This document shows positions 1 to 64,000 of a DNA stretch of 64,000 bases, piece by piece. Origin of the DNA: Candidatus Staskawiczbacteria bacterium RIFOXYD1_FULL_32_13 (GTDB taxonomy: Bacteria > Patescibacteriota > Minisyncoccia > Minisyncoccales > Staskawiczbacteraceae); contig MHPU01000039.1 in NCBI GenBank assembly GCA_001820485.1, positions 30,904-94,903 of the forward strand. Direction: 5' to 3'. How positions within the stretch are numbered: the first letter of the stretch is position 1; every line of letters starts with the position of its first letter. Position numbers and translations under genes: made by a program. The notes under the pieces are model-generated. The model did no database searches. It was not told where the DNA came from and worked only from the letters and a program-made list of their open reading frames with translations.

Positions 1-3
1 AAT

Positions 4-843
4 ATGACAGCTGAAGTTAAAATTTTAATAGAGGGATATACGGGGATTGATAATTTAACTGGTCAAGAGAGAACTCAGTCAACTATTACTTTGGTTAAAG
101 ATAAAGACATAATAATGGTTGTAGATCCGGGCGTTCTGCCATCACAACAAGTTTTAATTGATAAATTAGCAGAAGAAAATTTACAGCTTGATGATGTAAA
201 TTATGTTTTTATTACTCACTCTCACCTAGATCACTATAGAAATGTTGGAATGTTTGTTAATGCTAAAGTTATAGAATATTTTGGTGTTTGGGATAAAAAT
301 AGAGTAGAAGATAGGGTAGAAAATTTAACAGAAAATTTAAGAATACTCGTGACGCCAGGGCATGATTATACGGCTTTAACTTTATTTGTTAACACAGAGC
401 AAGGTGTTGTAGCTATTTGTGGAGATGTATTTTGGCAAGAAAACAAACCAGAGGTTGATCCTTATGCTAAAGATTTAACAAAATTAAATCAAAGCAGACA
501 AATGATCTTACAAGTAGCAGATTTTGTAATTCCTGGGCATGGGGCGATGTATAAAGTTAAAGAAAGAGTTTTCGACACGCAAGAAGTTGTAAGAGATAAT
601 ATCAAAAAAATTTCAAATTATAGTTTTAATAAAATAAAAATTGCGAGTAAGATTTTTTCAACAAATATTTTAGCAAGCATAAAAAATAAATTAATTATAA
701 AAAGGTTGGGTAATTGTAAAAAATGCGGCAATTCTTTTAAAAAAATTGAAGATAAATGTGTTTGTCAAACACAATTTTGTTTTAGATGTTGCGAATGTGA
801 CATAGATTGCGATTTATGTAATTGCAAACACAAAATAAAGTAA
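4..843 (+). CDS. MBL-fold metallo-hydrolase with a Cys-rich C-terminal tail
   Basis: The HxHxDH metal-binding motif (THSHLDHY) and a downstream GHD/PGHG are both present. The final ~45 aa are dense in CxxC pairs (CKKCG...CVCQ...CFRCCECDIDCDLCNC). Confidence 0.6.
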   Translation: MTAEVKILIEGYTGIDNLTGQERTQSTITLVKDKDIIMVVDPGVLPSQQVLIDKLAEENLQLDDVNYVFITHSHLDHYRNVGMFVNAKVIEYFGVWDKNRVEDRVENLTENLRILVTPGHDYTALTLFVNTEQGVVAICGDVFWQENKPEVDPYAKDLTKLNQSRQMILQVADFVIPGHGAMYKVKERVFDTQEVVRDNIKKISNYSFNKIKIASKIFSTNILASIKNKLIIKRLGNCKKCGNSFKKIEDKCVCQTQFCFRCCECDIDCDLCNCKHKIK

Positions 844-846
844 AGC

Positions 847-2226
847 ATGAAAAATAAAATATTCATATTTTTAGTTGTTCTATTGTTTTTAGGAATAGCT
901 GGTTTTGGCTATGCTTATTTACCGAGAATTGTTTATACAGAATTAGGGGATATTATTGTGGAAAAGCCAGAAGATTTACAGTTTTTTTATGATGAATTAA
1001 ATGAAAAACCTAGAAATTATTTTATTAATTCAGAAGTAGAATTTAATCTTTATATAAACATTTTAGTTCCAGCTTCAACAAATCAAAATGGAAGATATTC
1101 TGCTAATATTTTTTTGGTAAAAGATGGAGTTGAAGAAAAAATCGCATTTGTAGATGGACAAACAGATTTTGTTTGGCAAGAATATTATGATGAATTTGGT
1201 AGAGATTATTATTATAAAGGGCCAGAATTAGAGAAAAAATTATCTGCTGGTAATTACAAAATAGAGATTTTTTCTTATACAAATAAAGGTAAATATGTTT
1301 TGGATATAGGCAAAAATGAAACATTTCTTATTCCGCGAAGTTTTGGCGAAGTAGTTCCAATTTTAGCAGAGGGCACAAGAGCTTACTGGATATTTCCTCA
1401 GCTTAAGATGCAATTTTTTAAAACATCTGTTCTCGAACTTTTGTTTACTCTATTTGGTTTTATTTTAATTGGCATAATTTCTGTAACACTACTTTTAATT
1501 GCATTCTTAATTTTTATTAGTTATTTTATAGACAAAATCAAGGATATAAAACTCAAAATGATGCTTCTGACTTCTTCGGGAATGGTTGGCTCTCGCGACG
1601 ATATAATGGCAATTTTACCAAAACCTGCAGATGCTATAAGAGTAGCTTATATTATTACAGCTTCAAAACCAGTGGAAAACAAATTTTATGTAGAGGAAGA
1701 TGCAAGATTAATGAAAGAAGCAGGTTTTAATGTTCATGAAATTGATATTGAAGGAAAAAATCCAGAACAACTTTTACATTTATTAAGTAATTTTGATATT
1801 ATTTATATGCAGGGTGGAAATCCTTATTATTTATTAGACAAAATAAGAAGAAGTGGTTTTAAAAAAGTGCTTAAAAAATTATTAAAAAAAGGTATAATTT
1901 ATGTTGGTGCTTCTGCTGGATCAATGGTTGCTGGAGTTAATATTGAAGCTGGTAATTGGAAAGATAAAGAAAGAGATAAATTTGGATTAACTAATTTGAG
2001 TGCAATGAATTTTATACCATATAGTATTTTTGTTCATTATGCTCCAGAACATCAAGAAATAATAAAGAAACAATCAAATAGAGTAAAAAATCAATTAAAA
2101 ATTTTAACTGATAGTCAAGCATTATTTGTTTTAGATGAAAAAATTACCTTAGTGGGTAGTGGAGATGCTATAATTGCTAAGGATTTTCAAGATGAAACTA
2201 AAAAAAGAAGATTTTGGTTTTTTTAA
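847..2226 (+). CDS. S51 (PepE/cyanophycinase-like) serine peptidase fused to an N-terminal signal/TM domain
   Basis: The C-terminal half carries a GASAGS nucleophile-elbow motif and a family-S51-like layout (YMQGGNP...YVGASAGSMVAG). The N-terminus has a hydrophobic signal and a central TM stretch. Confidence 0.5.
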   Translation: MKNKIFIFLVVLLFLGIAGFGYAYLPRIVYTELGDIIVEKPEDLQFFYDELNEKPRNYFINSEVEFNLYINILVPASTNQNGRYSANIFLVKDGVEEKIAFVDGQTDFVWQEYYDEFGRDYYYKGPELEKKLSAGNYKIEIFSYTNKGKYVLDIGKNETFLIPRSFGEVVPILAEGTRAYWIFPQLKMQFFKTSVLELLFTLFGFILIGIISVTLLLIAFLIFISYFIDKIKDIKLKMMLLTSSGMVGSRDDIMAILPKPADAIRVAYIITASKPVENKFYVEEDARLMKEAGFNVHEIDIEGKNPEQLLHLLSNFDIIYMQGGNPYYLLDKIRRSGFKKVLKKLLKKGIIYVGASAGSMVAGVNIEAGNWKDKERDKFGLTNLSAMNFIPYSIFVHYAPEHQEIIKKQSNRVKNQLKILTDSQALFVLDEKITLVGSGDAIIAKDFQDETKKRRFWFF

Positions 2227-2246
2227 TTTAATAGGGCTAATATATT

Positions 2247-2468
2247 ATGAGAATAAATGTAAAAGCAAAACCAAATTCAAAACACGAATCAATAGAAAAA
2301 ATTGATGAAAATAATTTTATTGTTTGTGTAAAAGAAGAACCAAGGCAAGGCAGGGCAAACTTAGCAATTAGAAATGCCTTGGCTGTTTATTTTAAAACTG
2401 GAACTAGTAATGTAAAAATTATTTCTGGACACACATCTCGAAATAAAATTATTGACATTATGTTTTAA
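2247..2468 (+). CDS. DUF167/YggU-like small protein
   Basis: It is 73 aa with the pattern V.V.AKP...RQGRANLAIRNALA that is typical of UPF0235/YggU. Confidence 0.4.
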   Translation: MRINVKAKPNSKHESIEKIDENNFIVCVKEEPRQGRANLAIRNALAVYFKTGTSNVKIISGHTSRNKIIDIMF

Positions 2469-2576
2469 ACGCGTATAATAAAATAGAAAGGTCGCAATAG
2501 TAAAATGAATAAACCGAAAGAAGCATTCTAAAAAGAAATATTTAAATTTGAAGATGTGAAAATCGGTTATAACAAA

Positions 2577-2894
2577 ATGGCAAAAGAAAAAGATCAAGAG
2601 TTTCTTGAATTTATTGTCAAGGAATTAGTTGACAATCCAAAAGATGTCAAAGTAGAAAGAAAAGTTGATGAAATGGGAGTTTTACTTTCATTAACTGTAA
2701 ACCCAGCAGATATGGGTCAAATCATTGGAAGAGAAGGTTCAACAGCTAAGGCAATTAGAAACTTAGTAAGAATCGTAGGACTTAAAAACCACGCCAGAGT
2801 AAACCTTAAAATTGAGGAACCAGAGGGTGGAAGAGCTCCAAGAGCTGAAAGAAAAGAAGTTTCTTCAGATGATATTGATAATATCTCTTTATAG
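2577..2894 (+). CDS. KH-domain RNA-binding protein (KhpA-like)
   Basis: It contains the GxxG KH motif (IGREGSTAKAIRNLVRIVG) and has an ATG at 2577. The ORF track opens at a GTG at 2556. The basic C-terminal tail is an extension. Confidence 0.6.
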   Translation: MAKEKDQEFLEFIVKELVDNPKDVKVERKVDEMGVLLSLTVNPADMGQIIGREGSTAKAIRNLVRIVGLKNHARVNLKIEEPEGGRAPRAERKEVSSDDIDNISL

Positions 2895-2920
2895 TTTATA
2901 AAGATTATAAAAAACAAAAG

Positions 2921-2952
2921 TCGCGATTTAGTTTAGATCGCGATTTTTGTTT
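2921..2952 (+). terminator. Rho-independent terminator after the KH gene
   Basis: The stem TCGCGAT/ATCGCGA has a 9-nt loop and is followed by TTTTTGTTT. Confidence 0.55.
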
Positions 2953-3132
2953 ATTTATAAATATAAATTTCAAGTATTTACATACGATTAAACTACGATC
3001 GTGGTGTAATCGTATGTAGAAATTATATAGATTATATAGATATTTTTATAAGTATATTTTTTATTAATTTTTTTGTAAAAAAACCCGGACCGTCGCAGTG
3101 CAACGATCACGGGTATGAAATGGAACCGTATT

Positions 3133-3543
3133 TCAAAGGTTCCCAAATGCCTTGAGTCTGGTCTTCAAATTTTTGAGCTCGGCTCGAAGCTCAGCGATTT
3201 CGTCTTGTCTTTGCTGGTTGGCTTCGAGCAAATCTTTGATGCTTTGCTCGAGCCGGCGATTTGTGGCTCGCAGTTCATCTGTTATAGCCATTAATTCGCC
3301 GATGTTGTGACGTTGCTCTTCGAGCTTCAGTGCCAGCTGAGCAGACATTGTCAGTCCGAAGGTTTGAAGATTTACGCCATCGCGACCGAAACAGTCGTCT
3401 GAAATCTCGCCGATAGGAGTAGTTGTCTCCGCTATCGTGTCCCGATCGATCAGATGATTGCTCAGCGAGATCAAATCTCCATTCTCTTTGACCAATGCCC
3501 AGTAATGAAAACGACTTTTGAATGTGCAGATAACGACCTTCAT
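3133..3543 (-). CDS. Hypothetical protein in GC-rich islet 1 (coiled-coil C-terminus)
   Basis: A roughly 50% GC block sits in a ~30% GC genome. The second Met (MKVV) has GGAG 9 nt upstream. The C-terminus has a heptad-like pattern (EQSIKDLLEANQQRQDEIAELRAELKNLK). A hairpin plus a T-tract lies on the minus strand just downstream at 3083-3118. Confidence 0.4.
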   Translation of the reverse strand: MKVVICTFKSRFHYWALVKENGDLISLSNHLIDRDTIAETTTPIGEISDDCFGRDGVNLQTFGLTMSAQLALKLEEQRHNIGELMAITDELRATNRRLEQSIKDLLEANQQRQDEIAELRAELKNLKTRLKAFGNL

Positions 3544-3650
3544 TGCAATAATCTCCATGAAGTGTGATGGTGAAAAACCATTTTAAGACTATGTCATATT
3601 TTATATATTGTCAAGTTTACAAAGTATATTATTTAGTGTATTATGATTTT

Positions 3651-4367
3651 ATGATTAAATTTGATGTCATTACAATTTTTCCGAAAATATTCAATTCTTA
3701 CATTGGGGAGAGTTTGATTGCAAGAGCCATTAAGAAAAAATTAATAAAAATAAATATTCATAATTTAAGAAAATGGACTACAGATAATCATCAAACAGTA
3801 GACGGCAGGCCATTTGGTGGAGGATTAGGAATGGTAATGATGGTAGAACCAATATACAAGGCGATCCGCGCTTTGGCGAAATCACAAATCACAAATCACA
3901 AATTACAAACAAATCACAAATCACAAGAAAAAATAAAACGAAAAGTGATTTTATTTACTCCACGGGGAGAGAAGTTTACGCAAAAAATGGCTTTTAAACT
4001 CTCCAAATTAGATCAAATTATTTTTATTTGTGGAAGATATGAAGGAGTTGATGAAAGAGTAGCAGAAAAGATAGCTGATATTAAATTATCTATTGGAGAT
4101 TATGATTTAATGGGTGGAGAATTGCCCACAATGGTTTGTATAGAAGCAATTTCGCGTTTGGTACCTGGAGTTATTGGCAAGGAAAAATTGCTCAAAGAAC
4201 GTATTACAAAATCTGGTGGATTTATTGAATATGCTCAATATACTCGTCCTGAAGTTTTTATAATTAAAGATAGAAAAAAGTGGAAAGTCCCACCAGTTCT
4301 TTTAACTGGAAATCATAAGAATATTGAAGAATGGAAAAAAGCTCATGCAAAAGAAATTTTAGATTAG
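3651..4367 (+). CDS. trmD: tRNA (guanine37-N1)-methyltransferase
   Basis: The N-terminus MIKFDVITIFP and downstream GGGxGMV, YEGVDER and LxGGE motifs match TrmD. The ORF-track start at 3564 is probably too far upstream. Confidence 0.85.
   Translation: MIKFDVITIFPKIFNSYIGESLIARAIKKKLIKINIHNLRKWTTDNHQTVDGRPFGGGLGMVMMVEPIYKAIRALAKSQITNHKLQTNHKSQEKIKRKVILFTPRGEKFTQKMAFKLSKLDQIIFICGRYEGVDERVAEKIADIKLSIGDYDLMGGELPTMVCIEAISRLVPGVIGKEKLLKERITKSGGFIEYAQYTRPEVFIIKDRKKWKVPPVLLTGNHKNIEEWKKAHAKEILD
3879..3925 (+). repeat. In-frame AAATCAC heptamer microsatellite inside trmD
   Basis: The run is AAATCAC x3, AAATTAC, AAAC, AAATCAC x2. It encodes a low-complexity loop (SQITNHKLQTNHKSQ). Confidence 0.7.
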
Positions 4368-4419
4368 CAATAGGCATTGAAAGAATAAGATTTTTGTGAT
4401 ATAAATATAAAATAGATTT

Positions 4420-4502
4420 GGGCAGGTGGCTGAGCAGCAAAGGCAACAGACTGTAAATCTGTCGGGGTTTCCCCTTCATAGGTGCAAGTCCTATCCTGCC
4501 CA
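4420..4502 (+). tRNA. tRNA-Tyr (GTA), long variable arm
   Basis: The acceptor stem is GGGCAGG/CCTGCCC. The anticodon stem ACAGA/TCTGT carries the loop CTGTAAA. There is a CGGGG-TTT-CCCC variable arm and a T arm ATAGG/CCTAT. No CCA is encoded. Confidence 0.75.
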
Positions 4503-4548
4503 CACTTCGAAGAAGTGCCCTGAGCGAAGTCGAAGGGCGTTAAATTAA

Positions 4549-4624
4549 GCCGATGTAGCTCAGGTAGCAGAGCACATTCTTGGTAAGAATGAGGTCCGCA
4601 GTGCAAATCTGCGCATCGGCTCCA
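4549..4624 (+). tRNA. tRNA-Thr (GGT)
   Basis: The acceptor stem is GCCGATG/CATCGGC, the D stem GCTC/GAGC, and the anticodon loop TTGGTAA. The T arm is CGCAG/CTGCG, and CCA is encoded. Confidence 0.85.
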
Positions 4625-4712
4625 TCGGAAGAAACTATAAAGCGTTTAGCTTTTAGCGTCTAGCGTCTAGTATAACTATACCCTATACCCTAAACTCTAT
4701 ACCCTAAATACA

Positions 4713-4874
4713 GTGGCAACAAAAAAACCATTTTTAAAGATACAATGCAGTGCTTGTAAAACAGTAAATTATTTTACAAAAAAATCAAAAAAAGTAGCAG
4801 AAACAAAACTTGAAATGCAAAAATTTTGTAATTCTTGCAAAAAACACACAAAACATAAAGAAACTCGTAAATAA
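4713..4874 (+). CDS. rpmG: 50S ribosomal protein L33
   Basis: The 53-aa protein has a GTG start and reads V/MATKKPFLKIQCSACKTVNYFTKKSKK...KFCNSCKKHTKHKETRK. It has the CxxC...CxxC zinc ribbon and the KHT.HKETK ending typical of L33. It is below the 60-aa ORF-track cutoff. Confidence 0.75.
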   Translation: MATKKPFLKIQCSACKTVNYFTKKSKKVAETKLEMQKFCNSCKKHTKHKETRK

Positions 4875-4926
4875 CTATACGGACTTTCTTAAGTTTGAGG
4901 ATATGATTTATCCTAAAACTGCAACT

Positions 4927-4954
4927 GGCGGGCTATAAGCCCGTCTTTTGTTTT
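4927..4954 (+). terminator. Rho-independent terminator after rpmG
   Basis: The stem CGGGCT/AGCCCG has an ATA loop and is followed by TCTTTTGTTTT. Confidence 0.6.
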
Positions 4955-5014
4955 GGTGGAGTTGAATTTATGTTGAAAAAGGAGTAAATTAAATATAAAA
5001 GTAAGTAAAAAATT

Positions 5015-5188
5015 ATGTTGCCAAAAGAAGCCATTGAAGAATTTAAGAAGCTGTATTTCAAAAATTACAAAATACAGCTTTCAGATGAAGAAGCAGTTCG
5101 CCGAGCAAATAACCTTGTGGATCTTTATAGTAAAGTTTATGGCGGTGATTGTGGTTCAATAAAGGATATTGATAAAAATAAAAATTAA
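5015..5188 (+). CDS. Small hypothetical protein (57 aa), one of a three-member paralog family
   Basis: The N-terminus ML..EAIEEFKKLYFKNYK...EEAVRRANNLV resembles the ORFs at 19816..20037 and 20059..20232. It is below the ORF-track cutoff. Confidence 0.35.
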   Translation: MLPKEAIEEFKKLYFKNYKIQLSDEEAVRRANNLVDLYSKVYGGDCGSIKDIDKNKN

Positions 5189-5189
5189 A

Positions 5190-5690
5190 ATGTTAGTAGA
5201 AAAAATACAAAAACAAAATGTTGGAAACGCCGGAGAATATTATATTGCTTCAAGATTATCTGCTTTGAATTTTGTAGCAACTATAACGCTCGGTCGGGCA
5301 GAAAAATACGACATATTGGCTATTAGCCCAAAAGGTAGGGTTGTTAAATTATCTGTAAAAACTACTCAAGTTGAAAAAGCAAAGGATTTTCCATTATCGC
5401 ACAAAGACGAATGTGGACAATCAGAAGATTTTTATTATGCTTTTGTAAAATTAAATAATTTTACCAAAGATCCTGATTTCTGGGTTATTCCAAGTAAAGT
5501 TTTATGTCCTTTGCTTAAAAATTCTCACGAAAAATGGGGGAATACTCTAAATAGAAAAGGAGAAAAACACGGACATTCAGATGTTAGATTGTTGCCGATT
5601 GAATTAACTGCTGGACAACGACAATATTACCCTGAAAACTGGGAGAAAGATGTTGAAAAATACTATAAAAATTTAAACCAATTATTATGA
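5190..5690 (+). CDS. Hypothetical protein, possibly with a PD-(D/E)xK-like nuclease fold
   Basis: I place the start at MLVEKIQ. A D...(K)LSVK pattern sits after a GNAGEYY segment. The gene is translationally coupled to the downstream PLD-SNF2 gene (ATGA overlap), but its function is not supported. Confidence 0.35.
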   Translation: MLVEKIQKQNVGNAGEYYIASRLSALNFVATITLGRAEKYDILAISPKGRVVKLSVKTTQVEKAKDFPLSHKDECGQSEDFYYAFVKLNNFTKDPDFWVIPSKVLCPLLKNSHEKWGNTLNRKGEKHGHSDVRLLPIELTAGQRQYYPENWEKDVEKYYKNLNQLL

Positions 5691-8600
5691 ATAATTTTAT
5701 TACAAATGCGGAGCAAAAAAACTTAAAAACACGACTTGTTGAGTTAATTAAGAAAAGCGATGAACTCAAATTTTTGGTCGGGTTTTTTTATTTTTCCGGA
5801 ATAAGAGAGCTGTATGAAGGATTGAAAGAAAATCCTAATGTCAAAATAAAAGTTTTAGTTGGCTTAAATGTTGATAAAAATTTAATTGAGTTTGCTGAAA
5901 ATATTGAGGGGCAATCAGATGACGAAAGGGTTTATAATCTTTTTAGTTCTCTGAAAAAATCATTAAATACAAAGGATTTTGATAATCAAGAGTTTTATAA
6001 TCAAGTGAAATATTTTGTTGAATTGATAAAGGAAGAGAGATTGATAATGAGGAAAACATTTAATCCAAATCATTCCAAAGTTTATATTTTTAGATTGGAA
6101 GAGGGGCAGGTTTCAAGGCAGAAATTATTTATTACGGGAAGTAGTAATTTAACAAAAGCTGGATTAACAACACAAGAGGAATTTAATGTAGAGATAAGTG
6201 ATTATGGTTTTGACGATGCAGAAAAGTATTTTGATAATCTTTGGGCAGAGGCGATAAAGATAACAGAAAATGATGTTTTGAGAAAGAAATTAGTAGATTT
6301 GATAGAAAAGGACACGCTTGTAAAAAACATTACCCCGTTTGAAGCATTTGTTCTTGTATTAAAGAACTACCTTGATTTTTATGATAACAAAAAGGAATTA
6401 GGAAGCTCTTTAATTGAGATATTAGAAAATAATGGATATAAAGCCTATCAATATCAATTAGACGCTATAAAGCAAGGATTGGCGATAATAGAGAAGGATA
6501 ATGGGGTTATTCTTGCTGATGTTGTTGGTTTGGGCAAAACGATAATTGCCTGTGCTATTGCTAACCAACTTAAAAGGAGGGGCTTGGTTATTTGTCCTCC
6601 CGGACTGGTGGGAGATAAAAATAGAGCTTCTGGGTGGAAAAAATATCTTGATCAATTCAAGCTGTATAATTTAGATTGGGAAGTAAGGTCTCTTGGAGAA
6701 ATGGAAAACACTTTTGACTTTGTTAAAAAGAATAAAGATATTGAGGTTATTATTGTTGATGAAGCTCATCGTTTTAGAAACGAAGACACTGAAGACTATG
6801 AAATTTTAAAAAATATTTGTCGTGATAAGATTGTAATTTTACTTTCTGCTACTCCGTTTAACAATAAACCAAGTGATATACTTTCTTTGTTGAAGTTATT
6901 TGTTGCTACAAAAAAATCTTTTATAACTCTTGATAATAATCTTGCTAATAAATTTAAGATTTTCAGTGGAACATTTGATAGGCTTGCTTATATTAAAAAG
7001 AATTGGAATTCTCTTAATGAGCAAAAAAGAAAATTAGTTCAGAAATACTATAAGAGTTTTTTTGGTGAAACAGGTAGCGAGAATATTGATTTATCAAAAG
7101 TTAAACAAAAATCTCACTATTTAGCAAAACAAATAAGAGATGTTGTGGAGCCAGTTACCATAAGGCGTAATCGTCTTGATTTACAAAATAACCCATTTTA
7201 TAAAGAAGAGGTAAAAGATTTGTCAAAGATCAAGGATCCGGAGGAATGGTTTTTTGAATTGTCAAAAGAGCAGTCAGATTTTTATGATAGAATTATTAGT
7301 GTTTATTTTGGCGATGAAGAGAACGGAGGAAAATTCAAGGGTGCAATATACAGACCATTTAAATATGAAGTAAAGATTGAAAAAGAGTTAGAAGAAGAAA
7401 AAGATGATAGGGAAACAAATTTTAAAAAATGGCAACAAAAAAACCTGTATGATTTTATGCGTAGATTGTTGGTTAAAAGATTTGAAAGTTCTTTTGGCTC
7501 ATTTGAGAAAAGTATTAAAAATTTTAAGACAATAACAGAAATTGTTTTAAAGTTCATTGAGAAGACCGATAAGTATATTCTTGATAGATATTTACTTGAA
7601 AAAATATACGACCGAGATGATGATGAGATAGAGGCAGAATTGATTGAATTTGCAGAGAAATTAAAGAGAGGAAATTATCCGAAAAACAATCATATTTATG
7701 AATTGAATAAAGATTTTAATGATAAAGAGGGTTTTATTAGGGATATTAAATCAGATCTTTCTCTTTATGACGATATTTTGAAAGAACTTTCAGATTTAAA
7801 ACTCATCAAGAATGACCCAAAATCATTATGCTTGATAGAAAATTTAAAAAAGGACATAAAAAACAAACAAGAAAAGGGAGAGCCCAAAAGGAAAGTAGTT
7901 ATATTCTCAGAATATGTTGATACTATAAAGCATCTTGAACCAACGCTTAAAAAGGAATTTGGAGATAAACTTTTAGTTGTTGCCGGTGATTTATCGCCTC
8001 AAAAAATATCTCAAATCAATAAAAACTTTGATGCTTCGTTTGAAGAGCAAGATAATGATTATGATGTTTTATTGGCTTCTGACCGAATATCAGAAGGATT
8101 TAACCTTAATAGAGCAGGAATAATTGTAAATTATGATATACCCTGGAACCCAGTAAGAGTAATCCAAAGAGTGGGGCGTATAAACCGTATAAGTAAAAAA
8201 GTTTTTAATAATCTTTATATTGCAAACTTTTTTCCAACAGAAAGAGGTTCTCAGCTCGTAAGATCAAGAGAAATAGCACAAAACAAAATGTTTTTAATTC
8301 ATAGTGTTTTGGGAGAAGATGCTAAAATTTTTGATATTGACGAAGAACCAACTCCATCAGGTCTATTTACAAAAATACAGCAAAACCCAGATAATTTGGA
8401 AGAAGAAAGTTTTAATACAAGGGCGTTAAAGAAGTTTGAAGAAATTAAAAAGGAAAATTCACAACTAATTCAAGAAATTGAGAATTATCCTCCAAGAGTT
8501 AAAGTTGCTAAAGAATTTAATGAAAGCGAACTTTTTGTTTTTATTAAGAAAAGTAAACTCTATGTTAGGGGAATAAAATATAATAAAGAGAATAATGAAA

Positions 8601-9049
8601 ATGAAATTTACGATACTACCTTTGAGGATGTATTTAATAGAGTTTTATGTGAGAAAGATGAAAAGCAGTTGCAATTAAGCAATGTGTTTTGGGATAATTA
8701 CGATAAAGCCAAGAATTTTAAAGAAAAATTTGTTCCACCAAGTGTTCAAAGTTTAGAGCAAAGAGCATTGGATAATCTTAAAATAATAATTGCAAATCCA
8801 TCAGAAAAATTATTACCGCATTTAAACTTTTTAAGAACATTAAGAGAAGATATTTTGGATTATGGCACTCTTGCTGATTATACATTTAGAACAATTATTG
8901 ATTTTAAAAATGCAAATGATGAGCAGACTATTTTAGATATTATAGAATTAAAAAATAAAATGGGAGAGAATTATTTGGATAGAGAAAAAGATAATAAAAA
9001 AGATTTATCAAAAGAAATTATTGTTGCTATTGAAAATCAAAAAATATGA
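5687..9049 (+). CDS. PLD (HKD) nuclease-SNF2 family helicase fusion protein
   Basis: The N-terminus has a single HKD motif (HSKVYIF...GSSNLT). The SNF2 part has a DEAH-type motif II (VIIVDEAHRFRN), motif III (LLSATPFNN) and helicase-C motifs (DIPWNPVRVIQRVGRINR). Confidence 0.8.
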   Translation: MNNFITNAEQKNLKTRLVELIKKSDELKFLVGFFYFSGIRELYEGLKENPNVKIKVLVGLNVDKNLIEFAENIEGQSDDERVYNLFSSLKKSLNTKDFDNQEFYNQVKYFVELIKEERLIMRKTFNPNHSKVYIFRLEEGQVSRQKLFITGSSNLTKAGLTTQEEFNVEISDYGFDDAEKYFDNLWAEAIKITENDVLRKKLVDLIEKDTLVKNITPFEAFVLVLKNYLDFYDNKKELGSSLIEILENNGYKAYQYQLDAIKQGLAIIEKDNGVILADVVGLGKTIIACAIANQLKRRGLVICPPGLVGDKNRASGWKKYLDQFKLYNLDWEVRSLGEMENTFDFVKKNKDIEVIIVDEAHRFRNEDTEDYEILKNICRDKIVILLSATPFNNKPSDILSLLKLFVATKKSFITLDNNLANKFKIFSGTFDRLAYIKKNWNSLNEQKRKLVQKYYKSFFGETGSENIDLSKVKQKSHYLAKQIRDVVEPVTIRRNRLDLQNNPFYKEEVKDLSKIKDPEEWFFELSKEQSDFYDRIISVYFGDEENGGKFKGAIYRPFKYEVKIEKELEEEKDDRETNFKKWQQKNLYDFMRRLLVKRFESSFGSFEKSIKNFKTITEIVLKFIEKTDKYILDRYLLEKIYDRDDDEIEAELIEFAEKLKRGNYPKNNHIYELNKDFNDKEGFIRDIKSDLSLYDDILKELSDLKLIKNDPKSLCLIENLKKDIKNKQEKGEPKRKVVIFSEYVDTIKHLEPTLKKEFGDKLLVVAGDLSPQKISQINKNFDASFEEQDNDYDVLLASDRISEGFNLNRAGIIVNYDIPWNPVRVIQRVGRINRISKKVFNNLYIANFFPTERGSQLVRSREIAQNKMFLIHSVLGEDAKIFDIDEEPTPSGLFTKIQQNPDNLEEESFNTRALKKFEEIKKENSQLIQEIENYPPRVKVAKEFNESELFVFIKKSKLYVRGIKYNKENNENEIYDTTFEDVFNRVLCEKDEKQLQLSNVFWDNYDKAKNFKEKFVPPSVQSLEQRALDNLKIIIANPSEKLLPHLNFLRTLREDILDYGTLADYTFRTIIDFKNANDEQTILDIIELKNKMGENYLDREKDNKKDLSKEIIVAIENQKI

Positions 9050-12000
9050 GTAGAGAAATTTTAGAGGATATAATCAAAGATTTTAATCCGGAAAAATTTG
9101 TTAGATTTTTTAGAGCAAAAAACTCTTCTACTTTTTTGCCTATTAAAGAGAATTTAGATCATTATAAAGATGCCAATTTTAAGGACGGGATTAAATTAGG
9201 GGAAATAAAGTTTTCAGAAGATGATAAATTGATAATTTGTGCGTTTAAGGCAGGCAAGTCTCTTTCTGAAAGGAGTGGTAAGAAGGCTCAATATGAACTT
9301 GGCAGAAAGGTTTTAAAGGAAAATCAAATTGATGCAGGAATTTTTATATTTTATGATGAGGAAAAAAAGTTTCGTTTTTCTTTAATTTATACAAATTATT
9401 TAGAGAGTAAGAAGAAAGATTGGAGTGCTTTTCGCAGATATACATATTTTGTCGGGGAGGGAACAAATAAGACATTTTTAAAACAAATTGGGGAAAAAGA
9501 TTTCTCAACCTTGAATAATGTTAAAAATGCCTTTTCAATTTCAGCTGTAACAGATATTTTTTATAATGATTTTTTTGCGGAATACGATAAAATTTTAAAA
9601 TCTGTTGTCATCGTAAATAAAATTGATAACACAGAGAGGGCAGAAAGCTTTGTTCTTTTATTTGCTATAAGGACTATTTTTTTAGGATTTATTCAAAAGA
9701 AAAGATGGATTGGAGATAATGAAAATTTTATTCAAGATTTTTTTACAGAGTATAAGAATAAATATTTTAAAGAAGATAAATTCTATAAAAGGTGGCTTTG
9801 CCCATTGTTTTTTGAAGCATTAAATTCGCCTCCCGGAAGAAAGGTTGCATATAATAACAATGAATTCTCAAAGGAAACAGAGCAACAGTTACAAATGTCG
9901 CCATATTTGAATGGGGGTCTTTTTAAGAAGAAAAATGACTTTGATGATCAGGGCTGGATAATTCCCGACAAAGAAATAGATAGTTTTTTTAATTTCCTTT
10001 TTTCTTATAGTTTTACAATAGAAGAAAACTCTCCCGAAGACGAGGACTTACAATTAAATCCGGAGTTTTTAGGGATTATTTTTGAAAGATTAGTTAATAA
10101 AAAAGATGGAGCCGTTTATACTCCAAGAACAGAAGTTGATTTAATGTGTAGATTAAGTTTGGTTAAATGGTTGCAAAAAAATCTTAAAGTTCAAGTAAAA
10201 ATAGATGACATTTACAAATTATTATTTAAGGAAAGTGATAAAGAACAACAAACAATAGGCGATTTATCAAAAGAAGATGCTGAGTATGTTTTGAAATTAT
10301 TGGAAAATGTTATTGTATGCGACCCTGCTGTTGGTTCAGGTGCTTTTCTTGTAGGAATGATGCAGGTTTTAGATGAGGTTGGATATAATCTTAATGAGAA
10401 AATAGGGGCTAAAAATAATAATGTTTTTGATAGAAAAAAGCAAATTATTGGTAGATCTCTTTATGGCGTAGAAGTAAAGGAATGGGCTGTTTGGATATGT
10501 CAGTTGCGTTTATGGTTATCATTATTTGTTGAAGCTCCAGATGATTTTAAAAATTCAATGGAAGCAATTTTACCAAGTTTAGATTTTAAAGTAAGGAAAG
10601 GCGATAGCCTTGTTCAAAGGGTTGGTTCAAAGTTATTTCCAATTACCGGACACATACAAATACAAAATAATTCTATAAAAGCAAAGATAACTCAATTAAA
10701 AAGTTTAAAAACAGAATACTACAATAACAAAGCAACAGTTTCAGATTGGGAGTTGAGGCAAAAGGAAAAACAAATTTATGATGATATTATAAATATTGAA
10801 ATTGATGAAAAACAAAATCAATTAAATAGTTTTAAAAACTACAAATCCAAAAAAACCGCTTCAATGTTTTCAGATATGACAGAGCCAGATCAAACAGAAC
10901 TTGAATTAGATAAAGATAAAATAGAAAAAATAAAATTGGAATTAGAGGATTTAAAAGAACAAAAAGCAATTTTATCAAAAGGAGAAAAGCCTTTGGTTTG
11001 GAGTATAGAGTTTGCCGAAGTTTTTGCAGAAAAAGGCGGATTTGATATTATTATTGGAAATCCACCATATGTTAGACAAGAGAGTATTTCAGATCCAACA
11101 GAAAAGATAAAAGATAAAAAAATATACAAAAACCTTCTTTCTGAAATGGTAAAAATGGATTTTCCAGATGATTTTTTAGCAAAGACAAAGATTAACGCTC
11201 AATCCGATTTATACACTTATTTTTATATTCGTGGACTGCGACTTTTAAACCCGTTGGGAGTGCATACTTTTATTTGTTCTAATTCGTGGTTAGATGTTGG
11301 TTATGGTGCTTGGCTTCAAGAGTTTTTATTAAAAAGATGCCCGGTTGATTTAATAATTGATAATCACGCAAAAAGAAGTTTTGAAGTAGCTGATGTTAAT
11401 ACTATAATTTCTATTGTTCACGCACCGCAAAAAAAAGTTGATGAAAATCATTTGGTAAAATTTGTTGCTTACAAAAGACCATTTGAAGAGATAATGTTTA
11501 CTGAAGATTTACTTATAGTTGAGAATACAAAAAAGGTTTTGGCGAATGATGGTTTTAGAGTTTATCCAATATCAGTAAAAGATTTAATAGATTTTGGCAC
11601 AGAATATGAGAATGAAAATCAGGAAAAATTAAAATCTGGAAAATACATTGGTGATAAGTGGGGAGGTAAATATCTCCGTGCTCCGGATATTTTCTTTACA
11701 ATTTTAGAGAAAGGAAAAGATAAGTTAGTAAAACTTGGCGATATCGCAAAAGTGAGCTTTGGAATTAAAACAGGAGTAAATGAATTTTTTTATCTTGATG
11801 ATGAAGCAATCAAAAAATGGGGGATTGAAAAGGATTTTTTAAAACCTGTCATTAAAAGTCCTCGTGAATGTAGAAGCATCTTGGTTGATCCTAAAGATTT
11901 AAAATACAAAATTTTTATTTGTAATAAAAGTAAAGAAGAGTTAAATGGAACAAATGCGTTGAAGTATATTGAATGGGGAGAAAAGCAAAAAACCAAAGAG

Positions 12001-12567
12001 GGCGTTTATTGGAAAAATGTTCCAAGCGTTTCTTCGCGTAAATTTTGGTGGGAAGCATCAATCCAAGAGTTTGCTTTTTGTTCATATCCAATGATAAATA
12101 ATATTAGGCTTATTTTTTTCAAAAATAACTTTATTCTAAATGACGCTAATTTGGTTGGAATTTATCCAAAAAAAGATTTTGGAAATTCTTTACTTGTTTC
12201 CTTAAATTCAACATATAATATGATAAATATGGAACTAATGGGTATAGCAAATTTAGGAGAAGGGGCGATAAAGCAAAATCCGATTTATATCAAAAAATCA
12301 ATCATTATTGACCCTGAAATAATACCAAACTATAAAGTAGAACCGTTTTTTAATCGGGAAATTTATTCAATTTTCGAGGAGTGTGGAATTGATCCAAAAT
12401 CGGAAACCCCCATTGAAGAGCAAGAACCAAAACCGTTACCGGATAGGGCAGAGTTAGACAATATAGTTTTTGATGCTTTGGGACTTAATAATGATGAACG
12501 TAAAGAAGTTTATCGTTCCGTTTGTCGTCTTGTTTGGAATAGAATAAGTAAAGCTAAGAGTGTTTAA
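9046..12567 (+). CDS. Large N6-adenine DNA methyltransferase (gamma-class, Eco57I/MmeI-like architecture), possibly with an N-terminal nuclease domain
   Basis: It has motif I VCDPAVGSGAFLV and motif IV IIGNPPYV. At 1173 aa it is the size of a Type IIG or DISARM/BREX MTase. A D...EEK segment near the N-terminus could be a PD-ExK site. It overlaps the upstream gene by 4 nt. Confidence 0.8.
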   Translation: MSREILEDIIKDFNPEKFVRFFRAKNSSTFLPIKENLDHYKDANFKDGIKLGEIKFSEDDKLIICAFKAGKSLSERSGKKAQYELGRKVLKENQIDAGIFIFYDEEKKFRFSLIYTNYLESKKKDWSAFRRYTYFVGEGTNKTFLKQIGEKDFSTLNNVKNAFSISAVTDIFYNDFFAEYDKILKSVVIVNKIDNTERAESFVLLFAIRTIFLGFIQKKRWIGDNENFIQDFFTEYKNKYFKEDKFYKRWLCPLFFEALNSPPGRKVAYNNNEFSKETEQQLQMSPYLNGGLFKKKNDFDDQGWIIPDKEIDSFFNFLFSYSFTIEENSPEDEDLQLNPEFLGIIFERLVNKKDGAVYTPRTEVDLMCRLSLVKWLQKNLKVQVKIDDIYKLLFKESDKEQQTIGDLSKEDAEYVLKLLENVIVCDPAVGSGAFLVGMMQVLDEVGYNLNEKIGAKNNNVFDRKKQIIGRSLYGVEVKEWAVWICQLRLWLSLFVEAPDDFKNSMEAILPSLDFKVRKGDSLVQRVGSKLFPITGHIQIQNNSIKAKITQLKSLKTEYYNNKATVSDWELRQKEKQIYDDIINIEIDEKQNQLNSFKNYKSKKTASMFSDMTEPDQTELELDKDKIEKIKLELEDLKEQKAILSKGEKPLVWSIEFAEVFAEKGGFDIIIGNPPYVRQESISDPTEKIKDKKIYKNLLSEMVKMDFPDDFLAKTKINAQSDLYTYFYIRGLRLLNPLGVHTFICSNSWLDVGYGAWLQEFLLKRCPVDLIIDNHAKRSFEVADVNTIISIVHAPQKKVDENHLVKFVAYKRPFEEIMFTEDLLIVENTKKVLANDGFRVYPISVKDLIDFGTEYENENQEKLKSGKYIGDKWGGKYLRAPDIFFTILEKGKDKLVKLGDIAKVSFGIKTGVNEFFYLDDEAIKKWGIEKDFLKPVIKSPRECRSILVDPKDLKYKIFICNKSKEELNGTNALKYIEWGEKQKTKEGVYWKNVPSVSSRKFWWEASIQEFAFCSYPMINNIRLIFFKNNFILNDANLVGIYPKKDFGNSLLVSLNSTYNMINMELMGIANLGEGAIKQNPIYIKKSIIIDPEIIPNYKVEPFFNREIYSIFEECGIDPKSETPIEEQEPKPLPDRAELDNIVFDALGLNNDERKEVYRSVCRLVWNRISKAKSV

Positions 12568-12579
12568 ATTACTAAAAAT

Positions 12580-15500
12580 ATGGATGAAAAAGGATTAAAT
12601 CCAAATATAAATGAAACATTTGAAATCAAGCCACATCAGAAATGGATTTGTGATTATTTAGATCGTCTTAATGAAAAGGAAAAGATATGTTCAGATGCGG
12701 TTATTCCTTCAAATTTAATTATAGGTGCTTTAATTGCAATTCACAATAAAGAAAAAAATCCTGATTGGATGGCACAGTCCGCTCACTCGTACAGGGAGAT
12801 ATTTTATTGGTTGGGCGGTAAAAGAGATAAAGGTGTTTTTTTTAAAATTAAATCATTTTCCTATGGTTGGCTTCATAAGCTTGGAATTAGAAATAAAGCA
12901 ATTGAAAGAATTGTTAATTATAAAATAAATAGCCAAAATAAAAAGAAGATAGAATATGTTCTACAAGTTTTGCACGAACAAAAGAGAGCAGAAATTATTG
13001 CAAACACCTTATATAAAATTTATTTGGCATTTACCAAAATTTCTCATCATTTTGCGAAAAAGGATAGCAGAAAAGATACAATCAAAATTTTTAGGCAGTT
13101 AGGGATAATTGTTGATGAGAAGAATTTCCCAACCAATGATAATTTTATTGACCTTGTTCGGATATTTGAAAATGTTTTGAGAGAGTCTTCGCTTGATCCT
13201 TTAAAAATTCACGAAAATATTGATTTATTCATTAAAGAAAGAAATAAAGATGCACCTTATTTGCGTTTACTTTTTTCGTTGAATTATGATGCTAAAAGAT
13301 TTTTCTTTTATCAGGCCGATGAAAATTGGTTGAGTTGGCTTTGGAAAAATGGCTTTTTAGACAATATAAAAAAGAAGGCAGAAAACTCAAATCAATATTC
13401 GTTCCGTATGCCTGAATTAAATTATTTGGTAAAAGTTACCGAGAAGAAACCTGTAGAGGTTATTGAGATTATAAAGTCAATAGAGATTTCAGGGCAAAAT
13501 TTTAATCCGGAAGTTGTTGATCGTTTCTTGTGGATCGCAAGGTCTTTGCCTGTAGATAAGGTTGGAGAATTAGTTGAGGGTGGCAGAATTGGTAAGTGGA
13601 TTTATTTAATGCACGCATATAATTTTAGGAAATCAGGATATGAATTTATGGAAATTATCAAAAATATTGAGAAAGCCAAAGAATACAAGGCATTGTTGGG
13701 TTTAGCAAAATCACTGCTTTCAATTAAAAAAGAAATTAAAAACGACACAGAAAGTTTTGGCGAAGACAATCCTTTTTATATAGCTGATTTAGATGCCTCT
13801 GGTGTTTTTAGTGCTTTGGCAGACATAGATAATGATGAACATACAGAGAGTGCTTTAATTTTAACTGTTGAAAAACTATCAGAAATTGTAAAATTGGGAG
13901 GCGTAAATAATGAAAAAGTTTTTGATTATCAAGATTTATTTTCTTTGCTTGATGTTGATATTTTTACTCTTGAAGTTGAGGAAAGTGGTGGAATTTCTTA
14001 TAGACAGGATGTTAAAAATTTAGTTGCCACAATCAAGAAGTTAATTGAGAGAACTATTGGCAATAATTGTGGCGATGAGAAAAAAGCAAGAAAAATGTTT
14101 GAACACATAAATAACCTATCATCTTGCCGTTCATCTTGGCGAATAAAATTATTTGCTTTATCACAATGTCCGGAAGTATTCAAGAGAGAACTTAAAGAAG
14201 CATTTTTTAGAGTATTTATTGACGATTATTACCAAATTGAAGGCGGAACAGAGTATAAAAAAACACTTGGAACTGCTTTTTATGTATTAGAAAAAACAGA
14301 TAGGCAAAAATACATTGATAAAGTTTTCGAGTTTTTTTCTAAAAAAGATGCAGAAAAAGAAAATGATAAGGAAGTTTGGCACAGAAGAACGGGTTGGGAA
14401 ATCTTGTCTGTGATATATTCTATTGGTCTTTTGAATAAAGAATATGAAAATAAATGTGAGCAAGTGTTTGGCAAAAAACCTAAAAAAGATTATGAACCAG
14501 AGCCTGTAATAGGCGAAACAAGAGGAGGAACTGTGATAGACAGGTCACCATTTGAATTAGCGGGTTTCTCGCCAGATCAAATAGCGGTAAATCTTAAATC
14601 AGAGTGGACTGTTAAAAAAATTGCAGATCTTTATAAAAATGATGATTTTTTACGCCCGCGAAATGCAGAGGGATTAGGTGATGCCTTGAAAGAGGACATA
14701 AAAGTGAGAACAACAGAATATCTTGAAAATATAAATAAGTTTTTTGATAGGGAGAAAATGCACTCTCATTATGTTTATTCTATTTTGCGTGGGATTGATG
14801 ATATATTAAGAAACAAACAACAATTAAAGCCTGAGCAAATAAAACAAATTTTTGATTTTTTTAAAATAATTATAAGTAGCGGTAAAAAAGAAGCATTTAT
14901 TGCAGAGAAAAGTGAGAATGGTTGGCTTGCAGATTGGATAACTGTTTGTAGGACAATGACGGACATATTGCTATATACAACGGAAAATAAAGAAACAAGA
15001 AAAGAAATACATAGTGACCACAAAGAATTTATAAAAAACTGCATAGCTTATCTTTTAACAATTACGCAAAGCCTTTCGGCAGAAGAAGAAAAACCGGAAT
15101 ACGGAGAATTATACACAGTTGCAATAAATTCTGTAAGAGGGAGGGCATATGAATTACTCGTTGTTTTTACAGAAAACGATGGTAATGTTTTAAGTGATGA
15201 TGTAAAAAGTATTTTCAAAAAAACACTCAAAGACAATTCTCTTGCAGTAAGGTTTGTAATAGGCAGATACTTGGCAACATTATATTTTAGAGATAAGGAT
15301 TTTGTGAAAGGTTTATTTTCAGATATTTTTACTATAAAAAATTCTGATAAAAAAGATGTTTATTTAGCAACTTGGGAAGGATATTTATCAAGTTCCTTGT
15401 ATGGAGAATTATTCAATGAATTAAAGGAATATTATGTTAATGCTATAAATTTTAATCCGGAAGAATATACCAAAAGAAAATACTATAAAGGGTTAGATGA

Positions 15501-16140
15501 AGCGTTGGCAATACATTTGGCTCTTGCTTTTATCTATTTAGATTTGAAGATAGGAGATCCGCTGTTTGAAGAGTTTTGGAAAGCTGAGAATACAAAAAGA
15601 CAAGAAGAATTCATATCTTTTATAGGTCAAAAATGTTTTTCAAGGAATAATTTTGAATATGGAGAAGAGGACAAATTTGATAGGAATAAGATGATTGAGT
15701 TTTGGAATTGGGCATTGAACAAAAAATTAAATCCGAAGATTTTGTCTGGCTTTGGTTTTTGGGTAAATCCAAAAAAGGAAATTATAGATGATAATTTATT
15801 GGCAGATAAAATTGCCGAAACAATGGAGCAATCTGACGGAGATATTGATTGGGACTATGGAATAATCGAGCGTTTATTGAAGTTTGCTGAAAAAAATAAG
15901 GAAAAAACATTGCAGATTATAAAAAATTATTTTCTTGATAAAGATAATAATCTTAATCAGCATCGCCGTGTTCCTATGTTTAGCACTGATAATGAGATCA
16001 AGGAAGCGTTAAAATATATTTATAATAATTCAGACAGCGAAGTAAAAGAAAAAGTTGAGGCGTTAATAGGTTTGCTCATAGAGAAAGGCAGTGATATGTT
16101 TTGGGGATTAAAGGAAATTATAAATAAAAGTAATTTATAA
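12580..16140 (+). CDS. Large hypothetical protein (1186 aa), no recognisable catalytic motif
   Basis: The reading frame is long and clean with no Walker A. Helical repeat-like composition is an unverified impression. It is tightly linked to the MTase, 13 bp downstream. Confidence 0.5.
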   Translation: MDEKGLNPNINETFEIKPHQKWICDYLDRLNEKEKICSDAVIPSNLIIGALIAIHNKEKNPDWMAQSAHSYREIFYWLGGKRDKGVFFKIKSFSYGWLHKLGIRNKAIERIVNYKINSQNKKKIEYVLQVLHEQKRAEIIANTLYKIYLAFTKISHHFAKKDSRKDTIKIFRQLGIIVDEKNFPTNDNFIDLVRIFENVLRESSLDPLKIHENIDLFIKERNKDAPYLRLLFSLNYDAKRFFFYQADENWLSWLWKNGFLDNIKKKAENSNQYSFRMPELNYLVKVTEKKPVEVIEIIKSIEISGQNFNPEVVDRFLWIARSLPVDKVGELVEGGRIGKWIYLMHAYNFRKSGYEFMEIIKNIEKAKEYKALLGLAKSLLSIKKEIKNDTESFGEDNPFYIADLDASGVFSALADIDNDEHTESALILTVEKLSEIVKLGGVNNEKVFDYQDLFSLLDVDIFTLEVEESGGISYRQDVKNLVATIKKLIERTIGNNCGDEKKARKMFEHINNLSSCRSSWRIKLFALSQCPEVFKRELKEAFFRVFIDDYYQIEGGTEYKKTLGTAFYVLEKTDRQKYIDKVFEFFSKKDAEKENDKEVWHRRTGWEILSVIYSIGLLNKEYENKCEQVFGKKPKKDYEPEPVIGETRGGTVIDRSPFELAGFSPDQIAVNLKSEWTVKKIADLYKNDDFLRPRNAEGLGDALKEDIKVRTTEYLENINKFFDREKMHSHYVYSILRGIDDILRNKQQLKPEQIKQIFDFFKIIISSGKKEAFIAEKSENGWLADWITVCRTMTDILLYTTENKETRKEIHSDHKEFIKNCIAYLLTITQSLSAEEEKPEYGELYTVAINSVRGRAYELLVVFTENDGNVLSDDVKSIFKKTLKDNSLAVRFVIGRYLATLYFRDKDFVKGLFSDIFTIKNSDKKDVYLATWEGYLSSSLYGELFNELKEYYVNAINFNPEEYTKRKYYKGLDEALAIHLALAFIYLDLKIGDPLFEEFWKAENTKRQEEFISFIGQKCFSRNNFEYGEEDKFDRNKMIEFWNWALNKKLNPKILSGFGFWVNPKKEIIDDNLLADKIAETMEQSDGDIDWDYGIIERLLKFAEKNKEKTLQIIKNYFLDKDNNLNQHRRVPMFSTDNEIKEALKYIYNNSDSEVKEKVEALIGLLIEKGSDMFWGLKEIINKSNL

Positions 16141-16141
16141 A

Positions 16142-16972
16142 ATGGATTATAAAACACCGGAAAATAAGAGCGAAAATAAATTACATAAAAAGTGGTGGTT
16201 TTGGATTGTGGTTGCAATGGTATTATTGAGTTTGATTAACAATAGATCTGAAAAGAAAGCAATAATAGAGAAAGGTAATTTAGCAAACTCGCAACAGGCA
16301 GAAGAAATAATTGATAATGATGAAGAGGAGTTAATTGATAATTCTGATAAAGAACTTTATGAGGTTGTAAAAGTTGTTGATGGCGACACCATCAATGTAA
16401 ATATAAATGGCAAAGTGGAAACATTAAGGCTAATTGGGATAAATACTCCGGAAACAGTTGATCCAAGAAAGGCAGTGATATGTTTTGGTAAAGAAGCATC
16501 TGATAAAGCAAAGCAGTTGCTAACAAATAAAAAGGTTCGTTTAGAAGGCGATGCAACGCAAGGAGAAAGAGATAAATATCAAAGACTTTTGCGTTATGTG
16601 TGGTTGGAAGACGGAACATTTTTTAATAAACTTATGATAAGTGAGGGTTATGCTTTTGAATATACCTACGATACTATTTACAAATATCAAGCAGAATTCA
16701 AACAAGCAGAAATAAGTGCAAGAACATCAAAAAAAGGATTGTGGGCTGATAATGTTTGTGACCAAACAAAAGTGCAAACTCCTGTTCAAATAATAACAAG
16801 CCAACCAGCAGATACAAGCAAAATTAACTGTTCGTCAAATACTTATAACTGCACAGATTTTAAGAGACAAAAAGAAGCTCAACAAGTATTTGATTTTTGT
16901 GGAGGAGTAAATAATGATATTCACAAACTTGATGCAGATAAAGACGGGCTTGTTTGTGAAAGTTTGCCTTGA
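16142..16972 (+). CDS. Membrane-anchored thermonuclease (SNase) homologue with a C-terminal Excalibur Ca-binding domain
   Basis: There is an N-terminal TM (WWFWIVVAMVLLSLI). The SNase core reads VVDGDTI...RLIGINTPE...RYVWLEDG. The C-terminus has DADKDGLVCE, an Excalibur DxDxDGxxCE motif. Confidence 0.75.
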   Translation: MDYKTPENKSENKLHKKWWFWIVVAMVLLSLINNRSEKKAIIEKGNLANSQQAEEIIDNDEEELIDNSDKELYEVVKVVDGDTINVNINGKVETLRLIGINTPETVDPRKAVICFGKEASDKAKQLLTNKKVRLEGDATQGERDKYQRLLRYVWLEDGTFFNKLMISEGYAFEYTYDTIYKYQAEFKQAEISARTSKKGLWADNVCDQTKVQTPVQIITSQPADTSKINCSSNTYNCTDFKRQKEAQQVFDFCGGVNNDIHKLDADKDGLVCESLP

Positions 16973-17173
16973 TTGTTTTTCTGAAAGTAGTATTATAAAG
17001 TTGAAAACTTAATAATTCGTGCCTAACCCTTATAAGAAATTATAAGGTATGGCATAAAATCGTTGAACACATTAAACCCGTCATTCGGGGGTCGTGTTCA
17101 ACGTTATACAGGGAAACTTGTATATGAGTCGCAAGACTCACCCTTCTGTGGCGGGTTTTGTGTTATGTGATAT

Positions 17174-17653
17174 ATGAATTCCATAAATAATTTTATAAAT
17201 AAAAAATTAACTCAAGTCGCAAGATGGATATTATTTATACCCGTTAGTTTTATAGTTTATTGGTCATCCACATTTATAGTTTACATTGGAATTACATTTC
17301 TATATTATTTTTTGAGTCAGTTGAAATGGTATTTTTTAATTCCAGCAATTTTTCCGGCTTTTTTTATTTTGTCAATTATCGCAGGAGGACTTTGGTCTTG
17401 TTTTTATATTGGGCTGTTTTTAAGTCCAAACAGATTATTATGTTGGTTGCTTGCGGGGTGGTTTATTTTTTCAGCACTTTCTGGGATTTCAGGATATTGT
17501 ACGCCAATACCAGTATCTGAAGATAAAGTTATTATACAGTTGCCTTGTTGGGCTTATATTATTTTGCAGTTATATATTGTGATTTGTCTGGTCATTTCTG
17601 CAATTATTGCGAGTGTTAATATTGGAGAAAGGAATAAAGTAAAGAATATTTAA
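17174..17653 (+). CDS. Polytopic membrane protein, unknown function
   Basis: It has 4-5 hydrophobic helices and no recognised family motif. Confidence 0.45.
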   Translation: MNSINNFINKKLTQVARWILFIPVSFIVYWSSTFIVYIGITFLYYFLSQLKWYFLIPAIFPAFFILSIIAGGLWSCFYIGLFLSPNRLLCWLLAGWFIFSALSGISGYCTPIPVSEDKVIIQLPCWAYIILQLYIVICLVISAIIASVNIGERNKVKNI

Positions 17654-17660
17654 TAATTTT

Positions 17661-18599
17661 ATGTTTATAAAAAATGTAAAAATAATTAAAATAACAGGAA
17701 TGATTGTATTGGGCGTTTTTGTTATATTTATTTTTATAATTGGTTTTATTCAATATAAAAATTATATTTATAATGAAGATATTGTAAAAAAACAATCTCA
17801 GTCTTTTGTAGAAGATCAAAATAGAAAGTTAGAGGAGGCGAAAAAAGAGTTTGAAGCGTTCAAAATTGAAAGTCAGCAAAAGATGGACGAAGTCAAAAAT
17901 CAGATAAAAAATAATCCGATAAACAAGGAAATTATTGTTAAAGATGTTCAAAAAGCCGGAACAGAAGAAAGTCTATCTACGATTGTATCGCAATGGAGAC
18001 CGATAATAGCTTACATATCTTGCAAATGGATTTATAGTTCAACAGGAGAAACTCTTGCTACTTCTACTGGGTCGGGAGTATTGGTTCAATTAAGTGGAAG
18101 TATTTATGTCATTACCAATAGGCACGTTTTAGAGAGTAGTTTTGATGCATTAAGAAATGGGGAAAAGTATGGAGCAGATTTTTGTGATATTACACTCCCG
18201 AATGGAAATTATGCATTTAAAGTTTATCAAAGTTCATTTAAAGGATCCTCAACAAACGATTTAGGTGGATTGAAGATAGAATATCCAACAGATTATATTA
18301 AAAATCTTTCTGCTGTTGATTTTCTAAGATGCAAAAATAAGGCTCTTATAGGAGATGCTGTGGCAATTATCGGTTATCCTGGAATAGGGTCAAAAGTAGA
18401 TATTACAGTTACAAAAGGAATTATTTCTGGTTATGAAGGGGACTATTATATTACTGATGCAAAGGTTGAACACGGTAATTCCGGTGGCGTAGCAATATTA
18501 TTAAAAGATAATTGCTATTTGGGAATACCAACATATGCAATATCGGGAGAAGTAGAAACTCTTGCGAGGATATTAGATCAGTCAATAGTTTTTAAATAA
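17661..18599 (+). CDS. Trypsin-like (S1) serine protease with N-terminal TM anchor
   Basis: There is an N-terminal TM and a coiled-coil linker. A TNRHV segment is histidine-like. The catalytic serine motif GNSGG lies in a GYPG...context, and no PDZ domain is seen. Confidence 0.65.
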   Translation: MFIKNVKIIKITGMIVLGVFVIFIFIIGFIQYKNYIYNEDIVKKQSQSFVEDQNRKLEEAKKEFEAFKIESQQKMDEVKNQIKNNPINKEIIVKDVQKAGTEESLSTIVSQWRPIIAYISCKWIYSSTGETLATSTGSGVLVQLSGSIYVITNRHVLESSFDALRNGEKYGADFCDITLPNGNYAFKVYQSSFKGSSTNDLGGLKIEYPTDYIKNLSAVDFLRCKNKALIGDAVAIIGYPGIGSKVDITVTKGIISGYEGDYYITDAKVEHGNSGGVAILLKDNCYLGIPTYAISGEVETLARILDQSIVFK

Positions 18600-18604
18600 A
18601 AGTT

Positions 18605-18787
18605 ATGGAAGAAAATATAAAAAAATATTTAATATGGATTGTTGTTTTTGTGGTAGTTGCAGTAGTTTTTTATATTTTGTGTCCGAAGTATTATTTCATA
18701 ATAGATTATGGTGTATGGCATAGGTGCAATGAAATAACTGGAACTTGCGAATATTTTTCAGATAATAGTAAATGGATACCGCGTTAA
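18605..18787 (+). CDS. Small single-TM protein
   Basis: It is 60 aa with a hydrophobic core. Confidence 0.3.
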   Translation: MEENIKKYLIWIVVFVVVAVVFYILCPKYYFIIDYGVWHRCNEITGTCEYFSDNSKWIPR

Positions 18788-18793
18788 AAATTT

Positions 18794-19804
18794 ATGAAAC
18801 CAATTAAATGTCCAAAATGTAATGCAGTGCAGGAAGAAATAAATAATGCAGAAGATATGTGCGAGTTGCTTGGGTTAGATGCAAGTGAGCGAGAAAATAA
18901 AACTTGGTGGTGTGGGAAATGCAGTTATTTTTTTAATGACGACGAAGCAGAATTTGAGATTGATGAATATGATCTTAAAAATATGAGATTAAGTCAAATT
19001 TCTGATTTAATTTATAGAAACTGGAATAATATGCCACTGAATGCTTATCGTTATGTTGAGGCAATGTTTCAGCTTGATAATATAAATGAAAGTTTTAATA
19101 ATGAAACAGGAGTTGAAATTATCTCATATTTTTTAGCAAATGCTAAAAGTTGGCAGGGAGATGTTGCAAAAGATGTTAAACAATACTTAAATAATTTAAT
19201 TAAAAATAATGGAAAAATGGAGGAACAATCAAAGGTTCAAGAAAGTCAGCAAGCGAAAAATAATCCGCCACCAATTACAAAATGTATAAAATGTTCAGCA
19301 GAGTTTTTTGCGTTTCATAAAAATTTTAGATGTCCTAATTGCAACGAATTAACAAGAGATTTTTTTGATTATATCCCTTATCTTATGGATATAATGCAAC
19401 GCAACAAACAAAAACACGGAAAGTATAAAATAAAGGACGATTATGATAATCATTCAGAATATCTTGAAAAACATATTTTTGATATTCTTGATATTCTTGA
19501 ACAGAATAAATATGATGATCCGGAAGATTTTATAAAATGGGCTTTGAAAAAAGATAATTGGAAAAATCACGATTATTTAAGAGAGCATATACAAGCTATT
19601 ACCCTTATAATAGCAAAACAATTACAATGGCAAGGAGAAGATATAGAGGTGGAAAAACTTATGAAAGCTAAAACAGGACAACCTTTGGAATTTACTGGTT
19701 ATGAGGTTGTTGATAAAAATGGAAATGGCACTGGTAGATTTTTTGCTCGCAAAGAAGATGCTGAAGAATATCAAAAAGCTCTTTGGGGAATAGATAAAAA
19801 TTAA
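18794..19804 (+). CDS. Hypothetical protein with two CxxC...CxxC zinc-ribbon-like motifs
   Basis: The motifs are CPKCN...CGKC and CIKCS...CPNC. Confidence 0.4.
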   Translation: MKPIKCPKCNAVQEEINNAEDMCELLGLDASERENKTWWCGKCSYFFNDDEAEFEIDEYDLKNMRLSQISDLIYRNWNNMPLNAYRYVEAMFQLDNINESFNNETGVEIISYFLANAKSWQGDVAKDVKQYLNNLIKNNGKMEEQSKVQESQQAKNNPPPITKCIKCSAEFFAFHKNFRCPNCNELTRDFFDYIPYLMDIMQRNKQKHGKYKIKDDYDNHSEYLEKHIFDILDILEQNKYDDPEDFIKWALKKDNWKNHDYLREHIQAITLIIAKQLQWQGEDIEVEKLMKAKTGQPLEFTGYEVVDKNGNGTGRFFARKEDAEEYQKALWGIDKN

Positions 19805-19815
19805 AATATAAAAAT

Positions 19816-20037
19816 ATGCTTTCAGAAAAAGCGTTAGAAGATTTTAAGAAAATATTGCAGGAGGAATATAAGGAAGAAATTTCAAATGAGAGAGCAGTAG
19901 AACTTGCTATAAATTTACTTACATTTTTTGATAATGTTTATCGTCCGGTCAGAAAAGAGTGGCTTGATGAAGCAATTAAAAAAGAGAATGAAAATAAAAA
20001 TATAAAATATCCAATAAGGGAAGAGAAAATTTATTGA
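19816..20037 (+). CDS. Small hypothetical protein (paralog of 5015 and 20059)
   Basis: The N-terminus MLSEKALEDFKKILQEEYK...ERAVELAINLL shares a pattern with the other two copies. Confidence 0.35.
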   Translation: MLSEKALEDFKKILQEEYKEEISNERAVELAINLLTFFDNVYRPVRKEWLDEAIKKENENKNIKYPIREEKIY

Positions 20038-20058
20038 TAATATAAATGAAAATAAAAA

Positions 20059-20232
20059 ATGATTAAAAAAGAAACTATAAAAAAATTTCAAGAGGCTGTA
20101 AAAAAAGATTGCGGTAAAGAGTTAAATTTTGACGAAGCAGGGAAAATATTAATTGGTATCGTAAATTACCTTAGTGTGCTTGAAAAAATTTATTGCAGAA
20201 TGAAACCCAGCAGTAAGATAAAAAAGTCATAA
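20059..20232 (+). CDS. Small hypothetical protein (paralog of 5015 and 19816)
   Basis: It is 57 aa and reads MIKKETIKKFQEAVKKDCGKELNFDEAGKILIGIVNYL. Confidence 0.3.
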   Translation: MIKKETIKKFQEAVKKDCGKELNFDEAGKILIGIVNYLSVLEKIYCRMKPSSKIKKS

Positions 20233-20258
20233 ATTAAATAATAGTAAGGTTTTATTAT

Positions 20259-20287
20259 ATTGCCCGAAGGGGCATTTTTTGTTAAAA
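20259..20287 (+). terminator. Rho-independent terminator
   Basis: It is a GCCC-GAAG-GGGC hairpin followed by ATTTTTTG. Confidence 0.55.
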
Positions 20288-20317
20288 TAAATAATTAAGA
20301 AGTTATAAGATAATAAT

Positions 20318-21025
20318 ATGATTGATTTAGAGGAGTTATCAAAAGAAGATTGCGAGGATATAAAGACAATTTTAGAAACCGTTCTGAAGCAGTGTGATTT
20401 TTTGGGTGTAAAAGAAAATAGAGTATCAATTCCAATATCTGATTTTAACAATATTCCGGCTCAACGTGTGATAAATTTATGCGAAAAAATTTTTAGAGAA
20501 GAAGACGGCATAATAAGATGTAATTTCCCTGTTCCTCCAATGCGTCGTGAATATGAGGGGATATCAATAAAACCGAGAGATCCAAATTCGGTTGAGAGGG
20601 ATTTTAGGAATGAAAGCATTGAATATGAGCAAAAAAGAGATAATTTAGAGTTTTTTATAAACAGCGTTAATAAGATAAAAAAATTGTTTGAGAAAATTAA
20701 CGAAAGATCACAATATTTGATTTGTGGAAAAATAAAATTAAATATAAATACTGGTGATTGTTGTTATGCGAGAACGAATACATTTTTTAAGCCCGAGAGT
20801 GACGAATATAAATTATTAAAGGCACTTATGGAAAAACCGGAAATAATAATTAGCTATTCAGATATAAATAGTAATGTTTTGGGTCTGGATGAGGATAAAG
20901 GAAAAAATGACAGAGAAATTGGTTTTATTATGAGAAACATCAAAAAGAAATTAGAGATAATAGGAAAAATTCATAAAAATGAAAACATATTTGTTTGTAG
21001 GTTTGGCTATATGATAAGAATTTAA
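20318..21025 (+). CDS. Hypothetical protein
   Basis: It is a clean 235-aa ORF with no recognised motifs. Confidence 0.4.
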   Translation: MIDLEELSKEDCEDIKTILETVLKQCDFLGVKENRVSIPISDFNNIPAQRVINLCEKIFREEDGIIRCNFPVPPMRREYEGISIKPRDPNSVERDFRNESIEYEQKRDNLEFFINSVNKIKKLFEKINERSQYLICGKIKLNINTGDCCYARTNTFFKPESDEYKLLKALMEKPEIIISYSDINSNVLGLDEDKGKNDREIGFIMRNIKKKLEIIGKIHKNENIFVCRFGYMIRI

Positions 21026-21046
21026 TATAACAATAATCGTAGCGAA

Positions 21047-21078
21047 CGCCACCTTTTGAAGGTGGTTTTTTATTTTTG
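21047..21078 (+). terminator. Rho-independent terminator
   Basis: The stem CCACCTT/AAGGTGG has a TTG(A) loop and is followed by TTTTTTATTTTT. Confidence 0.65.
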
Positions 21079-21192
21079 TCACATATTTTCCGTATTGTTC
21101 TATCGGCATTTTACATTTTTTTCGCAAAAATATCACATATTTTCCGTTTTTAATAATCGTCAGTTTATTATAATAAATTAAAAAATATATAT

Positions 21193-21423
21193 ATGAAATA
21201 CACAGGACAATTTCCAAAATATGAGTTTAGTGAAATTCGAAGGTTAAATCCTTATTGGTCTTCGCTTGTTTGTTTTCACAAAACCATTAAGGGAAGAAAC
21301 TCATTACACCCAAGATTGATTAGAAAATGGTTCGGAAAACTTATAGATCAAGATGATTATGTAATGGAAGATAGAAACGAAGTTATCAATTATGCAATAA
21401 TGTTGGCGAGTGGTAATGCATAG
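21193..21423 (+). CDS. Hypothetical small protein
   Basis: It is a 76-aa ORF. Confidence 0.3.
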   Translation: MKYTGQFPKYEFSEIRRLNPYWSSLVCFHKTIKGRNSLHPRLIRKWFGKLIDQDDYVMEDRNEVINYAIMLASGNA

Positions 21424-21832
21424 AAGGGTAAATTCCCCTTATAGATTTAAGCAAATATCATTTATAGCAAGGGGAAAAGAGATAGGTGTGCCAAAAGTAT
21501 GTCATAAATCGTCTTGACAAGAAAATACGAAAAGTTGTTCTCAAATTATAATTATTAGAAATTTGTTTTAGCGGTTTGTTTTTATAAGAAAATAAACCAG
21601 TGAAACAAAATTTCACAAGTTGGGGAAGGGCAGATCCATACTGCTGACCGAATAACGACTATAAATAAGTTCGGTAGAGATTATGGACGACCGACCGAAG
21701 CGACCGATATACCGAATATAAAGATTTTTCGCAAAAAAAATTTTTGCAGGAAATATCTTACTTATATACTAATATTCGGGTTGAGGGAGCGAGGGAGGGA
21801 GGGGAAAAAGCAAAACACTAAAGCAAGTAATT

Positions 21833-21994
21833 ATGTCAACAAATTTACAAAAATTTAAAAGAGAAACAAAACAGATAAGAATATCTGCTGATTTGCATAA
21901 AGAAGTGAAGTTAAGATCTATTGAATGCGGAATGACGATTTCAAAATTTGTAGATAAAATAATAAAAAAATATTTTAAGCTAAATAAAAATTAA
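21833..21994 (+). CDS. Ribbon-helix-helix (CopG/Arc-like) DNA-binding protein
   Basis: It is 53 aa. KQIRISADLHKEVK is followed by two predicted helices (SIECGMTISKFVDKIIKKY), which gives the RHH beta-alpha-alpha pattern. It is below the ORF-track cutoff. Confidence 0.4.
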   Translation: MSTNLQKFKRETKQIRISADLHKEVKLRSIECGMTISKFVDKIIKKYFKLNKN

Positions 21995-22047
21995 AAACTA
22001 AATATAGGTTTTCTTAAATAATTATCGCTTTTTCAAAATCAATAATT

Positions 22048-22356
22048 ATGAATAAATCCTATGAATTTATGGAAAATAGAGAAAATAAATTAACTAATTG
22101 CAGAGATAAAATAATAATTGATGCAATTCGCGTGGAAGAAATTCAGTGTAGGGCATTAGATAATTTTGGGAGAGAGTTAACTGATATTGAGTTAAACAGG
22201 CTTTTGGTATGCGGTTGTGATGAAGAGGAGTTGTGGGGGGCAAGATTTGATTTAGTGATAAGAGCAATTTGCGAAGCAATAAACAATACAAATAATTGTT
22301 GGAAGAAAGTTGATGAAGATTATATTAAGTCTTTGGGAGAGAAAAATGGGCAATGA
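22048..22356 (+). CDS. Hypothetical protein
   Basis: It is a 102-aa ORF. Confidence 0.35.
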   Translation: MNKSYEFMENRENKLTNCRDKIIIDAIRVEEIQCRALDNFGRELTDIELNRLLVCGCDEEELWGARFDLVIRAICEAINNTNNCWKKVDEDYIKSLGEKNGQ

Positions 22357-22392
22357 TTAACTTACCCCTACAAGCTTAACTTATTAGAACTT

Positions 22393-22674
22393 ATGTCTAT
22401 TAACAAATTAAGAATTAAAAAGATAGAAAAGATTTTTAAGAATTTAGAACCCAAATATGTCTATTTTGCTGTTAGTGATGGAGTTAATCCACTTGATATT
22501 ATTGAAACTAAAAATAGGAAAACAGAGAGAATAATTAAAGGATCAAGTAAGGAGGGTCAGGAATTAGTTAAAAATTCTTTAGTGGAATATCCGGAAGTTC
22601 CGATACTTATTGTAAAAAGATGGCGAAAAACAATAGAAAATTCTAAACCGAAAATAGATTATGATAAACATTAA
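22393..22674 (+). CDS. Hypothetical protein (tandem paralog A)
   Basis: Along its whole length it resembles the next ORF (RIKK.E.I...L.P.Y.F......P..I.E.....R.I...S.EG..L.K.NLV.YP......I....W....NSKPK). Confidence 0.4.
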   Translation: MSINKLRIKKIEKIFKNLEPKYVYFAVSDGVNPLDIIETKNRKTERIIKGSSKEGQELVKNSLVEYPEVPILIVKRWRKTIENSKPKIDYDKH

Positions 22675-22936
22675 AAACAGAATTAAAAAAATGGAAAGCA
22701 TCTTGGAGGATCTTAGACCAAGATATGAATTTTCATCTGTTCAGAGTGAGGACGAGCCGTGGACTATAAAAGAAGTTATCAATGGAGAATATGGAAGAAC
22801 AATTAGTTCTGATAGTGAAGAAGGTAAGAAGCTTATAAAAGAAAATTTAGTTAAATATCCAAAAAATAATCCCATAATAATTTTAGATGATAGTAAATGG
22901 GAAAATCTAAAAAATAGCAAACCCAAACAAATATGA
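22661..22936 (+). CDS. Hypothetical protein (tandem paralog B)
   Basis: See the previous entry. The two genes overlap by 14 nt. Confidence 0.4.
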   Translation: MINIKNRIKKMESILEDLRPRYEFSSVQSEDEPWTIKEVINGEYGRTISSDSEEGKKLIKENLVKYPKNNPIIILDDSKWENLKNSKPKQI

Positions 22937-23313
22937 GAAAGAACAAAAACTCAAAACAATGTAGTTTTATAAAACCGAATGGTAAGCTCTGCGGTGCTTG
23001 GGCTATGGAGAATAGTGAGTTTTGCTTTACACATAATCCGGAAACAAAAGATTTAAGAAAAGAGGCAGTTATTAAGGGCGGAAAGGGAAATAAAAAAGAA
23101 ACTCATAGTTTAGATTTGATTAGGGTTGAGAACTCAAAAGATGTTGTTGATTTAATTGTTAAAACAGTAAATGAATTGAGAACCGGACTGATTGATGTAA
23201 GAGTTGCGAATTGCACTTTTTATGGGAGTGGTCAGCTGATTAAAGCTTTAGAAACTTCTGATTTGGAAAAAAGGCTTGAAGAGATTGAGAAAATACTTGA
23301 AGAAAAAAAATAA
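22933..23313 (+). CDS. Hypothetical protein with N-terminal Cys cluster
   Basis: It contains CSFIKPNGKLCGAW...FCFTHNP. Confidence 0.35.
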   Translation: MRKNKNSKQCSFIKPNGKLCGAWAMENSEFCFTHNPETKDLRKEAVIKGGKGNKKETHSLDLIRVENSKDVVDLIVKTVNELRTGLIDVRVANCTFYGSGQLIKALETSDLEKRLEEIEKILEEKK

Positions 23314-23326
23314 CAAAAATTGTTAA

Positions 23327-23524
23327 TTGAAAATGAATATAGAAGAAATCAAAGAAATTATGCAATCCCCAAAACCTATAACGAAAGGAATGAAAATAAT
23401 TATTCAGTTGACTGATAAGTATGTTGATTTCGCTGATTTTATAAACGAAGTTATTGATTTTGAAGGTTCAAAAGTAAACCCAGAAATATATAAAAAATTA
23501 ACAGGTAAACAAAAGCCCCCATAA
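23327..23524 (+). CDS. Hypothetical small protein
   Basis: It is a 65-aa ORF. Confidence 0.3.
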   Translation: MKMNIEEIKEIMQSPKPITKGMKIIIQLTDKYVDFADFINEVIDFEGSKVNPEIYKKLTGKQKPP

Positions 23525-23633
23525 AAAATAATAGATTTGTAAAGGAGAAATCAGAAACAAATAAACGACCGCTTTGTTTACAAAGTAAAAGCAAAACTTG
23601 ACACGCACATTTATAATTTGTTATGATTAAGTT

Positions 23634-23749
23634 GTTAAGGTTAATCGGGTTTAGCGTGGGGAATTTTATTTATTAAAAATAGAATATCAACAGGGGCTGA
23701 AAGCCGGTTAACCTTAACAATTAACCCTTCGCTTTTCAGCCCCTTTTGG
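23634..23749. promoter_or_regulatory. Candidate res/recombination site upstream of the resolvase
   Basis: GTTAAGGTTAATCGG (23634-48) and CCGGTTAACCTTAAC (23704-18) form a 15-bp inverted repeat with one mismatch. A 12-bp-stem hairpin GGGGCTGAAAGC/GCTTTTCAGCCCC spans 23693-23743. Confidence 0.4.
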
Positions 23750-23760
23750 TTTGTAAAAAT

Positions 23761-24309
23761 ATGCAAAACAATAAATGTGTTCTTTATACGAGAGTGTCAA
23801 AAAATGACGAAAGTCAAAATCCCGAAAATCAAAAAGAGCCGTTAAAGAATTTCGCTGGATTATTGGGATTAGAAATTGTTGGGGAATATGTTGATATGGC
23901 TTCGGGTGGAAATTCAAATAGACCAAAGTTTCAAGAAATGTTAAAAGACGCAAGGGAAAGAAAATTTGGCACAATTTTAGTTTGGAGTTTGGACAGATTT
24001 TCAAGAGAGGGGATTAGTAATACTTTGCATTATTTAGAAGAGTTAAAAAGATCCGGAGTGGCTTTGAAGAGTTTGCAGGAGAGTTGGCTTGATACTTCAG
24101 ATAATGGAATGGGGCAACTTTTAATAGCCATATTCAGTTGGGTAGCAAAACAGGAAAGAGAAAGAATATCAGAAAGAACCAAAGCAGGGCTTGTGCGAGC
24201 AAAGGCAAATGGCAAATTATTAGGTCGTAGATTTGGATCAAAAGATAAGGGTCGTAGAAAAAAGTCGGGCTACCTTTTAAGGTGGCAAAATAAAAAAGTT
24301 TTAATTTAA
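23761..24309 (+). CDS. Small serine recombinase (resolvase/invertase family)
   Basis: The catalytic N-terminus reads VLYTRVSKNDESQNPENQ, and the SxDRxSREG motif is LDRFSREG. I prefer the ATG at 23761 to the TTG at 23746 used by the ORF track. Confidence 0.8.
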   Translation: MQNNKCVLYTRVSKNDESQNPENQKEPLKNFAGLLGLEIVGEYVDMASGGNSNRPKFQEMLKDARERKFGTILVWSLDRFSREGISNTLHYLEELKRSGVALKSLQESWLDTSDNGMGQLLIAIFSWVAKQERERISERTKAGLVRAKANGKLLGRRFGSKDKGRRKKSGYLLRWQNKKVLI

Positions 24310-24311
24310 TT

Positions 24312-25934
24312 ATGGAAACAATTAGTGGAATTTATTTAAGGGTCAGCACAGAAGATCAACACCCGGAAAATCAAATAGCAGATTTAAAAAAACTTGCAGA
24401 CGCTTTGCATTGCAAAGTATTTGAAACTTATGTAGATAGGGAGTCCGGTCAATATTCGGACAGAAAAGAATTTCAAAGAATGATAAACGATGCAGAAGCG
24501 GGGAAATTCAAAATACTTTTTATATGGGCATTAGATAGATTTTCAAGAGAAGGAATAAAGGCAACATTAACTCATATTGAGAGGTTAAAGGATGTTGGTG
24601 TTGCTATTAAATCATATCAGGAGTCTTGGCTTGATACCTCAAACGAAGGGATTTGGCAACTCTTGGTGGCTGTTATGTCTTGGGCGGCGAAAGAAGAACT
24701 TAAAAGATTTAAAGAACGATCAATGGCTGGAAAGAGAACAATGTTGAACGCAGGTAGGCTTATCGGTTGCACTCCGCCATATGGTAGGAAATATATCAAA
24801 AGAGATAGAGAAAAAGGAGTTGACGGTCGTTTTGAACGAAATGAAGCAGAAATTGAAATTATCAACAAAATTTATAAATGGTATTTAGAATTAGAAAGCA
24901 TTTTTTTGGTAGCCAAAAGATTATACGATATGGGAATTAAAGCAAGGAATGGAAAGTTTTTTCACGCTTCAACGGTTAGGAAAATTTTAACAAGCGAAAG
25001 TAATATAGGTAATTTTTATTATGGGAAAAGTCGTGCTTGCGAAGCAAAATATCATATTCATAAGGTTAGGAAATATAAATTATCCGGAAGGAAAAAGAAC
25101 CCAAAATCGGAATATAAATTGATAAAAATTGAGCCAATTATTGACGAGGCTATATTTCGGGAAGTGCAAAATGTAATTAAAAAAAGAGGAAGAAAAGATA
25201 TGAGAATAAGACAATCTAAATATGAATTTTTATGTCAGGGTTTGGTAAGGTGTATTTATTGTGGGAGAATTTATGGAACTAAAATTCAAAATAAGCACTA
25301 TCAACTTTATGCTTGTCCTCAAAGGCGATTTTCTAATTTTAATGATCCGTTTTGTAAGGCAAGGTCAATATCAAGTAGGAAATTAGATGGCGAGGTTTGG
25401 AATTATGTGAAAGGTTTGATTGAAAATGAGAAACTAATAAAGGAAAAGATAAAATTTTCAAAAGACCGTCGAGAAAAAGATAAGGTAAGCAATCAAAAGA
25501 GGTGCGATATATTGATAAACGAAAAGAGTTTAATTAAAAATAAAAAAAATAAGTTATTTGAATTATATTCTGAAACACAAATATCAGAAGCGACAAAACA
25601 AGATATTAAAAATAAATTGAAAGATTTTGAGGATAGGGAAGCGAGTTTAGATAATCAAATATTGGAAAATAAAAAGAAAATGACAGATTTCTATAATATG
25701 GAAGTTTTAGAAACAGAAATTGAGAGAATATGCAATATATATCGTGGTAAACTTAATAATCCGGATTTTGAACTAAAGAGATATATTACAAGAAGGTGGG
25801 TTGAAGAAATAAATATTTTAAAGGATGGATCTGTTGTTATAAAAATGAAAGTCCCGTTTGAATTGCCTGATAACATTATAAAAGGCGAGCAGAACATTCA
25901 CTGCATAAGGAGAGCAAGAAAGGATAATTTATAA
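24312..25934 (+). CDS. Large serine recombinase (serine integrase family)
   Basis: It has the resolvase N-terminus (IYLRVSTEDQHPENQ, DRFSREG) and a recombinase domain. A zinc ribbon (CIYCGRIY...YACPQRR) and a C-terminal coiled coil follow. Confidence 0.85.
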   Translation: METISGIYLRVSTEDQHPENQIADLKKLADALHCKVFETYVDRESGQYSDRKEFQRMINDAEAGKFKILFIWALDRFSREGIKATLTHIERLKDVGVAIKSYQESWLDTSNEGIWQLLVAVMSWAAKEELKRFKERSMAGKRTMLNAGRLIGCTPPYGRKYIKRDREKGVDGRFERNEAEIEIINKIYKWYLELESIFLVAKRLYDMGIKARNGKFFHASTVRKILTSESNIGNFYYGKSRACEAKYHIHKVRKYKLSGRKKNPKSEYKLIKIEPIIDEAIFREVQNVIKKRGRKDMRIRQSKYEFLCQGLVRCIYCGRIYGTKIQNKHYQLYACPQRRFSNFNDPFCKARSISSRKLDGEVWNYVKGLIENEKLIKEKIKFSKDRREKDKVSNQKRCDILINEKSLIKNKKNKLFELYSETQISEATKQDIKNKLKDFEDREASLDNQILENKKKMTDFYNMEVLETEIERICNIYRGKLNNPDFELKRYITRRWVEEINILKDGSVVIKMKVPFELPDNIIKGEQNIHCIRRARKDNL

Positions 25935-26039
25935 TAATTATTGTGTGGTAAAACACTTCTATACATCTATGCGTAGAAGTGTTTTTGTTTTTAAGATTGA
26001 AAAATTAAAAATTTTGTGTTATATTTTAATTAAGAAACG

Positions 26040-26110
26040 GGGGACTTAGTTTAGTGGTAAAATGACTGTCTCCAAAACAGTAGATAGGGGTTCGATTCCC
26101 TTAGTCCCCG
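26040..26110 (+). tRNA. tRNA-Trp (CCA)
   Basis: The acceptor stem is GGGGACT/AGTCCCC. The anticodon stem ACTGT/ACAGT carries the loop CTCCAAA. The T loop is GGTTCGATTCC. No CCA is encoded. Confidence 0.85.
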
Positions 26111-26123
26111 CTAATTTTATAAA

Positions 26124-26444
26124 ATGTTAAGTAAAAATGAAAAGAGTCCCAATTTACCGATTAATGATTTGATTCTGTATTGCATACATTCAATAGTTTC
26201 AAATAATGAAGAGTGTAGTTTTGATAGATTGCTAAAAGAATGTTTTACATTATTTCCAGAATCAATAGAATTTCAAAGATATCCAATTTGGCCAGATTCA
26301 AGAAAATTAGATAGGCCATTAAGATTTTTAAGAAATCAGCGCTTAATAATTGGAGAGCCAAAAACCTTTTTTATACTAACTTTAGAGGGAAAGAAAAAGG
26401 CAATTGAATTAAGTAGATTATTAAAACAAGGAAAACTATTATAA
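26124..26444 (+). CDS. Hypothetical protein
   Basis: It is a 106-aa ORF. Confidence 0.35.
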   Translation: MLSKNEKSPNLPINDLILYCIHSIVSNNEECSFDRLLKECFTLFPESIEFQRYPIWPDSRKLDRPLRFLRNQRLIIGEPKTFFILTLEGKKKAIELSRLLKQGKLL

Positions 26445-27445
26445 TGAATAAAATTTCTAAAATATTTTATGGATTATTGTTTGTAATATTTTTTGCAGTG
26501 ATTTTGTTTTGGTATGAAATTTATATTCCAAATGATTTATTTACAGGAAAAATAATAAATTATAAAGCGGAAAGGGGCCTTGGGGATGATGAGATTGCTG
26601 TTGAATTGCAAAAGCAAGATATTATAAAAAGTAATTTATTTTTTAGATTTTATGTTATCTTCTCAGGGAATCATGGTAAAATTCAAGCAGGAAATTATGT
26701 TTTAGGTTCTAATATGTCTGTAGCCCAAATTGTAGAGAAATTTGTTTTAGGAGATGTTATTAAAGATGAAATTACAATTATTGAGGGGTGGAATTTAAAT
26801 GACATCCAAAATTATTTATTCGAGAAGAAAGTTTGCAATAAAGAAGATTTCCTAGAAATTGTTGCGAGAGATTTTAGTAATGAATTTATATTTTTAGAGG
26901 ATAAGCCAAAAAATGTAGATTTAGAAGGATATATTTTCCCAGATACTTATGAAATATTAACTGGCGAAAGTTGTGAACAAATTATTAAAAAAACTTTAGT
27001 AAATTTTGGAAAAAAATTAGATTATAAATTACAAGAAGAAATAATAAAACAAAAAAGAAATATTTTTGATGTAGTTGTTTTAGCTTCTATAATAGAAAAA
27101 GAAGTAATAACTATTGAAGATAAAAAAATAGTAGCTGGGATTTTAAATAATAGACTTGAGAGTGGTATGCCCTTGCAGGTTGATTCTACAATAAATTATA
27201 TTACAGGTAAAAATCATCCAGGGGCCTTAATTATAGATACAAAAATAGATTCGCCATATAATACTTACAAATATGCAGGTTTGCCTTTGGGCCCTATTTC
27301 AAACCCTGGCCTTGATTCAATAAAAGCTGTTATTTATCCTACAGAAAGTAATTATTTTTATTATTTGTCTACAAAAGATGGCAAAACAATTTTTAGCAAA
27401 ACATTAGATGAACATAACATTGCTCGCGCAAAGTATTTAAGATAA
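26444..27445 (+). CDS. mltG: Endolytic murein transglycosylase (YceG family)
   Basis: There is an N-terminal TM. The YceG-like core reads GNYVLGSNMSVAQIVEK...IIEGW...ASIIEKE...LQVDSTINY...YNTY. Confidence 0.75.
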   Translation: MNKISKIFYGLLFVIFFAVILFWYEIYIPNDLFTGKIINYKAERGLGDDEIAVELQKQDIIKSNLFFRFYVIFSGNHGKIQAGNYVLGSNMSVAQIVEKFVLGDVIKDEITIIEGWNLNDIQNYLFEKKVCNKEDFLEIVARDFSNEFIFLEDKPKNVDLEGYIFPDTYEILTGESCEQIIKKTLVNFGKKLDYKLQEEIIKQKRNIFDVVVLASIIEKEVITIEDKKIVAGILNNRLESGMPLQVDSTINYITGKNHPGALIIDTKIDSPYNTYKYAGLPLGPISNPGLDSIKAVIYPTESNYFYYLSTKDGKTIFSKTLDEHNIARAKYLR

Positions 27446-27449
27446 AAAA

Positions 27450-27755
27450 ATGATTCTAAATTTAACTTCAGATTCAATTTTTTTAATATTTGGTTTTCTG
27501 GGATATGTTATTGGAAGATGGGGAGATAATCATTTAAATTTTTTGATGAGAGATCCTTGGTGGACGCCTCATCATTGGATATATGGGTTTTTACTAATGA
27601 TTATTAGTTTCTATTTTTTTCATGAATTTTGGTTGCAAATATTTTCTTTTGGGCTTGGATTATTTGTAAGTGATTTAAAAGATTTTTTACATTTTAGAAT
27701 TTTAGGTTCTGATAAGAAAATTAAGGAAAATGTTAAATTTTGGCACATTGATTAA
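27450..27755 (+). CDS. Small membrane protein
   Basis: It has three hydrophobic segments. Confidence 0.35.
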   Translation: MILNLTSDSIFLIFGFLGYVIGRWGDNHLNFLMRDPWWTPHHWIYGFLLMIISFYFFHEFWLQIFSFGLGLFVSDLKDFLHFRILGSDKKIKENVKFWHID

Positions 27756-27826
27756 AAAATAATTATGATTATTATATAACATAAACAAAAAGCACTTAAT
27801 TGGTGCTTTTTTGATTTTCTAAATAT

Positions 27827-28630
27827 TTAAACTGTTTTTAAAAATTCGCTAGAATATTTTGATGGAAGTTTTATTGGTTTTGATATTTTCCAGATTTGCT
27901 CAAACTGTACTCTAATTAAATCAGAAAACTCTTGGCTATGGATAAGAAATCCAAAACCTTCATTTTTTGAAGAAACAAAAGCTACTTTGTCTGCATAAAG
28001 CCAATAGCCCATATTCCAGGTCATACTTCTTGGAGCTAGTCGTAATTTTCTTTTGTGTTTTTTGCCAACCCCTAAAAATGTATTTATTTTTGCATCAATC
28101 ACATTGTCGTTTGGCCAGATGGCTTTAACTGAAATGTTTTGCCTGATTCTTCTACGATTTAAATCTTCATGATATTCTTTACCTAGAATTTTTACCATTT
28201 CACTAATTGGCCACATAGATAACGATTCAATATCTTTATACCAAAGCATATCTTTAAGGACTTGCTTGATTCCTGTTGTGCCAGAATAAAACTTAATTTT
28301 TGGTTCTAGTGCTTTAATATTTAGATTTAAAGTTGGAAGAATATCAGTAATCATTTTATCTTTTTTCTTTAAATCATCTATTTTTGTATGTATCAAATGT
28401 TGCAGGTTTTTTACATCATCGGCACCAAATAATTTTTTGTTATCTTCTATCTTTTCCGTTACAAGGCCACTATCAATTAATAATCTTAAATTATCATAAA
28501 TAGTTGGTCTTGGCATATTTAGGTTTTCTGCTAATTGGCGAGCAGAGGAATAGCCAGTTTCTAAAAGTCTGGTATATATTCTTATACAATTATCTGAAAA
28601 GCCGATTTCTTTTAATATTGAGTTAATCAT
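27827..28630 (-). CDS. TrmB-family transcriptional regulator
   Basis: The N-terminal winged HTH reads IYTRLLETGYSSARQLAENLNMPRPTIYDNLRLLIDSGLV, and the C-terminal domain has TrmB-like length. Confidence 0.6.
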   Translation of the reverse strand: MINSILKEIGFSDNCIRIYTRLLETGYSSARQLAENLNMPRPTIYDNLRLLIDSGLVTEKIEDNKKLFGADDVKNLQHLIHTKIDDLKKKDKMITDILPTLNLNIKALEPKIKFYSGTTGIKQVLKDMLWYKDIESLSMWPISEMVKILGKEYHEDLNRRRIRQNISVKAIWPNDNVIDAKINTFLGVGKKHKRKLRLAPRSMTWNMGYWLYADKVAFVSSKNEGFGFLIHSQEFSDLIRVQFEQIWKISKPIKLPSKYSSEFLKTV

Positions 28631-28907
28631 AAAATTTTAATTCATTTGTTATTATATTTGTCGCTTGGCGACGACATATTTACAATTTAATAATACATCA
28701 TATATAATAAAAAAGCAAGAGATAATAATTAACTGTTAGACCTGTTGCTAAATAAGACTCGTGCCTAAATTTGAAATTTTGACTGCAAATTTATAAAAAT
28801 TCGTCGGCTTGCCTAAAGGCAAACTTTCTCATTTTTCTAAATTTTCGTACAAAATTTCTGCATTTCGCTTACTCGTCTTATCTAACAACAGGTCTATTTA
28901 TAAAATT

Positions 28908-29912
28908 ATGCAAAATAAAAATATTTGGATTGTGATTGGTATTATCATCATTTTTATTATTACGGCGCTTTTCATGTTTCAAAAACCAGAACAAACTGGC
29001 CTGCAACATGTAACTGTTGGTATACAAACTGGACCTGCCAATGCTTTGGTGATGGTTGCTAAAGATAAAGGATTTTTTGAAAAACAAGGTTTAAATGTTG
29101 AGCTAAAAGAATTTGCCGCAGGCAAAGATGCCTTGATTGCATTTTTAGGTGGTTCACTTGATTTTTCTATTTCTGGTGATGTTCCAGTAACGCTTTCAAC
29201 TTTGGCTGGTAATAAATTTGTTGTGCCTGCACAGGTTGTTGGTAAAACTAAAAATGAGGTTCGTGTTGTTGCAAGAAATGAGAATACCTTGGATACTGCT
29301 GATAAATTCTTTAAAGCCAAAAAACGTAAACTTTCAACATCTATTGGCGGTGGACCAGAATTTTTTACTTACGAGTTTTTAAATAAGCTTGGTATTACTA
29401 AAGATCAAGTTGAAATAATTGCTCAAAAGCCTGGTGATATGCCCGCTGCACTTATTAGTGGAAGCGTTGATGCAATAGCCATTTTTGATCCTTTTGCTTT
29501 TATTGCGGAGAAACAGCTAGGCGATAAAGCAATTACTTTTACTGATGAAAGCCTATATTCTGAGTTATATGTTATTGAGGCAAAAGAGTCTGTAAAACAA
29601 GACTTTACGACTCTTGAAAAACTTTTGAATGGATTAATTGAAGCAGAAAAATTTACTAAAGATAATCCAGAAGAAGCAAAAATTATAGTTATAAAATATA
29701 CCAAACTTGATAAAGAAACAATTGATGGAATTTGGAACAGTTTTGATTTCCGTATTGCATTAACGCCACAACTTTTAGAATATTTAAATAGAGAGGCACA
29801 ATGGGCAATAGATACTGCAAAAGTAACAAAGGAAACTGTAATACCAAATTTCCGCGATATAATTTTTGACATCCCATTAAAGAAAATTTCTCCTTCTGCT
29901 GTTGAAATATAA
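28908..29912 (+). CDS. ABC transporter substrate-binding protein (NMT1/SsuA/TauA-like)
   Basis: A signal/TM is followed by an NMT1-like periplasmic binding fold. I place the start at MQNKNIW, downstream of the ORF-track start. Confidence 0.7.
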   Translation: MQNKNIWIVIGIIIIFIITALFMFQKPEQTGLQHVTVGIQTGPANALVMVAKDKGFFEKQGLNVELKEFAAGKDALIAFLGGSLDFSISGDVPVTLSTLAGNKFVVPAQVVGKTKNEVRVVARNENTLDTADKFFKAKKRKLSTSIGGGPEFFTYEFLNKLGITKDQVEIIAQKPGDMPAALISGSVDAIAIFDPFAFIAEKQLGDKAITFTDESLYSELYVIEAKESVKQDFTTLEKLLNGLIEAEKFTKDNPEEAKIIVIKYTKLDKETIDGIWNSFDFRIALTPQLLEYLNREAQWAIDTAKVTKETVIPNFRDIIFDIPLKKISPSAVEI

Positions 29913-29918
29913 TTATAC

Positions 29919-30674
29919 ATGAAAAAGTTTTTATGGTTTATTCTACCAATTATTTTTCTTCTCATACTTTGGGAAATGATTTCGCATAGTGGTTTTGTTA
30001 GTATTACTCTTTTTCCTCCTCCATCTAAAGTTTTTGCTTCGCTCTGGGAAATGATAATATCTAAAACAATATTTTTAGATTTGCGTGATAGTTTATGGCG
30101 CCTTATCTTAGGACTTTTCCTAGGCTCAGCGTTTGGTGTTATTATAGGGTTGTTTACTGGAAGAAACAAAATTTTTGAAAATATTTTTTTACCTATTATC
30201 CAAATATTTCGCCCACTTCCGCCAGTAGCAATTATTCCGCTTGTAATTATTTGGTTTGGTATTGATGACGGGGCAAAAATATTTTCTATTGCATTTGCAG
30301 TATTTTTTCCTGTTTGGCTTAATACTCATATTGGAGTTGGAAGAATAGCACAAGAATTTTTATGGAGTGCAAAACTTCTCACAGCGTCCTCGATAAAAAT
30401 ATTTCATAAAATCGTTTTTCCTTCGGCAATTCCATTTATAATTGCTGGAATAAGAACAGGTATTGCTGTAGCTTTTGTTATGGTTTTTGTTTCGGAACTC
30501 TCAGGAGCGTCAGGTGGATTAGGGTATAGAATTTCTATTTCTAGTTTAACGTATCGCATTGATGAAATGATAGCAGCTTTAATTGTACTTGGTGCGCTTG
30601 GTGCCCTAACAGATCAATTGTTTGTTTTTGCAACAAATAAAATTTTTCCTTGGATTAAATTTTCAATAAAATGA
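29919..30674 (+). CDS. ABC transporter permease (SsuC/TauC-like)
   Basis: It has six TM helices with an EAA-like loop (SELSGASGGLGY). Confidence 0.8.
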   Translation: MKKFLWFILPIIFLLILWEMISHSGFVSITLFPPPSKVFASLWEMIISKTIFLDLRDSLWRLILGLFLGSAFGVIIGLFTGRNKIFENIFLPIIQIFRPLPPVAIIPLVIIWFGIDDGAKIFSIAFAVFFPVWLNTHIGVGRIAQEFLWSAKLLTASSIKIFHKIVFPSAIPFIIAGIRTGIAVAFVMVFVSELSGASGGLGYRISISSLTYRIDEMIAALIVLGALGALTDQLFVFATNKIFPWIKFSIK

Positions 30675-31384
30675 ACCATATTTTAGTAAAAAATTTATCA
30701 GTTAATTATAAAAATTTTTGCGCTTTAAAGAGCGTAAATTTTGATGTTAATAAAGGTGAATTTGTAGCTATAGTCGGTAAATCTGGAAGTGGAAAAACTA
30801 CTTTTTTGAAAGCGCTTGCTGGGTTTGTTCCATTTTTGGGTCAAGTTACTATACCAAAGAATATTGGTATGATGTTTCAGAATTATGCCACTTTTGCCTG
30901 GCTCACTGTTTCGGAAAATATAGCTTTTGGTCTGGATGGAAAAAATAGCAAAGAGCAAATTAAGATAATTGATGAACATTTAAAATTAGCAGAACTTGAG
31001 GATAAAAGAGATAAGTACCCCGCTGAGCTCTCAGGTGGGCAGATGCAACGTGTTGCTCTTGCTCGATCTTTGGCACATAATTCAGAGGTATTGTTAATGG
31101 ATGAGCCATATGGTTCATTAGATGCATATACAAGAGACAAGATGCAACAGTGGCTTTTGAATATTTGGACAAAGTATAATAAGACTATTGTGTTTGTAAC
31201 GCACAATATTGAAGAAGCAATTTTTCTTGCTGATCGAGTTTTAGTTCTAAATGATCAAAAATTTGTTGGTGAATATAAAATATCATTTACGCGACCACGC
31301 AATGAAAGTATTAAATTTTCACCAGAATTTAATATATTACGTCAGGAAATCTTTGAATCACTAAATCAGCATCTCGTGTCATAG
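30671..31384 (+). CDS. ABC transporter ATP-binding protein
   Basis: The Walker A is GKSGSGKTT, the signature LSGGQMQRVALAR, and the Walker B LLMDEPYGSLD. It overlaps the upstream gene by 4 nt. Confidence 0.85.
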   Translation: MNHILVKNLSVNYKNFCALKSVNFDVNKGEFVAIVGKSGSGKTTFLKALAGFVPFLGQVTIPKNIGMMFQNYATFAWLTVSENIAFGLDGKNSKEQIKIIDEHLKLAELEDKRDKYPAELSGGQMQRVALARSLAHNSEVLLMDEPYGSLDAYTRDKMQQWLLNIWTKYNKTIVFVTHNIEEAIFLADRVLVLNDQKFVGEYKISFTRPRNESIKFSPEFNILRQEIFESLNQHLVS

Positions 31385-31478
31385 TTTAGATTTATTATTA
31401 CAAACAAAAAATTATTGTACTGACAGGTAAATATTATAAATAAAATATTATTAATTTAAAAATAATAGAACTTTAAGG

Positions 31479-31507
31479 TTGACATATTTAAAATAATAGA
31501 ATAATAT
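31479..31507 (+). promoter_or_regulatory. Sigma70-type promoter for the rplJ-rplL operon
   Basis: The -35 TTGACA (31479-84) and the -10 TAATAT (31502-07) are separated by an exact 17-nt spacer. Confidence 0.7.
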
Positions 31508-31513
31508 ATAAAC

Positions 31514-31778
31514 ATAGTCCGCAGACGGTTTTGCCTCGCAAATATGCGAAATAATTTGGAGTTTTGCTCCAAGCAAGCCATAGGATCAAGTTTTAGATAA
31601 TAGCGTAGTTTGTTCTACTACAACCTACTCACTACTACCTACAAACTAAATTCGTCTGCGAAAAAGGTCGCAGTTTTTTTATTTCAAGGCGATACCAATG
31701 AAACGAATAACATATACCAATGAAACTAATATTAGTATAATTGGTATGAAATTAGTATATTAGTATCGCGATGACGAA
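31514..31778 (+). promoter_or_regulatory. Candidate L10 (rplJ) leader autoregulatory RNA
   Basis: The roughly 265-nt leader has a long-range inverted repeat, GTCCGCAGACG (31518-28) against CGTCTGCG (31645-52). A GGTCGCAG hairpin plus TTTTTTT gives an attenuator-like terminator. Confidence 0.45.
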
Positions 31779-32270
31779 ATGGCATTAAATAAAGATCAGA
31801 AAAAAAAGCAGTTAGAGAGTTTAAAAGAAAAGATTGTAAATCAAAAATCAATAGTTTTTGTTGATTTCTCAAAAGTAGCATCAGATAAAATGTTTACTTT
31901 AAGAAAAAAACTTAAAGAAGAAGGATGTAATTTAAAAATTGGAAAGAAAACATTAATTAGAGTAGCTTTTGGACAAGCAGGAATTTCTTTTTGGAATGTA
32001 ATGAAAAAGAGTATCCCTGGGCAATTAGCTTTGGTTTTTGGAATTGAAGACGAAATAGCACCTGCTAGAATCTCAAATCAATTTTCAAAAGATAATGAAA
32101 ATTTTAAGATTTTAGGAGGTATTTTTGAAAGTAGGTTTATTGATAGAGAAAAAGTATTGGTACTTGCGAATATTCCACCAAGAAATGAATTACTTGGTAG
32201 ATTGGTTGGTTCGCTCGCCAGTCCAATGGCAAGTTTTGTAAGAGTATTAGATAAAATAGCAACAAAATAA
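31779..32270 (+). CDS. rplJ: 50S ribosomal protein L10
   Basis: The protein reads MALNKDQKKKQLESLKEKIVNQKSIVFVDF...LVGSLASPM, which matches the L10 family. Confidence 0.85.
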   Translation: MALNKDQKKKQLESLKEKIVNQKSIVFVDFSKVASDKMFTLRKKLKEEGCNLKIGKKTLIRVAFGQAGISFWNVMKKSIPGQLALVFGIEDEIAPARISNQFSKDNENFKILGGIFESRFIDREKVLVLANIPPRNELLGRLVGSLASPMASFVRVLDKIATK

Positions 32271-32442
32271 TTAATTTATCGCTCGTAAATTAAATTTTTT
32301 CGCTCAGGATATTACTTTCCAAATGACGCGATAATTTTTACCTGTTGGTAAAAATTTCACTCAGTTCTCAGCCACTGCGGTGGCTTCCGAAAAGCATTTG
32401 GAAAATAACATCCTTCGCTCAAAATTTATTTTTATAAAAAAA

Positions 32443-32844
32443 ATGACAGATGAAATAAAAGCAGAAGTGCCAGCTAAATTTAAAAATTTGGTTGAGGAAA
32501 TAAAAAAACTTCCAGTTGTGGAACTGGCAGAACTTGTAAAAGTTTTGGAAGCAGAGTTTGGAGTTTCAGCAGCAGCTCCAGTAGCTGTAGCTGGACCTGC
32601 AGCAGGCCCAGTAGAGGAGAAAACAGCTTTTAATGTAGAATTAAAAGAAGTTGGAGCTCAAAAGATTGAAGTTATTAAAGTTGTAAGAGATGTTACAGCA
32701 AAAGGATTAAAAGAATCAAAAGACTTGGTTGACTTAGCAGCAGCTGGAACAGCTCAATTGATTAAAGAAGGGGTAAAGAAAGAAGAAGCTGATGAAATTG
32801 CAAAGAGATTTACAACCGCAGGAGCAAAAGTAGAGATAAAATAA
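32443..32844 (+). CDS. rplL: 50S ribosomal protein L7/L12
   Basis: It begins MTDEIKAEV...[29 protein letters not shown] and ends KVEIK. The ORF-track start at 32380 is upstream of the true start. Confidence 0.85.
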
Positions 32845-32851
32845 AACACTC

Positions 32852-32884
32852 GTCATTGCGAGGAGCAAAGCGACGAAGCAATCT
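32852..32884. repeat. Truncated copy of the GTCATTGCGAGG MITE-like repeat
   Basis: It reads GTCATTGCGAGGAGCAAAGCGACGAAGCAATCT, which is only the left arm. Confidence 0.55.
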
Positions 32885-32908
32885 AAACAGGGGTAAAACC
32901 CTGTTTTT
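32885..32908 (+). terminator. Rho-independent terminator after rplL
   Basis: The stem AAACAGGG/CCCTGTTT has a GTAAAA loop and is followed by TT. Confidence 0.65.
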
Positions 32909-33029
32909 GCTTGCAAAATTTTATAGTCGGAGTAACATTAACTAATATGACCAACGCACAACCGACATGGTGCCGTGTTGCGTCGCTGGCCAATGTCCTT
33001 TCTTTTAGGCATTTGCCTGGAGGGGTACG

Positions 33030-33263
33030 ATGGCCGATTTGGAATTTACTAAGAAAAATTTTCGGGCGTTGTATTGGCTGTGGAAAAACTACTTGTCTTC
33101 TGCTAAAGGAATGGCAACTGAAGTAGTTGAAGGGGCTGGGCGGTTGTATAGTGTTTTGATCTTTCAAATTCATTGTGAGGACAAAAACTCTGAATTTGAC
33201 AAGCCGATTTCCGATCGTGCACGGATGTTGTGGCAACAATTCTTGGCATATATCACTATTTGA
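33030..33263 (+). CDS. Hypothetical protein in GC-rich islet 4
   Basis: It is a 77-aa ORF in a roughly 45% GC block. GGAGG lies 6 nt upstream of the ATG. A hairpin GGGCTTTGCGGAGCCC plus a T-tract follows at 33290-33318. Confidence 0.4.
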   Translation: MADLEFTKKNFRALYWLWKNYLSSAKGMATEVVEGAGRLYSVLIFQIHCEDKNSEFDKPISDRARMLWQQFLAYITI

Positions 33264-33289
33264 CTTTCGTGATATTGCCAAGAAGGAAG

Positions 33290-33318
33290 AGGGCTTTGCG
33301 GAGCCCTTTTTGTTTTTT
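33290..33318 (+). terminator. Rho-independent terminator of the islet-4 ORF
   Basis: The stem GGGCTTTG/CGGAGCCC is followed by TTTTTGTTTTTT. Confidence 0.6.
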
Positions 33319-33342
33319 ATATTTTTTGGTAATATATAATAT

Positions 33343-34305
33343 ATGAAAGATGATATATATAATAATTTAAAATTAGATTTGCCAGAACTCAAGGAAGGCG
33401 TTTTGTTAAAAGATTATACAACTTTTAAAATTGGCGGTTTGGCCAAATATTTTTTTATTGCACATAGCAAAGAAATTTTAATAAAAGTAATAAAATTAGC
33501 AAAGACAAACAAAATTCCAATTTTTGTTTTAGGTGGTGGAAGCAATCTTTTAATATCTGATAAAGGGTTTAAGGGATTAGTTATAAAGTTAAAAGTTAAA
33601 AGTTATAAAGTAAATAAAAATAAAATTGTAGTTGATGCTGGGGTGGGTTTATCAAAATTAGTAAATTTAGTTTTAGAAAATAGTTTAACTGGAATGGATT
33701 GGGCTGCGGGGATTCCGGGGAGCACTGGTGGTGCAATTTATGGTAATGCTCAGGCATTTGGGGAAAAAATTTCAGATAATTTGATGGAAGTAGAATATCT
33801 TGATGTGAAAAGTTTAAAAATAAAAAAAGTATCTAAAAAACAGTGTAAATTTACCTTAAAAAATAGCATATTTAAAAAAAATAAAAATTTGATAGTTTTA
33901 TCTGCAACTTTTGATTTAAAGAAAGGAAATATTAATGAGATTCGTAAAAATGTATTAGAGCATATAAATTATAGAAAGAAAAATCATCCGATTAATTTTC
34001 CTTCAGCTGGTTCAGTTTTTGTAAATACTGAAACAAAAATAACTAATAAAAAATTGCTTGCAAAGTTTCCTGAATTAAAGTATTTTAATAGTAAGGGGGT
34101 AATTCCTTCAGGCTACTTAATTGAAAAGGTGGGGCTTTCCGGAAAACAAATTGGAGGAGCTAAGTTTTCTGATGTTCATGCAAATTTTATTGTAAACACG
34201 GGTAATGCGAAAGCACAAGATGTTTTAAAATTAATCAAATTAGCCAAAAAAAAAGTAAAAAAAATTTTTAATATTAATCTGGAAACAGAAATACAAATAT
34301 TATGA
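33343..34305 (+). CDS. murB: UDP-N-acetylenolpyruvoylglucosamine reductase
   Basis: The FAD-binding domain contains GGGSNLLISD, and the C-terminal MurB domain contains SAGSVF. Confidence 0.85.
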   Translation: MKDDIYNNLKLDLPELKEGVLLKDYTTFKIGGLAKYFFIAHSKEILIKVIKLAKTNKIPIFVLGGGSNLLISDKGFKGLVIKLKVKSYKVNKNKIVVDAGVGLSKLVNLVLENSLTGMDWAAGIPGSTGGAIYGNAQAFGEKISDNLMEVEYLDVKSLKIKKVSKKQCKFTLKNSIFKKNKNLIVLSATFDLKKGNINEIRKNVLEHINYRKKNHPINFPSAGSVFVNTETKITNKKLLAKFPELKYFNSKGVIPSGYLIEKVGLSGKQIGGAKFSDVHANFIVNTGNAKAQDVLKLIKLAKKKVKKIFNINLETEIQIL

Positions 34306-34682
34306 AAATAATAATTAAAACGAAGAATTTGGAATTGACGCCATCATTGGAAAATTATATTAATGAGAAAATTGGTAGTTTAGAAAAATTTATAAAAAAT
34401 TTGCAAAAAGAGGAAGAGGGGAAAACATTGTCAGAAATCTTTGTAGAAGTAGAGAAAGAGTCAAAGCATCATAGGCATGGCGATATTTTTAGAGCAACAG
34501 CACAAGTTATTCTTCCAGGTAAAAGTTTGATAGCTGAAGCTAAAGGAGAAGATTTGCTCTTAGTAATTGTAGAAGTAAAAGACGAACTTCAGCAGGAAAT
34601 TAAAAAATATAAACTAAAAAAAATGGATGCGAAAATAAAAGGTGGTAGGAAAGCAAAGGATCAATTAAAATCAGAAACATAA
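34302..34682 (+). CDS. hpf: Ribosome hibernation promoting factor / RaiA family
   Basis: The beta-alpha-beta-beta-beta-alpha pattern reads MKIIIKTKNLELTPSLENYINEKIGSLEKF...FRATAQVILPGKSLIAEA. Confidence 0.75.
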   Translation: MKIIIKTKNLELTPSLENYINEKIGSLEKFIKNLQKEEEGKTLSEIFVEVEKESKHHRHGDIFRATAQVILPGKSLIAEAKGEDLLLVIVEVKDELQQEIKKYKLKKMDAKIKGGRKAKDQLKSET

Positions 34683-34686
34683 AACA

Positions 34687-37152
34687 ATGTCAATTTTAAC
34701 AAAAATTTTTGGTGATCCAAATGAAAAGTATATAAAGAGTTTACAGCCAATTGTAGAAAAAATAAATTCTTTTGAAATAGAATTTTCAAAACTTTCATTA
34801 CAAGAAATTAAAGAAAAAACCTTTCGACTTCGCTCAGGGCTAGCAAGTGGGAAAACTTTAGACGATATTCTCCCAGAGGCTTTTGCTTTGGTTAGAGAAG
34901 CAGGAAAAAGAACTTTAAATCAAAGGCATTTTGATAGTCAATTAATTGGAGGAATTGTTTTACATCAAGGTAAAATTGCAGAAATGAGAACCGGAGAAGG
35001 TAAAACTTTGTCTGCTACTTTGCCAGCTTATTTAAATGCACTTTTAGGTAAAGGAGTTCATATTGTTACAGTTAACGAATATTTAGCAAAAAGAGATATG
35101 ATTTGGATGGGACAGATTTATAATGCATTAGGATTAACTGCAGGATGCATTACAAATTCAGGAGGTTTTATTTATGATGAAAACTATAAAAATGAAAACG
35201 AAAAAGATGCAAAGAGAGATATAGTGGGAGGATTTTTAGTGGTGGAAGATTTTTTAAAACCAGTTTCAAAAAAAGAAGCTTATAGTGCTGATATAACATA
35301 TGGAACTAATAATGAATTTGGTTTTGATTATTTAAGAGATAATATGGTTTTTGATTTAGAACAAAAGGCACAAAGAGATTTTAATTTTGCAATTGTGGAC
35401 GAAGTAGATTCAATTTTAATTGACGAAGCAAGAGTTCCTTTAATAATTTCTGGAGAAGCTGAGCCTGCAACTGAAAAATATTCATTATTTGCAAAAATTG
35501 TATCAAGTTTGGAAAAAGAAACAGATTATGTTTTAGATGAAAAATTAAAAACAGTCACTTTTACAGAAGAAGGTCAAAATAAAGTGGTAAATAAGTTGGG
35601 CCAAGATCCTTGGCAAGATAATGACATTACAGCTACTCATCAATTGGAATCAGCTTTAAGAGCTAAGGCTTTGTTTATTAAAGATAGAGATTATGTTGCA
35701 CAAAATGGCGAGATTTTAATTATTGATGAATTTACAGGAAGAATTTTGCCTGGTAGAAGATGGTCAGCTGGTTTGCATCAAGCAGTTGAAGCTAAGGAAG
35801 GAGTAAGAGTGCAACCCGAGTCTGTAACTTATGCCACAATAACTTTTCAAAATTATTTTCGCCTTTATAAAAAATTATCTGGAATGACAGGAACTGCTTT
35901 TACTTCAGCTGAAGAATTTGATAAAGTTTATAAATTAGAAGTAGCAATTGTGCCAACAAATAAAACTATTGTTAGAAAAGATTTGCCAGATAAAATTTTT
36001 AAATCTGAAGCTGGAAAATTTAAGGCAGTTGTAAGGGAAATAAAAGAATTAAATCAAAGGGGCCAACCAATTTTAGTTGGAACAAGATCTGTAGAAAGAA
36101 ATGAATATCTTGGAAGATTACTTGAAATGGAAGGAATTAAGCACGAAATTTTAAATGCCAAAAATCATCAAAGAGAAGGAGAAATAATTGCTCAAGCTGG
36201 CAGAAAAGGAGCTGTAACAATTGCTACAAATATGGCAGGTCGAGGGGTTGACATCATACTTGGTGGCAACCCCGTAGACCCTGAGCATAGTCGAAGGGTC
36301 CGTGAATTGGGAGGTTTACACGTTATGGGTACAGAAAGACACGAAGCTCGCAGAATTGATAATCAATTAAGGGGCAGGTCTGGTAGACAGGGAGATCCAG
36401 GAACTACTCAATTTTTTGTTTCTTTAGAAGATGATTTAATGCGTATTTTTGGAGGAGATAGAATAAAGAATTTAATGACCACTTTCAATGTAGCCGAAGA
36501 CGAACCAATTTCAGCTGGGATTTTGTCCGGTGCTTTAGAGTCAGCTCAAAGTAAAATAGAAGGTTTTAATTTTGATTCTCGCCATCATTTGCTTGAATAT
36601 GATGATGTAATGAATAAGCATAGAGAAATAATATATAAAAAAAGAAATGAATTTTTAGAAAAATCAGTATTGGAAGGCCCGTCCTTGCAACAATATGTTC
36701 TAGAGCTTGTAAAAAAAGCTGGGCACACAGAACAAGAATATTTAAATAAAGAAAAAGAATTAGGTGAGCAAAATATGAGGAATGTAGAGAAATTTGTGTG
36801 TTTAAAAGTTTTAGATACTTTATGGCAAGATCATTTAAGCAATATGGAACATATGAGAGATTCTGTAAGACTTAGAGCTTATGGTGGAAAAGATCCTTTA
36901 GTTGAGTATAAAAATGAGGGACACCGAATGTTTGGCGAACTATTAAAAGAAATGGATTTTGAAATAGCACAAGATATTATGAGTGCTGGTTTAACGAAGC
37001 CATCTCAACAGATTAATACAGATTTGAAAACAGATTTACACAGATCACAGACTGGCGGAAAACAAATCGGGCGGAACGATCCATGTCCGTGCGGAAGCGG
37101 AAAGAAATGGAAAAATTGCGGATTAATTAATGCCCCGGAGCACAAAAAATAA
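34687..37152 (+). CDS. secA: Preprotein translocase ATPase SecA
   Basis: The Walker A reads MRTGEGKT. A DEVDSILIDEARVPLIISG motif is present, and the C-terminal zinc-binding tail reads CPCGSGKKWKNC. Confidence 0.9.
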   Translation: MSILTKIFGDPNEKYIKSLQPIVEKINSFEIEFSKLSLQEIKEKTFRLRSGLASGKTLDDILPEAFALVREAGKRTLNQRHFDSQLIGGIVLHQGKIAEMRTGEGKTLSATLPAYLNALLGKGVHIVTVNEYLAKRDMIWMGQIYNALGLTAGCITNSGGFIYDENYKNENEKDAKRDIVGGFLVVEDFLKPVSKKEAYSADITYGTNNEFGFDYLRDNMVFDLEQKAQRDFNFAIVDEVDSILIDEARVPLIISGEAEPATEKYSLFAKIVSSLEKETDYVLDEKLKTVTFTEEGQNKVVNKLGQDPWQDNDITATHQLESALRAKALFIKDRDYVAQNGEILIIDEFTGRILPGRRWSAGLHQAVEAKEGVRVQPESVTYATITFQNYFRLYKKLSGMTGTAFTSAEEFDKVYKLEVAIVPTNKTIVRKDLPDKIFKSEAGKFKAVVREIKELNQRGQPILVGTRSVERNEYLGRLLEMEGIKHEILNAKNHQREGEIIAQAGRKGAVTIATNMAGRGVDIILGGNPVDPEHSRRVRELGGLHVMGTERHEARRIDNQLRGRSGRQGDPGTTQFFVSLEDDLMRIFGGDRIKNLMTTFNVAEDEPISAGILSGALESAQSKIEGFNFDSRHHLLEYDDVMNKHREIIYKKRNEFLEKSVLEGPSLQQYVLELVKKAGHTEQEYLNKEKELGEQNMRNVEKFVCLKVLDTLWQDHLSNMEHMRDSVRLRAYGGKDPLVEYKNEGHRMFGELLKEMDFEIAQDIMSAGLTKPSQQINTDLKTDLHRSQTGGKQIGRNDPCPCGSGKKWKNCGLINAPEHKK

Positions 37153-37228
37153 CTTTTTTGTAAAAGAAAACCCGGGCCTCGACGAATCAAGGCGCACGGG
37201 TTGAGTACTCGCGATGAGGTTGGTTTTC

Positions 37229-37636
37229 TCAGCACAGAACCAAAACATCGCCGGCTGAGAATCCAAAATCATCCATGTAGAATTGCCAGTCCTCGGGACC
37301 TTCGCCGACCATGGGCTTGGCCCATATTAGCGTGGGGACGCAATTGTCTCCGTCGGTGTAGTACCAGTGTTCCGGAAACACCAAAGTCTTTCCTCGTAGT
37401 TCCGTGGGGATCCTGTCTTTCTGTGTTAGCATGCTTCGGGCATGGCTAGCGCCAGTGCGTTTTCCCAGCTTACCGACGATTCCCACCACTTCCTGACTTT
37501 TCCCACTCTGTTCGATGGGGAAGAAATTGGGTCGGAATTCCTGACCCAACTCGGCCGGCACCTCTCCTTGGCAAACCCAGTCATCCCTGCGCGGTTCCCA
37601 CAAATCAGTCATTCGGAAAACCACATTGGTTTCCAT
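37229..37636 (-). CDS. Hypothetical protein in GC-rich islet 2
   Basis: It is a 135-aa ORF in a roughly 52% GC block. AAGGAG lies 6 nt upstream of the ATG. A minus-strand hairpin plus TTTTTT tail sits at 37153-37195. Confidence 0.4.
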   Translation of the reverse strand: METNVVFRMTDLWEPRRDDWVCQGEVPAELGQEFRPNFFPIEQSGKSQEVVGIVGKLGKRTGASHARSMLTQKDRIPTELRGKTLVFPEHWYYTDGDNCVPTLIWAKPMVGEGPEDWQFYMDDFGFSAGDVLVLC

Positions 37637-37718
37637 TTCGTTCTCCTTGCAATAGGGGGGGTAAAAACTTTAGCACAATTCTATAGTTTTATTATATCAT
37701 ATTATATAATCTTGTCAA

Positions 37719-38945
37719 GTGAAAAATGAAGAAATTTCAAAATCTAACACAAACAGAATAATAGCACATTTGGATATGGATGCATTTTTTGCGAGTATAG
37801 AAGAAGCAGATAGCCCAATTTTTAAAGGAAAACCAATTGCAGTGGGATCTGAGGCGCTAAATGGTAATGGAAGGGGGGTTGTTTCTACTGCAAATTATAA
37901 AGCTCGCGAATATGGTATTCATTCTGCTTTGCCCATTTCACAGGCATGGCAACTCTCACAAAAAGCCAAAAAAGAAGGCAAGGATGAAGTGATTTTTTTA
38001 CCAGTAGATATGGAAAGATATGAGCAAGTATCTTGTGGAATTTATGATATAATAAAAAAATACGCTAATGTTGTGGAACCAGCTAGCATTGATGAATTTT
38101 ATTTCGATTTAACACCCAGTTTGTCATTGCGAGGAGCGACCGAAGGGAGCGACGCGGCAATCCAGAGTAGTAGCACGAATTCTAGATTGCTACGTCGTCC
38201 TGCAAAGGCGGGACTCCTCGCAATGACAGGTGAGGACGATGAGTGGAAACAAGCAGAGAAAATTTGTTTGAAAATAAAAAAAGAAATAAAAGAAAAATTT
38301 AAAATTACTTGTTCTGTGGGCCTTGCTCCTAATAAATTAATTTCTAAAATTGCTGCTGGCAAGAAAAAGCCAGATGGATTTGTTATTGTGCGACAGGAAG
38401 AGGTAGAAGTTTTTCTAGAACCATTGTCAGTGCGTGAATTGCCGGGAGTAGGCCCTAAGACAGGGGAAGTTTTAAGAAAAAATGGCGTAGAAAAAATAAA
38501 AGATTTAAAAAAGTTTTCGTACGAGGATTTATATGATATACTTGGAAAATATGGATTAGATTTGTATTATAAAGCTAAAGGAATTGATGACTCAGAACTT
38601 ATTGAAAGTAGGGAGGTAAAATCTATTGGAGAACAAACAACTTTTGATAAGGACACTCAAGATGCAGTTTATATTGGAGATATTTTTGAAAAACTGTGTT
38701 CTGATGTATTTTTAAGATTTAAAGAATCAGGATTTAAAAGTTTTAAAACAATTGCAATTACTGTAAGATTTAAAGGATTTGAAACAAAAACTACAGCCAA
38801 GACTTTAAAAGAATCAATTAGTAGCGAGAAAATATTTAAATTAGAAGCTTTAAAACTTTTATTACCATATTTAGATAGCAGGAAAAATCCAAATAATAAA
38901 TTAATTAGATTAATTGGCGTTAGTATAAAAAATTTTAATAATTAA
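37719..38945 (+). CDS. dinB: DNA polymerase IV (Y-family) carrying an in-frame 35-aa MITE-derived insertion
   Basis: The N-terminus reads HLDMDAFFASIE. The catalytic SIDEFYFDLT segment is present, and the later motifs are intact. Codons 38123-38227 are the repeat element. Confidence 0.85.
   Translation: MKNEEISKSNTNRIIAHLDMDAFFASIEEADSPIFKGKPIAVGSEALNGNGRGVVSTANYKAREYGIHSALPISQAWQLSQKAKKEGKDEVIFLPVDMERYEQVSCGIYDIIKKYANVVEPASIDEFYFDLTPSLSLRGATEGSDAAIQSSSTNSRLLRRPAKAGLLAMTGEDDEWKQAEKICLKIKKEIKEKFKITCSVGLAPNKLISKIAAGKKKPDGFVIVRQEEVEVFLEPLSVRELPGVGPKTGEVLRKNGVEKIKDLKKFSYEDLYDILGKYGLDLYYKAKGIDDSELIESREVKSIGEQTTFDKDTQDAVYIGDIFEKLCSDVFLRFKESGFKSFKTIAITVRFKGFETKTTAKTLKESISSEKIFKLEALKLLLPYLDSRKNPNNKLIRLIGVSIKNFNN
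38123..38227. repeat. Complete 105-bp copy of the GTCATTGCGAGG...CCTCGCAATGAC MITE-like palindromic repeat, inside the dinB CDS
   Basis: The terminal inverted repeat is GTCATTGCGAGGAG...CTCCTCGCAATGAC. The internal arms GCGACGCGGCAATCCAGAG and CTAGATTGCTACGTCGTC are complementary. Confidence 0.7.
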
Positions 38946-38951
38946 AAACTT

Positions 38952-39833
38952 ATGAACAAAATTTTTTTAGGGATTTTATCAATAATTTTAATTGTTCTAG
39001 TTTTTGGAGCTGGAATTTATTTTAATAATGAAATTTATTCTTTTTTTGGTGGAATAAATAAAAATATTGAAGATTTTAAGAAAACCGAAATAGGAAATTT
39101 AATAAATCAAGTTGGCAATGAAGTTTTAAATCCCTCTCCTTTAAAAGTTAACAATCCATTCAAAAATGTTGTTTTAACAAGTGAAAAAGTATTTTTGGAA
39201 ACAAATATTCAAAGAAACATTAATGGATTTTTGCCACTTTCAAGAAATGCTGTTTTAGATAAATCAGCATTAGCCAAAGCCAATGATATGTTTAAAAATC
39301 AGTATTTTGAACACAATTCACCTTCGGGAGTGAGTCCTGCTGAATTAGTTAAAAGTTTTGGATATAATTATATAGTTACTGGAGAGAATTTGATTTTAGG
39401 GAATTTTGATTCCGAATATAAATTGGTTGAGGCTTGGATGAATAGCCCTGGGCATAGGGCAAATATTTTAAATAAAAGATATACAGAAGTGGGCATTGCA
39501 GTTGTAAAAGGAACTTATAATGGGCAAACAACTTGGATTGGGGTTCAAGAGTTTGGCTTGCCTTTGTCTGCGTGCACAAAACCAGATATTGATTTAAAAA
39601 ATCAAATTGATATATTAAAAGTAAAAATAGATAATTTATCATTGCAAATTGAACAAAAAAAACAAGAAATTGATAGCATAAGCTCAAACGCCAAAAAATT
39701 TAATATGTTAGCTAAAGAGTATAATGATTTGATTAGAGAGTATGAAAATTTAGCTAATCAAATAAAAATTTTAATTACAAAATATAATAATGAGGTTTCA
39801 ATATTTAATAATTGTGTTGCTGGTAGTAATTAA
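38952..39833 (+). CDS. CAP/SCP (PR-1-like) domain secreted protein with C-terminal coiled coil
   Basis: An N-terminal TM/signal is present. The CAP core reads NDMFKNQYFEHNSP...GENL...EAWMNSPGHRANIL...YTEVGIAVV. Confidence 0.65.
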   Translation: MNKIFLGILSIILIVLVFGAGIYFNNEIYSFFGGINKNIEDFKKTEIGNLINQVGNEVLNPSPLKVNNPFKNVVLTSEKVFLETNIQRNINGFLPLSRNAVLDKSALAKANDMFKNQYFEHNSPSGVSPAELVKSFGYNYIVTGENLILGNFDSEYKLVEAWMNSPGHRANILNKRYTEVGIAVVKGTYNGQTTWIGVQEFGLPLSACTKPDIDLKNQIDILKVKIDNLSLQIEQKKQEIDSISSNAKKFNMLAKEYNDLIREYENLANQIKILITKYNNEVSIFNNCVAGSN

Positions 39834-39839
39834 TAATTT

Positions 39840-40619
39840 ATGAAAATTTTTGCAGTTAAAACAAGGGCTATGTTACCACCAAAAGATGATTTGTTCTCCT
39901 TGATTAGGAGTAGTTTTCTATACAATAAAATAAAATTGAAAGAAAAATCAATAATTGTAATTACTTCAAAAATTGTTACTATTGCTCAAGGCAGATGTGT
40001 AAAAATAAATACAGATTTGAATAAAGAACATCAAAGAAAGGAGAAAGATAAATTGATAAAACAGGAAGCAGATTTTTTCATTGATCGTAAACACGTTCCG
40101 CATCAGTTAGTAACTTTAACAATCAAAAATAATATTTTAATTCCAACTTCTGGTATTGATGAAAGTAATGCAAATGGATATTATATTTTATGGCCTAAAA
40201 AACCATTTTTGGAAGCTAAAAAAATTCATGCATTTATAAAAAAAGAATTTGGTGTAAAAAAAGTTGGTATAATAATTTCTGATAGCCATACAACTCCCTT
40301 AAGAGCTGGAATTTCTGGAATTTCAATTGCTTATTTTGGCTTTTATCCATTAAGAGATTACAGAGGTAAAAAAGATATATTTGCAAGAGAGCTTAAAATG
40401 TCACAAACAAATATTGTAGATTCTTTAGCTGATATTGCAGTTTTTGCAATGGGTGAGGGAAATGAGCAAACTCCAATTGCAATTATTGAGGATGCCTTGG
40501 GAATTAAGTTTGGTTTTGATAGTGTAAAAAATGATCCTTTAATAATTGATAAAAAACAAGACATTTATTGGCCATTAGTAAATGGTGCAAAATGGAGTAA
40601 AGGTAAAAATAAAAAGTAG
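39840..40619 (+). CDS. CofE-like (F420-0:gamma-glutamyl ligase family) protein
   Basis: The family motifs present are VITSKIVTIAQGR, SGIDESNA and IIISDSHTTPLRAG. Confidence 0.55.
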   Translation: MKIFAVKTRAMLPPKDDLFSLIRSSFLYNKIKLKEKSIIVITSKIVTIAQGRCVKINTDLNKEHQRKEKDKLIKQEADFFIDRKHVPHQLVTLTIKNNILIPTSGIDESNANGYYILWPKKPFLEAKKIHAFIKKEFGVKKVGIIISDSHTTPLRAGISGISIAYFGFYPLRDYRGKKDIFARELKMSQTNIVDSLADIAVFAMGEGNEQTPIAIIEDALGIKFGFDSVKNDPLIIDKKQDIYWPLVNGAKWSKGKNKK

Positions 40620-40622
40620 AAT

Positions 40623-41159
40623 ATGAAATTTGCAATTGTTTCAGATAGTCATAATAATGTAAAAAATTTTAAAAAAATTATTGTATTTTTGAATAAAGAA
40701 AATATTAAGTTGATTTTGCATTGTGGAGATATTGGAAGTCCAGAATTTTTAGAAGAATCATTACAAGATTTTGATGGAAAGTTTTTTGGAGTTTTAGGAA
40801 ATATGGATAGAGATTATAGAATATTAGTGGTTGATTATAATAAAATTAAAAATGTGAAGATTGAAGAAAGAGTTTTGGAAATTCCAATTGATAAAAAAAT
40901 GACAGCTATTACACATTATCCAGAAACTGCACGAAGTTTGGCTGAGTCTGGTAAATATAATTTAGTTTTTTATGGACACACACATAAGCCTTGGCTTGAC
41001 TCGCTGAAGCTCGCAAGCGAAAGCGGTGAAGAGAAAAAGTGTTTGCTTGTTAATCCTGGAGAAACTGCTGGACAAATATTTAAACCTTGTTTTGCAATTT
41101 ATGATACAGAAAAAGATTTTCTTGAACTTAAAATTTTAGAAAGATTAGAACAACGCTAA
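40623..41159 (+). CDS. Metallophosphoesterase (YfcE/MJ0936 family)
   Basis: The metal-binding motifs present are VSDSHNN, HCGDIGS, GNMD, ITHYPE and YGHTHKPW. Confidence 0.75.
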   Translation: MKFAIVSDSHNNVKNFKKIIVFLNKENIKLILHCGDIGSPEFLEESLQDFDGKFFGVLGNMDRDYRILVVDYNKIKNVKIEERVLEIPIDKKMTAITHYPETARSLAESGKYNLVFYGHTHKPWLDSLKLASESGEEKKCLLVNPGETAGQIFKPCFAIYDTEKDFLELKILERLEQR

Positions 41160-41173
41160 GTTGTCTAGAAAGG

Positions 41174-41201
41174 TTGACTATTTATAGAAAAAGAGTAAAA
41201 T
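41174..41201 (+). promoter_or_regulatory. Candidate sigma70 promoter upstream of secD
   Basis: The -35 TTGACT and the -10 TAAAAT are separated by a 16-nt spacer. Confidence 0.45.
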
Positions 41202-41248
41202 ATAACTATTATAAAAAATGAATAATAAAAATTAAAATTCAAACTTAC

Positions 41249-42670
41249 ATGAAATCTAAATATTATATTCTTATAGCTATTATTGTGTTAGCTTTTTTAG
41301 TTGGAAATTTTGCAAACCCAATTTACTTTAATAAATCTGTTGATTTTTTAAATTCTAAATTTTCTTGGACACTGCCACATTTTTGGAACAAACCATTTAC
41401 TTTAGGTCTTGATTTGCAAGGTGGTGTAAATTTAGTTTATCAGGCAGATTTAAGCCAAACAATTGATAAGGATGGGGCTATGGCAGGTTTGAGAGATGTA
41501 ATTGAAAGAAGAGTTAATATGTTTGGAGTATCTGAGCCTGTTGTGCAAATTCAGGGCGAGGATAGGCTTTTGGTAGAGCTTCCTGGAGTGAAAAATGTAC
41601 AAGAAGCAATACAAATGATTGGAGAAACTCCATATTTAGAGTTTTTGGAGCAGAGAGAAGAAAAAGATTCTCAAATAATTTTAGATAAAATGAAAGAAAT
41701 TCAAACAGCACAGGAGAAAGGAGAAGATATTTCAAAAATTATAGATTGGCAAATAGCGTTGCAAAGTCCTTATTTTAAGCCAACAGAATTAACTGGAAAA
41801 TATTTAAAATCTGCTAATGTTATTTTCAATCAAACAACATTTAAACCTGAAATTGAACTTCAATTTAATGATGATGGAGCTAAGTTGTTTGAAACTATTA
41901 CAGAAAGAAATGCAAATAAACCTTTGGCAATATTTTTAGATGGAGCTTCGATTATAGATACATCGGGAGATAATAAAATTGATGGAAATGATTTATACGC
42001 TCCAATTGTTCAAGGTAAAATTTCTGGCGGGCGAGCTGTAATTACAGGAAATATGTCAACACAAACTGCAAATGATATTAAGAGACGATTAAATTCAGGA
42101 GCTTTGCCAGTTAAAATTGGTGCGCCAATTTCTCAAGAAACAGTAGGACCTACTTTAGGATCTGTTTCTTTGCAAAAGTCTTTATGGGCAGGAGTTTGGG
42201 GTCTTTTAGCTGTAGCTTTGTTTATGATTGTATTTTATAGATTGCCAGGACTTTTGGCTTCTATTGCTTTGGTAATTTATGTTGCAATTGTTTTATCTAT
42301 ATTTAAATTAGTGCCTGTAACTTTAACTTTAGCTGGAATTGGTGGATTTATTTTGTCTATTGGAATGGCAGTTGATGCTAATATTTTGATTTTTGCTAGA
42401 ATGAAGGAAGAAATAAATAATGGTAAAAGCTTAGGACTTGCAATTGATGAAGGTTTTAAAAGAGCCTGGCCATCAATTAGAGATAGTAACTTAAATTCTT
42501 TGATCGTTTGTGCAATTTTATTTTTATTTGCAACCTCGTTTATTAAGGGATTTGCTTTGACTTTGAGCATTGGTATTTTAGTAAGTTTATTTTCAGCAAT
42601 ATTCATCACTAGAATTTTACTACAAATATTTATTGGAAATTGGGCAGAAAAAGTCAAGTGGCTTTTGTAA
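41249..42670 (+). CDS. secD: Protein translocase subunit SecD
   Basis: It has an N-terminal TM, a periplasmic domain, and a C-terminal 6-TM bundle (GLDLQGG...GPTLG...IAGIGGFILSIGMAVDANILIFARMKEE). Confidence 0.9.
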   Translation: MKSKYYILIAIIVLAFLVGNFANPIYFNKSVDFLNSKFSWTLPHFWNKPFTLGLDLQGGVNLVYQADLSQTIDKDGAMAGLRDVIERRVNMFGVSEPVVQIQGEDRLLVELPGVKNVQEAIQMIGETPYLEFLEQREEKDSQIILDKMKEIQTAQEKGEDISKIIDWQIALQSPYFKPTELTGKYLKSANVIFNQTTFKPEIELQFNDDGAKLFETITERNANKPLAIFLDGASIIDTSGDNKIDGNDLYAPIVQGKISGGRAVITGNMSTQTANDIKRRLNSGALPVKIGAPISQETVGPTLGSVSLQKSLWAGVWGLLAVALFMIVFYRLPGLLASIALVIYVAIVLSIFKLVPVTLTLAGIGGFILSIGMAVDANILIFARMKEEINNGKSLGLAIDEGFKRAWPSIRDSNLNSLIVCAILFLFATSFIKGFALTLSIGILVSLFSAIFITRILLQIFIGNWAEKVKWLL

Positions 42671-42701
42671 AATAATTTTGTAATTTGAAAAGTCTCTTTC
42701 T

Positions 42702-42782
42702 GTCATTGCGAGGAGCCCGCAGGCGACGTGGCAATTTAGAAGTTTGAGATTGCTTCGGCTATTGCGATAGCCTCGCAATGAC
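42702..42782. repeat. 81-bp copy of the MITE-like palindromic repeat
   Basis: It reads GTCATTGCGAGGAGCCCGCAGGCGACGTGGCAATTTAGAAG...CCTCGCAATGAC and lies directly after the secD stop. Confidence 0.65.
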
Positions 42783-42874
42783 GGAAGAGAACTAATTTTG
42801 TAAAAAAAGAGACGCTGGGTCGTCCGAGAAAAATTCGGATTACTCCCAGCGCCATGCTGACGAAAAAGCGGTTT

Positions 42875-43162
42875 TCACGCCGGGTATTCGTCAACTGGAC
42901 GTTGCCACGGTTCTCGCTCATTGCTTTTCGGTCGGCTACGATGATCATCGGTTCCCTGTTTTATTGGGTCGCTTTCTTCCTTTTCTTCCGTGGGTTGTTC
43001 GCCATCGAACAGCACAAGTGCTTCACGATTTGCCAGATCTACGGCGACTATTGAGACCGATCCGCCCCTCTTCAGTGCTTCGTTGAGTCTTCTCACAAAG
43101 CATTCACTCGAGCGACCAGTTTCCACTTCGCGAACTGTTGGTTCTATGAGTTCCACATACAT
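42875..43162 (-). CDS. Hypothetical protein in GC-rich islet 3
   Basis: The 95-aa ORF starts at MYVELI, with AAGGAG 6 nt upstream. A minus-strand hairpin (GCTGGG/CCCAGC) plus TTTTTTTACAAAA lies downstream at 42790-42850. Confidence 0.4.
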   Translation of the reverse strand: MYVELIEPTVREVETGRSSECFVRRLNEALKRGGSVSIVAVDLANREALVLFDGEQPTEEKEESDPIKQGTDDHRSRPKSNEREPWQRPVDEYPA

Positions 43163-43253
43163 AATCATCTCCTTAAAATCAGGGATTCGAAACCATAGAA
43201 ATAATATCAAAAATAAAATTAATTGTCAAATAAAATATTAAAAAAATAAAAAT

Positions 43254-44150
43254 ATGAATTTCAATTATACAAAGTATTCGCCAATATATTACACAATCTC
43301 TGGGGTTTTAATTATTGCCTCAATTGTTTGTTTGTCTGTTTTTGGATTAAAGTTTGGAATTGAATTTACAGGTGGTAGTAATATGCAAATTGAATTTTTG
43401 GAAAATAGACCGTCAAATGAAGATATAAATAAATCTCTGGTTGATTTTAAATTAGGAGACATAGTAATTCAGCCAACAGGCCAAAAAGGTGTTATTTTGC
43501 AATTTAAGGGCGTAGATGAGGCGATTCATCAGCAAATTTTGGCAAAAATAAATGAGCTTTCAAAATCAGAAGAAAAAAGCTTTCAATTTATTGGGCCATC
43601 TGTTGGTCAAGAATTAAAAAACAAGACTCAAATTGCTATTGTAATGGTGCTTTTAGCAATTACAATTTATATTGCATTTGCTTTCAGAAAAGTTTCTCGC
43701 CCCGTTGCTTCTTGGAAATATGGAGTTACTTCTTTAATCGCATTGTTTCATGATATTTTAATCCCACTTGGAGTATTTGCTGTTTTAGGAAAATTTTATA
43801 ATGTTGAAATTACAATTCCAATTATTGCTGCTTTGCTTACAGTTTTAGGATTTTCGGTTCATGACACAATTGTTATTTTTGACAGAATCAGGGAAAATAT
43901 TTTAAGAAAAGGAATGGGGCAGTTTAAAGAAAATGTAGATCTGAGTTTAAACCAAACCTTAGGTAGATCTTTAAGTACTGTATTTAGTACATTAATTCCA
44001 CTTTTTGCAATGTACTTTTTTGGAGGAGAAACTTTAAAATATTTTTCTTTGGCTTTAATAATTGGAATAACTTCTGGGGCTTATTCTTCAATATTTATTG
44101 CAGGCCCCTTATTGGTTTCTTGGAGAAAATGGGATGAAAAGAAATTCTAA
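43254..44150 (+). CDS. secF: Protein translocase subunit SecF
   Basis: The 6-TM SecF motifs present are GIEFTGG and VHDTIVIFDRIRE. Confidence 0.9.
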   Translation: MNFNYTKYSPIYYTISGVLIIASIVCLSVFGLKFGIEFTGGSNMQIEFLENRPSNEDINKSLVDFKLGDIVIQPTGQKGVILQFKGVDEAIHQQILAKINELSKSEEKSFQFIGPSVGQELKNKTQIAIVMVLLAITIYIAFAFRKVSRPVASWKYGVTSLIALFHDILIPLGVFAVLGKFYNVEITIPIIAALLTVLGFSVHDTIVIFDRIRENILRKGMGQFKENVDLSLNQTLGRSLSTVFSTLIPLFAMYFFGGETLKYFSLALIIGITSGAYSSIFIAGPLLVSWRKWDEKKF

Positions 44151-44303
44151 AAATAGTTATTAACAGTTAAGTCTTCAAGACTCTTGACATATAAACTAAT
44201 ATATGCTAACATTATATATTAAACTATAAACTATTAATAGTGCTATATTTTTTAGCCTTAAAACCAACCTAAAAATTATCGCAATATTTAGTAACATATT
44301 AAA

Positions 44304-45332
44304 ATGACAAAATTAAATTACGCACAATTATATACAAAATTAACCAAAGGTCTTTCTCCAAAATCAAAGAATATTTTTGATAGACGTTTTGGAGTAAAAA
44401 ATGGTAAACCAGAAACCTTAGAATCAATAGGGGATTCTTTGCATATTACCAGAGAAAGAGTTAGGCAGATTGAAGAAGTTGGTTTTAACTTTGTAAGAAA
44501 AAATAATCAAGAAACTTTAGATAAAGTTTTTAAAGAATTTGTTGATTATTTTACCAAAAATGGTGGTTTAAGACGTGAGGATTTAGTACTTGAAGAATTA
44601 GGAGGTAAGAAAAATAAACCATTTGTTTTATTCTTTTTAACAATTTCTGATTTGTTTACTAGAGTTTGTGAGAAAAAAGACTTTTTCTATTTTTGGTCAA
44701 TAATTCCAGATGCTAAAAATAAAGTTAAAGAAACTTTAGATTCTCTAGTAAAAGATATTGATGTAGTTGGAAAAGTTATGGCTAGAAAAGATGTGATTGT
44801 TTCTTTTGCTTCAAAAAATAATTTAAGTAATGAGGCTGTTTCTTCTTATCTTGAAATTTCCAAAAATATTCAGACAAATAGAGAAGGGAAATTGGGTTTG
44901 GTTCACTGGCCAGAAATAAAACCAAGAGGTGTAAAGGATAGAGCATTTTTAACTTTTAAGAAACATGGCAAACCTTTGCATTTTACAGATGTAGCTAAAA
45001 TGATTGATAAATTGGAATATAATCAGCCAAATAAAAAAACTTATGCTCAAACAGTGCATAATGAACTGATTAAGGATTCAAGATTTGTTTTAGTGGGTAG
45101 GGGCACTTATGCTTTATCAGAATGGGGATATACTCCAGGAACAATTAAAGATGTTATTATTAAAGTATTGCAAACCAAAAATCAACCAACACATAAAGAT
45201 GAAATTGTTAAGGAAGTTTTGTCTCAAAGAATGGTTGCAAAAAATACAGTGCTTATGAATTTGAACATCAAAAATAATTTTGATAAAGATGATAAAGGAA
45301 ATTATTTTATCAGAAAAATCGAATCAGTGTAA
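44304..45332 (+). CDS. Sigma-70 region-4-like HTH protein with C-terminal HARE-HTH domain
   Basis: The N-terminal sigma70_r4-like segment reads TLESIGDSLHITRERVRQIEEVGF. The C-terminal segment LHFTDVAKMIDKL...TVHNELIKDSRFVLVGRGTYALSEWGY fits HARE-HTH. Confidence 0.5.
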   Translation: MTKLNYAQLYTKLTKGLSPKSKNIFDRRFGVKNGKPETLESIGDSLHITRERVRQIEEVGFNFVRKNNQETLDKVFKEFVDYFTKNGGLRREDLVLEELGGKKNKPFVLFFLTISDLFTRVCEKKDFFYFWSIIPDAKNKVKETLDSLVKDIDVVGKVMARKDVIVSFASKNNLSNEAVSSYLEISKNIQTNREGKLGLVHWPEIKPRGVKDRAFLTFKKHGKPLHFTDVAKMIDKLEYNQPNKKTYAQTVHNELIKDSRFVLVGRGTYALSEWGYTPGTIKDVIIKVLQTKNQPTHKDEIVKEVLSQRMVAKNTVLMNLNIKNNFDKDDKGNYFIRKIESV

Positions 45333-45516
45333 AAGTACATAAATAAAAGTGTGACTACTGTCACGTTTTTATTTTGTAAAAATAAATATCGCAAGAAAGT
45401 AGCGATCGCCATTTTTGTGCGATAATAATTTTTATTTTATAGCTTGTTTGTTGATTTTAAAATCTGTGAGGAGTATAATAATATAATGAATTTGAAATTT
45501 AAAATTTGAAATTTTA

Positions 45517-45735
45517 ATGAATTATTTTTTTATTGGTTTATATATTTTATTGGCACTTACAGCAGTTTATTATATTGTATTTTTTGCATTACTTTATTAT
45601 TGGCATGAGAAAAAAGCTACTTTTGTAGTAGTTCCTATAATCTTTACATTTTACTTTTTTGCAATAGGTTTTTTAATTGTTTCTATTATCTCATTAGCTA
45701 TTGAATATTTACCAAGTTTTTTAAATAATTTATAA
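45517..45735 (+). CDS. Small 2-TM membrane protein
   Basis: It is 72 aa and almost entirely hydrophobic. Confidence 0.35.
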   Translation: MNYFFIGLYILLALTAVYYIVFFALLYYWHEKKATFVVVPIIFTFYFFAIGFLIVSIISLAIEYLPSFLNNL

Positions 45736-45753
45736 AATTATTTTTTTAAAAAA

Positions 45754-47154
45754 ATGGCAAGCAAAATTTACAAAACATATTTTTTCTTTATGCCTTGGGC
45801 AAGGAAGGCATTTTGGGATCCTTTTTGGTGGGCGATTTTATTTGTAGTAATTTTGTTTATTCCTTTTTTAAGACCTTGGGGATGGTTTTTTCTTCCAATG
45901 ATGTTAATTGTGCAACTAAAAGAACTTTATCTTTGGTGGATAATGTGGGATTTTACTTATGCAAAATTCAAATGGGTAGTAATTGAAATGATTCCACCAA
46001 AAGAAGTTTTGGCTCCGTTTAAAGCTATGGAAGATGTTTTTACTAGTCTTTGGCCAATATATGATTCTGGTAATTGGCGTGAGCAGTGGTGTGAGGGAGA
46101 ATTTGCTGAATCAGCATATTGGTTTTCTTGGGAAATTGTAAGTGCTGAAGGATCGGTCCATTTTTATTTAAGATGTCTTGCTCAGCATAGAAGGACTATA
46201 GAATCAATTATTTATGGTCATTATCCGGAAATAGAAATGCGTGAAGTGCCTGATTACTTAAAAGCTATTCCGCAAGATATACCCAACCAAGAGTGGGATT
46301 TGTATGGAGAAGATTGGATGTTTGAAAAAATAGATTGTTATCCTATTAGAACTTATGAAAAGTTTTTTGAGCCACAAGGCGAAAGGATTTCAGCAGAGGA
46401 AAAAAGAATAGATCCAATGGCCTCCTTACTTGAAGGGCTTTCTAGATTAGGTCCAGGTGAGCATTTTTGGATTCAATTTATTACAACTCCAGTTGTTGAT
46501 TCTGAAGTTGGACTTAATGCAATAGCAAAAAAAGAAATTGATAGAATTGCGAGGCGACCTGTTAAAAAAGAGAAAACATTTCTGCAAGATATAGGAGATT
46601 TGTTATATTACTTGATTATGGGACCTACAAAAGAGGGTAGTGGCGAAAAAGCAACTTATAAATTTCTCCCAAGAGTAATGGAGGATGAAGGTGATGATAA
46701 TGAGCTTATGTTAACTCCTGGAGAAAAAGAAGTTTTACTTGGTATTGAAGATAAAATGAAAAAGCCAATTTTTAAATGTTCTGTGAGAGGTGCTTATGTA
46801 GCTAAAAGGGAGAATTGGAGCGGGGCAAGTAAAAATGCTGGGAGAGGTTATTTTGGGCATTTTAAAACAATGCATTTAAATGCTCTAAGATATACTGGTG
46901 ATACAAGACCAAAGACTCATTATCTTTTTAGAAAAAGAAGAGCATATTTTAGAGCAAGAAAAATGTTTAGAAATATTGTTCGTCGTTTTCCTGCAATGTA
47001 TCCAGATATGAAAGCATATACAATACTTTTAAATTCTGAAGAATTGGCAACATTATTTCACTTTCCAAATAAACTTACAGGACTTGTTTCTCCATCAGTG
47101 GCAAGGGTGGAATCAAAGAGAGGTGGACCTCCAGAAAATTTGCCAATAGAATAA
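45754..47154 (+). CDS. Membrane-anchored hypothetical protein (2 N-terminal TM helices and a ~400-aa soluble domain)
   Basis: The N-terminus is rich in W/F with two TM helices, and the remainder is basic and aromatic with no known motif. It is the first gene of the zinc-ribbon paralog locus. Confidence 0.5.
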   Translation: MASKIYKTYFFFMPWARKAFWDPFWWAILFVVILFIPFLRPWGWFFLPMMLIVQLKELYLWWIMWDFTYAKFKWVVIEMIPPKEVLAPFKAMEDVFTSLWPIYDSGNWREQWCEGEFAESAYWFSWEIVSAEGSVHFYLRCLAQHRRTIESIIYGHYPEIEMREVPDYLKAIPQDIPNQEWDLYGEDWMFEKIDCYPIRTYEKFFEPQGERISAEEKRIDPMASLLEGLSRLGPGEHFWIQFITTPVVDSEVGLNAIAKKEIDRIARRPVKKEKTFLQDIGDLLYYLIMGPTKEGSGEKATYKFLPRVMEDEGDDNELMLTPGEKEVLLGIEDKMKKPIFKCSVRGAYVAKRENWSGASKNAGRGYFGHFKTMHLNALRYTGDTRPKTHYLFRKRRAYFRARKMFRNIVRRFPAMYPDMKAYTILLNSEELATLFHFPNKLTGLVSPSVARVESKRGGPPENLPIE

Positions 47155-47179
47155 AAAGCTATGTAATCATAAGTAAAAT

Positions 47180-47284
47180 CAGTGTCATTGCGAGCCCCGC
47201 TATAGCGGGGCGTGGCAATCTAGAGTTTGCATATAAAATTCTGGATTGCCACGCTCGCCTGCAGGCTCGCTCGCAATGACACTG
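47180..47284. repeat. 105-bp copy of the MITE-like palindromic repeat (extended TIR CAGTGTCATTGCGAG...CTCGCAATGACACTG)
   Basis: It lies between the 466-aa gene and paralog P1. The internal arms CGTGGCAATCTAGAG and CTGGATTGCCACG pair with each other. Confidence 0.7.
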
Positions 47285-47315
47285 CTACTATTGTTAAAAT
47301 AATTATTTAATTTAT

Positions 47316-49049
47316 ATGCAAAGCGAAACAAAAACACATTCGACAAGCTCAGTGCAAGCTTGTCAAAATTGCAAAAATGACTTTACCATAGAGCCTGATG
47401 ATTTTGTATTTTATGAAAAAATGAAAGTCCCAGCTCCTACTTTTTGTCCGGAGTGTAGGATTATAAGAAGAATGACTTGGAGAAATGAGCGCACACTTTA
47501 TCATAGAAAGTGCGATGCCACTGGAAAAAATATTATTACAATGTTTGCTCCAGAACAGCCGGTTGTTGTTTATGAAAGGGATTATTGGTGGAGTGATTCT
47601 TGGGATCAGCTAGCTTCAGGTCAAGATTATGATTTTTCAAAACCATTTTTTCAGCAATTCCGCGAGCTTTTTGAAAAAGCTCCACTTTCTAATCTTGCTA
47701 ATACTAATATTGTAAATTCTGATTACTCAAATCATAGTTTGAATCTGAAAAATTGTTATCTTTTTTATGCTGGCATGAGATGCGAAGATATGTTATATTC
47801 TACTGGAGCTATGGATTGTAAAAATTCTATTGATCTATATAATGTGGGAAATTTAATACAATGTTACGACGATACTTTGTGTGGAGATCTAAATCGCGTT
47901 TCTTTTTCATATGATAGCGACGAAAGCGTAAATTGTGCATTTTTACATGCGTGCAAAAATATGATGGATTCTTTGGGATGTATAAATTTGCGTAATAAAT
48001 CAAATTGCATTTTTAATCAGCAATATACCAAAGAAGAATATGCAAAAGAACGCGCCAAATACGATTTTGGTAGTTATAAAAATCTTGAGGGATTTAAGAA
48101 AAAATTTGTAGAGTTTAAAAAGCAATATCCGCGACGCCATGGTTTTATTCATAAATGTGCAAATACAATTGGAGACAATATCATAAATTGCAAAAATATT
48201 TATATGGGCTTTGATATTTTTGGAGATGCTCAAGACAGTAAGTACGTTATTCATGGCGCAGAATTTAATAATATTTATGATGGATATGGAATTGGTGCAA
48301 CTCATAGTAACTCCTATGAAATTGTAGACACGGGCGATAATGCCACACTTAATCGGTTTGCTGTTTTTACTCATTCATGTCTAGACACACATTATACTTA
48401 CGCCTGTAAAAATTCCCAAAACTTATTTGGTTGTGTGGGGCTTCGCAGTAAAAGATATTGCATTTTAAATAAACAATATACCAAAGAAGAATATGAGACT
48501 CTGGTGCCAAAAATTATTAATCATATGAATGAAATGCCCTATATTGATGCAAAAGGTAGAGTTTATAAGTATGGCGAGTTTTTCCCAACAGAACTTTCAC
48601 CTTTTGCTTACAATGAAACTATTGCTCAAGAATATTACTCAAAAACTAAGGAAGATGTTTTAGAATCTGGTTTTAGGTGGAGAGAGCCAGAAACAAAAAA
48701 CTATAACATAACCTTAAAACCGCAAGATTTACCAGATCACATAAAGGACGTAACAGATGATATTTTAAATCAAGTAATAGCTTGTGAGCATGAAGGTAAA
48801 TGTAATCACCAATGTATGGGAGCTTTCAAAATTATTGCTTCTGAACTTGCATTTTACCGTGCAATGAATTTGGCTTTGCCAAGGTTGTGTTCTAATTGTA
48901 GGCACTATGCCAGGCTAGCTCAGCGCACGCCGTTTAAGTTGTGGGATAGAAATTGCGCAAAATGTGGAAAAGAAATTAAAACTTCTTATGCACCAGAAAG
49001 GCTAGAAATTATATATTGTGAAAGTTGTTATAATAATGAAGTAGCGTAA
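47316..49049 (+). CDS. Zinc-ribbon-rich paralog P1 (577 aa), unknown function
   Basis: The N-terminal ribbon reads CQNCKNDFTIEPDDFVFYEKMKVPAPTFCPECRIIRR. There are internal duplicated Cys-rich units (...C.NLRNK.NCIFNQQYTKEEY / ...FGCVGLRSKRYCILNKQYTKEEY). The C-terminal ribbons read CSNCRHY...CAKCGKEIKTSYAPERLEIIYCESCYNNEVA. Confidence 0.6.
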   Translation: MQSETKTHSTSSVQACQNCKNDFTIEPDDFVFYEKMKVPAPTFCPECRIIRRMTWRNERTLYHRKCDATGKNIITMFAPEQPVVVYERDYWWSDSWDQLASGQDYDFSKPFFQQFRELFEKAPLSNLANTNIVNSDYSNHSLNLKNCYLFYAGMRCEDMLYSTGAMDCKNSIDLYNVGNLIQCYDDTLCGDLNRVSFSYDSDESVNCAFLHACKNMMDSLGCINLRNKSNCIFNQQYTKEEYAKERAKYDFGSYKNLEGFKKKFVEFKKQYPRRHGFIHKCANTIGDNIINCKNIYMGFDIFGDAQDSKYVIHGAEFNNIYDGYGIGATHSNSYEIVDTGDNATLNRFAVFTHSCLDTHYTYACKNSQNLFGCVGLRSKRYCILNKQYTKEEYETLVPKIINHMNEMPYIDAKGRVYKYGEFFPTELSPFAYNETIAQEYYSKTKEDVLESGFRWREPETKNYNITLKPQDLPDHIKDVTDDILNQVIACEHEGKCNHQCMGAFKIIASELAFYRAMNLALPRLCSNCRHYARLAQRTPFKLWDRNCAKCGKEIKTSYAPERLEIIYCESCYNNEVA

Positions 49050-49061
49050 AAATAAAAAAAT

Positions 49062-51563
49062 ATGGCAAAAGATATAACTTATATCGCTCAAACAAATTTT
49101 AGAGGAGCTAATCAGAAATTTGGAATTAGAAGAACTGACAGACGTCAGCATATGTATGTGATTGGAAAAACTGGAACTGGTAAAACTCAATTTCTAAAAA
49201 ATATGGCTTTGCAAGATGTAGAAAATGGCGAAGGTCTTGCAGTTATAGATCCTCATGGGGAATTTGTTGAAGAAATTTTAGAAAGCATTCCAAGACACAG
49301 AATGAAAGATGTGGTTTATTTTAATCCTGCAGATATGGATTATCCGGTAAGTTTTAATATTATGGATGTGCAAGACCCAAGATATAAGCATTTGATTGCT
49401 TCTGGTTTAATCGGTATTTTCACTAAGATTTGGGCAAATGTTTGGTCAGCTCGTATGGAATATATTTTAGCAAATAGTATCTTAGCTTTATTAGATACCC
49501 CAGGAACCACTCTTTTGGGTATACCAAGAATGCTGGTAGATAGAGATTATAGACAGAAAATTATAAATAATTTACAAGATCCAGTTGTAAAATCATTTTG
49601 GATTAATGAATACGAAGAATGGGAATCAAGGTACAGAAATGAAGCCATAGCTCCTGTGCAAAACAAAGTGGGGCAGTTTTTAAATGTTTCTTTTGTAAGA
49701 AATATTGTAGGGCAAGCAAAAAATACCATAGATATTGAAGATATAATGAACAACGGAAAAATTTTATTAGTTAATGTTTCAAAAGGAAGAATTGGAGAAG
49801 ATAACTCAGCAATTTTAGGAGCAATGATTATAACAAAAATACAATTATCAGCTATGGAACGTGTAAGAATTCCTGAAGGCGATAGAAGAGATTTTTATTT
49901 GTATGTTGATGAATTCCAGAATTTTGCTACTGATTCATTTCGTAATATTTTGTCTGAGGCTAGAAAATATAGGTTAAATTTAATTATGGCGCATCAATAT
50001 ATTGGCCAATTAGTTACAGACAAAAATACTGCTGTAAGAGATGCTGTTTTTGGAAACGTGGGGACAGAGGTTTCTTTTAGAGTCGGAGCTGAAGATGCTG
50101 AATTTTTAGAAAAGGAATTTACTCCAGAATTTTTACAGGATGATTTTGTGCGCTTAGCAAATCGAGATACTTATATAAAACTTATGATAGGAGGTATCAC
50201 TTCAAGGCCATTTTCTGCTAAAACTATTACTATACCTGCAATTCCTAAAGACGACATAAAGCGAAATGAATTGATTAATCTTACAAGAGAAAAATATGCT
50301 CGTACTAAGCAAGCAGTTGAAGATGAAATTAACCGCTGGGCTGCTAACTTGGATGTTTTAAGCAAAGGTGCTGTACCTGTTTCGTGGCAAAATAATCAAA
50401 AGCAAGTGCAAGGTCATAAACAACAAGATGGAACAATGCTTTATGATGCTGTATGTTCTAGTTGTGGTAAAAAAACGAAAGTTGTTTTTGAACCTACTTC
50501 AGGTAAACCTGTTTATTGTAAAACCTGTTTTAAGAATAAGAAACCCGACAAAAGCCAAAGGCATTTTGACGAGCCCGCCACAATTCCCCAACAAAAGCAA
50601 GAGCATTTTGATGGGGATTTAGGCAGGGATGAGTCAGATAGCGCTTTGGCAAGTTTAGGGATAGAGTTTGGTTCATCAAAAATAGTAAAAAAAGTGGAGC
50701 AAAGTCGACCCCAGCAAAAACCCTTCGACTCTGCTCAGGGCAAGCCTCAGCAAATTAGTAATCAAAATAAAGTTTCAAATATAGAAAATAAATTATCAGC
50801 AAAGCCTCAGGTTCGAGAATCAGCTAAAGTTGAAAATATTGATTTTGCTCATCAAAAATATAATACAGAAAGGGATAATGGTTATAGACCGATGCAAAAT
50901 AATACAAAAAGAGAAATAAATTTGGCAGAATTGAGAAAAGTGCTTGCAGAATCCTTGGAAAAAGAGGAGAAAACCGACAAAAGCCCTAAAGGGTATTTTG
51001 ACGAGTCCGCCACAATGCCAGCTGAGCGGGCTTTAGGCGGGGAAGAAAAAATAAAGCAAGAAAATAAGATTGAGAAAACAGAAACACCACCACAACCTGA
51101 AGTTATTTTGCCTGTCATTACTGCGGAAGCAGGAATCCAGAGTGAAGTTAAAAAATCCTGGATTTCCAATCGGGCTGAGAATGATACTGAAAATAAAGAA
51201 GTAAAAGAAGTAAATATAAAAGAAGAAGAAAAAAAATCAGAGGTACAAGAAGTCAAACTTTTAGAAAACCCATTAGAATTAAAACCTGAGTTACAACCAC
51301 AGAAGCAGAAAGTTGTTGTACCCGTCATTCTCGCAAAAGTAGAAATTCAGAGTGAAATTCAAAAACCTTTAATTCTTGATCAAGTTGGGAATGACAATAG
51401 AGAAGAAAAAAAGACTGAAAGTTCTGATGACGAGCTTCAAAAAAGAATTGCATTGGAAAAAATGGCAGATGAGGCAATGAATATGATGGCAATTGGAAAT
51501 GATGATGATAAGAAACAATCAAAAAAAGGAGTAATAAATCCTGGTGAAACAATAAAGTTTTAA
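49062..51563 (+). CDS. VirD4/TraD/TraG-like (T4CP-like, FtsK-HerA superfamily) P-loop ATPase A with a low-complexity repeat tail and a paralog-type zinc ribbon
   Basis: The Walker A is VIGKTGTGKTQ, the Walker B LYVDEFQNF, and MAHQYIGQL is also present. At aa ~465-495 the ribbon CSSCGKKTKVVFEPTSGKPVYCKTCFKN appears. The C-terminal ~300 aa contain imperfect repeats (VVPVILAKVEIQSEIQK / ILPVITAEAGIQSEVKK). Confidence 0.65.
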   Translation: MAKDITYIAQTNFRGANQKFGIRRTDRRQHMYVIGKTGTGKTQFLKNMALQDVENGEGLAVIDPHGEFVEEILESIPRHRMKDVVYFNPADMDYPVSFNIMDVQDPRYKHLIASGLIGIFTKIWANVWSARMEYILANSILALLDTPGTTLLGIPRMLVDRDYRQKIINNLQDPVVKSFWINEYEEWESRYRNEAIAPVQNKVGQFLNVSFVRNIVGQAKNTIDIEDIMNNGKILLVNVSKGRIGEDNSAILGAMIITKIQLSAMERVRIPEGDRRDFYLYVDEFQNFATDSFRNILSEARKYRLNLIMAHQYIGQLVTDKNTAVRDAVFGNVGTEVSFRVGAEDAEFLEKEFTPEFLQDDFVRLANRDTYIKLMIGGITSRPFSAKTITIPAIPKDDIKRNELINLTREKYARTKQAVEDEINRWAANLDVLSKGAVPVSWQNNQKQVQGHKQQDGTMLYDAVCSSCGKKTKVVFEPTSGKPVYCKTCFKNKKPDKSQRHFDEPATIPQQKQEHFDGDLGRDESDSALASLGIEFGSSKIVKKVEQSRPQQKPFDSAQGKPQQISNQNKVSNIENKLSAKPQVRESAKVENIDFAHQKYNTERDNGYRPMQNNTKREINLAELRKVLAESLEKEEKTDKSPKGYFDESATMPAERALGGEEKIKQENKIEKTETPPQPEVILPVITAEAGIQSEVKKSWISNRAENDTENKEVKEVNIKEEEKKSEVQEVKLLENPLELKPELQPQKQKVVVPVILAKVEIQSEIQKPLILDQVGNDNREEKKTESSDDELQKRIALEKMADEAMNMMAIGNDDDKKQSKKGVINPGETIKF

Positions 51564-51588
51564 AAAGTTAAGGGTTGGCATATTTAAC

Positions 51589-51672
51589 GTCATTGTGAGG
51601 AGGTTTACAAACCGACGAAGCAATCTCAACGACTAGATTGCCACGCTCGCTTGTGGGCTCGCTCGCAATGAC
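51589..51672. repeat. 84-bp copy of the MITE-like palindromic repeat (variant TIR GTCATTGTGAGG)
   Basis: It reads GTCATTGTGAGGAGG...GACGAAGCAATCTCAAC...CTAGATTGCCACGCTCGC...GCTCGCAATGAC and overlaps the 5' end of cutA. Confidence 0.65.
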
Positions 51673-51682
51673 AATGATAACG

Positions 51683-51988
51683 ATGATTTTTATTTATGTG
51701 CCGTGTCAAAATTTAAATACAGCCAAAATTATTGCTAAGCTTTTAGTTGAGAAAAGGCTAGCAGGTAAAGTGGATATTATGTCCACGGATTCGTTTACTT
51801 GTGGGAACGATGGAGTGTCCGAGATTTCCGGGGCAACCTTGATTATTATGACTATAGATAAACATGTTCAAGCTATAGAGGACATTGTTAGAGAATATTA
51901 TCAAGATGGTATTCCTTGTATGGCTACAATTTCACTTTATCGTTTAAATAGGGATTTTAAAGATTGGTTAATAGGAGCTACAAGTTAG
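51683..51988 (+). CDS. cutA: CutA1 divalent-cation tolerance protein homologue
   Basis: MIFIYVPCQNLNTAKIIAKLLVEKRLAGKVDI...ATLIIMTIDKHVQAIEDIVREY fits the CutA fold pattern. Alternative ATG starts at 51668 and 51674 lie inside the repeat. Confidence 0.55.
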   Translation: MIFIYVPCQNLNTAKIIAKLLVEKRLAGKVDIMSTDSFTCGNDGVSEISGATLIIMTIDKHVQAIEDIVREYYQDGIPCMATISLYRLNRDFKDWLIGATS

Positions 51989-52047
51989 AGTTGTTGAAAT
52001 TACTAAAAAAATTTATGATTATAAATAAAAATTATTTGTTCTATTGC

Positions 52048-52067
52048 AGGTTGTCATATGACAACCT
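52048..52067. promoter_or_regulatory. Perfect 20-bp palindrome AGGTTGTCATATGACAACCT
   Basis: It lies 9 bp upstream of the HTH gene and is a candidate operator. Confidence 0.6.
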
Positions 52068-52075
52068 AATAAATT

Positions 52076-52264
52076 ATGAATCAAATCGTAAAGAGAGATT
52101 TTTATACAACAAGTGAATTAGCTGTTGTGCTAGGAATCAGCAAACAATCTGTGTTAAAAAGAATGCACAATGGTTCGATTAAGGCAATAAAAATGGGGCG
52201 TGATTTTATAATTTTTAAGAAGCATATTAATCTAGAAAAATTGAAATCTATAATCAAACATTAA
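52076..52264 (+). CDS. Excisionase/MerR-superfamily small HTH DNA-binding protein
   Basis: The 62-aa protein reads TTSELAVVLGISKQSVLKRMHNGSIKAIKMGRDFIIF, an HTH_17-like segment. Confidence 0.55.
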   Translation: MNQIVKRDFYTTSELAVVLGISKQSVLKRMHNGSIKAIKMGRDFIIFKKHINLEKLKSIIKH

Positions 52265-52270
52265 AATATT

Positions 52271-52290
52271 AGGTTGTCGTATGACAACTT
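52271..52290. promoter_or_regulatory. Near-perfect 20-bp palindrome AGGTTGTCGTATGACAACTT
   Basis: It is a second copy of the operator-like palindrome. It lies 7 bp after the HTH gene and 41 bp upstream of paralog P2. Confidence 0.6.
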
Positions 52291-52330
52291 AATATTATCG
52301 GGAAAATAATAAATCTAGGTATAAAAAATT

Positions 52331-54064
52331 ATGGATAGTCAAACAAAAAATTGTCAAAATTGCAAGAAAGACTTTACTATAGAATCCGATGATTTTGCAT
52401 TTTATGAAAAAATGAAAGTCCCTGTGCCAACTTTTTGTTGGAAATGCAGAGCAATTAGAAGAATGTGTTTTCGAAATATGCGACAACTTTATATTAGAAA
52501 CTGTGATGCAACAGGTAAAAAAATATTTACTTTAATGCCTCCGGATAATCCGATGCCGGTTTATGATAATGATTATTGGCGTAGCGATGCTTGGGATCCT
52601 ATGAAATACGAAAAAAATTACGATTTTTCAAATGCGTTCTTTGAGCAAATAAAGGAATTATATAATTCTGTTCCATGGGGAATTATGTGGAGTATGGATA
52701 TGGTTAATTGTGAGTATAGTGGTGGGGTTTCCTTTTCTAAAAATTGTTATATGTGTTTTGATTCTGGATACGATGAAGATTGTATGTATAATGTTACAGT
52801 GCTCTATAGCAAAAAATGCCTTGATAGTATAAATTTAAAAGATTGCGAACTTTGTTATTATTGTATTAATACCAATAAGTCATATAAAACATTATTTTCA
52901 CGAAATTGTACTTCTTGTGTAGATGTATGGTTTAGTCAAGATTGTATCGGATGTACAAATTGTTTTGGGTGCAGTGGCTTAAAAAATAAAAGTTATTATA
53001 TTTTTAACGAAGTTTATGACAAGGCGACATACGAAACGAAAATTGCAGATTTAAAACTTGATAGTTGGTCGGGAATAAAAAGTGCCAAGAATCAGGCAAA
53101 AAATTTTTGGGAAAAATGTTCGGTAAAATTTTATCATGGCACTCAGGTAACAAAAAGTTTTGGAGATTATTTATATAATGGTACGGAATTAAGAAACTGT
53201 TTTTTTGTGGGAAATGCGCAGAATATGAAACACTGTCAAAGTGTAATTTATCCCCCAAATCAAGACAGTATGGATGTTACCTCAAGCGAAGGCACTGAAT
53301 TGGCTTATGAGGTATTTTGTTGTGGCAATGGAGTACGTAGATCGATTGGATTGGCTGAATGCTCTAATGTATATGATGCTTATTATTCAATAAACTGCAG
53401 GCAGTCAAATAATTTATTTGGATGCGTGTCTTTAAAAGGTAAGGAATATTGTATCTTAAATAAACAATATACGAAAGAAAAATATCTGGAAATGATTCCT
53501 AAAATTATAAAGCATATGAATGATATGCCATATATTGACGCGCTTGGAAGGGTTTATAAATACGGAGAATTTTTCCCAACGGACATGAGTTCTTATGGCT
53601 ATAATCAATCGCAGGCATTTGAATATTTTCCGATAAATGAGCAAGAAGCCAAAAAACAAGGATATCGTTGGCATGAGGCCAATGAGAGAAGTTACCAAAT
53701 CACTAAAAAATCAAGTGACTTACCAGAAAAAATAGAAGAAGTAAGTGACGAAATTTTAAAAGAAGTTATTCAATGTGAGCACGATGAATTTAAAAAACAT
53801 AAAGATGGATGTAATTTAGAGTGCACCCGCGCTTTTAAGATAACATTACAGGAATTGCAATTTTATAGGCAGATGGATCTACCTTTACCGAGGCTTTGTT
53901 TTAACTGCAGACATATTGATAGGGTTGCTTGGAGAAATCAACCAAAATTATATAAAAGAAAATGTATGAAACCAGGATGTCAAAATGAATTTGAAACTTC
54001 TTACGCTCCCGACAGACCAGAAATAGTTTATTGCGAAGCTTGCTACAATCAAGAAGTTGCATAA
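52331..54064 (+). CDS. Zinc-ribbon-rich paralog P2 (577 aa)
   Basis: It has the same architecture as P1: CQNCKKDFTIESDDFAFYEKMKVPVPTFCWKCRAIRR ... CFNCRHIDR...CMKPGCQNEFETSYAPDRPEIVYCEACYNQEVA. Confidence 0.6.
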   Translation: MDSQTKNCQNCKKDFTIESDDFAFYEKMKVPVPTFCWKCRAIRRMCFRNMRQLYIRNCDATGKKIFTLMPPDNPMPVYDNDYWRSDAWDPMKYEKNYDFSNAFFEQIKELYNSVPWGIMWSMDMVNCEYSGGVSFSKNCYMCFDSGYDEDCMYNVTVLYSKKCLDSINLKDCELCYYCINTNKSYKTLFSRNCTSCVDVWFSQDCIGCTNCFGCSGLKNKSYYIFNEVYDKATYETKIADLKLDSWSGIKSAKNQAKNFWEKCSVKFYHGTQVTKSFGDYLYNGTELRNCFFVGNAQNMKHCQSVIYPPNQDSMDVTSSEGTELAYEVFCCGNGVRRSIGLAECSNVYDAYYSINCRQSNNLFGCVSLKGKEYCILNKQYTKEKYLEMIPKIIKHMNDMPYIDALGRVYKYGEFFPTDMSSYGYNQSQAFEYFPINEQEAKKQGYRWHEANERSYQITKKSSDLPEKIEEVSDEILKEVIQCEHDEFKKHKDGCNLECTRAFKITLQELQFYRQMDLPLPRLCFNCRHIDRVAWRNQPKLYKRKCMKPGCQNEFETSYAPDRPEIVYCEACYNQEVA

Positions 54065-54126
54065 GAGTAAATGTATAGGTTTAACTGTATATTGTATAGA
54101 TTTATAATTTGTGATATAATATAAAT

Positions 54127-54855
54127 ATGATAGAAAATAATGAAGAATTATTAACTATTGGAGAAACAGCAGAATTATTGGGCGTTTCAATTATGACTTT
54201 AAGACGCTGGGATGAAAGTGGTCGGCTGATTTCTGTTAGAAAAAAAGAAGGTGGAAATAGGTATTACAGAAAATCAGATGTTGATATTTTTTTAAGTGAT
54301 TTGTTTAAAATTGCCAAAGAATGGGTTTTGAAAGAAAGTGATTTGCCAGAAAGTTTTTATTGTCAAAATAGCGCTGTTTTTCAAGCACGACTTGCAAAAA
54401 TGGAAAATTTGATGATTGCAAATAGAATGACAGAAGACTTTGCTTCTCGTATTGTTTCAATCGCCGGTGAAATTGGGAATAACTCATTTGACCATAATTT
54501 AGCTCAATGGCCCGATGTCCCTGGAATTTTCTTTGCTTTTGATTTAAATAAAAAACAACTTGTTTTAGCTGACAGGGGATTGGGAGTTTTTAAAACCTTA
54601 AAAAGAGTAAAGCCAGAAATTGAAAATGACAAGCAGGCTTTAGAAGTGGCATTCACTGAAATTATTTCTGGCAGGGCTCCAGAAGAAAGGGGTAATGGTT
54701 TAAAATATGTAAAATTCATTATTTCTAAAAATAATATAAATTTATTTTTTCAAACAGGAGGTGCAATATTAAATTTAAATGCCAATAGTTCTAGCTTGAA
54801 AATATCAGAGGCAAAAGATAATTTTCACGGATGTTTGGTTTTAATAAAATGGTAA
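54127..54855 (+). CDS. MerR-type HTH fused to a GHKL/HATPase_c (RsbW/SpoIIAB-like anti-sigma-factor kinase) domain
   Basis: The N-terminal HTH reads LTIGETAELLGVSIMTLRRWDESG. The C-terminal N-box is EIGNNSFDH, the G1 LADRGLG, and the G2 ERGNGL. Confidence 0.55.
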   Translation: MIENNEELLTIGETAELLGVSIMTLRRWDESGRLISVRKKEGGNRYYRKSDVDIFLSDLFKIAKEWVLKESDLPESFYCQNSAVFQARLAKMENLMIANRMTEDFASRIVSIAGEIGNNSFDHNLAQWPDVPGIFFAFDLNKKQLVLADRGLGVFKTLKRVKPEIENDKQALEVAFTEIISGRAPEERGNGLKYVKFIISKNNINLFFQTGGAILNLNANSSSLKISEAKDNFHGCLVLIKW

Positions 54856-55136
54856 TTGAATTAAAAAAAATTGGAACAACTTTAATTTCACGTCAAACCG
54901 GTAAAGAGGCTTTTTTAGCAATACAACCAATTCTTCAAAATTTGAAAAGTGATGAAAAGGTAGAAATTGATTTTGAAGGTGTGATGACTTTTTCTCCATC
55001 ATGGGGGGCGGAATTTTTAATGCCACTTTTTAAAAAGTATGGACAAAATTTAATTTTAAAAAACACTCATAATGGTTCAGTACAATCAACATTGGAATTT
55101 CTAGAACAAATTGAAAATATAAAATTTAAAAAATAA
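54849..55136 (+). CDS. STAS-like (anti-sigma-antagonist-like, DUF4325-type) small protein, copy 1
   Basis: It is 95 aa and reads MVIELKKIGTTLISRQTGKEAF...VEIDFEGVMTFSPSWGAEFL. It overlaps the upstream HATPase gene by 7 nt. Confidence 0.45.
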   Translation: MVIELKKIGTTLISRQTGKEAFLAIQPILQNLKSDEKVEIDFEGVMTFSPSWGAEFLMPLFKKYGQNLILKNTHNGSVQSTLEFLEQIENIKFKK

Positions 55137-55184
55137 AGTGTTAATTGTTACATATCAGGTTAATGAGCATTAACTTAAAATTTT

Positions 55185-56918
55185 ATGAATTCAGAAATTA
55201 AAAACTGCCAAAATTGTAAGCAAGAATTCACAATTGAATCTGAGGATTTTGATTTTTATGAAAAAGTGAAAGTCCCTGCGCCAACTTTTTGCCCCGAATG
55301 TAGAATGCAAAGAAGAATGATTTTTATGAATGAAAGAGCATTATATAAGCGTCAATGTGATTTATGCCATAAAGATGTTATTTCAGTATTTCCTGCAAAC
55401 GCAACCCATCCGGTTTATTGTACTCCTTGTTGGTGGTCTGATAATTGGAACCCATTAATTTATGGCAAGGATTACGATTTTTCTAAATCTTTTTTCCAGC
55501 AGTTTAAAGAACTAATGTCGGTTTTTCCGTGGCCGGCGCTTGATACTATTGAGCCATCAATGGTAAATAGTCCTTATTGTAGTATTAGTTCTTACCTTAA
55601 AAACTGTTATTTTTTTCATAATTCAGATTACAGTGAAAATTCTGCTTATGGGGCTTTTACAGAGCGCGCAAAAGATTCATATGACCTTTTTACAATTGAT
55701 GGTTGTGAGCAATGTTATGAGGGTGTAAATCTTGTAAACTGTAACTGTGCATTGTTTTCTATGAATTGTGAAAATTGTCACAATGTTTCTTTTTCAAGAG
55801 ATCTTACAGGTTGCTCTTATTGTTTTGGATGCATTAATTTGCGAAACAAAAACTATTATATTTTTAATGAACCGTATAGTAAAGAAGAATATTTTTCAAA
55901 ATTAAAAACATTTGATGCTGGTTCGTATAAAGCAGTTCAGGGTGTTAAAGAAAATGCAAAATCATTGTTTTTAAAATCTCCAAGGCGCTTTGCTCACTCG
56001 CGTAGAAACTCAAAAACAACTGGAGAATATGTTAATCAATCCAAGAATACTCAATTTGCTTATCAAGTTATTGGCGCTGAAGATTCAAAGTATGTGCATT
56101 TTCTAATTATTGCCCCAACAAAAGATAGTTATGATCTTACAATGTGGGGTGGAAATGCCAATCGACTCTATGAATGCATGGGGTGTGGTGGAGGTCAGGA
56201 TGATGTAAAATTTTCTTATGGTTGTTGGTCTGATGCAACAATGAATCTTGAATATTGTATGGTTGTAAAAGTGCCATGTACAAATCTTTTTGGATGTATT
56301 GGCTTAAGAAGAAAATCTTATTGTATACTTAACAAGCAATATACAAAAGAGGAATATAATTTATTGTGCGACAAAATAATTAAACACATGAATGATGCAC
56401 CTTTTATTGATAAGCTAGGAAAAGTTTATAAGTATGGTGAATTTTTTCCTGCAGAACTTGGTCAGTTTGCGTACAATGAAAGTGTTGCTCAACAATTTTT
56501 TCCTTTAGATAAGCAAGAAGCTATAAAGCAGGGCTATAATTGGAAAGACTCTGAAGAAAGAAATTATAAAATAGATTTAAAATCGCAAAATTTGCCAGAC
56601 CACATAAAAGATGTTTCAGATGACATAGCGGGTAAAGTTATTGAGTGTGCTCATAAAGGGGAGTGTAATGAGCAATGCACAACTGCTTATAAAATTATTC
56701 CACAAGAACTGCAATTTTATAAAAAAATGGATTTACCTTTGCCTAGATTGTGCCCAAACTGTAGACATTATCAAAGACTGGCTCAAAGAAATCCAATTAA
56801 ACTTTGGCATAGGCAGTGCATGAATGTGGGGTGTAAAAATGAATTTGAAACAAGCTATGCTCCAGATAGGCCAGAGATTATTTACTGTGAAACATGCTAT
56901 AACAACGAAGTGGCATAA
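55185..56918 (+). CDS. Zinc-ribbon-rich paralog P3 (577 aa)
   Basis: It reads CQNCKQEFTIESEDFDFYEKVKVPAPTFCPECRMQRR ... CPNCRHYQR...CMNVGCKNEFETSYAPDRPEIIYCETCYNNEVA. Confidence 0.6.
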   Translation: MNSEIKNCQNCKQEFTIESEDFDFYEKVKVPAPTFCPECRMQRRMIFMNERALYKRQCDLCHKDVISVFPANATHPVYCTPCWWSDNWNPLIYGKDYDFSKSFFQQFKELMSVFPWPALDTIEPSMVNSPYCSISSYLKNCYFFHNSDYSENSAYGAFTERAKDSYDLFTIDGCEQCYEGVNLVNCNCALFSMNCENCHNVSFSRDLTGCSYCFGCINLRNKNYYIFNEPYSKEEYFSKLKTFDAGSYKAVQGVKENAKSLFLKSPRRFAHSRRNSKTTGEYVNQSKNTQFAYQVIGAEDSKYVHFLIIAPTKDSYDLTMWGGNANRLYECMGCGGGQDDVKFSYGCWSDATMNLEYCMVVKVPCTNLFGCIGLRRKSYCILNKQYTKEEYNLLCDKIIKHMNDAPFIDKLGKVYKYGEFFPAELGQFAYNESVAQQFFPLDKQEAIKQGYNWKDSEERNYKIDLKSQNLPDHIKDVSDDIAGKVIECAHKGECNEQCTTAYKIIPQELQFYKKMDLPLPRLCPNCRHYQRLAQRNPIKLWHRQCMNVGCKNEFETSYAPDRPEIIYCETCYNNEVA

Positions 56919-57018
56919 AGGCATAAAATGTGGACTTTTGGGCTATAATGTGGTATTATAATCGTATATTATGTTAAAAATAACATAATTTAAGAATATA
57001 CTTAATAAATACAAGATT

Positions 57019-57633
57019 ATGCAATTTATTGAATTTAAGCAACAATTAAGTAATTTTGTAGCTTTTGATCTTACTGATATAAGGAAAATCCAAGCAGATT
57101 TTGATTTACGTAGATTGTCTGAGTGGCAAGATAAGGGCTATATTAAAATGATCCGCAAGGGTTATTATATTTTTTCTGATTTAGAAATTAATGAGCAGGT
57201 TTTGTTTTTAATTGCAAACAAAATTTATGAGCCATCATATGTTTCCTGCGAAATGGCATTATCTTTTTATGGACTTATCCCAGAAGGAGTTTATTCCATA
57301 ACTTCAATTACAACTAAGAATACAATTAAGTTTAGCACACCTATCGCGGAATTCTCATATCGCAAGGTAAAGCCGGAATTATTTTTTGGGTATAAGTTGC
57401 TAAAGATAGAAAATCAACAATACAAAATTGCAGAAATTGAAAAGACAGTTTTAGATTATTTATATTTAAACCCACAAATGCAGAATGATGCTAATTTTTC
57501 TGAATGGCGTTTTAATGCCCAAGATTTTTTGGCTAAAGCAGATTTGGCAAAGTTTAATGATTATTTAAAGGTTTTTAGCAATAAGCAATTAAACAAGCGA
57601 GTAGAAAAGTTTTTAAACTTTATTAAGCAATAA
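57019..57633 (+). CDS. AbiEi-like antitoxin/transcriptional regulator (type IV TA)
   Basis: The N-terminal AbiEi_4-like domain reads LSEWQDKGYIKMIRKGYYIF. The gene lies immediately upstream of an AbiEii nucleotidyltransferase. Confidence 0.55.
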   Translation: MQFIEFKQQLSNFVAFDLTDIRKIQADFDLRRLSEWQDKGYIKMIRKGYYIFSDLEINEQVLFLIANKIYEPSYVSCEMALSFYGLIPEGVYSITSITTKNTIKFSTPIAEFSYRKVKPELFFGYKLLKIENQQYKIAEIEKTVLDYLYLNPQMQNDANFSEWRFNAQDFLAKADLAKFNDYLKVFSNKQLNKRVEKFLNFIKQ

Positions 57634-57637
57634 GTTT

Positions 57638-58414
57638 ATGTTAACTCTTCAGCAAATTGAAAAGCAATATCCTGAAAACTTACAACCATTTAAGCGGGGA
57701 ATTTTACGCGAATATTTGCAATACAAAATTTTAGAGATTATTTTTTCTTCCAAGTTTGCCAACAAACTTTCTTTTATGGGTGGAACGGTTTTGCGACTTA
57801 TTTATGGAAACACAAGATTTTCAGAAGATTTAGATTTTGACAATTTTGCCTTGTCTGAAAAAGAGTTTGACGAGTTGTCTGGAATAATTAAAAAGAGCTT
57901 GGAATTACAGGGATTAAAAACAGAAATTAGTACAGTTGCCAAAGGAGCATTTAGGTGCAATATACGATTGCCGGAAATTTTGTTTGAGAATAATCTTTCT
58001 TTATTTAAGGAAGAGAAGATTTTAATTCAAGTGGATTCGTTTGCTCAAAATTTTGATTATAAGCCTGAGAAAAAAAACTTGAACAAATTTGATGTGTTTT
58101 CTGAAATTTTTATAACTCCGCCGGACATTTTACTTTCTCAAAAGATTTATGCAATTTTTAATCGCAAAAGAGCAAAGGGCAGGGATTTTTATGATATTGT
58201 GTTTTTACTTTCTTTTACTAAACCAAATTATAAATATTTAAAACAAAAATTGGATATTAATTCGCCCGAAGAATTAAAAAGAAAAATTATTTCCCTTTCT
58301 GTTGATTTAAATTTTGAGGAATTGGCAAAAGATGCAGAAATGTTTCTTTTTTCTGGGCAAGATAGCAAAAAAATTAAGTCATTTGTTGATTATATTAAAC
58401 AAATTGAATTATAA
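57638..58414 (+). CDS. AbiEii/AbiGii-family nucleotidyltransferase toxin (DUF1814)
   Basis: LREYLQYKILEII...FMGGTVLRLIYGNTRFSEDLDFD fits the pol-beta NTase GG[ST]x9-13DxD motif of the AbiEii family. Confidence 0.7.
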   Translation: MLTLQQIEKQYPENLQPFKRGILREYLQYKILEIIFSSKFANKLSFMGGTVLRLIYGNTRFSEDLDFDNFALSEKEFDELSGIIKKSLELQGLKTEISTVAKGAFRCNIRLPEILFENNLSLFKEEKILIQVDSFAQNFDYKPEKKNLNKFDVFSEIFITPPDILLSQKIYAIFNRKRAKGRDFYDIVFLLSFTKPNYKYLKQKLDINSPEELKRKIISLSVDLNFEELAKDAEMFLFSGQDSKKIKSFVDYIKQIEL

Positions 58415-58420
58415 AAAATT

Positions 58421-60184
58421 ATGGAATTTCAAAACCATTCGCCTGAGGGCTCAGGGCAAGCTAAAAATTGTCAAAACTGTAAGAAAGACTTTACCATAGA
58501 GCCTGATGATTTTGCATTTTATGAAAAAATTAAAGTACCTGTGCCAACTTTTTGTTCAGAGTGTAGAATGCAACGTAGATTGCTTTTTCGTAGTGAACGT
58601 TTTTTGTATAAACGTAAAAGCGATTTTTCTGGTAAGGAAATATTTTCTATGTGGCCACAGGAAAGCGATACTAAAGTTTATGAAAACAGCGTTTGGTTTT
58701 CTGATAAGTGGGATGCACTTGAGCACGGTAAAGATTATGATTTTTCTAAACCATTTTTTGAACAACTTTTAGATTTACGAAAAAATGTTCCAATCTACGC
58801 TTTATCAACTACGCTTGGAGTAGACAGTGATTATTGCAATAATTTTACAGCATTAAAGAATTGCTATTTAGTTTTTTCTTCTAATTATTCTGAAGATTGT
58901 ATGTATGGCACTGGAATAAATCATTCAAAAAACTGTATTGATAACATCAAGGTATTTAAAAGTGAAAATTGTCATGAAAATTTTTTTGTTAATTCCTCTT
59001 TCAATGTTTTCTTTTCTGCTCAATGTTCAGATTCAATGAATATTTGGTTTTGCAAGGATTGTGTGGGGTGTAACGATTGCATTGGATGTATTGGTTTGCG
59101 AAATAAAAGCTATTATATTTTTAATAAACCTTATACAAAAGAAGAATATCAAGCTGAATTTCAAAAATTTAATTTTGCTTCATATCAGGCGATGAAAGAT
59201 TTTTCTAAAAAAGTCCACGAATTTTGGCTTAAATTTCCAGTAAAGTATATGCAGGGTCTGAAGAACTCTAATGTTAGTGGAGAATATATAAAAAATTCAA
59301 AAAATGTTTTAAATTCATACTTAGTTTCTGGTGGTGAAAATTTGAGATATTGTAGTGAAATTAATGTTGAGCCAGTTAAAGATTGTTATGATTATTCTGT
59401 TTGGGGAGATAAGGCCGAGTTAGTTTATGAGTGCATGTCTTGTGGGCTAGGTGTAAACAACATAAAATTTTGTGCAGAGTGTTGGCCTGACTTTAGAGAT
59501 TCAGAATATTCTCTTTTTTGTCAATCATCATCAAATCTTTTTGGGTGTGTTGGTGTAAGAAAAAAAGAATATTGTATTTTAAATAAGCAGTACACAAAAG
59601 AAGAATATGAGCGCTTAAAAGAAAAGATTATCAAACATATGAAAGAAATGCCATATAAGGATGCAAGTGGCATGTTGTATAGTTATGGTGAATTTTTCCC
59701 TGGAATATTTTCTGGTGTGTTCTACAATAATTCTTTGGCTCACGAACACTTTCCATTAACAAAAACAGAAGCTGAAAGAAAAGGATATTTTTGGAAAGAT
59801 GAAACAAAACGTGCTTATGTTGTAACCAAAAAGTATAGTGACTTGCCAGATGACATTAAAGAGGTTCCAGTTTCGATTACTAGTGAAATTATTTCTTGCC
59901 AAGAATGGGAAGAAAACCAAGATATTGCAGTTCAGCACAATTGTACCGAAGGGTTTCGTATACTTGTCTCGGAATTGGAATTTTACAAAAAGTTTTCTTT
60001 ACCACTTCCTAGAAGGTGCCCTAACTGTAGATACCACGAACGTATAAAATGGCGCAACCCAATGAAGTTATGGCATAGAAAATGTATGAAACCTGGTTGC
60101 AATAATGAATTTGAAACATCTTATGCGCCAGATAGGCCAGAGATTGTATATTGTGAAACATGCTATAATAATGAAGTTGCATAA
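58421..60184 (+). CDS. Zinc-ribbon-rich paralog P4 (587 aa)
   Basis: It reads CQNCKKDFTIEPDDFAFYEKIKVPVPTFCSECRMQRR ... CPNCRYHER...CMKPGCNNEFETSYAPDRPEIVYCETCYNNEVA. Confidence 0.6.
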   Translation: MEFQNHSPEGSGQAKNCQNCKKDFTIEPDDFAFYEKIKVPVPTFCSECRMQRRLLFRSERFLYKRKSDFSGKEIFSMWPQESDTKVYENSVWFSDKWDALEHGKDYDFSKPFFEQLLDLRKNVPIYALSTTLGVDSDYCNNFTALKNCYLVFSSNYSEDCMYGTGINHSKNCIDNIKVFKSENCHENFFVNSSFNVFFSAQCSDSMNIWFCKDCVGCNDCIGCIGLRNKSYYIFNKPYTKEEYQAEFQKFNFASYQAMKDFSKKVHEFWLKFPVKYMQGLKNSNVSGEYIKNSKNVLNSYLVSGGENLRYCSEINVEPVKDCYDYSVWGDKAELVYECMSCGLGVNNIKFCAECWPDFRDSEYSLFCQSSSNLFGCVGVRKKEYCILNKQYTKEEYERLKEKIIKHMKEMPYKDASGMLYSYGEFFPGIFSGVFYNNSLAHEHFPLTKTEAERKGYFWKDETKRAYVVTKKYSDLPDDIKEVPVSITSEIISCQEWEENQDIAVQHNCTEGFRILVSELEFYKKFSLPLPRRCPNCRYHERIKWRNPMKLWHRKCMKPGCNNEFETSYAPDRPEIVYCETCYNNEVA

Positions 60185-60241
60185 GAGTAAATGTATAGGT
60201 TTGACTGTATATTGTATAGATTTATAAAAAATGTTAATAAA

Positions 60242-60529
60242 ATGGTAATTGAATTAAAAAAAATTGGGACAACTTTAATTTCAAGGCAAACTGGCAAGGA
60301 GGCTTTTTTGGCAATACAGCCGATATTGCAAAGTGTAAAAAACGAGGAAATAGTTGAAATTGATTTTGAGGGCGTAATGACTTTTTCTCCTTCTTGGGGG
60401 GCAGAATTTTTAATGCCACTTTTTAAAAAATATGGGCAAATTTTAGTTCTGAAAAATACGCACAATGGCTCAGTTAGTTTAACAATTGAATTTCTAGAAC
60501 AAATAGAAAATATAAAATTCAAAAAATAA
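60242..60529 (+). CDS. STAS-like small protein, copy 2
   Basis: It is close to identical to copy 1 by eye, and its upstream 50 bp duplicate the 54062-54120 segment. Confidence 0.45.
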   Translation: MVIELKKIGTTLISRQTGKEAFLAIQPILQSVKNEEIVEIDFEGVMTFSPSWGAEFLMPLFKKYGQILVLKNTHNGSVSLTIEFLEQIENIKFKK

Positions 60530-60532
60530 ATT

Positions 60533-62290
60533 ATGGATAGCCAAACCCATTTGCCTGCGGGCTTAGGGCAAGCCAAAAACTGTCAGAATTGTAAACAAGA
60601 ATTCGTCATTGAGAGCGATGATTTTGCATTTTATGGAAAAATAAAAGTTCCACCACCAACCTTTTGTCCGGATTGTAGATTACAGAGACGTCTTATATTT
60701 AGAAATGAGCATTTTTTATATAAAGTAAAAAGTGATTTTTCTGGCAAGGATATTTTTTCTATGCAACCTAGAGAAGGTGGATTAAAGATTTATGAGAATG
60801 ATGTGTGGTACTCTGATCAATGGAGCGCAACTAATTTTGGAATGGAGTATGATTTTTCTAAACTGTTTTTTTTCCAACTCAACAAATTACTTCGTACTGT
60901 GCCAATTTTTGCACTTTCTGTAATTCGCGGAGTAAACAGTCCTTATTCTAACAACTTCGATGGATTTAGAAATTGTTATTTGTGTTTTAATGGAAATTAT
61001 TGCGAAGATTGTATGTATGGTGTTACATTGAGTAATTCTAAAAATTCTTTAGATCTCTCTGCATGCTCAAAATGTGAAAATTGTTATGAAAGTTTTTGGC
61101 TTGAATCTTGCACGAATTGTTTTTATTGCAATCAATGTTCTGATTCTTTCAATTTATGGTTTTGTAAAAATTGCGTTGGTTGTAATGATTGTTTTGGTTC
61201 AGTTAATTTGCGAAATAAAAAATACTGTATATTTAACCAACAATATACAAGAGATCAATATATCGTAAAAATAAAAGAATTTAATATGGATTCGTACGCA
61301 TCTGTCTTACAAGTTATGAATGAAATCAATGCTTTTTGGTTGCGACATCCTGTAAAATTTTTGCAAGGTTTAAAAAATATGAATGTTTCTGGTAATTATG
61401 TTTATAATTCTAAAAATGCAAAAAACTCTTTCTTAATTCGAGAGGCTGAGAATGTTCGTTATTGTTCTTATATGGAAATTGGCCCATTACGTGATTGTTA
61501 TGATTATACTGTATGGGGGAATGGAGCAGAGCTTCTTTATGAAGCACTTAATACTGGTCTTGGCGCACATAATGTAAGGTTTTCTGCAGAATGTTGGCCA
61601 GAAGTGCGTAACATAGAATATTCGCTTTTTTGTCAGTCATCATCTAATCTTTTTGGATGTGTTGGTTTACGTAATAAACAATATTGTATTTTAAATAAAC
61701 AGTATACAAAAGAAGAATACGAAGCGCTTGTGCCTAAAATTATTGAACATATGAATGAAATGCCTTACGTTGATCCAAAAGGTAATTCTTATTGCTATGG
61801 TGAATTCTTTCCACCAATGATGTCACTTTATGCATATAATCATAGTCCCGCACAAGAACATTTTCCTATGATTAAAATTCAGGCTGAAGCGATTCAATGT
61901 TTTTGGATAGATTCTGAAGACCGAGGCTATCAAATAACAAAAAAATCATCAGAGTTACCCGATTCTATTAATGATGTAGATGATATAATAACTAAAGAAA
62001 TTATTTTATGCGAAGAATGGGGTAAAAATGAAGAAAAAGCAAAATTGAATAATTGTACCAAAGCATTTCGAATTTTGTCCAATGAATTGGAATTTTATCG
62101 TCGTTATAATATCCCTTTGCCTAGAAAATGTTTTTATTGTCGTCACAATAATCGTATTAAAAATAGAAATCCTTTTAAGTTGTGGAATCGTCAATGCACT
62201 AAATGTGGGAAAGAATTTGAGACAAGTTATGCTCCAGATAGGCCTGAGATTGTGTATTGTGAAACGTGCTACAACCAAGAAGTTGCTTAA
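60533..62290 (+). CDS. Zinc-ribbon-rich paralog P5 (585 aa)
   Basis: It reads CQNCKQEFVIESDDFAFYGKIKVPPPTFCPDCRLQRR ... CFYCRHNNR...CTKCGKEFETSYAPDRPEIVYCETCYNQEVA. Confidence 0.6.
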   Translation: MDSQTHLPAGLGQAKNCQNCKQEFVIESDDFAFYGKIKVPPPTFCPDCRLQRRLIFRNEHFLYKVKSDFSGKDIFSMQPREGGLKIYENDVWYSDQWSATNFGMEYDFSKLFFFQLNKLLRTVPIFALSVIRGVNSPYSNNFDGFRNCYLCFNGNYCEDCMYGVTLSNSKNSLDLSACSKCENCYESFWLESCTNCFYCNQCSDSFNLWFCKNCVGCNDCFGSVNLRNKKYCIFNQQYTRDQYIVKIKEFNMDSYASVLQVMNEINAFWLRHPVKFLQGLKNMNVSGNYVYNSKNAKNSFLIREAENVRYCSYMEIGPLRDCYDYTVWGNGAELLYEALNTGLGAHNVRFSAECWPEVRNIEYSLFCQSSSNLFGCVGLRNKQYCILNKQYTKEEYEALVPKIIEHMNEMPYVDPKGNSYCYGEFFPPMMSLYAYNHSPAQEHFPMIKIQAEAIQCFWIDSEDRGYQITKKSSELPDSINDVDDIITKEIILCEEWGKNEEKAKLNNCTKAFRILSNELEFYRRYNIPLPRKCFYCRHNNRIKNRNPFKLWNRQCTKCGKEFETSYAPDRPEIVYCETCYNQEVA

Positions 62291-62446
62291 ATAAAAAAGT
62301 TCCTATATTCTAGCATATAGGAACTTTTTGTGATAATATAAAAAAAGAAATATTTAAATAAAATAATTAAAAAATATATAAGAGTCTAATGTTTGGGGAA
62401 TGGTAAGTGACTGGACCCTAAACCCTATACCCTAGATCCTAATAAA

Positions 62447-63964
62447 ATGGCAGAGCAAAAACAAAATAGAATTCGTAGATTTAAACTAGCGCCACCTCCT
62501 CCAGAGCTTCCAATTTATGGCTCGGTAAAACCCGAGGACTGTTCTTTTATTGGTAAAACTAATTACGAAGCAGCTTTGCAAGAGCAAAAATATATTTTTG
62601 GTGTAAAGCGTGTTGATAGACGTAGGCATATGTATATTGTAGGAAAATCCGGGGTAGGGAAGTCTAAACTTCTTGAGCTTTTTGTTAGGCAAGATATTGG
62701 TTATGGTCATGGTATTTGTTTTATTGATCCTCACGGAGATGTTATAGAAGATATTCTACCTTTTATACCAGAAAACAGAATTAAAGATGTGGTGCTTATT
62801 GACCCGTCTGATGCAAAATTTCCAATTTCTTTTAATCCACTTGCAAATATTGATGTTAATTTTAAGCATCAATTGACCCAAGGATTAATTGAAGTTTTGG
62901 AAAAACAATTTGGTGCTAACTGGACGCCACGATTAGAACATGTATTTAGGTTTACATGTTTAGCACTTTTAGATTATCCGCACGGCACTATGCGTGGAAT
63001 GATTTCAATGCTTACAGATAGAAATTATCGTCAGCTTGTTGTGGAATATATTCAAGATGATATGGTAAAAAGATTTTGGGCCATTGAATTTGCCGATTGG
63101 TCTGAAAAATATGACACAGAAGCTATTATACCTTTGGTAAATAAACTTGCTCAATTTTTGTCTGATCCAATGCTTCGTGGAATTTTTGGACAAGAAGAAA
63201 ATAAGATTGATTTAGAGCAGATGATGAATGAAAAAAAGATTATTTTGATAAATTTATCTAAAGGTAAACTTGGTGAAGAAAATTCTAGTTTTTTTGGTTC
63301 AATGTTTATTACTAAGTTAAAGCAAGCTGGTATGGCACGTCAGTCTATACCAGAAAAAGATAGAGTTGATTTTTATTTGTATGTTGATGAGTTTCACAAC
63401 CTAATGACCGAAACTTTTGAAAACATTTTGTCTGAAGCTAGAAAATATGGTATGTGTCTTACTGTGGCTCACCAGTATATGGGTCAGCTTTTGCCAAAAG
63501 TTCAACAAGCAGTTTTAGGAAATACAGGAACTATTATTGTGTTTCGTGTAGGTGGTGAAGATGCAGTTAAATTGGAACCAGAAATGGCGCCGGTTTTTGG
63601 AGCCAAAGATATGGTAAACTTGGGAGTTCAAAATTTTTATATAAAAGAAACTATTGATGGGGAGGCTTACGATCCTTTTTCTGCTCAAACTCTTAAAGTT
63701 ATGCCACCAGCACATGAGTCTTTTAGAGAAGAGATCGTTGCAATGTCTCGCGAAAAATATGCTGTTCCGGCCGAGGCTGCACAGAAACTTATGCAACAAG
63801 AAGAATCAAAAATTATGCGAAGCTCGCACGAAAAATCCATAATTGAAGGCAAGGGAAAAGGTCCCGTCTCCGCTGAAGCTTCGGCGGGCAAGCCTGAAGT
63901 TAGAGAAGAAAAATCCTCCTCCGCTAAAGCTACGGAGGACAAGCCCGAAGAACCACTTATATAA
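62447..63964 (+). CDS. VirD4/TraD-like (T4CP-like) P-loop ATPase B (505 aa), a short paralog of ATPase A
   Basis: The Walker A is VGKSGVGKSK, the Walker B LYVDEFHNL, and VAHQYMGQL is also present. It aligns along the ATPase core of 49062..51563 but lacks the zinc ribbon and the long repeat tail. Confidence 0.65.
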   Translation: MAEQKQNRIRRFKLAPPPPELPIYGSVKPEDCSFIGKTNYEAALQEQKYIFGVKRVDRRRHMYIVGKSGVGKSKLLELFVRQDIGYGHGICFIDPHGDVIEDILPFIPENRIKDVVLIDPSDAKFPISFNPLANIDVNFKHQLTQGLIEVLEKQFGANWTPRLEHVFRFTCLALLDYPHGTMRGMISMLTDRNYRQLVVEYIQDDMVKRFWAIEFADWSEKYDTEAIIPLVNKLAQFLSDPMLRGIFGQEENKIDLEQMMNEKKIILINLSKGKLGEENSSFFGSMFITKLKQAGMARQSIPEKDRVDFYLYVDEFHNLMTETFENILSEARKYGMCLTVAHQYMGQLLPKVQQAVLGNTGTIIVFRVGGEDAVKLEPEMAPVFGAKDMVNLGVQNFYIKETIDGEAYDPFSAQTLKVMPPAHESFREEIVAMSREKYAVPAEAAQKLMQQEESKIMRSSHEKSIIEGKGKGPVSAEASAGKPEVREEKSSSAKATEDKPEEPLI

Positions 63965-64000
63965 CATTTTCGATTAATTCGATATAATAAATAATAGAAC

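What the first reader, a model, noticed from the sequence alone, without database searches (positions are those of the whole stretch)
38123..38227. Palindromic MITE-like element inserted in-frame (35 codons, no stops) within the dinB coding sequence
The Y-family polymerase ORF is continuous through a 105-bp element whose ends are GTCATTGCGAGGAG...CTCCTCGCAATGAC. The insertion lies just after the catalytic SIDE motif (...SIDEFYFDLTP[insert]KQAEKICLKIK). The element adds the sequence SLSLRGATEGSDAAIQSSSTNSRLLRRPAKAGLLAMTGEDDEW, which has a composition foreign to the rest of the protein. The gene was either disrupted and is still full length, or it tolerates a 35-aa loop. An intein-less in-frame repeat insertion like this is rare and suggests selection for frame preservation.
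Basis: seen in the sequence. Interest (0 to 1): 0.75.

Follow-up and report, generated by a model that had tools for sequence, protein, structure and literature searches.

The report
Palindromic repeat element inside dinB gene
A 105-base GC-rich palindromic repeat, one copy of a family found across many bacterial phyla, sits in frame in a surface loop of a DNA-repair polymerase gene of an ultra-small (CPR) bacterium and is most likely translated as a harmless floppy loop, a known kind of event though this repeat family appears undescribed.

Summary
The dinB ORF (37719..38945, 408 aa) reads through a 105-bp element (38123-38227; the palindrome runs 38122-38228) with perfect 15-nt inverted ends, 50-56% GC in a ~30% GC genome. 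It is element-derived: three more full copies and one half copy lie between genes in the same window. The same Y-GTCATTGCGAG...CTCGCAATGAC-R family occurs in Proteobacteria, Bacteroidota, Patescibacteria, Planctomycetota, Chloroflexota and viral contigs. Most DinB orthologues have an 8-residue loop here; the window has 47. AlphaFold gives a confident Y-family fold with the insert disordered, and the catalytic residues are intact. No target-site duplication exists, so it resembles REP/REPIN elements more than a classical MITE. Frame preservation is not remarkable: about 16% of random insertions of family members would keep an ORF open, and in-frame copies also sit in guaA and uvrA elsewhere. 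The closest precedent is the Rickettsia palindromic elements. One point is unresolved: three diverged Staskawiczbacteria dinB genes carry different family members with the left junction at the same nucleotide, and a fourth carrier is known only as protein. This means either old inheritance with repeated loss, or site-preferred insertion. Verdict: a new member of a known kind, of moderate interest.

The parts
37719..38945 (+). dinB (DNA polymerase IV, Y-family) ORF, 408 aa, continuous through the element
   Evidence: ORF. (Pfam IMS, IMS_HHH, IMS_C). (NCBIfam NF002677, 297.6 bits against a cut-off of 256, matched in two stretches split by the insert). (100% identical to a Candidatus Staskawiczbacteria protein).
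38122..38228 (.). Palindromic repeat element in frame in dinB. Canonical family ends are at 38123-38227 (105 bp, 35 codons).
   Evidence: Covariance model R1 scores 60.7 bits, E = 5e-14. GC 0.56.
38122..38136 (.). Left outer arm TGTCATTGCGAGGAG
   Evidence: 15 of 15 bases complementary to 38214-38228.
38214..38228 (.). Right outer arm CTCCTCGCAATGACA. It supplies the LLAMT codons.
38150..38197 (.). Conserved inner stem (CGACGCGGCAATCCAGA / TCTAGATTGCTACGTCG) with a variable loop
   Evidence: inverted repeat I2, 17 nt, 82% complementary. GCAATC / GATTGC is nearly invariant across 42 family members.
38197..38213 (.). Variable side hairpin GTCCTGC-AAAG-GCGGGAC between the inner and outer right arms
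   Evidence: Folds. Other copies have different sequences but a hairpin at the same place.
42701..42783 (.). Intergenic copy, 31 nt after the secD stop codon, followed by a GC-rich island before secF
   Evidence: (60.5 bits).
47183..47281 (.). Intergenic copy, 29 nt after the stop codon of ORF 45754..47154
   Evidence: (65.5 bits).
51588..51673 (.). Intergenic copy, 25 nt after the stop codon of the VirD4-like ORF 49062..51563
   Evidence: (57.5 bits).
32851..32890 (.). Half copy (left outer and left inner arm only), 7 nt after the L7/L12 stop codon
   Evidence: weak R1 hit, 17 bits.
51113..51186 (+). Possible decayed, AT-shifted in-frame copy inside the VirD4-like ORF (peptide PVITAEAGIQSEVKKSWISNRAENDT)
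   Evidence: E = 0.036; sequence; translation. Weak evidence.
51323..51396 (+). Possible second decayed in-frame copy in the same ORF (PVILAKVEIQSEIQKPLILDQVGNDN)
   Evidence: (E = 0.6 on the minus strand, 4.8 on the plus strand). Very weak on its own. It is suggestive only because it repeats the first decayed copy in the same frame.

Best explanation
A non-autonomous, GC-rich nested-palindrome repeat inserted into the short surface loop of the DinB palm domain. That loop lies between the beta-strand ending in the catalytic SIDE motif and the following helix. The element belongs to a REP/REPIN-like family with ends Y-GTCATTGCGAG...CTCGCAATGAC-R.

This copy is 105 bp long, and the frame in which it sits has no stop codon. 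The gene therefore stays open, and the element is translated as a disordered loop of about 36 residues that the enzyme tolerates.

The element is probably a selfish or neutral passenger. Its presence in frame reflects purifying selection: gene-breaking insertions are removed, and insertions that keep the ORF open in a permissive loop survive.

Shown: the element's identity and family, the indel relative to orthologues, the open frame, the intact catalytic residues, and the predicted disorder. Inferred: that the element is translated, that DinB remains active, and how the element moves. A hairpin-recognising, scar-free mechanism like that of Y1/HUH transposases is suggested only by the lack of target duplication.
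For: Multi-copy family in the same window: four full copies and one half copy.

The same family occurs in many phyla and in viral contigs.

Most orthologues lack the segment: 83 of 100 parsable orthologues have an 8-residue loop, against 47 residues here. The syntenic relative L121 has an empty site.

Invariant catalytic residues are retained: D19, D21, D125, E126.

In the AF2 model, residues 138-170 have pLDDT below 50, while the flanks score 83-96. The model core matches Dpo4 and DinB structures with TM-score (target-normalised) 0.82-0.87.

PDB and NCBIfam alignments split exactly at query residues 133-176.

The identical insert-bearing protein is found in several independent MAGs and on 24+8 contigs, so this is not an assembly artefact.

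Diverged orthologues keep an open ORF with an element at this site.

In-frame copies of the same family sit in bona fide guaA and uvrA genes elsewhere.

There is no target-site duplication.
Against: There is no direct evidence of translation or of polymerase activity.

The stable hairpin (-64 kcal/mol as RNA) inside an mRNA could impede translation or provoke cleavage.

The recurrence of the element at the same nucleotide position of dinB in diverged lineages is not predicted by a purely passive 'random insertion plus filter' model.

No mobilising enzyme was identified.
Confidence: 0.75

Rival explanations
1. The insertion is maintained for a function, or by a site-specific mechanism. Under the functional version, the hairpin in the dinB mRNA or DNA, or the extra loop in the protein, is selected, for example as a regulatory structure or a new interaction surface. 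Under the mechanistic version, the family has a real target preference for this site.
For: Three lineages have the left junction exactly 11 nt after the D-L codons, with different element variants: 105 bp, 85 bp, and a 43-nt half copy. A fourth carrier, P0009, is known at protein level only.

The carriers are scattered on the DinB tree, with insert-free sister sequences.

The canonical GC-rich arms are still exact in proteins only about 65-83% identical.

In P0038 the half element replaces native residues at the start of the helix (TDEAIQIC in place of YKKAEKIC). Element-coded sequence can therefore become structural.
Against: Most orthologues do without the insert. None of 80 further CPR dinB loci carried an R1-detectable full copy inside dinB, although L242 carries the P0038-type half copy.

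The flanks of 138 copies show no conserved target motif beyond Y/R at positions -1/+1.

Other, unrelated GC-rich palindromes also occupy this loop, for example in L254, which fits simple permissiveness.

The L322 and L323 copies share a rare GCGAC-TGA-CG feature, seen in 1 of 274 copies elsewhere. That points to common descent, or a shared local subfamily, rather than repeated targeting.
Confidence: 0.15
2. dinB is functionally dead. The insertion disrupted the enzyme, and the ORF is still open only because the event is recent and happened to be in frame.
For: About 16% of random insertions of family members would leave an ORF open, so an open frame alone is weak evidence of function. The perfect arms and high GC suggest a young, or at least undecayed, copy.
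Against: All invariant catalytic and structural residues are retained. The same allele occurs in several MAGs and samples without lesions. Diverged carriers (P0002 type, P0009, P0038 type) have kept full-length ORFs. The insertion point is a loop that varies in length among Y-family polymerases.
Confidence: 0.07
3. The element is an intervening sequence removed after transcription or translation (intron-like or intein-like), so the mature DinB lacks it.
For: The element has a strong, conserved secondary structure. CPR genomes are known, from my own recollection rather than a tool result, to carry insertions in rRNA genes.
Against: No Rfam family matches, including no group I or II intron. The peptide has no intein or any other Pfam domain. 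Every intragenic copy that was found is in frame and stop-free, which would be unnecessary if the element were spliced out. This count has a bias: out-of-frame copies would not appear as intact genes. Most copies are intergenic.
Confidence: 0.03

Closest known systems
Rickettsia palindromic elements (RPEs)
   Same: Both are short palindromic repeats. Many RPE copies are inserted in frame in unrelated housekeeping genes, adding a peptide segment thought to be compatible with fold and function (review PMC10969869). This is the same phenomenon in another small-genome lineage.
   Different: The sequence family and size differ: RPEs are about 150 bp and restricted to Rickettsia (PMC10969869), whereas this family is 70-121 bp. 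Nearly half of the reported R. conorii RPE copies lie inside ORFs, whereas this family is mostly intergenic: only 1 of 4 full copies here and 2 of 79 copies in other low-GC loci are intragenic. This family also spans many phyla.
REP / REPIN elements mobilised by RAYT (Y1/HUH) transposases
   Same: Both have imperfect palindromic units arranged as an inverted doublet that forms a long hairpin. Both are mostly extragenic and often sit just after stop codons. Neither has a target-site duplication (for REPINs this is from my own knowledge, not a paper read here). In both, orphan half units (singlets) coexist with doublets: 80 half copies against 291 full copies here. The REPIN definition is taken from PMC3337134.
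   Different: REPIN families are specific to a species or genus and are tied to a single-copy RAYT gene. Here the arms are identical in sequence across phyla, and no RAYT was seen or could be searched for. The element also carries extra variable side hairpins, giving a three- or four-way junction.
Coxiella burnetii QMITE2 (small, REP-like form)
   Same: It is reported as a REP-like hairpin of about 80-100 nt with BLAST matches in Bradyrhizobium and Rhodobacter (Rhodopseudomonas is also named in the paper's discussion). It sometimes lies in frame within ORFs and is a hot spot for IS1111 insertion (PMC5896051). My scan found the present family in Bradyrhizobium and in a Coxiellaceae MAG, L074.
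   Different: Identity could not be checked. The paper's text and its held supplements contain no sequence, and no Coxiella genome was available to me. This is a lead, not a result.
Natural long insertion at the same loop in eukaryotic DNA polymerase kappa
   Same: In the PDB alignments, the Pol kappa region that matches query residue 179 onward starts at residue 290 in the full-length numbering of 7nv0_A. From memory, the catalytic D/E lie near residue 198, and the intervening segment is disordered in crystal structures. If so, this loop tolerates large insertions.
   Different: This is a native, lineage-wide feature of Pol kappa and is not derived from a repeat. The residue numbers for the catalytic site come from memory and not from a tool result.

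Membership tests
Y-family DNA polymerase IV (DinB), the host gene | IMS catalytic core, HhH thumb and little-finger domains | tested here: met
   Pfam PF00817, PF11798, PF21999, PF11799. NCBIfam NF002677, 297.6 bits against a cut-off of 256. Foldseek TM-score (target-normalised) up to 0.87 to Dpo4/Dbh.
Y-family DNA polymerase IV (DinB), the host gene | Catalytic acidic residues (DMD motif and SIDE motif) retained | tested here: met
   D19, D21, D125 and E126 are invariant columns in the 25-sequence alignment.
Classical MITE (deletion derivative of a DDE-transposase insertion sequence) | Terminal inverted repeats, small size, no coding capacity of its own, multiple copies | tested here: met
   Conserved 11-15-nt arms, length 70-121 bp, four full copies in 64 kb.
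Classical MITE (deletion derivative of a DDE-transposase insertion sequence) | Target-site duplication flanking each copy | tested here: not met
   Across 138 copies, direct-repeat counts are at or below chance for 1-8 nt. Instead, position -1 is C or T in 131 of 138 copies and position +1 is G or A in 134 of 138, so the palindrome simply extends by one base.
Classical MITE (deletion derivative of a DDE-transposase insertion sequence) | A parent insertion sequence with the same terminal repeats | tested here: inconclusive
   No transposase family is enriched in 240 element-bearing loci, and no IS-split copies were found. However, the loci are only about 8 kb each, and whole genomes were not searched.
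REP/REPIN | Two inverted palindromic units forming a hairpin, with singlets as decay products | tested here: met
   Alignment and consensus fold. Individual folds. 291 full copies against 80 orphan half copies. A half copy lies at 32851.
REP/REPIN | Predominantly extragenic location | tested here: met
   Three of the 4 full copies in the window are intergenic. Of 79 copies in low-GC loci, 77 are not inside recognisable genes.
REP/REPIN | A cognate single-copy RAYT (Y1 transposase) gene in the same genome | not tested
   Only part of the window's ORFs were scanned, and none is a transposase. The rest of the genome is not available here.
REP/REPIN | A sequence family restricted to a species or genus | tested here: not met
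   Exact 11-nt arms and a near-invariant inner stem are found in Alpha- and Gammaproteobacteria, Bacteroidota, Patescibacteria, Planctomycetota, Chloroflexota, Desulfobacterota, Ignavibacteriota and viral contigs.
Rickettsia palindromic elements | Sequence membership in one of the RPE families | not tested
   No RPE sequence was available. Host range and length differ. The resemblance is functional only.
Intein or self-splicing intron | Intein splicing domains, or a group I/II intron RNA fold | tested here: not met
   No Pfam hit for the insert peptide. No Rfam hit at the gathering threshold or at E <= 10 apart from chance matches.
Any described RNA family (Rfam 15) | A covariance-model match at the gathering score | tested here: not met
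   There is no match over the element in the window or anywhere in 17 element-bearing loci from other phyla.

The most novel reading that the evidence does not exclude
The GTCATTGCGAG nested-palindrome family may be an undescribed, pan-bacterial mobile or functional DNA/RNA module. Its arms stay identical across at least eight phyla and viral contigs, which would imply a widely shared recognition machinery. It re-occupies, or is maintained at, one exact nucleotide position of dinB in diverged Staskawiczbacteria. That would indicate scar-free, site-preferring insertion and excision, or selection on the element itself, and the element-coded peptide occasionally becomes part of the protein structure (the half copy in P0038).
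Probability: 0.15. Interest if true: 0.75.

Novelty: new member of a known kind. Interest (0 to 1): 0.45.

Why it matters
The finding shows that in-frame colonisation of housekeeping genes by palindromic repeats, classically a Rickettsia curiosity, also happens in CPR/Patescibacteria, and with a repeat family that is shared across phyla.

It gives a concrete example of how repeat insertions can lengthen surface loops and even replace native residues, which is a route to new protein sequence.

It has practical consequences. Such inserts inflate apparent divergence and can confuse orthology, structure prediction and pseudogene calls in metagenome-assembled genomes.

If the same-site recurrence reflects targeting or scar-free excision, it would point to an uncharacterised mobilisation system for a very widespread element.

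Tried and rejected
Rfam. Gathering-threshold search of the whole window, permissive search of the element, and 17 loci from other phyla: nothing matched the element.

Pfam on the insert peptide and on typical family translations: nothing.

Literature search by sequence strings found only chance primer matches. A search combining CPR terms with MITE/REP terms found no relevant paper.

Checking whether Coxiella QMITE2 is the same family failed, because no sequence is held in the paper's text or supplements.

A 97-aa junction fragment as a protein query, meant to census DinB proteins carrying the insert, returned only 4 candidates and no hits. A phmmer search of the 48-aa insert against 1.84 billion representatives returned 0 hits. 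Short peptides are below the power of these tools.

DNA for the P0002, P0009 and P0004 contigs was unavailable. A cluster member, P0126, gave L322 instead. The metagenome scan with P0002 did not return its own contig.

Clustering ORFs from 240 element-bearing loci, to look for an associated transposase, found only phage structural genes and ABC proteins.

A plasmid-collection BLAST found only three Novosphingobium records.

I considered integron attC sites, because two copies border GC-rich orphan-gene islands. I rejected this: the ends do not match the attC core (GTTRRRY, recalled from memory), and the islands are unrelated to each other.

I considered intrinsic terminators. The scan does not call the elements as terminators.

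Full report
WHAT IS THERE

The window is about 30% GC. It comes from a Candidatus Staskawiczbacteria (CPR/Patescibacteria) genome: the DinB protein is 100% identical to proteins from several Rifle-aquifer MAGs.

The ORF 37719..38945 (+) encodes a 408-aa Y-family DNA polymerase IV. It matches Pfam IMS, IMS_HHH and IMS_C and NCBIfam NF002677 at 297.6 bits, above the cut-off. Inside it, 38122-38228 is a GC-rich (0.56) palindrome with perfect 15-nt arms, TGTCATTGCGAGGAG / CTCCTCGCAATGACA. It also has a conserved inner stem, CGGCAATCC...AGATTGC, and a small side hairpin.

The segment folds far better than shuffled sequence, both as RNA (-63.8 kcal/mol, z = -7.1) and as DNA (z = -6.3).

THE SEGMENT IS A REPEAT ELEMENT, NOT NATIVE DinB SEQUENCE

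The end motif is over-represented in the window: 10 matches against 1.8 expected. A covariance model built from 42 family members finds four full copies with filters off:
- 38122-38228, inside dinB
- 42701-42783
- 47183-47281
- 51588-51673

It also finds a half copy at 32851. The three other full copies lie 25-31 nt after the stop codons of plus-strand genes, and the half copy lies 7 nt after one.

Among the 120 best DinB homologues, 83 of 100 parsable sequences have an 8-residue loop at this place, whereas the window has 47 residues. A syntenic relative, L121 (secA-dinB-CAP), has an empty site...GAT TTA TCA TCA GAT TGG....

WHERE THE INSERT SITS IN THE PROTEIN

PDB and NCBIfam alignments break exactly at query residues 133-176. 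This corresponds to the stretch between residues 110 and 114 of the 7yll_A DinB structure.

An AlphaFold2 model built on the orthologue alignment gives a strand at 126-130 (FYFDL, directly after the catalytic D125/E126). Residues 138-170 have pLDDT below 50. A confident helix follows at 171-194. The core matches Dpo4, Dbh and DinB structures with TM-score (target-normalised) 0.82-0.87. The invariant residues D19, D21, D125 and E126 are all present.

The insert is therefore a disordered excursion from a surface loop of the palm domain. In human Pol kappa, the region equivalent to the following helix starts at residue 290. From memory, this reflects a long disordered native insertion at the same loop.

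THE FAMILY

The loci came from:
- Alphaproteobacteria (Bradyrhizobium, sphingomonads, Rhodospirillales)
- Gammaproteobacteria (including Coxiellaceae and Solimonas)
- Bacteroidota (Mucilaginibacter, Pedobacter, Flavobacterium)
- Patescibacteria
- Planctomycetota
- Chloroflexota
- Desulfobacterota
- Ignavibacteriota

The inner stem, CG(AA/TG/CG)GCAATC / GATTGC(TT/CA/CG)CG, was not part of the search pattern, yet it is nearly invariant. Between the conserved stems sit variable side hairpins, whose sequences differ while the pairing is kept. Lengths run from 70 to 121 bp with no bias towards multiples of three: 49, 49 and 35 copies for length mod 3 = 0, 1 and 2.

Flanks of 138 copies show no target-site duplication. 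Instead, position -1 is C or T and position +1 is G or A, which extends the palindrome by one base. Orphan half copies are common: 80 against 291 full copies.

This anatomy is that of a REP/REPIN-like element (PMC3337134) rather than a classical MITE with a target-site duplication. Two things do not fit REPINs: the cross-phylum identity of the arms, and the absence of any identified RAYT.

No Rfam family, no Pfam family for the peptides and no paper containing the sequence was found. The small, REP-like form of Coxiella QMITE2 is reported to have 83-100-nt matches in Bradyrhizobium (PMC5896051). It may be the same family, but I could not verify this.

HOW SPECIAL IS THE IN-FRAME STATE?

It is not very special. 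Across 272 distinct family members, 48% of orientation/frame combinations are free of stops, and 16% are both stop-free and a multiple of three in length. For the dinB copy, 2 of 6 combinations are open.

Among 79 copies in loci with GC of 0.5 or less, two lie in frame inside genuine genes. One is guaA (L035, NCBIfam 684 bits). The other is uvrA (L042, 1198 bits). In both, the family profiles split at the insert.

The window may hold two old, AT-shifted in-frame copies in the C-terminal tail of a VirD4/TraD-like protein. The evidence is weak.

In-frame palindromic insertions are a textbook feature of Rickettsia (RPEs) and are also noted for ERIC and QMITE elements (PMC10969869; PMC5896051). 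Frame preservation is what purifying selection leaves behind. It is not evidence of a special mechanism.

THE UNRESOLVED PART

Four DinB lineages carry family sequence at this loop: the window (P0001), P0002, P0009 and P0038.

DNA is available for three of them. In each, the left junction is exactly 11 nt after the D-L codons:
- window: ACACCCAGTTT|GTCATTG
- L322 (P0002 type): ACTTCGTCAGT|GTCATTG
- L323/L242 (P0038 type): TCTTTTTTATC|GTCATTG

The inserts themselves differ: 105 bp in the window, 85 bp in L322, and only the left half (43 nt) in L323. In L323 the half copy is fused to the helix codons and replaces the native KNYKKAEK.

On a neighbour-joining tree the carriers are patchy. P0001 groups with insert-free P0004, P0009 is basal to that clade, and P0038 sits in a distant clade whose 82%-identical sisters have the consensus loop.

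L322 and L323 share a 3-nt GCGAC-TGA-CG feature. It occurs in only 1 of 274 distinct full-length copies collected, and that one is the L322 dinB copy itself. This suggests common descent of those two copies, or a shared local subfamily.

None of 80 further CPR dinB loci from the metagenome scan gave an R1 hit inside dinB, and only two elements were found in the 425 kb searched, which also included L121. One of those loci, L242, does carry the P0038-type half copy, which scores below the R1 threshold.

There are two possible readings. The first is an old insertion followed by many clean losses. Scar-free excision is expected for hairpin-recognising Y1-type transposition, and that expectation comes from my own knowledge, not from a tool result. 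The second is repeated insertion at a preferred position. I cannot decide between them.

Other unrelated GC-rich palindromes also occupy this loop, for example in L254. Permissiveness of the loop is therefore certainly part of the story.

VERDICT

The claims of rarity and of special selection for frame do not hold, and 'MITE' should be replaced by 'REP/REPIN-like palindromic element without target duplication'.

It is a new member of a known kind of event. The interesting by-products are the breadth and conservation of the repeat family and the same-site occupancy in dinB. Translation of the insert, activity of the enzyme and the mode of mobilisation remain inferred.

Noticed in passing
Genome-contig loci L001-L120 and viral-contig loci L122-L241: The GTCATTGCGAG...CTCGCAATGAC nested palindrome is present with identical arms and a near-invariant inner GCAATC/GATTGC stem in at least eight bacterial phyla and in many viral contigs. 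No Rfam family, Pfam family or paper describing it was found.
   Followed up: partly
L035:4466-4543 and L042:2835-2921: In-frame copies of the same family lie inside genuine guaA (GMP synthase, GATase domain) and uvrA genes of low-GC MAGs labelled Gammaproteobacteria. The NCBIfam profiles split at the inserts.
   Followed up: yes
L323:3326-3427 (also L242), P0038 cluster: Only the left half of an element remains in this dinB. It is fused in frame to the following helix and replaces the native KNYKKAEK with ...TDEAIQ. This is a possible case of repeat-derived sequence becoming structural.
   Followed up: partly
window 51113-51186 and 51323-51396: There are two weak, AT-shifted matches to the element model inside the C-terminal low-complexity tail of an 833-aa VirD4/TraD-like ATPase with a CxxC-x17-CxxC domain. 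They read in the same frame, as PVITAEAGIQS...RAENDT and PVILAKVEIQS...VGNDN. They may be old in-frame copies.
   Followed up: partly
window 37051-37675, 42784-43250, 32890-33340, 3076-3525: GC-rich islands (0.44-0.59, against 0.30 for the genome) are wedged between conserved neighbouring genes: secA|dinB, secD|secF and L7/L12|murB. Each holds an orphan minus-strand ORF of 111-169 aa with no family hit and no similarity to the others. Two of them have near-perfect sigma-70-type promoters (37718..37691, 12 of 12 matches; 43229..43201, 11 of 12 matches). Two islands start next to a palindromic element or half element. Relatives L322 and L323 have secA directly abutting dinB.
   Followed up: partly
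Alignment A1 and L254:2224-2280: CPR DinB orthologues carry many other short, GC-rich-looking in-frame inserts in loops, for example PQRDPAKGG, PPAG, LAGSGARLARRQV and RFAVEVGRGNDAKE. L254 has a different palindrome, CCGAGAGCCGAGCTCTCGG...CCGAGAGCTCGGCTCTCG, in the same loop as the finding.
   Followed up: no
window 47316-62290: A family of five paralogous genes of about 577-587 aa (47316, 52331, 55185, 58421, 60533) shares 64-90% DNA identity in blocks. One member has a weak C-terminal treble-clef zinc-finger hit. Their function is unknown.
   Followed up: no
window 17020-17140: A LOOT RNA (Rfam RF03000) match at 91.5 bits, well above the gathering score.
   Followed up: no
window 28737-28896, 2979-3018, 31689-31769, 23627-23724, 62294-62329: These are further self-complementary stretches, found as inverted self-matches in blastn, that do not belong to the GTCATTGCGAG family.
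   Followed up: no
L063:2729-2849; L153:8521-8631; L234:774-893: Some loci show tandem partial duplications of the left arm, for example four consecutive CGTCATTGCGA units in L063. This suggests slippage or abortive events at the element end.
   Followed up: no

Follow-up and report, generated by a model that had tools for sequence, protein, structure and literature searches.

Paired VirD4/TrwB-like ATPases and tandem zinc-ribbon-rich paralogs in a recurrent chromosomal module of Candidatus Staskawiczbacteria and related lineages

Why does the tiny symbiont Candidatus Staskawiczbacteria bacterium RIFOXYD1_FULL_32_13 (Patescibacteria) encode, on one strand, five long cysteine-rich paralogs together with two ATPases resembling type IV secretion system (T4SS) coupling proteins (T4CPs)? 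A preliminary description of this stretch of 64,000 nucleotides (the window; contig MHPU01000039.1, positions 30,904 to 94,903), made from the letters alone, proposed nucleic-acid translocation or a function against mobile genetic elements (anti-MGE). We confirmed the array itself, whereas the interpretation was partly supported. All ORFs of the array, including five co-directional paralogs of 577-587 aa (P1-P5) and ATPases A and B, were found on the + strand at the coordinates described (Table 1). Profiles likewise identified cutA, an excisionase-type HTH gene with palindromes, two STAS-like genes, and AbiEi/AbiEii, and hydropathy located the transmembrane (TM) segments claimed for the 72-aa and 466-aa proteins.

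Table 1. Genes of the module, its upstream neighbours, and interspersed genes in the window
Feature	Position	Strand	Basis or remark
secD	41249-42670	+	Pfam SecD domain; conserved neighbour upstream of module
secF	43254-44150	+	Pfam SecF domain; conserved neighbour upstream of module
342-aa Sigma70_r4 + HARE-HTH protein	44304-45332	+	Pfam Sigma70_r4 4.9e-10, HARE-HTH 5.4e-13
72-aa protein, two TM segments	45517-45735	+	hydropathy
466-aa DUF8128 (PF26449) membrane protein	45754-47154	+	TM hairpin + cytoplasmic alpha/beta domain
P1, 577 aa	47316-49049	+	P profile 785 bits (hmmsearch)
ATPase A, 833 aa	49062-51563	+	Pfam TrwB_AAD_bind 4.8e-15, zf_Tbcl_2 1e-14, TraG-D_C
CutA1-family protein	51638-51988	+	Pfam CutA1 1.4e-10
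62-aa HTH_17/excisionase-family protein	52076-52264	+	Pfam HTH_17 1.5e-6, TIGR01764
P2, 577 aa	52331-54064	+	P profile 791 bits
MerR-type HTH protein	54127-54855	+	Pfam MerR 1.3e-11
DUF4325 STAS-like gene, first	54831-55136	+	Pfam DUF4325 1.9e-6; overlaps MerR gene
P3, 577 aa	55185-56918	+	AF2 model pLDDT 87.5, pTM 0.88
AbiEi	57019-57633	+	PADLOC AbiEi 5.8e-62
AbiEii	57638-58414	+	PADLOC AbiEii 2.7e-97; Pfam AbiEii 1.9e-17
P4, 587 aa	58421-60184	+	P profile 855 bits
DUF4325 STAS-like gene, second	60191-60529	+	Pfam DUF4325 3.7e-5
P5, 585 aa	60533-62290	+	P profile 821 bits
ATPase B, 505 aa	62447-63964	+	Pfam TrwB_AAD_bind 4.6e-10, T4SS-DNA_transf 4.4e-7, TraG-D_C

Architecture and age of the P proteins

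The P proteins, of about 580 aa, consist of an N-terminal zinc ribbon followed by a duplicated Cys-rich beta-solenoid, with zinc-ribbon/treble-clef modules at each end, the C-terminal one being of the same type as a finger in ATPase A. Each contains 29-38 Cys, including CxxC pairs at about 12-residue spacing in the first solenoid. The Cys motifs were present as described, as was the internal duplication 'FGC.GLR.K.YCILNKQYTKEEY', with 10 DNA copies across P1-P5, two per gene. A second N-terminal zinc ribbon (C58/C61/C79/C82) is found in 73% of relatives and, in the window, in P3 only. The N- and C-terminal CxxC motifs are each followed by Arg-rich helices. No TM segments were predicted in P1-P5, and the data support a family of cytoplasmic paralogs whose ribbons would bind zinc. 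Because the proteins appear to be cytoplasmic, a disulfide ladder is unlikely; in comparisons with Cys-ladder and left-handed beta-helices (Tenebrio and budworm antifreeze proteins; LpxA/GlmU LbH domains), scores were at noise level and Foldseek returned nothing significant. Unlike LpxA/GlmU LbH domains, P proteins lack acyltransferase motifs. The family had no match in Pfam, NCBIfam, or PADLOC and no PHROG-type match, and no solved homolog was found, in agreement with the earlier view that the gene combination corresponds to no named system.

End-to-end alignment gave 42-48% identity between P1 and the others, and P4/P5 (60%) are the only recent duplicate pair in the window. The C-terminus is indeed constant, in length and sequence family-wide (..CYxxEV-x-COOH), and carries the finger pattern C-x2-4-C ... 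YAPDRPEI-x-YC-x2-C. By contrast, the reported divergent middle of about 300 aa shrank to about aa 120-360, interrupted by a conserved island at about aa 200-240, and the N-terminal ~110 aa are conserved to the same degree as the C-terminus.

The paralogs had also been taken for a diversifying family, which the comparison with other loci contradicts. For 163 of 167 P copies the closest relative sits in another locus, with a median identity of 59% compared to 46% within a locus, and even the "variable" solenoid is 48-67% identical between orthologs compared to 25-34% between same-locus paralogs. Since closest relatives lie elsewhere and the middle is conserved among orthologs, the arrays consist of ancient, conserved paralog lineages that are not diversifying. 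Orthologs keep 50-60% identity across candidate phyla. P1 and P5 have orthologs at 74% and 64% identity in loci L059 and L074, respectively, P3 is identical to hypothetical protein A2312_01890 of Candidatus Staskawiczbacteria RIFOXYB2_FULL_32, and P2 has no close ortholog in the sample (best match ≤47%).

ATPases A and B and the membrane proteins

ATPases A and B are 44% identical, consistent with the paralogy proposed before, and both contain the Walker A, YLYVDE, and AHQY motifs. Pfam TrwB_AAD_bind scored 55.8 bits in A and 39.4 bits in B (threshold 20.5), and hydropathy indicated no TM segments. By these profiles and motifs, A and B are predicted to be soluble, paralogous VirD4/TrwB-like P-loop ATPases. 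TrwB and DotL were their nearest PDB sequences. NCBIfam gave weak matches to the DNA-translocating CedD (E about 1e-6) and to TraD, with equivalog scores far under cutoff (45-51 bits compared to 250-650), and PADLOC gave weak matches to mad8 and HerA (E about 1e-12 and 1e-6). In ATPase A, a CxxC-x17-CxxC zinc finger at aa 460-494, kept in 18 of 24 A-type orthologs, precedes a long, disordered, E/K/Q-rich tail of 338 aa. ATPase B has a disordered acidic tail with a conserved ...EEPLI-COOH end; 19 of the 21 complete B orthologs examined end in E-[AEP]-EP-[LM]-I and the other two in EEPIV. Identities of 73-94% between B orthologs across candidate phyla are typical of a core gene.

With T4CPs (TrwB of R388, VirD4, TraD, DotL), A and B have in common the P-loop NTPase core with Walker A/B, scores above the Pfam thresholds for TrwB_AAD_bind and TraG-D_C (T4SS-DNA_transf in B only), and a disordered acidic C-terminal tail, which in TraD and DotL docks partners. 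Unlike T4CPs, they lack an N-terminal TM domain, occur as two extremely conserved core paralogs per genome, have in A an inserted finger, and are not near virB4, relaxase, or other T4SS genes (PMC12102498).

The finger of A passes the thresholds of both models of CxxC-x17-CxxC proteins (TIGR04272/PF23477 zf_Tbcl_2, PF13451 zf_Tbcl), scoring 52.7 bits with TIGR04272 (cutoff 36). Both termini of P match these models below threshold; the PF23477/TIGR04272 finger reaches 54 bits in A and a weaker 21-23 bits at the P C-terminus. Small proteins of this type from M. mazei bind zinc by ICP-MS (PMC12704099). The members characterised there are short archaeal proteins that stand alone, whereas P has its fingers at the ends of a solenoid protein of 580 aa.

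The DUF8128 protein has a TM hairpin at its N-terminus and a cytoplasmic alpha/beta domain whose fold resembles VirB4 without the P-loop. The TM segments of the 72-aa protein span aa 8-26 and 37-55; its homologs lie 5' of DUF8128 in Staskawiczbacteria loci L059 and L070, and in other lineages a 155-180-aa single-TM protein after DUF8128 takes its place. A comparable pairing occurs in split VirB3/VirB4 systems (TrsD and TrsE of pSK41/pGO1; VirB3-VirB4 fusions), where a membrane-associated, non-ATPase VirB4-like module stands beside a separate DUF87/T4CP-type ATPase; in pSK41 the TrsD gene is directly 5' of that of the DUF87 ATPase TrsE. Unlike in those systems, DUF8128 has no detectable sequence similarity to TrsD (hhalign probability 0.2), profiles of VirD4/TrwB fit A and B better than those of VirB4, and VirB6, VirB8, and pilin genes are not nearby.

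Conservation and content of the module

We compared 82 loci fetched around P genes and 7 around ATPase-B orthologs. The B-centred loci all had the order SecF, Sigma70_r4/HARE-HTH protein, DUF8128, 155-180-aa TM protein, B, CutA (in most), and an array of 1-6 P genes, and SecF, usually with SecD, was 5' of the module in 7/7. SecD/SecF were also 5' of it in L026, L059, L070, and L075. The Sigma70_r4/HARE-HTH gene (cluster s70HARE), the conserved gene immediately 5' of DUF8128, was found 5' of it in 9 P-centred loci as well as in every B-centred one. A, B, or DUF8128 occurred in 31/82 P-centred loci, where 41 of 44 full-length ATPase genes had a P gene at most two genes away and 227/228 P genes were co-directional. 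Two layouts recurred, DnaK-A-P(n)-B-DnaJ and DUF8128-(TM)-B/A-P(n)-CutA, and CutA adjoined B, or lay in the P array or on its edge, in at least 12 loci besides the window's. We conclude that Staskawiczbacteria have here their own version of a chromosomal module seen in every sampled Paceibacteria/Parcubacteria-type lineage, with a layout not peculiar to the window. Its core is DUF8128, a small TM protein, ATPases A and B, usually CutA, and a co-directional P array. Because it recurs across lineages, the association of P with the ATPases is stronger than the preliminary description could know.

The other interspersed genes, described before as embedded parts of the array, did not recur. None of the 82 P-centred loci had a homolog of the MerR or STAS (DUF4325) genes, and all 82 were without AbiEi/AbiEii; lacking such homologs, MerR/STAS, HTH_17, and AbiEi/AbiEii are treated as insertions, outside the module, in a permissive array. 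For the gene reported as MerR-HATPase_c, the MerR HTH stood; the HATPase_c half was undetected by profile and PDB sequence searches. The second DUF4325 gene is 85% identical in nucleotides to 54841-55137, and 60050-60227 is 81% identical to 53930-54107; the gene is a remnant of a duplicated segment (P 3' end, MerR, STAS), and MerR is missing from this copy. The HTH_17 gene, flanked by 16-nt palindromes GTTGTCATATGACAAC and GTTGTCGTATGACAAC (52050-52076 and 52262-52288), had weak matches only, in two other P-centred loci, and is probably an accessory gene. An unrelated HTH_17 gene lies inside the L086 array, and the L091 array holds inserted BglII-type restriction-modification (R-M) and HicB-like (UPF0150) genes.

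Toxin-antitoxin, R-M, and other accessory genes thus insert into the array (AbiE here, R-M in L091), a separate defence island of PLD-SNF2/Eco57I type occupies 5.7-16 kb of the window, and A and B weakly match mad8 and HerA, as might be expected of a defence system in which diversifying P proteins act as sensors. We regard this anti-MGE reading as highly improbable: the array's defence-type genes are without homologs in the P-centred loci, the module is core and not patchy, as the conservation of B indicates, and P paralogs are old, have no PADLOC, PHROG-type, or Pfam match, and are found in neither IMG/VR viral contigs nor PLSDB plasmids.

P homologs apart from such ATPases, named in the preliminary description as evidence against its reading, were found in 51 of the 82 P-centred loci, which have no ATPase within 10 kb and in which arrays lie beside housekeeping genes (ScpB/FtsW/MurG in L001, TruB/RpoB in L002); most P genes therefore do not adjoin a motor. 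In the B-centred sample, however, every locus (7/7) has P genes. The first figure fits P as a cytoplasmic housekeeping family of structural, cytoskeletal, or regulatory function, with the A/B/DUF8128 motor acting on something else and proximity reflecting inherited order in compact genomes. Purifying selection on the ancient paralogs and a weak resemblance of the solenoid to bactofilin and LbH scaffolds also agree with this explanation. We nevertheless find it unlikely, because P stays beside A and B in two layouts and in the window's permuted order, surviving rearrangement, because arrays accompany B in all 7 B-centred loci, and because A and P have a zinc-finger type in common.

The chaperone genes raise a different possibility, in which the ATPases A and B work with DnaK/DnaJ to unfold or remodel proteins, P proteins bind clients as zinc-cysteine holdase-like or redox-sensing factors (with Hsp33/DnaJ-style zinc centres), and CutA supplies or buffers metal. 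The Nomurabacteria-type layout places the module within a chaperone operon, with DnaK followed by A directly or after at most two small ORFs in 8 loci and DnaJ directly after B in 10; the recurrence of CutA and the many Cys of P, with their regular CxxC pairs, are compatible with such a role. This adjacency is restricted to one group of related lineages, with SecDF and DUF8128 elsewhere, membrane anchoring via DUF8128 is left unexplained, and we know of no T4CP-type ATPase that acts as a chaperone. Proteostasis or metal/redox buffering is accordingly a distinctly unlikely function.

A candidate membrane-docked motor and its clients

Nucleic-acid handling, as first proposed, would make A and B DNA (or RNA) translocases like conjugative T4CPs, FtsK, or the archaeal Ced importer, and P proteins zinc-finger factors that bind nucleic acid and select or process the substrate, in DNA uptake or export or in chromosome handling in nucleotide-scavenging organisms. 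T4CP family membership, the CedD and TraD matches, the Arg-rich helices, and the very high conservation of B, as for a core DNA transaction, all fit. The ribbons of P are of the treble-clef/TFIIB-like type, which often binds nucleic acids. Such binding has been discussed (PMC12704099). However, P proteins are slightly acidic (pI 6.3-6.7), counts of charged residues give their terminal modules little net positive charge, and relaxase, nuclease, recombinase, or ComEC-type genes are not in the conserved neighbourhood, whose recurrent members SecDF and DnaK/DnaJ handle protein, not DNA. Nor do we know of a DNA translocase that depends on dozens of old paralogs, each with its own solenoid surface. 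We therefore consider this function rather unlikely.

The explanation that we favour, tentatively, is a membrane-docked coupling or translocation motor derived from a T4SS, with the P proteins as its clients, either cargo or adaptors. In a split VirB3/VirB4-like or T4CP-like assembly, hexamers of the ATPases would be docked at the membrane by DUF8128 and the small TM protein. The constant terminal zinc modules and fixed C-terminus of P would dock on this motor, and the solenoid could give each old paralog a different target. P proteins may be cargo, unfolded and then exported or passed to a T4SS encoded elsewhere, or they may be adaptors that bring other cargo. This interpretation is favoured by the synteny, the T4CP thresholds passed by A and B, the split-VirB4 precedent, the finger type common to A and P, and the combination of constant P termini with a paralog-specific solenoid conserved among orthologs.

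Secretion systems offer partial parallels for such clients. Xanthomonas X-Tfe/XVIPCD and Bartonella BID proteins are T4SS effectors whose conserved C-terminal domain binds VirD4; these multi-copy families combine this constant module with a variable body, and some members are encoded near the coupling ATPase. P proteins have a similar plan. They differ in having constant zinc-ribbon modules at both ends, a beta-solenoid body with no recognisable toxin or enzyme domain, and ancient, conserved paralogs. Type VII secretion (FtsK-like EccC/EssC) likewise combines an FtsK/HerA-superfamily ATPase, small membrane partners, and arrays of signal-peptide-less paralogs; unlike there, the multi-domain EccC/EssC ATPase, WXG100/LXG proteins, and EccB/EccD/EssB homologs are absent here.

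Several findings weigh against the motor with P clients. P orthologs at 50-60% identity across phyla are unlike fast-evolving effectors, and a housekeeping role fits this equally; a channel that needs its substrates unfolded would not easily take proteins with many zinc sites; and gene order may persist without a functional link in genomes so small. The loci without an ATPase and the dissimilarity of DUF8128 to TrsD count in the same direction, as does the absence of the channel-forming T4SS proteins VirB6 and VirB8, of VirB4, and of relaxase from the window ORFs scanned.

The 2,918 Patescibacteria genomes surveyed encode 5,713 VirD4-like T4CPs, about two each; only 148 of these are near virB4, relaxases are rare, and exaptation of these T4CPs was left possible by the authors (PMC12102498). 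The module described here offers a candidate partner for the numerous "orphan" coupling ATPases of Patescibacteria.

Conservation of the ATPase-P gene neighbourhood

An ORF scan recovered every gene listed in the preliminary description, at the same coordinates and all on the + strand. The neighbourhoods of the five Cys-rich paralogs (P1-P5) were compared with those of their relatives in 79 loci, with one genome per species, and in the loci of two further P homologs; with the window included, this P-centred set comprises 82 non-redundant sources and is biased toward relatives of P3. Tandem P arrays are the norm (1 P gene per ±10 kb in 27 loci, 2 in 18, 3 in 17, 4 in 11, and 5-9 in 11), and 227/228 P genes are co-directional. 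A homolog of ATPase A, ATPase B, or the 466-aa membrane protein was present in 31 of the 82 loci, and a P gene lies within two genes of 41 of their 44 full-length ATPase genes. Because these loci had been picked via P, we also sampled from the ATPase side, using seven loci centred on B orthologs (≥72% identity; labelled Jorgensen-, Lipton- or Brennerbacteria, Minisyncoccia, or without label). All seven show the order SecF, sigma70r4/HARE-HTH, DUF8128, a TM protein of 155-180 aa, and B, with 1-6 P genes after B, and CutA was present in most of them. Across candidate phyla, B orthologs show 73-94% identity, and the conservation of B is at core-gene level. We conclude that the T4CP-type ATPases recur as a module together with a membrane anchor that resembles VirB4, with CutA, and with a new and large family of zinc-finger/solenoid proteins. 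A conserved synteny of these genes that lacks functional coupling is improbable in our estimate.

Coordinates of features in the window
Feature	Position	Remarks
Large-protein gene set	5687-16972	1120-aa PLD-nuclease + SNF2/helicase protein; 1173-aa Eco57I/MmeI-type methyltransferase; 1186-aa protein without Pfam match; secreted-type SNase/Excalibur nuclease at downstream end
LOOT RNA (RF03000)	17020-17140	91.5 bits; gathering score 46.4
Serine-recombinase pair	23746-26110	187-aa resolvase; 540-aa large serine recombinase with zinc ribbon
tRNA gene	26040-26110	adjoins recombinase pair
Two-TM protein	45517-45735	72 aa
DUF8128 protein	45754-47154	466 aa
DUF8128 C-terminus	47120-47154	...ESKK.GPP.NLPI
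Palindromic element	47178-47284	GC-rich, ~100 nt; 49-nt arms 78% complementary
P1	47316-49049	
ATPase A	49062-51563	833 aa
Palindrome half-copy	51633-51678	related to the element at 47178-47284; between A and cutA
CutA	51638-51988	
HTH_17/excisionase-type gene	52076-52264	flanking 16-nt palindromes
P2	52331-54064	
Duplicated segment, first copy	53930-55137	P2 3' end, flank, STAS
MerR-type gene	54127-54855	MerR HTH at aa 5-60
MerR/STAS	54127-55136	
P3	55185-56918	
P3 Cys series	~55704-55832	aa ~174-216, first solenoid
AbiEi/AbiEii	57019-58414	4-nt gap
P4	58421-60184	
Duplicated segment, second copy	60050-60530	after P4
Second STAS	60191-60529	
P5	60533-62290	
ATPase B	62447-63964	505 aa
B C-terminus	63950-63964	

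Two layouts are recurrent. Nomurabacteria-like genomes have the order wHTH<-DnaK-A-P(1-4)-B-DnaJ-P, and Staskawicz-, Jorgensen-, Lipton- and related genomes have SecD-SecF-sigma70r4/HARE-HTH-DUF8128-(TM protein)-B or A-P(n)-CutA-.... The window itself is ordinary chromosome, with SecA, DinB, SecD, and SecF upstream, and carries a permuted module (72-aa TM protein, DUF8128, P1, A, CutA, P2-P5, B). The neighbouring DnaK/DnaJ and CutA genes hint at a chaperone or metal/redox role for the module, which we nonetheless regard as quite improbable.

The chaperone-operon form, DnaK-A-P(n)-B-DnaJ with a divergent small wHTH gene upstream, was seen in loci L007, L012, L014, L024, L036, L039, L041, L047, L048, L064, L076, and L080; it may reflect heat-shock co-regulation or mere lineage-specific gene order. 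L064 (JAMPXW010000002.1) is a 268-kb contig labelled 'Burkholderiales bacterium' with a typical Nomurabacteria-type module (A-P-P-B-DnaJ...), and is probably mis-binned or mislabelled. Paceibacteria-type synteny is also seen in many TPA records that bear the name 'uncultured Candidatus Saccharibacteria'.

The interleaved genes of the preliminary description (cutA, the excisionase-type HTH_17 gene with its palindromes, two STAS-like genes of the DUF4325 type, and AbiEi/AbiEii) were all verified. The exception is the gene described as 'MerR-HATPase_c', in which only the MerR HTH was found; searches of Pfam, NCBIfam, and PDB sequences gave no HATPase_c match, the N-box-/G-box-like strings are a by-eye resemblance only, and a GHKL identity was dropped. 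AbiEi and AbiEii, an AbiE type IV toxin-antitoxin pair, gave the only strong matches to PADLOC-DB defence models (5.8e-62 and 2.7e-97, respectively; AbiEii scores 64.4 bits in Pfam, cutoff 22.5). Counterparts of MerR/STAS, the HTH_17 gene, and AbiE are missing from the 82 P-centred loci, and on this ground we rejected them as parts of the system. Different genes occupy the same position as MerR/STAS and AbiE in two B-centred loci: a GIY-YIG gene in L090 (9707-9997), and a BglII-type endonuclease, a LexA-fused N6/N4 methyltransferase, and a HicB-like (UPF0150) gene in L091 (11508-17294). For these two reasons, we treat MerR/STAS, HTH_17, and AbiE as inserted cargo; the B-P junction and the P array look like a hotspot for insertions. 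Apart from AbiE, A and B gave weak generic matches only (mad8 and HerA), and P1, P2, DUF8128, and the 72-aa protein matched none of the PADLOC-DB models. The earlier suggestion that the array acts against mobile genetic elements is thus very improbable, as both the core-gene conservation and this lack of a defence-model match argue against it.

Several other features of the window were recorded. The GC-rich palindromic element between DUF8128 and P1 and its related half-copy bracket P1-A. The genome is AT-rich, and the element resembles a repeat of the REP/MITE type. Far upstream, the set of large-protein genes is a probable defence island that, by composition alone, resembles DISARM or BREX, and the LOOT RNA lies just downstream of it. 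The adjacent serine-recombinase genes and the tRNA gene may mark the boundary of an integrated element.

The P family has constant termini and paralog-specific bodies

P1-P5 can be aligned end to end, with 42-48% identity between P1 and the others and 60% between P4 and P5. They contain 29-38 cysteines each and no hydrophobic segments. The internal unit '...FGC.GLR.K.YCILNKQYTKEEY' occurs in ten DNA-level copies, two per P gene, and the N-terminal 'DF.FYEK.KVP.PTFC..CR' and C-terminal 'EL.FY..M.LPLPRLC.NCR' sequences are mutual repeats. A second zinc ribbon typical of the family is kept among P1-P5 by P3 only. The P3 sequence is identical to that of a protein annotated as hypothetical in Candidatus Staskawiczbacteria RIFOXYB2_FULL_32. 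The family has no Pfam or NCBIfam model, and a word-indexed search gave at least 7,600 matches; among the matches listed with a source name, all are from Patescibacteria lineages and all are called 'hypothetical', and among the matches listed, nearly all have no Pfam domain and one has the zinc-finger model PF23477 alone. An exhaustive profile search found 2,246 clusters at 50% identity with E<=1e-30 and 5,215 with E<=1e-3. Nearly all of the best 150 profile matches span the whole profile (~550-610 aa), and shorter ones are truncated. Searches of IMG/VR viral contigs and PLSDB plasmids gave no P relatives, and on this basis carriage of P on mobile elements was rejected.

An AlphaFold2 model of P3 built with 120 homologs (pLDDT 87.5, pTM 0.88) begins with a treble-clef-like ribbon and a second ribbon. 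These are followed by two beta-solenoid segments, each capped by the conserved 'GC.GLR.K.Y.I.N..Y.KEEY' and a helix, and then by the remaining Cys/His clusters and a final CxxC...CxxC finger. The terminal modules are putative zinc-binding sites. In the first solenoid, CxxC pairs or single cysteines recur at ~9-12-residue spacing (C174/177, 186, 195/198, 210/213/216; 53-99% conserved in relatives), and model confidence reaches its minimum in this segment (pLDDT 60-68). The series could form an inter-coil metal ladder instead of a plain beta-helix core.

The preliminary description placed a divergent stretch of ~300 aa directly after the first ribbon of a 'diversifying paralog family' with a conserved C-terminus. 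The conserved C-terminus stands, but the N-terminal ~110 aa are equally conserved, and the divergence falls in aa ~120-360, a stretch interrupted by a conserved island (~200-240). Moreover, the nearest relative of 163/167 P copies is in another locus (median identity 59% vs 46% within the locus), and adjacent copies are about as similar as random family pairs (43% vs 42%). The solenoid region (aa ~119-358) shows 48-67% identity among orthologs compared to 25-34% among same-locus paralogs, whereas the termini show 62-72% in both comparisons. Thus, the solenoid is paralog-specific and under purifying selection rather than hypervariable, and the arrays consist of ancient paralogs whose orthologs conserve the 'variable' region. 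Recent tandem duplication and diversifying selection were rejected in view of the equal similarity of adjacent and random pairs and of this ortholog conservation. Synonymous sites have reached saturation between such divergent copies. The only recent duplications in the window are P4/P5 and a P-end/STAS segment.

In the latter, a second copy of the 3' end of P2, its downstream flank, and STAS follows P4 (81% and 85% nucleotide identity). This copy has no MerR-type gene, so that its STAS-like ORF is orphaned, and the ORF has an odd extension at the N-terminus.

The ATPases and the membrane protein DUF8128

A and B are paralogs (44% identity) and are T4CP-like, as previously described. Both exceed Pfam T4CP thresholds (TrwB_AAD_bind, 55.8 bits for A and 39.4 for B, cutoff 20.5; T4SS-DNA_transf, 29.6 bits for B, cutoff 20.1; TraG-D_C, 28 bits, cutoff 22) and contain Walker A (GKTGTGKT/GKSGVGKS) and Walker B (YLYVDE) motifs and AHQY. 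TrwB and DotL are the nearest solved sequences, and neither ATPase reached the cutoff of a named-T4CP NCBIfam model (SXT_TraD, 45-51 bits, cutoff 366; conju_CD1115, 45-48 bits, cutoff 250). A and B share the P-loop NTPase domain with VirD4, TraD, and TrwB but, having no hydrophobic segment, lack the N-terminal TM anchor, so that membrane anchoring would need DUF8128 or the small TM proteins. In further contrast to T4CPs, no T4SS or relaxase genes lie alongside; VirB4, VirB6, VirB8, and relaxase were absent from the scanned window ORFs and from the called genes of the seven B-centred loci. The same absence is reported for most Patescibacteria T4CPs in a 2025 survey, which counts about two VirD4-like genes in each genome, with virB4 hardly ever close by, finds relaxases to be rare, and considers exaptation possible (PMC12102498). 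The module accounts for both of these genes. Translocation of nucleic acids by these ATPases, with the P proteins as binding factors, is an unlikely explanation, although the weightiest of the alternatives.

A contains a CxxC-x17-CxxC finger at aa 460-494 that matches TIGR04272 (52.7 bits, cutoff 36) and PF23477 (54.4 bits, cutoff 27). The P C-termini score 15.8-23 bits against these models, under threshold, with the Cys pattern present; A and P may have this zinc-finger type in common.

Precomputed PF26449 matches cover orthologs of the 466-aa protein (55-60% identity) and the DUF8128 genes of the B-centred loci, and judged by these matches the window protein is probably a member of DUF8128 (PF26449). 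In its model (pLDDT 82.6), a helical hairpin forms the N-terminus and the cytoplasmic domain is of the alpha/beta type and lacks Walker motifs; fold comparison shows that the protein resembles VirB4 outside the ATPase core. For a split VirB4, pSK41 offers a precedent, in which the gene order is TrsD and then the DUF87 ATPase TrsE. However, hhalign found no sequence similarity between DUF8128 and pSK41 TrsD (probability 0.2, E 0.28), and identity with TrsD, the split VirB4 N-terminal protein of pGO1/pSK41, was dropped.

Conserved peptides end all three proteins. The tail of B, after a disordered stretch, is E-[AEP]-EP-[LM]-I in 19/21 complete orthologs and EEPIV in 2/21; for A there are two conserved endings, ..EVPEDVLRKILE and ..VI.PGE.IKF; and DUF8128 has its own peptide after a disordered tail. 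In the window and in orthologs from L006-L091, these peptides look like candidate docking motifs.

A proposed function for the module

The superfamilies of the ATPases and of DUF8128 are known, and we class the module as a T4SS-derived ATPase module. Neither the P family nor the complete module corresponds to a named system, as the preliminary description had it, and the searchable literature on the P family, DUF8128/PF26449, and CPR T4CP function gave only PMC12102498 and PMC12704099. We tentatively propose a motor-client arrangement, in which hexamers of A and B would be docked at the membrane by DUF8128 together with the small TM protein. The P proteins would be clients of these motors, either cargo or specificity adaptors, and their constant terminal modules would serve for recognition. 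The alternatives to this proposal rank, in order of weight, as nucleic-acid translocation, synteny without coupling, a chaperone or metal/redox role, and action against mobile elements.

A bolder version of the motor-client proposal, which we consider speculative and rather unlikely, is that DUF8128, the small TM protein, and A/B constitute an autonomous T4SS-derived machine for protein export or host delivery. This machine would be core to Paceibacteria, with dozens of old P paralogs as cargo, each solenoid having its own host or envelope target. The module does not show the hallmarks of Type VII secretion, namely a multi-domain FtsK ATPase of the EccC/EssC type and WXG100/LXG substrates. If true, the export machine would represent a secretion pathway that has so far escaped notice and that underlies the episymbiotic lifestyle.

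A large part of bacterial diversity belongs to the Patescibacteria. Their approximately two VirD4-like ATPases per genome are unlinked to T4SS and have had no known job (PMC12102498). These orphan ATPases are now tied to two conserved partners, the VirB4-like anchor DUF8128 and the very large P family, and the orphan-T4CP question becomes the concrete one of whether A and B bind, remodel, or export P proteins. Moreover, several percent of certain very small genomes is devoted to the P family, which merits definition as a family whatever its function.

What the first reader, a model, noticed from the sequence alone, without database searches (positions are those of the whole stretch)
54062..60529. 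Segmental duplication with presence/absence of a MerR-HATPase_c gene, giving partner-switching-like regulators inside the paralog array
The ~50 bp after P2 (54062-54120) and the STAS-like gene (54849-55136) are duplicated almost exactly after P4 (60181-60230 plus 60242-60529). Copy 1 additionally contains the 729-bp MerR-HTH::GHKL-kinase gene between the shared intergenic segment and the STAS-like gene. The kinase has an N-box ExxNNxxxH, a G1 DRGLG and a G2 RGNGL. This points to recent recombination between paralog units. A GHKL anti-sigma-type kinase fused to a DNA-binding HTH and paired with a STAS-like antagonist suggests a phosphorylation or partner-switching switch wired directly to transcription.
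Basis: partly seen in the sequence, partly recalled or inferred. Interest (0 to 1): 0.65.

Follow-up and report, generated by a model that had tools for sequence, protein, structure and literature searches.

The report
Self-regulated kinase–STAS switch, partly duplicated
This tiny-genome (CPR/Patescibacteria) bacterium carries a two-gene regulatory module found across its phylum: a DNA-binding protein fused to a CapK-like kinase domain, plus a small STAS-like partner, behind a conserved operator. It also carries a second, kinase-deleted copy that still has the operator and the partner gene.

Summary
A 43-bp intergenic segment (54065-54107 / 60185-60227) is 42/43 identical. A 95-codon DUF4325 (STAS-like) gene occurs twice (54849-55136 / 60242-60529) at 84.5% nt and 89.5% aa identity. 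The 242-aa gene is present only in copy 1.

Copy 2 is a deletion derivative. It keeps a mini-ORF, ATG-TTA-ATA-AAA-TGG-TAA (MLIKW*), which is the kinase start codon fused in frame to its last four codons.

The 242-aa protein is a MerR/BldC-like HTH joined to a divergent GHKL domain. That domain matches CapK by profile comparison but not SpoIIAB. The HTH-GHKL + DUF4325 pair is adjacent in 79/80 CPR genomes, with no conserved third gene.

Upstream lie two direct repeats (TGYATAG core) 20-21 bp apart, overlapping the promoter, in about 92% of loci. This explains the near-identical 43 bp.

The STAS copies diverged long ago (dS 0.94, dN/dS 0.07). What is recent is a 5,393-bp indel (54841-60233) between them, absent from an otherwise identical strain.

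Best reading: an autoregulated kinase-substrate switch related to CapK/CapS, with DNA binding on the kinase. Phosphorylation and DNA binding are untested.

The parts
54065..54126 (+). Cassette 1 operator and promoter. Direct repeats r1 TGTATAGGTTT (54072-54082) and r2 TGTATAGATTT (54093-54103), 21 bp apart. Promoter-like TTAACT(54081-54086)-16-TATAAT(54103-54108). A second, extended -10 element TGATATAAT (54112-54120) lies 6 nt before the ATG.
   Evidence: This dyad is the only TGYATAG dyad in the 64-kb window apart from its copy at 60192. The same architecture sits upstream of homologs in about 71 of 77 CPR loci.
54127..54855 (+). HTH-GHKL gene (242 aa). MerR/BldC-like winged HTH (aa 8-56), helices aa 59-98, and a minimal GHKL (Bergerat) domain (aa ~100-242) with E115/N119 (N-box), D149RGLG (G1) and R188GNGLK (G2, in a low-confidence lid at aa 182-189).
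   Evidence: Pfam MerR 1.3e-11. BldC is the best PDB sequence hit. AF2 pLDDT 86. Foldseek hits are all GHKL. hhalign to the CapK GHKL domain gives 92%, E 6.8e-7. More than 4,500 homologs, all Patescibacteria.
54849..55136 (+). STAS1: a DUF4325 / STAS-like protein (95 aa). Its start overlaps the kinase stop (ATGGTAA). Candidate phospho-acceptors are Ser51 (invariant) and Ser49.
54841..60233 (+). 5,393-bp segment that is present or absent within the population. It holds STAS1, paralog P3 (55185-56918), AbiEi (57019-57633), AbiEii (57638-58414), paralog P4 (58421-60184) and operator copy 2. It is bounded by the two STAS repeats.
   Evidence: Contigs L010 and L011 lack exactly this segment. Otherwise they show 0 mismatches in 10,010 nt on the left and 1 in 3,767 nt on the right. 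AbiEi/AbiEii are identified by PADLOC at 6e-62 and 3e-97.
60185..60230 (+). Cassette 2 operator and promoter. r1 at 60192-60202 and r2 at 60213-60223. TTGACT(60201-60206)-16-TATAAA(60223-60228). The downstream extended -10 promoter of cassette 1 is missing.
   Evidence: It is 42/43 identical to cassette 1.
60231..60248 (+). Kinase remnant: mini-ORF ATG TTA ATA AAA TGG TAA (MLIKW*). This is the kinase start codon fused in frame to codons 239-242 and the stop. It keeps the overlapping stop/start junction with STAS2.
   Evidence: frame check: (54841-54127) mod 3 = 0.
60242..60529 (+). STAS2: a solo DUF4325 / STAS-like gene (95 aa) with 85/95 aa identical to STAS1. Gene callers extend it to 112 aa from 60191, but homology puts the start at 60242.
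   Evidence: dN/dS is 0.07 against STAS1. It is the only STAS gene kept in the deletion variant L010.

Best explanation
The locus holds one complete and one kinase-deleted copy of a self-contained regulatory cassette that is conserved across CPR/Patescibacteria. The cassette is [operator-promoter] - [HTH-GHKL protein] - [STAS-like DUF4325 protein].

Shown:
- The two genes are always adjacent, and in this window overlap at stop/start.
- The C-terminal domain has a GHKL fold with an intact, invariant ATP-site signature and is specifically related to the Ser-kinase CapK.
- The partner belongs to the same Pfam family as VapS and has an invariant Ser at the CapS phospho-site position.
- Two direct repeats (core TGYATAG) 20-21 bp apart overlap the core promoter or the first transcribed bases in nearly all homologous loci.

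Inferred:
- The BldC-like HTH binds the direct repeats head-to-tail and represses its own operon.
- The GHKL domain binds the STAS-like protein and phosphorylates it on Ser51 (or Ser49).
- Binding and phosphorylation of the partner change how well the HTH-kinase occupies the operator. ATP or an unknown signal is thereby converted into transcription. In effect, the CapK/CapS logic is kept but the DNA-binding domain has moved from the substrate to the kinase.

Cassette 2 lost codons 2-238 of the kinase in frame. It kept the operator, an upstream promoter and a 5-codon leader ORF, so STAS2 is probably still expressed under the same regulator in trans, which would raise the STAS:kinase ratio.

The two STAS genes act as 297-bp direct repeats. 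Recombination in their 34-nt identical 5' stretch has removed the 5.4 kb between them (STAS1/2 hybrid, P3, AbiEi/AbiEii, P4) in a minority of the population.
For: Fold and family:
- Foldseek hits are all GHKL.
- N-box, G1 and G2 are invariant in 79 sequences.
- hhalign of the GHKL profile against CapK gives 92%, E 6.8e-7 over 115 columns, with shared DxGLGxxxTLKR and RGxGLK motifs. The SpoIIAB control gives 0.8%.
- The only marginal Pfam hits are to kinase-type families: HATPase_c_2 and HATPase_c_5.
- The domain has no transducer domain, unlike GHL ATPases.

Partner:
- DUF4325 passes the Pfam cut-off. VapS is also DUF4325, E 2.7e-17.
- hhalign to VapS gives 85%, E 6e-6.
- Ser51 aligns with CapS Ser54. 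Ser51 is 100% conserved and Ser/Thr49 is 99% conserved.

Operon:
- 79/80 genomes have the STAS gene directly after the kinase gene.
- No third conserved gene is found.

Operator:
- Sites with at most 1 mismatch occur at 6.9/kb in the 150 nt upstream, against 0.015/kb elsewhere.
- Spacing is 21 bp in 24 of 42 site pairs.
- The variant TGCATAG shows the same spacing in 41/47 remaining loci, against 3% in shuffles.
- In an unbiased metagenome scan, 79/120 exact dyads lie 250 nt or less upstream of a homolog.
- The repeats overlap the -35, the spacer or the leader.
- The best-matching HTH relatives are BldC structures. BldC binds direct repeats as head-to-tail multimers (PMC5859096).

Deletion derivative: mini-ORF MLIKW*.

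Both STAS copies selected: dN/dS 0.07.

Polymorphism. The two-copy form is on 24 or more contigs and the deletion form on 2.

Precedent for kinase to STAS Ser phosphorylation controlling transcription: PMC13373217.
Against: - No biochemical evidence exists. Kinase activity, the acceptor residue and DNA binding are all inferred.
- The top Foldseek hits are ATPases (Hsp90, topo II, GyrB), not protein kinases.
- The VapS alignment puts the phospho-Ser opposite Pro50 rather than Ser51, so the acceptor is ambiguous.
- The STAS fold matches are weak statistically (E 0.14-1.5, TM about 0.6).
- No phosphatase and no signal-sensing domain has been identified. CapK's ssDNA-sensing internal STAS domain is absent.
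- Whether the regulator represses or activates is deduced only from operator position.
- Expression of STAS2 is not shown.
- 88/89 identity flanking the deletion, against 82.5% in the rest of STAS, means the history is mosaic (gene conversion or a young deletion). This is not resolved.
Confidence: 0.6

Rival explanations
1. The GHKL domain is an ATPase or ATP-dependent conformational clamp (as in Hsp90, MutL or MORC), not a protein kinase. The STAS-like protein would be a non-phosphorylated regulatory or ligand-binding partner. The module would still autoregulate through the HTH.
For: The best Foldseek matches are Hsp90/TRAP1, topo II and GyrB. The motif ExxxNxxD (E115...N119..D122) is also the GHL-ATPase signature, and 'GNGLK' resembles Hsp90/MORC-type G2 boxes (sequence plus own knowledge). 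Many STAS domains are never phosphorylated.
Against: The protein ends with the Bergerat fold and has no transducer domain to supply the catalytic Lys/Arg that GHL ATPases need. The only significant sequence relative is the proven Ser-kinase CapK. The partner carries an invariant Ser at the CapS phospho-site. Marginal Pfam hits go to kinase-type families only.
Confidence: 0.15
2. The pair is a defence or toxin-antitoxin-type sensor (like VapKSC or CapKS) controlling an effector encoded nearby. Candidates here would be the Cys-rich paralogs, AbiE or the T4SS-like ATPases.
For: The closest characterised relatives regulate immune operons or a VapC toxin (PMC13373217). The HTH hits the MADS mad1 model at 5.7e-15, with a weak DrmA hit. 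The locus sits among variable genes, including AbiEi/AbiEii. Genomic position varies between relatives.
Against: No gene is conserved next to the pair in 79 loci; the most frequent neighbour occurs in 4 loci. In other genomes the neighbours are housekeeping genes such as tRNA synthetases, SecDF and MreC. The proteins are 50-90% identical across many CPR lineages, which is unlike patchy, fast-evolving defence genes. The operator dyad occurs nowhere else in the window. The STAS proteins have no PADLOC hit.
Confidence: 0.1
3. Cassette 2 is a decaying relic. STAS2 is not expressed or has no function, and the duplication has no regulatory meaning.
For: The kinase gene and the proximal extended -10 promoter are gone. 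STAS2 carries more lineage-specific substitutions than STAS1: 77-83/95 against orthologs, versus 84-85/95 for STAS1.
Against: The reading frame is intact with dN/dS 0.07 over dS 0.94. All invariant residues are kept. The operator is 42/43 conserved and a TTGACT-16-TATAAA promoter is retained. The in-frame mini-ORF keeps the coupled start. In the deletion variant, STAS2 is the only partner left next to the kinase.
Confidence: 0.1

Closest known systems
CapK-CapS (Chambers et al., EMBO J 2026, PMC13373217)
   Same: A GHKL kinase with an N-terminal HTH is encoded immediately upstream of a STAS-domain substrate, and the pair autoregulates its own promoter. The GHKL domains are homologous (hhalign 92%, E 6.8e-7), sharing E-x3-N-x2-D-H, DxGLGxxxTLKR and RGxGLK. 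The STAS partner has an invariant Ser aligned with phospho-Ser54.
   Different: CapK has an internal ssDNA-sensing STAS domain, which is absent here. CapS carries the wHTH and is the repressor, binding palindromes. Here the substrate is a bare 95-aa STAS domain, the only DNA-binding domain is on the kinase, and the operator is a direct repeat. CapKS sits upstream of immune operons in Proteobacteria; this pair stands alone in CPR genomes with variable, often housekeeping, neighbours.
VapK-VapS-VapC (same paper; VapS structure PDB 9Z7O)
   Same: VapS and the window's proteins are both Pfam DUF4325. hhalign gives 85%, E 6e-6. Both are small STAS-only proteins following a CapK-like kinase gene.
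   Different: There is no PIN/VapC toxin and no VapS C-terminal inhibitory helix. VapK has STAS+GHKL and no HTH.
SpoIIAB-SpoIIAA / RsbW-RsbV partner-switching modules
   Same: A minimal (about 140 aa) GHKL domain is paired in an operon with a roughly 100-aa STAS protein bearing a conserved Ser at the start of helix 2.
   Different: There is no detectable sequence relationship to SpoIIAB (hhalign 0.8%) and no significant HATPase_c_2 or STAS Pfam match. No sigma factor target and no PP2C phosphatase are found in the neighbourhood. The output is a fused HTH.
BldC (Streptomyces; PDB 6AMA/6AMK; PMC5859096)
   Same: A MerR-like winged HTH without the coiled-coil dimerisation helix. BldC is the best PDB and NCBIfam match to residues 5-58. 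Its target sites are direct repeats rather than palindromes.
   Different: BldC is a 68-aa stand-alone protein. The score here (32 bits) is far below the NCBIfam BldC cut-off (77). Here the HTH is fused to a GHKL domain, and the repeats are spaced two helical turns apart.

Membership tests
GHKL (Bergerat-fold) ATP-binding superfamily | Bergerat alpha/beta sandwich fold | tested here: met
   AF2 model with pLDDT 86. All 50 top Foldseek PDB hits are GHKL domains, with 204 hits at E<=1e-3.
GHKL (Bergerat-fold) ATP-binding superfamily | N-box (E/N), G1 (DxGxG) and G2 (GxxGxG-like) motifs conserved | tested here: met
   E115, N119, D149-R-G-L-G153 and R188-G-N-G-L-K193 are invariant in 79 sequences.
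Pfam HATPase_c / HATPase_c_2 (SpoIIAB-type anti-sigma kinases) | Significant match to the family profile | tested here: not met
   The window protein has no hit at E<=0.1. Only 3 members hit HATPase_c_2 (2 of the 37 in alignment A2, 1 of the 79 in A4) and 4 of the 79 hit HATPase_c_5, at E 0.03-0.14. hhalign against SpoIIAB gives 0.8%.
SpoIIAB/SpoIIAA partner switching | A sigma factor (or other switchable partner) and a PP2C phosphatase associated with the pair | tested here: not met
   No gene is conserved within +-4 kb in 79 loci. The rest of the genomes was not searched.
CapK-like kinases | GHKL domain homologous to CapK | tested here: met
   hhalign 92%, E 6.8e-7, 115 columns, 28% identity.
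CapK-like kinases | Internal STAS domain forming the ssDNA-binding groove (W68) | tested here: not met
   Only about 40 residues (two helices) lie between the HTH and the GHKL domain. The full-length profile aligns to the CapK GHKL domain only.
CapS-like substrates | STAS domain with conserved phospho-Ser on helix 2 | tested here: met
   Ser51 is invariant and aligns with CapS Ser54. Phosphorylation itself cannot be tested here.
CapS-like substrates | C-terminal wHTH that binds palindromic operators | tested here: not met
   The protein is 95 aa and a single domain. The operator is a direct repeat.
Pfam DUF4325 (STAS-like; includes VapS) | Score above the gathering threshold (23 bits) | tested here: met
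   STAS1 scores 28.0 bits and STAS2 24.0 bits. VapS scores 62.7 bits. The fold search returns STAS domains with TM 0.6-0.65.
VapKSC toxin-antitoxin | VapC/PIN toxin gene downstream of the STAS gene | tested here: not met
   The downstream genes are Cys-rich paralogs here and unrelated genes elsewhere.
MerR-family regulators (classical) | MerR-type wHTH | tested here: met
   Pfam MerR 1.3e-11, 44.5 bits against a cut-off of 28.2.
MerR-family regulators (classical) | Coiled-coil dimerisation helix, C-terminal effector domain and a palindromic operator in a 19-20 bp spacer | tested here: not met
   The HTH is followed by a GHKL domain. The operator is a direct repeat, and the promoter spacers are 16-17 bp.
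Protein Ser kinase activity / DNA binding of this protein | ATP-dependent phosphorylation of the partner; sequence-specific binding to TGYATAG repeats | not testable with these tools
   This needs biochemistry or a multimer or protein-DNA structure prediction. No such tool was available.

The most novel reading that the evidence does not exclude
The HTH-GHKL/DUF4325 pair is an undescribed, phylum-wide master switch of CPR bacteria. In it the kinase itself is the operator-bound repressor and the STAS-like protein is a phospho-titratable anti-repressor. This inverts the CapK/CapS wiring. It may read out ATP/energy or host-contact status and control a regulon beyond its own promoter. Hints of such a regulon are dyads in front of an NYN-domain gene in L108 and a 74-aa gene in L128. 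Solo STAS genes such as STAS2 would then tune the switch by changing partner dosage, and recombination between STAS copies would give populations with different set-points.
Probability: 0.3. Interest if true: 0.8.

Novelty: new variant of a known kind. Interest (0 to 1): 0.62.

Why it matters
Almost nothing is known about transcriptional regulation in CPR/Patescibacteria, which have tiny genomes and few regulators.

This pair is conserved at 50-90% identity across many CPR lineages. It has no Pfam annotation for its catalytic domain. In the searchable literature DUF4325 appears in only three papers, as a passing mention each, and a search combining STAS/GHKL/CapK with CPR terms found no paper describing the module.

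Linking it to the newly characterised CapK/CapS and VapK/VapS kinase-substrate systems gives it a testable mechanism. The conserved TGYATAG-N14-TGYATAG operator gives a concrete DNA target.

It also suggests a role for the HTH of CapK-type kinases, which the CapK study left unexplained.

The local duplication is a natural experiment. Near-identical strains differ only by one versus two STAS genes (plus AbiE and two paralogs).

Tried and rejected
- **MAFFT across the indel.** MAFFT of the two regions mis-aligned across the indel. It was replaced by an affine-gap pairwise alignment and in-register comparison.
- **Sequence searches for the GHKL domain.** Pfam, NCBIfam and PDB searches with a single sequence and with 37- and 79-sequence profiles found nothing significant. 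A hemoglobin hit (E 0.001) is spurious.
- **P2/P4 3' ends as part of the duplication.** I first counted these ends as duplicated. I rejected this because other paralog pairs are equally similar there and synonymous sites are saturated.
- **Compensatory promoter change.** I considered that the single A-to-G difference (TTAACT to TTGACT) compensates for the lost promoter. I rejected this as unsupported because related species also have G at that position.
- **Third partner or regulon.** No conserved neighbour was found and no further dyad in the window. In the metagenome scan, the non-kinase dyads were mostly LTR retroelements, coding repeats or very AT-rich DNA, with only two suggestive cases, L108 and L128.
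- **Origin of STAS2 from a protein identity table.** STAS1 and STAS2 are about as far from each other as from other species' orthologs, so whether STAS2 arose by in-genome duplication or by acquisition stays open.
- **The 577-aa paralogs.** These remain 'hypothetical' with no Pfam, NCBIfam or PADLOC match.


Full report
**1. What is there**

The window is AT-rich (31% GC). It is identical to contigs of a Candidatus Staskawiczbacteria population (CPR/Patescibacteria) from aquifer metagenomes.

The region 47-62 kb holds five 577-587-aa Cys-rich paralogs (P1-P5), two TrwB/VirD4-like ATPases, a CutA-like gene, a small HTH gene and an AbiEi/AbiEii pair.

After P2 comes a 43-bp intergenic segment (54065-54107). 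It is followed by a 242-aa gene (54127-54855) and a 95-aa gene (54849-55136) whose ATG overlaps the upstream stop (ATGGTAA). After P4 the same 43 bp recur (60185-60227, 42/43 identical), followed by a second 95-aa gene (60242-60529).

The coding repeat is 251/297 identical (84.5% nt, 85/95 aa).

**2. Which copy is derived**

Copy 2 reads ...TTTATAA AAA ATG TTA ATA AAA TGG TAA... The ATG is followed, in frame, by the last four codons and stop of the kinase gene (L-I-K-W-*), which are codons 239-242 of copy 1.

Copy 2 is therefore a full cassette from which codons 2-238 were removed in frame, along with 15-16 bp of the proximal promoter. A 5-codon mini-ORF remains and preserves the overlapping stop/start with STAS2.

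This agrees with comparative data. In 79 of 80 CPR genomes sampled, the STAS-like gene directly follows the HTH-GHKL gene (the exception is a contig end). No other locus had a second or solo copy. None of 120 operator dyads from a metagenome scan is followed directly by a STAS gene without the kinase.

**3. Age and history**

STAS1 and STAS2 differ at dS 0.94 and dN 0.07. They have been separate for a long time and both are under purifying selection. They are about as distant from each other as from orthologs in other Staskawiczbacteria.

The similarity of the P2 and P4 3' ends is ordinary paralog conservation.

By contrast, the 89 nt that flank the deletion (54053-54107 and 54841-54874) are 88/89 identical, while the remaining 263 nt of the STAS repeat are 82.5% identical. 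Part of this is selection on the operator (see section 6). But the inter-repeat spacer varies freely between species and is nevertheless near-identical here. So gene conversion, or a kinase deletion much younger than the STAS divergence, is likely. I could not resolve which.

**4. A recent event does exist, but a different one**

Contigs L010 and L011, from the same population, have P2-operator-kinase-STAS-P5. Against the window, L010 shows 0 mismatches over 10,010 nt up to 54840 and 1 mismatch over 3,767 nt from 60234 on. Its STAS gene is the STAS2 type, 296/297.

L010 is thus the window minus exactly 54841-60233 (5,393 bp: STAS1, P3, AbiEi, AbiEii, P4 and operator copy 2). The junction lies in the 34-nt stretch that is identical between the two STAS repeats, which is the expected site for homologous recombination.

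The two-copy form is on 24 or more contigs and the deleted form on 2. Deletion in a minority lineage is therefore the simplest reading. The reverse event (Campbell-type integration) is not excluded.

**5. The proteins**

*The 242-aa protein, N-terminus.* Residues 8-56 are a MerR-type winged HTH (Pfam 1.3e-11). The best structural relatives by sequence are BldC (6AMA/6AMK) and the NCBIfam BldC model.

*The 242-aa protein, C-terminus.* The rest has no significant Pfam, NCBIfam or PDB sequence match, even with 37- and 79-sequence profiles.

An AF2 model (pLDDT 86) shows a compact alpha/beta domain with a disordered lid at residues 182-189. Foldseek returns only GHKL domains (TRAP1/Hsp90, topo II, GyrB; E about 1e-5).

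The residues E115, N119, D149-R-G-L-G and R188-G-N-G-L-K are invariant.

*Family size.* The family is small and isolated. Only 289 clusters at 50% identity, out of 1.84 billion, match at E<=1e-3. It is nevertheless very common in CPR: more than 4,500 clusters at 90% identity, and at least 556 species genomes across many CPR lineages.

*The 95-aa proteins.* Both pass the DUF4325 (STAS-like) threshold. The AF2 model (pLDDT 96) has STAS domains as its best fold matches, with TM 0.6-0.65 but weak E-values.

*Candidate acceptor.* Ser51 is invariant and position 49 is Ser/Thr in 99% of sequences. Both sit at the start of helix 2.

**6. A conserved operator**

Upstream of the kinase gene in distant CPR genomes there are two direct repeats, TGTATAG(A/G)TTT, 21 bp apart.

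- Sites with at most one mismatch occur at 6.9 per kb in the 150 nt upstream, against 0.015 per kb elsewhere in 77 loci. The modal spacing is 21 bp.
- Of the 47 loci lacking two canonical sites, 41 carry a variant (mostly TGCATAG) as 9-10/10 identical 10-mers at 20-21 bp. In shuffles, 3% reach 9/10 and none reach 10/10. Altogether about 71 of 77 loci have the architecture.
- An unbiased scan of metagenome contigs for the exact dyad found 120 clusters. Of these, 79 lie within 250 nt upstream of an HTH-GHKL homolog.
- In the window the dyad occurs only at 54072/54093 and 60192/60213.
- The repeats flank or overlap the -35, fill the spacer, or lie between the promoter and the start codon. This favours repression.
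- BldC, the closest HTH relative, binds direct repeats as head-to-tail multimers (PMC5859096).

I therefore infer, but have not shown, that the HTH-GHKL protein binds this operator and autoregulates. This also accounts for much of the 42/43 identity of the intergenic segment.

**7. Relation to known systems**

*How the lead arose.* A weak PDB hit of the STAS profile to 'VapS' (9Z7O) led to Chambers et al. 2026 (PMC13373217).

*What that paper shows.* It describes two systems:

- CapK (HTH-STAS-GHKL) phosphorylates a conserved Ser of CapS (STAS-wHTH). Phosphorylation releases CapS from DNA.
- VapK phosphorylates the antitoxin VapS to release VapC.

*Comparison with those sequences.* I used sequences from that paper's supplement.

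- The CPR GHKL profile aligns to the CapK kinase domain with 92% probability, E 6.8e-7. Shared motifs include E-x3-N-x2-D-H, DxGLGxxxTLKR and RGxGLK.
- The same profile against SpoIIAB gives 0.8%. The SpoIIAB sequence was verified against 1TIL.
- VapS is a strong DUF4325 member and aligns to the CPR STAS profile at 85%, E 6e-6.
- In the CapS alignment, Ser51 matches phospho-Ser54. In the VapS alignment the register is shifted by one residue.
- CapK's own GHKL domain is also nearly invisible to Pfam (E 0.042).

*Conclusion.* The pair belongs to the CapK/VapK-CapS/VapS radiation. Its architecture differs in four ways:

- The kinase has no internal STAS sensor domain.
- The substrate has no DNA-binding domain.
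- The operator is a direct repeat.
- There is no associated immune operon or toxin.

Neighbours are variable and often housekeeping: AspRS/SerRS in L001, and SecDF plus a sigma-like gene in L008.

**8. Mechanism proposed (confidence about 0.6)**

The HTH-kinase sits on the two repeats and represses its own bicistronic operon. The GHKL domain binds the STAS-like protein and phosphorylates it on Ser51 or Ser49. Formation or dissolution of that complex changes operator occupancy. This gives a self-limiting switch responsive to ATP or an unknown cue.

STAS2 retains the operator, a TTGACT-16-TATAAA promoter and a coupled mini-ORF. It is probably co-regulated in trans and raises partner dosage.

*Rivals:*

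- The domain is an ATPase rather than a kinase (0.15).
- The pair is a defence or TA-type sensor for a nearby effector (0.1).
- STAS2 is an inert relic (0.1).
- Assembly artefact is excluded by the many independent contigs.

**9. Novelty**

The duplication itself is a local curiosity. The module is a new architectural variant of a kinase-STAS regulatory pair first characterised in 2026. It is apparently undescribed for CPR: 'DUF4325' appears in only three papers in the searchable library, a single occurrence in each (two table entries were read), and no paper links it to CPR.

Noticed in passing
window 47316-49049, 52331-54064, 55185-56918, 58421-60184, 60533-62290 (a further copy lies beyond the window at L004:17526-19250): An array of five or six 574-587-aa Cys-rich paralogs, about 60-67% nt identical. 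Each has a CxxC...FY.K..(V/L)P.P..C..CR zinc-ribbon-like motif at both ends and internal repeats (NLFGC.G.R.K.YCILN.QYTKEEY). More than 6,900 homologs exist, all 'hypothetical' and all Patescibacteria, with no Pfam, NCBIfam or PADLOC match. They sit next to TrwB/VirD4-like ATPases that carry a related treble-clef finger (PF23477).
   Followed up: partly
window 57019-58414: A complete AbiEi/AbiEii type IV toxin-antitoxin pair (PADLOC 6e-62 and 3e-97). It lies inside the 5.4-kb segment that is present or absent between otherwise identical strains, so the deletion variant has lost it.
   Followed up: partly
window 5169-16972: A probable defence island. It contains a PLD-SNF2 helicase (DrmD/BrxH-like, 6e-34), a type IIG RM-like Eco57I/MmeI methyltransferase (3e-47), a 1,186-aa protein whose C-terminal part resembles Dsr1 (5e-18), and an SNc+LTD nuclease-like protein (7e-49). 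A large serine recombinase lies at 24312-25934.
   Followed up: partly
window 47178-47287 and 51633-51679: GC-rich palindromic repeat elements (CAGTGTCATTGCGAGC...GCTCGCAATGACACTG; 49-nt arms, 78% complementary) in intergenic DNA of this AT-rich genome. There are at least two copies flanking the P1/TrwB block. Nature unknown (REP/MITE-like?).
   Followed up: no
L008/L009 9297-10315 compared with window 44304-47154 and 54065-55136: In a related species the kinase-STAS cassette sits directly after the sigma70_r4/HARE-HTH gene and before the 74-aa and DUF8128-like genes. In the window's species that slot is empty and the cassette lies about 8 kb further on, among the paralogs. The cassette, with its own operator, relocates within a syntenic region.
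   Followed up: partly
proteins P0231, P0234, P0243, P0264 and others; P0241; P0260: The same GHKL domain, with its conserved preceding W...YCxxRDxFxARL helix, also occurs in other forms. There is a roughly 190-aa form without any HTH, a form with a different (ArsR/MarR-like) wHTH, and one fused to an N-terminal cytidylyltransferase-like domain. The N-terminal output module is exchangeable.
   Followed up: no
L108 (reverse complement) 1978-2009; L128 1551-1625: Operator-type dyads in front of genes other than the kinase. One lies upstream of an NYN-domain gene just downstream of a kinase-STAS operon; an NYN gene also lies near the operon in L001. Three 21-bp-spaced repeats lie upstream of a 74-aa basic protein. 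These are possible regulon members.
   Followed up: partly
L094 2101-2132 and L133 3437-3468: The same AT-rich dyad (AAATGTATAGATTT-N-AAATGTATAGATTT) is conserved in two high-GC (54-58%) contigs that have no detectable HTH-GHKL homolog nearby. This is unexplained.
   Followed up: no
window 60191-60529: Public gene calls extend STAS2 to 112 aa (start 60191), running through the operator. Homology with all orthologs puts the start at 60242. Different start calls of this one protein appear as separate database entries (P0122-P0125).
   Followed up: yes
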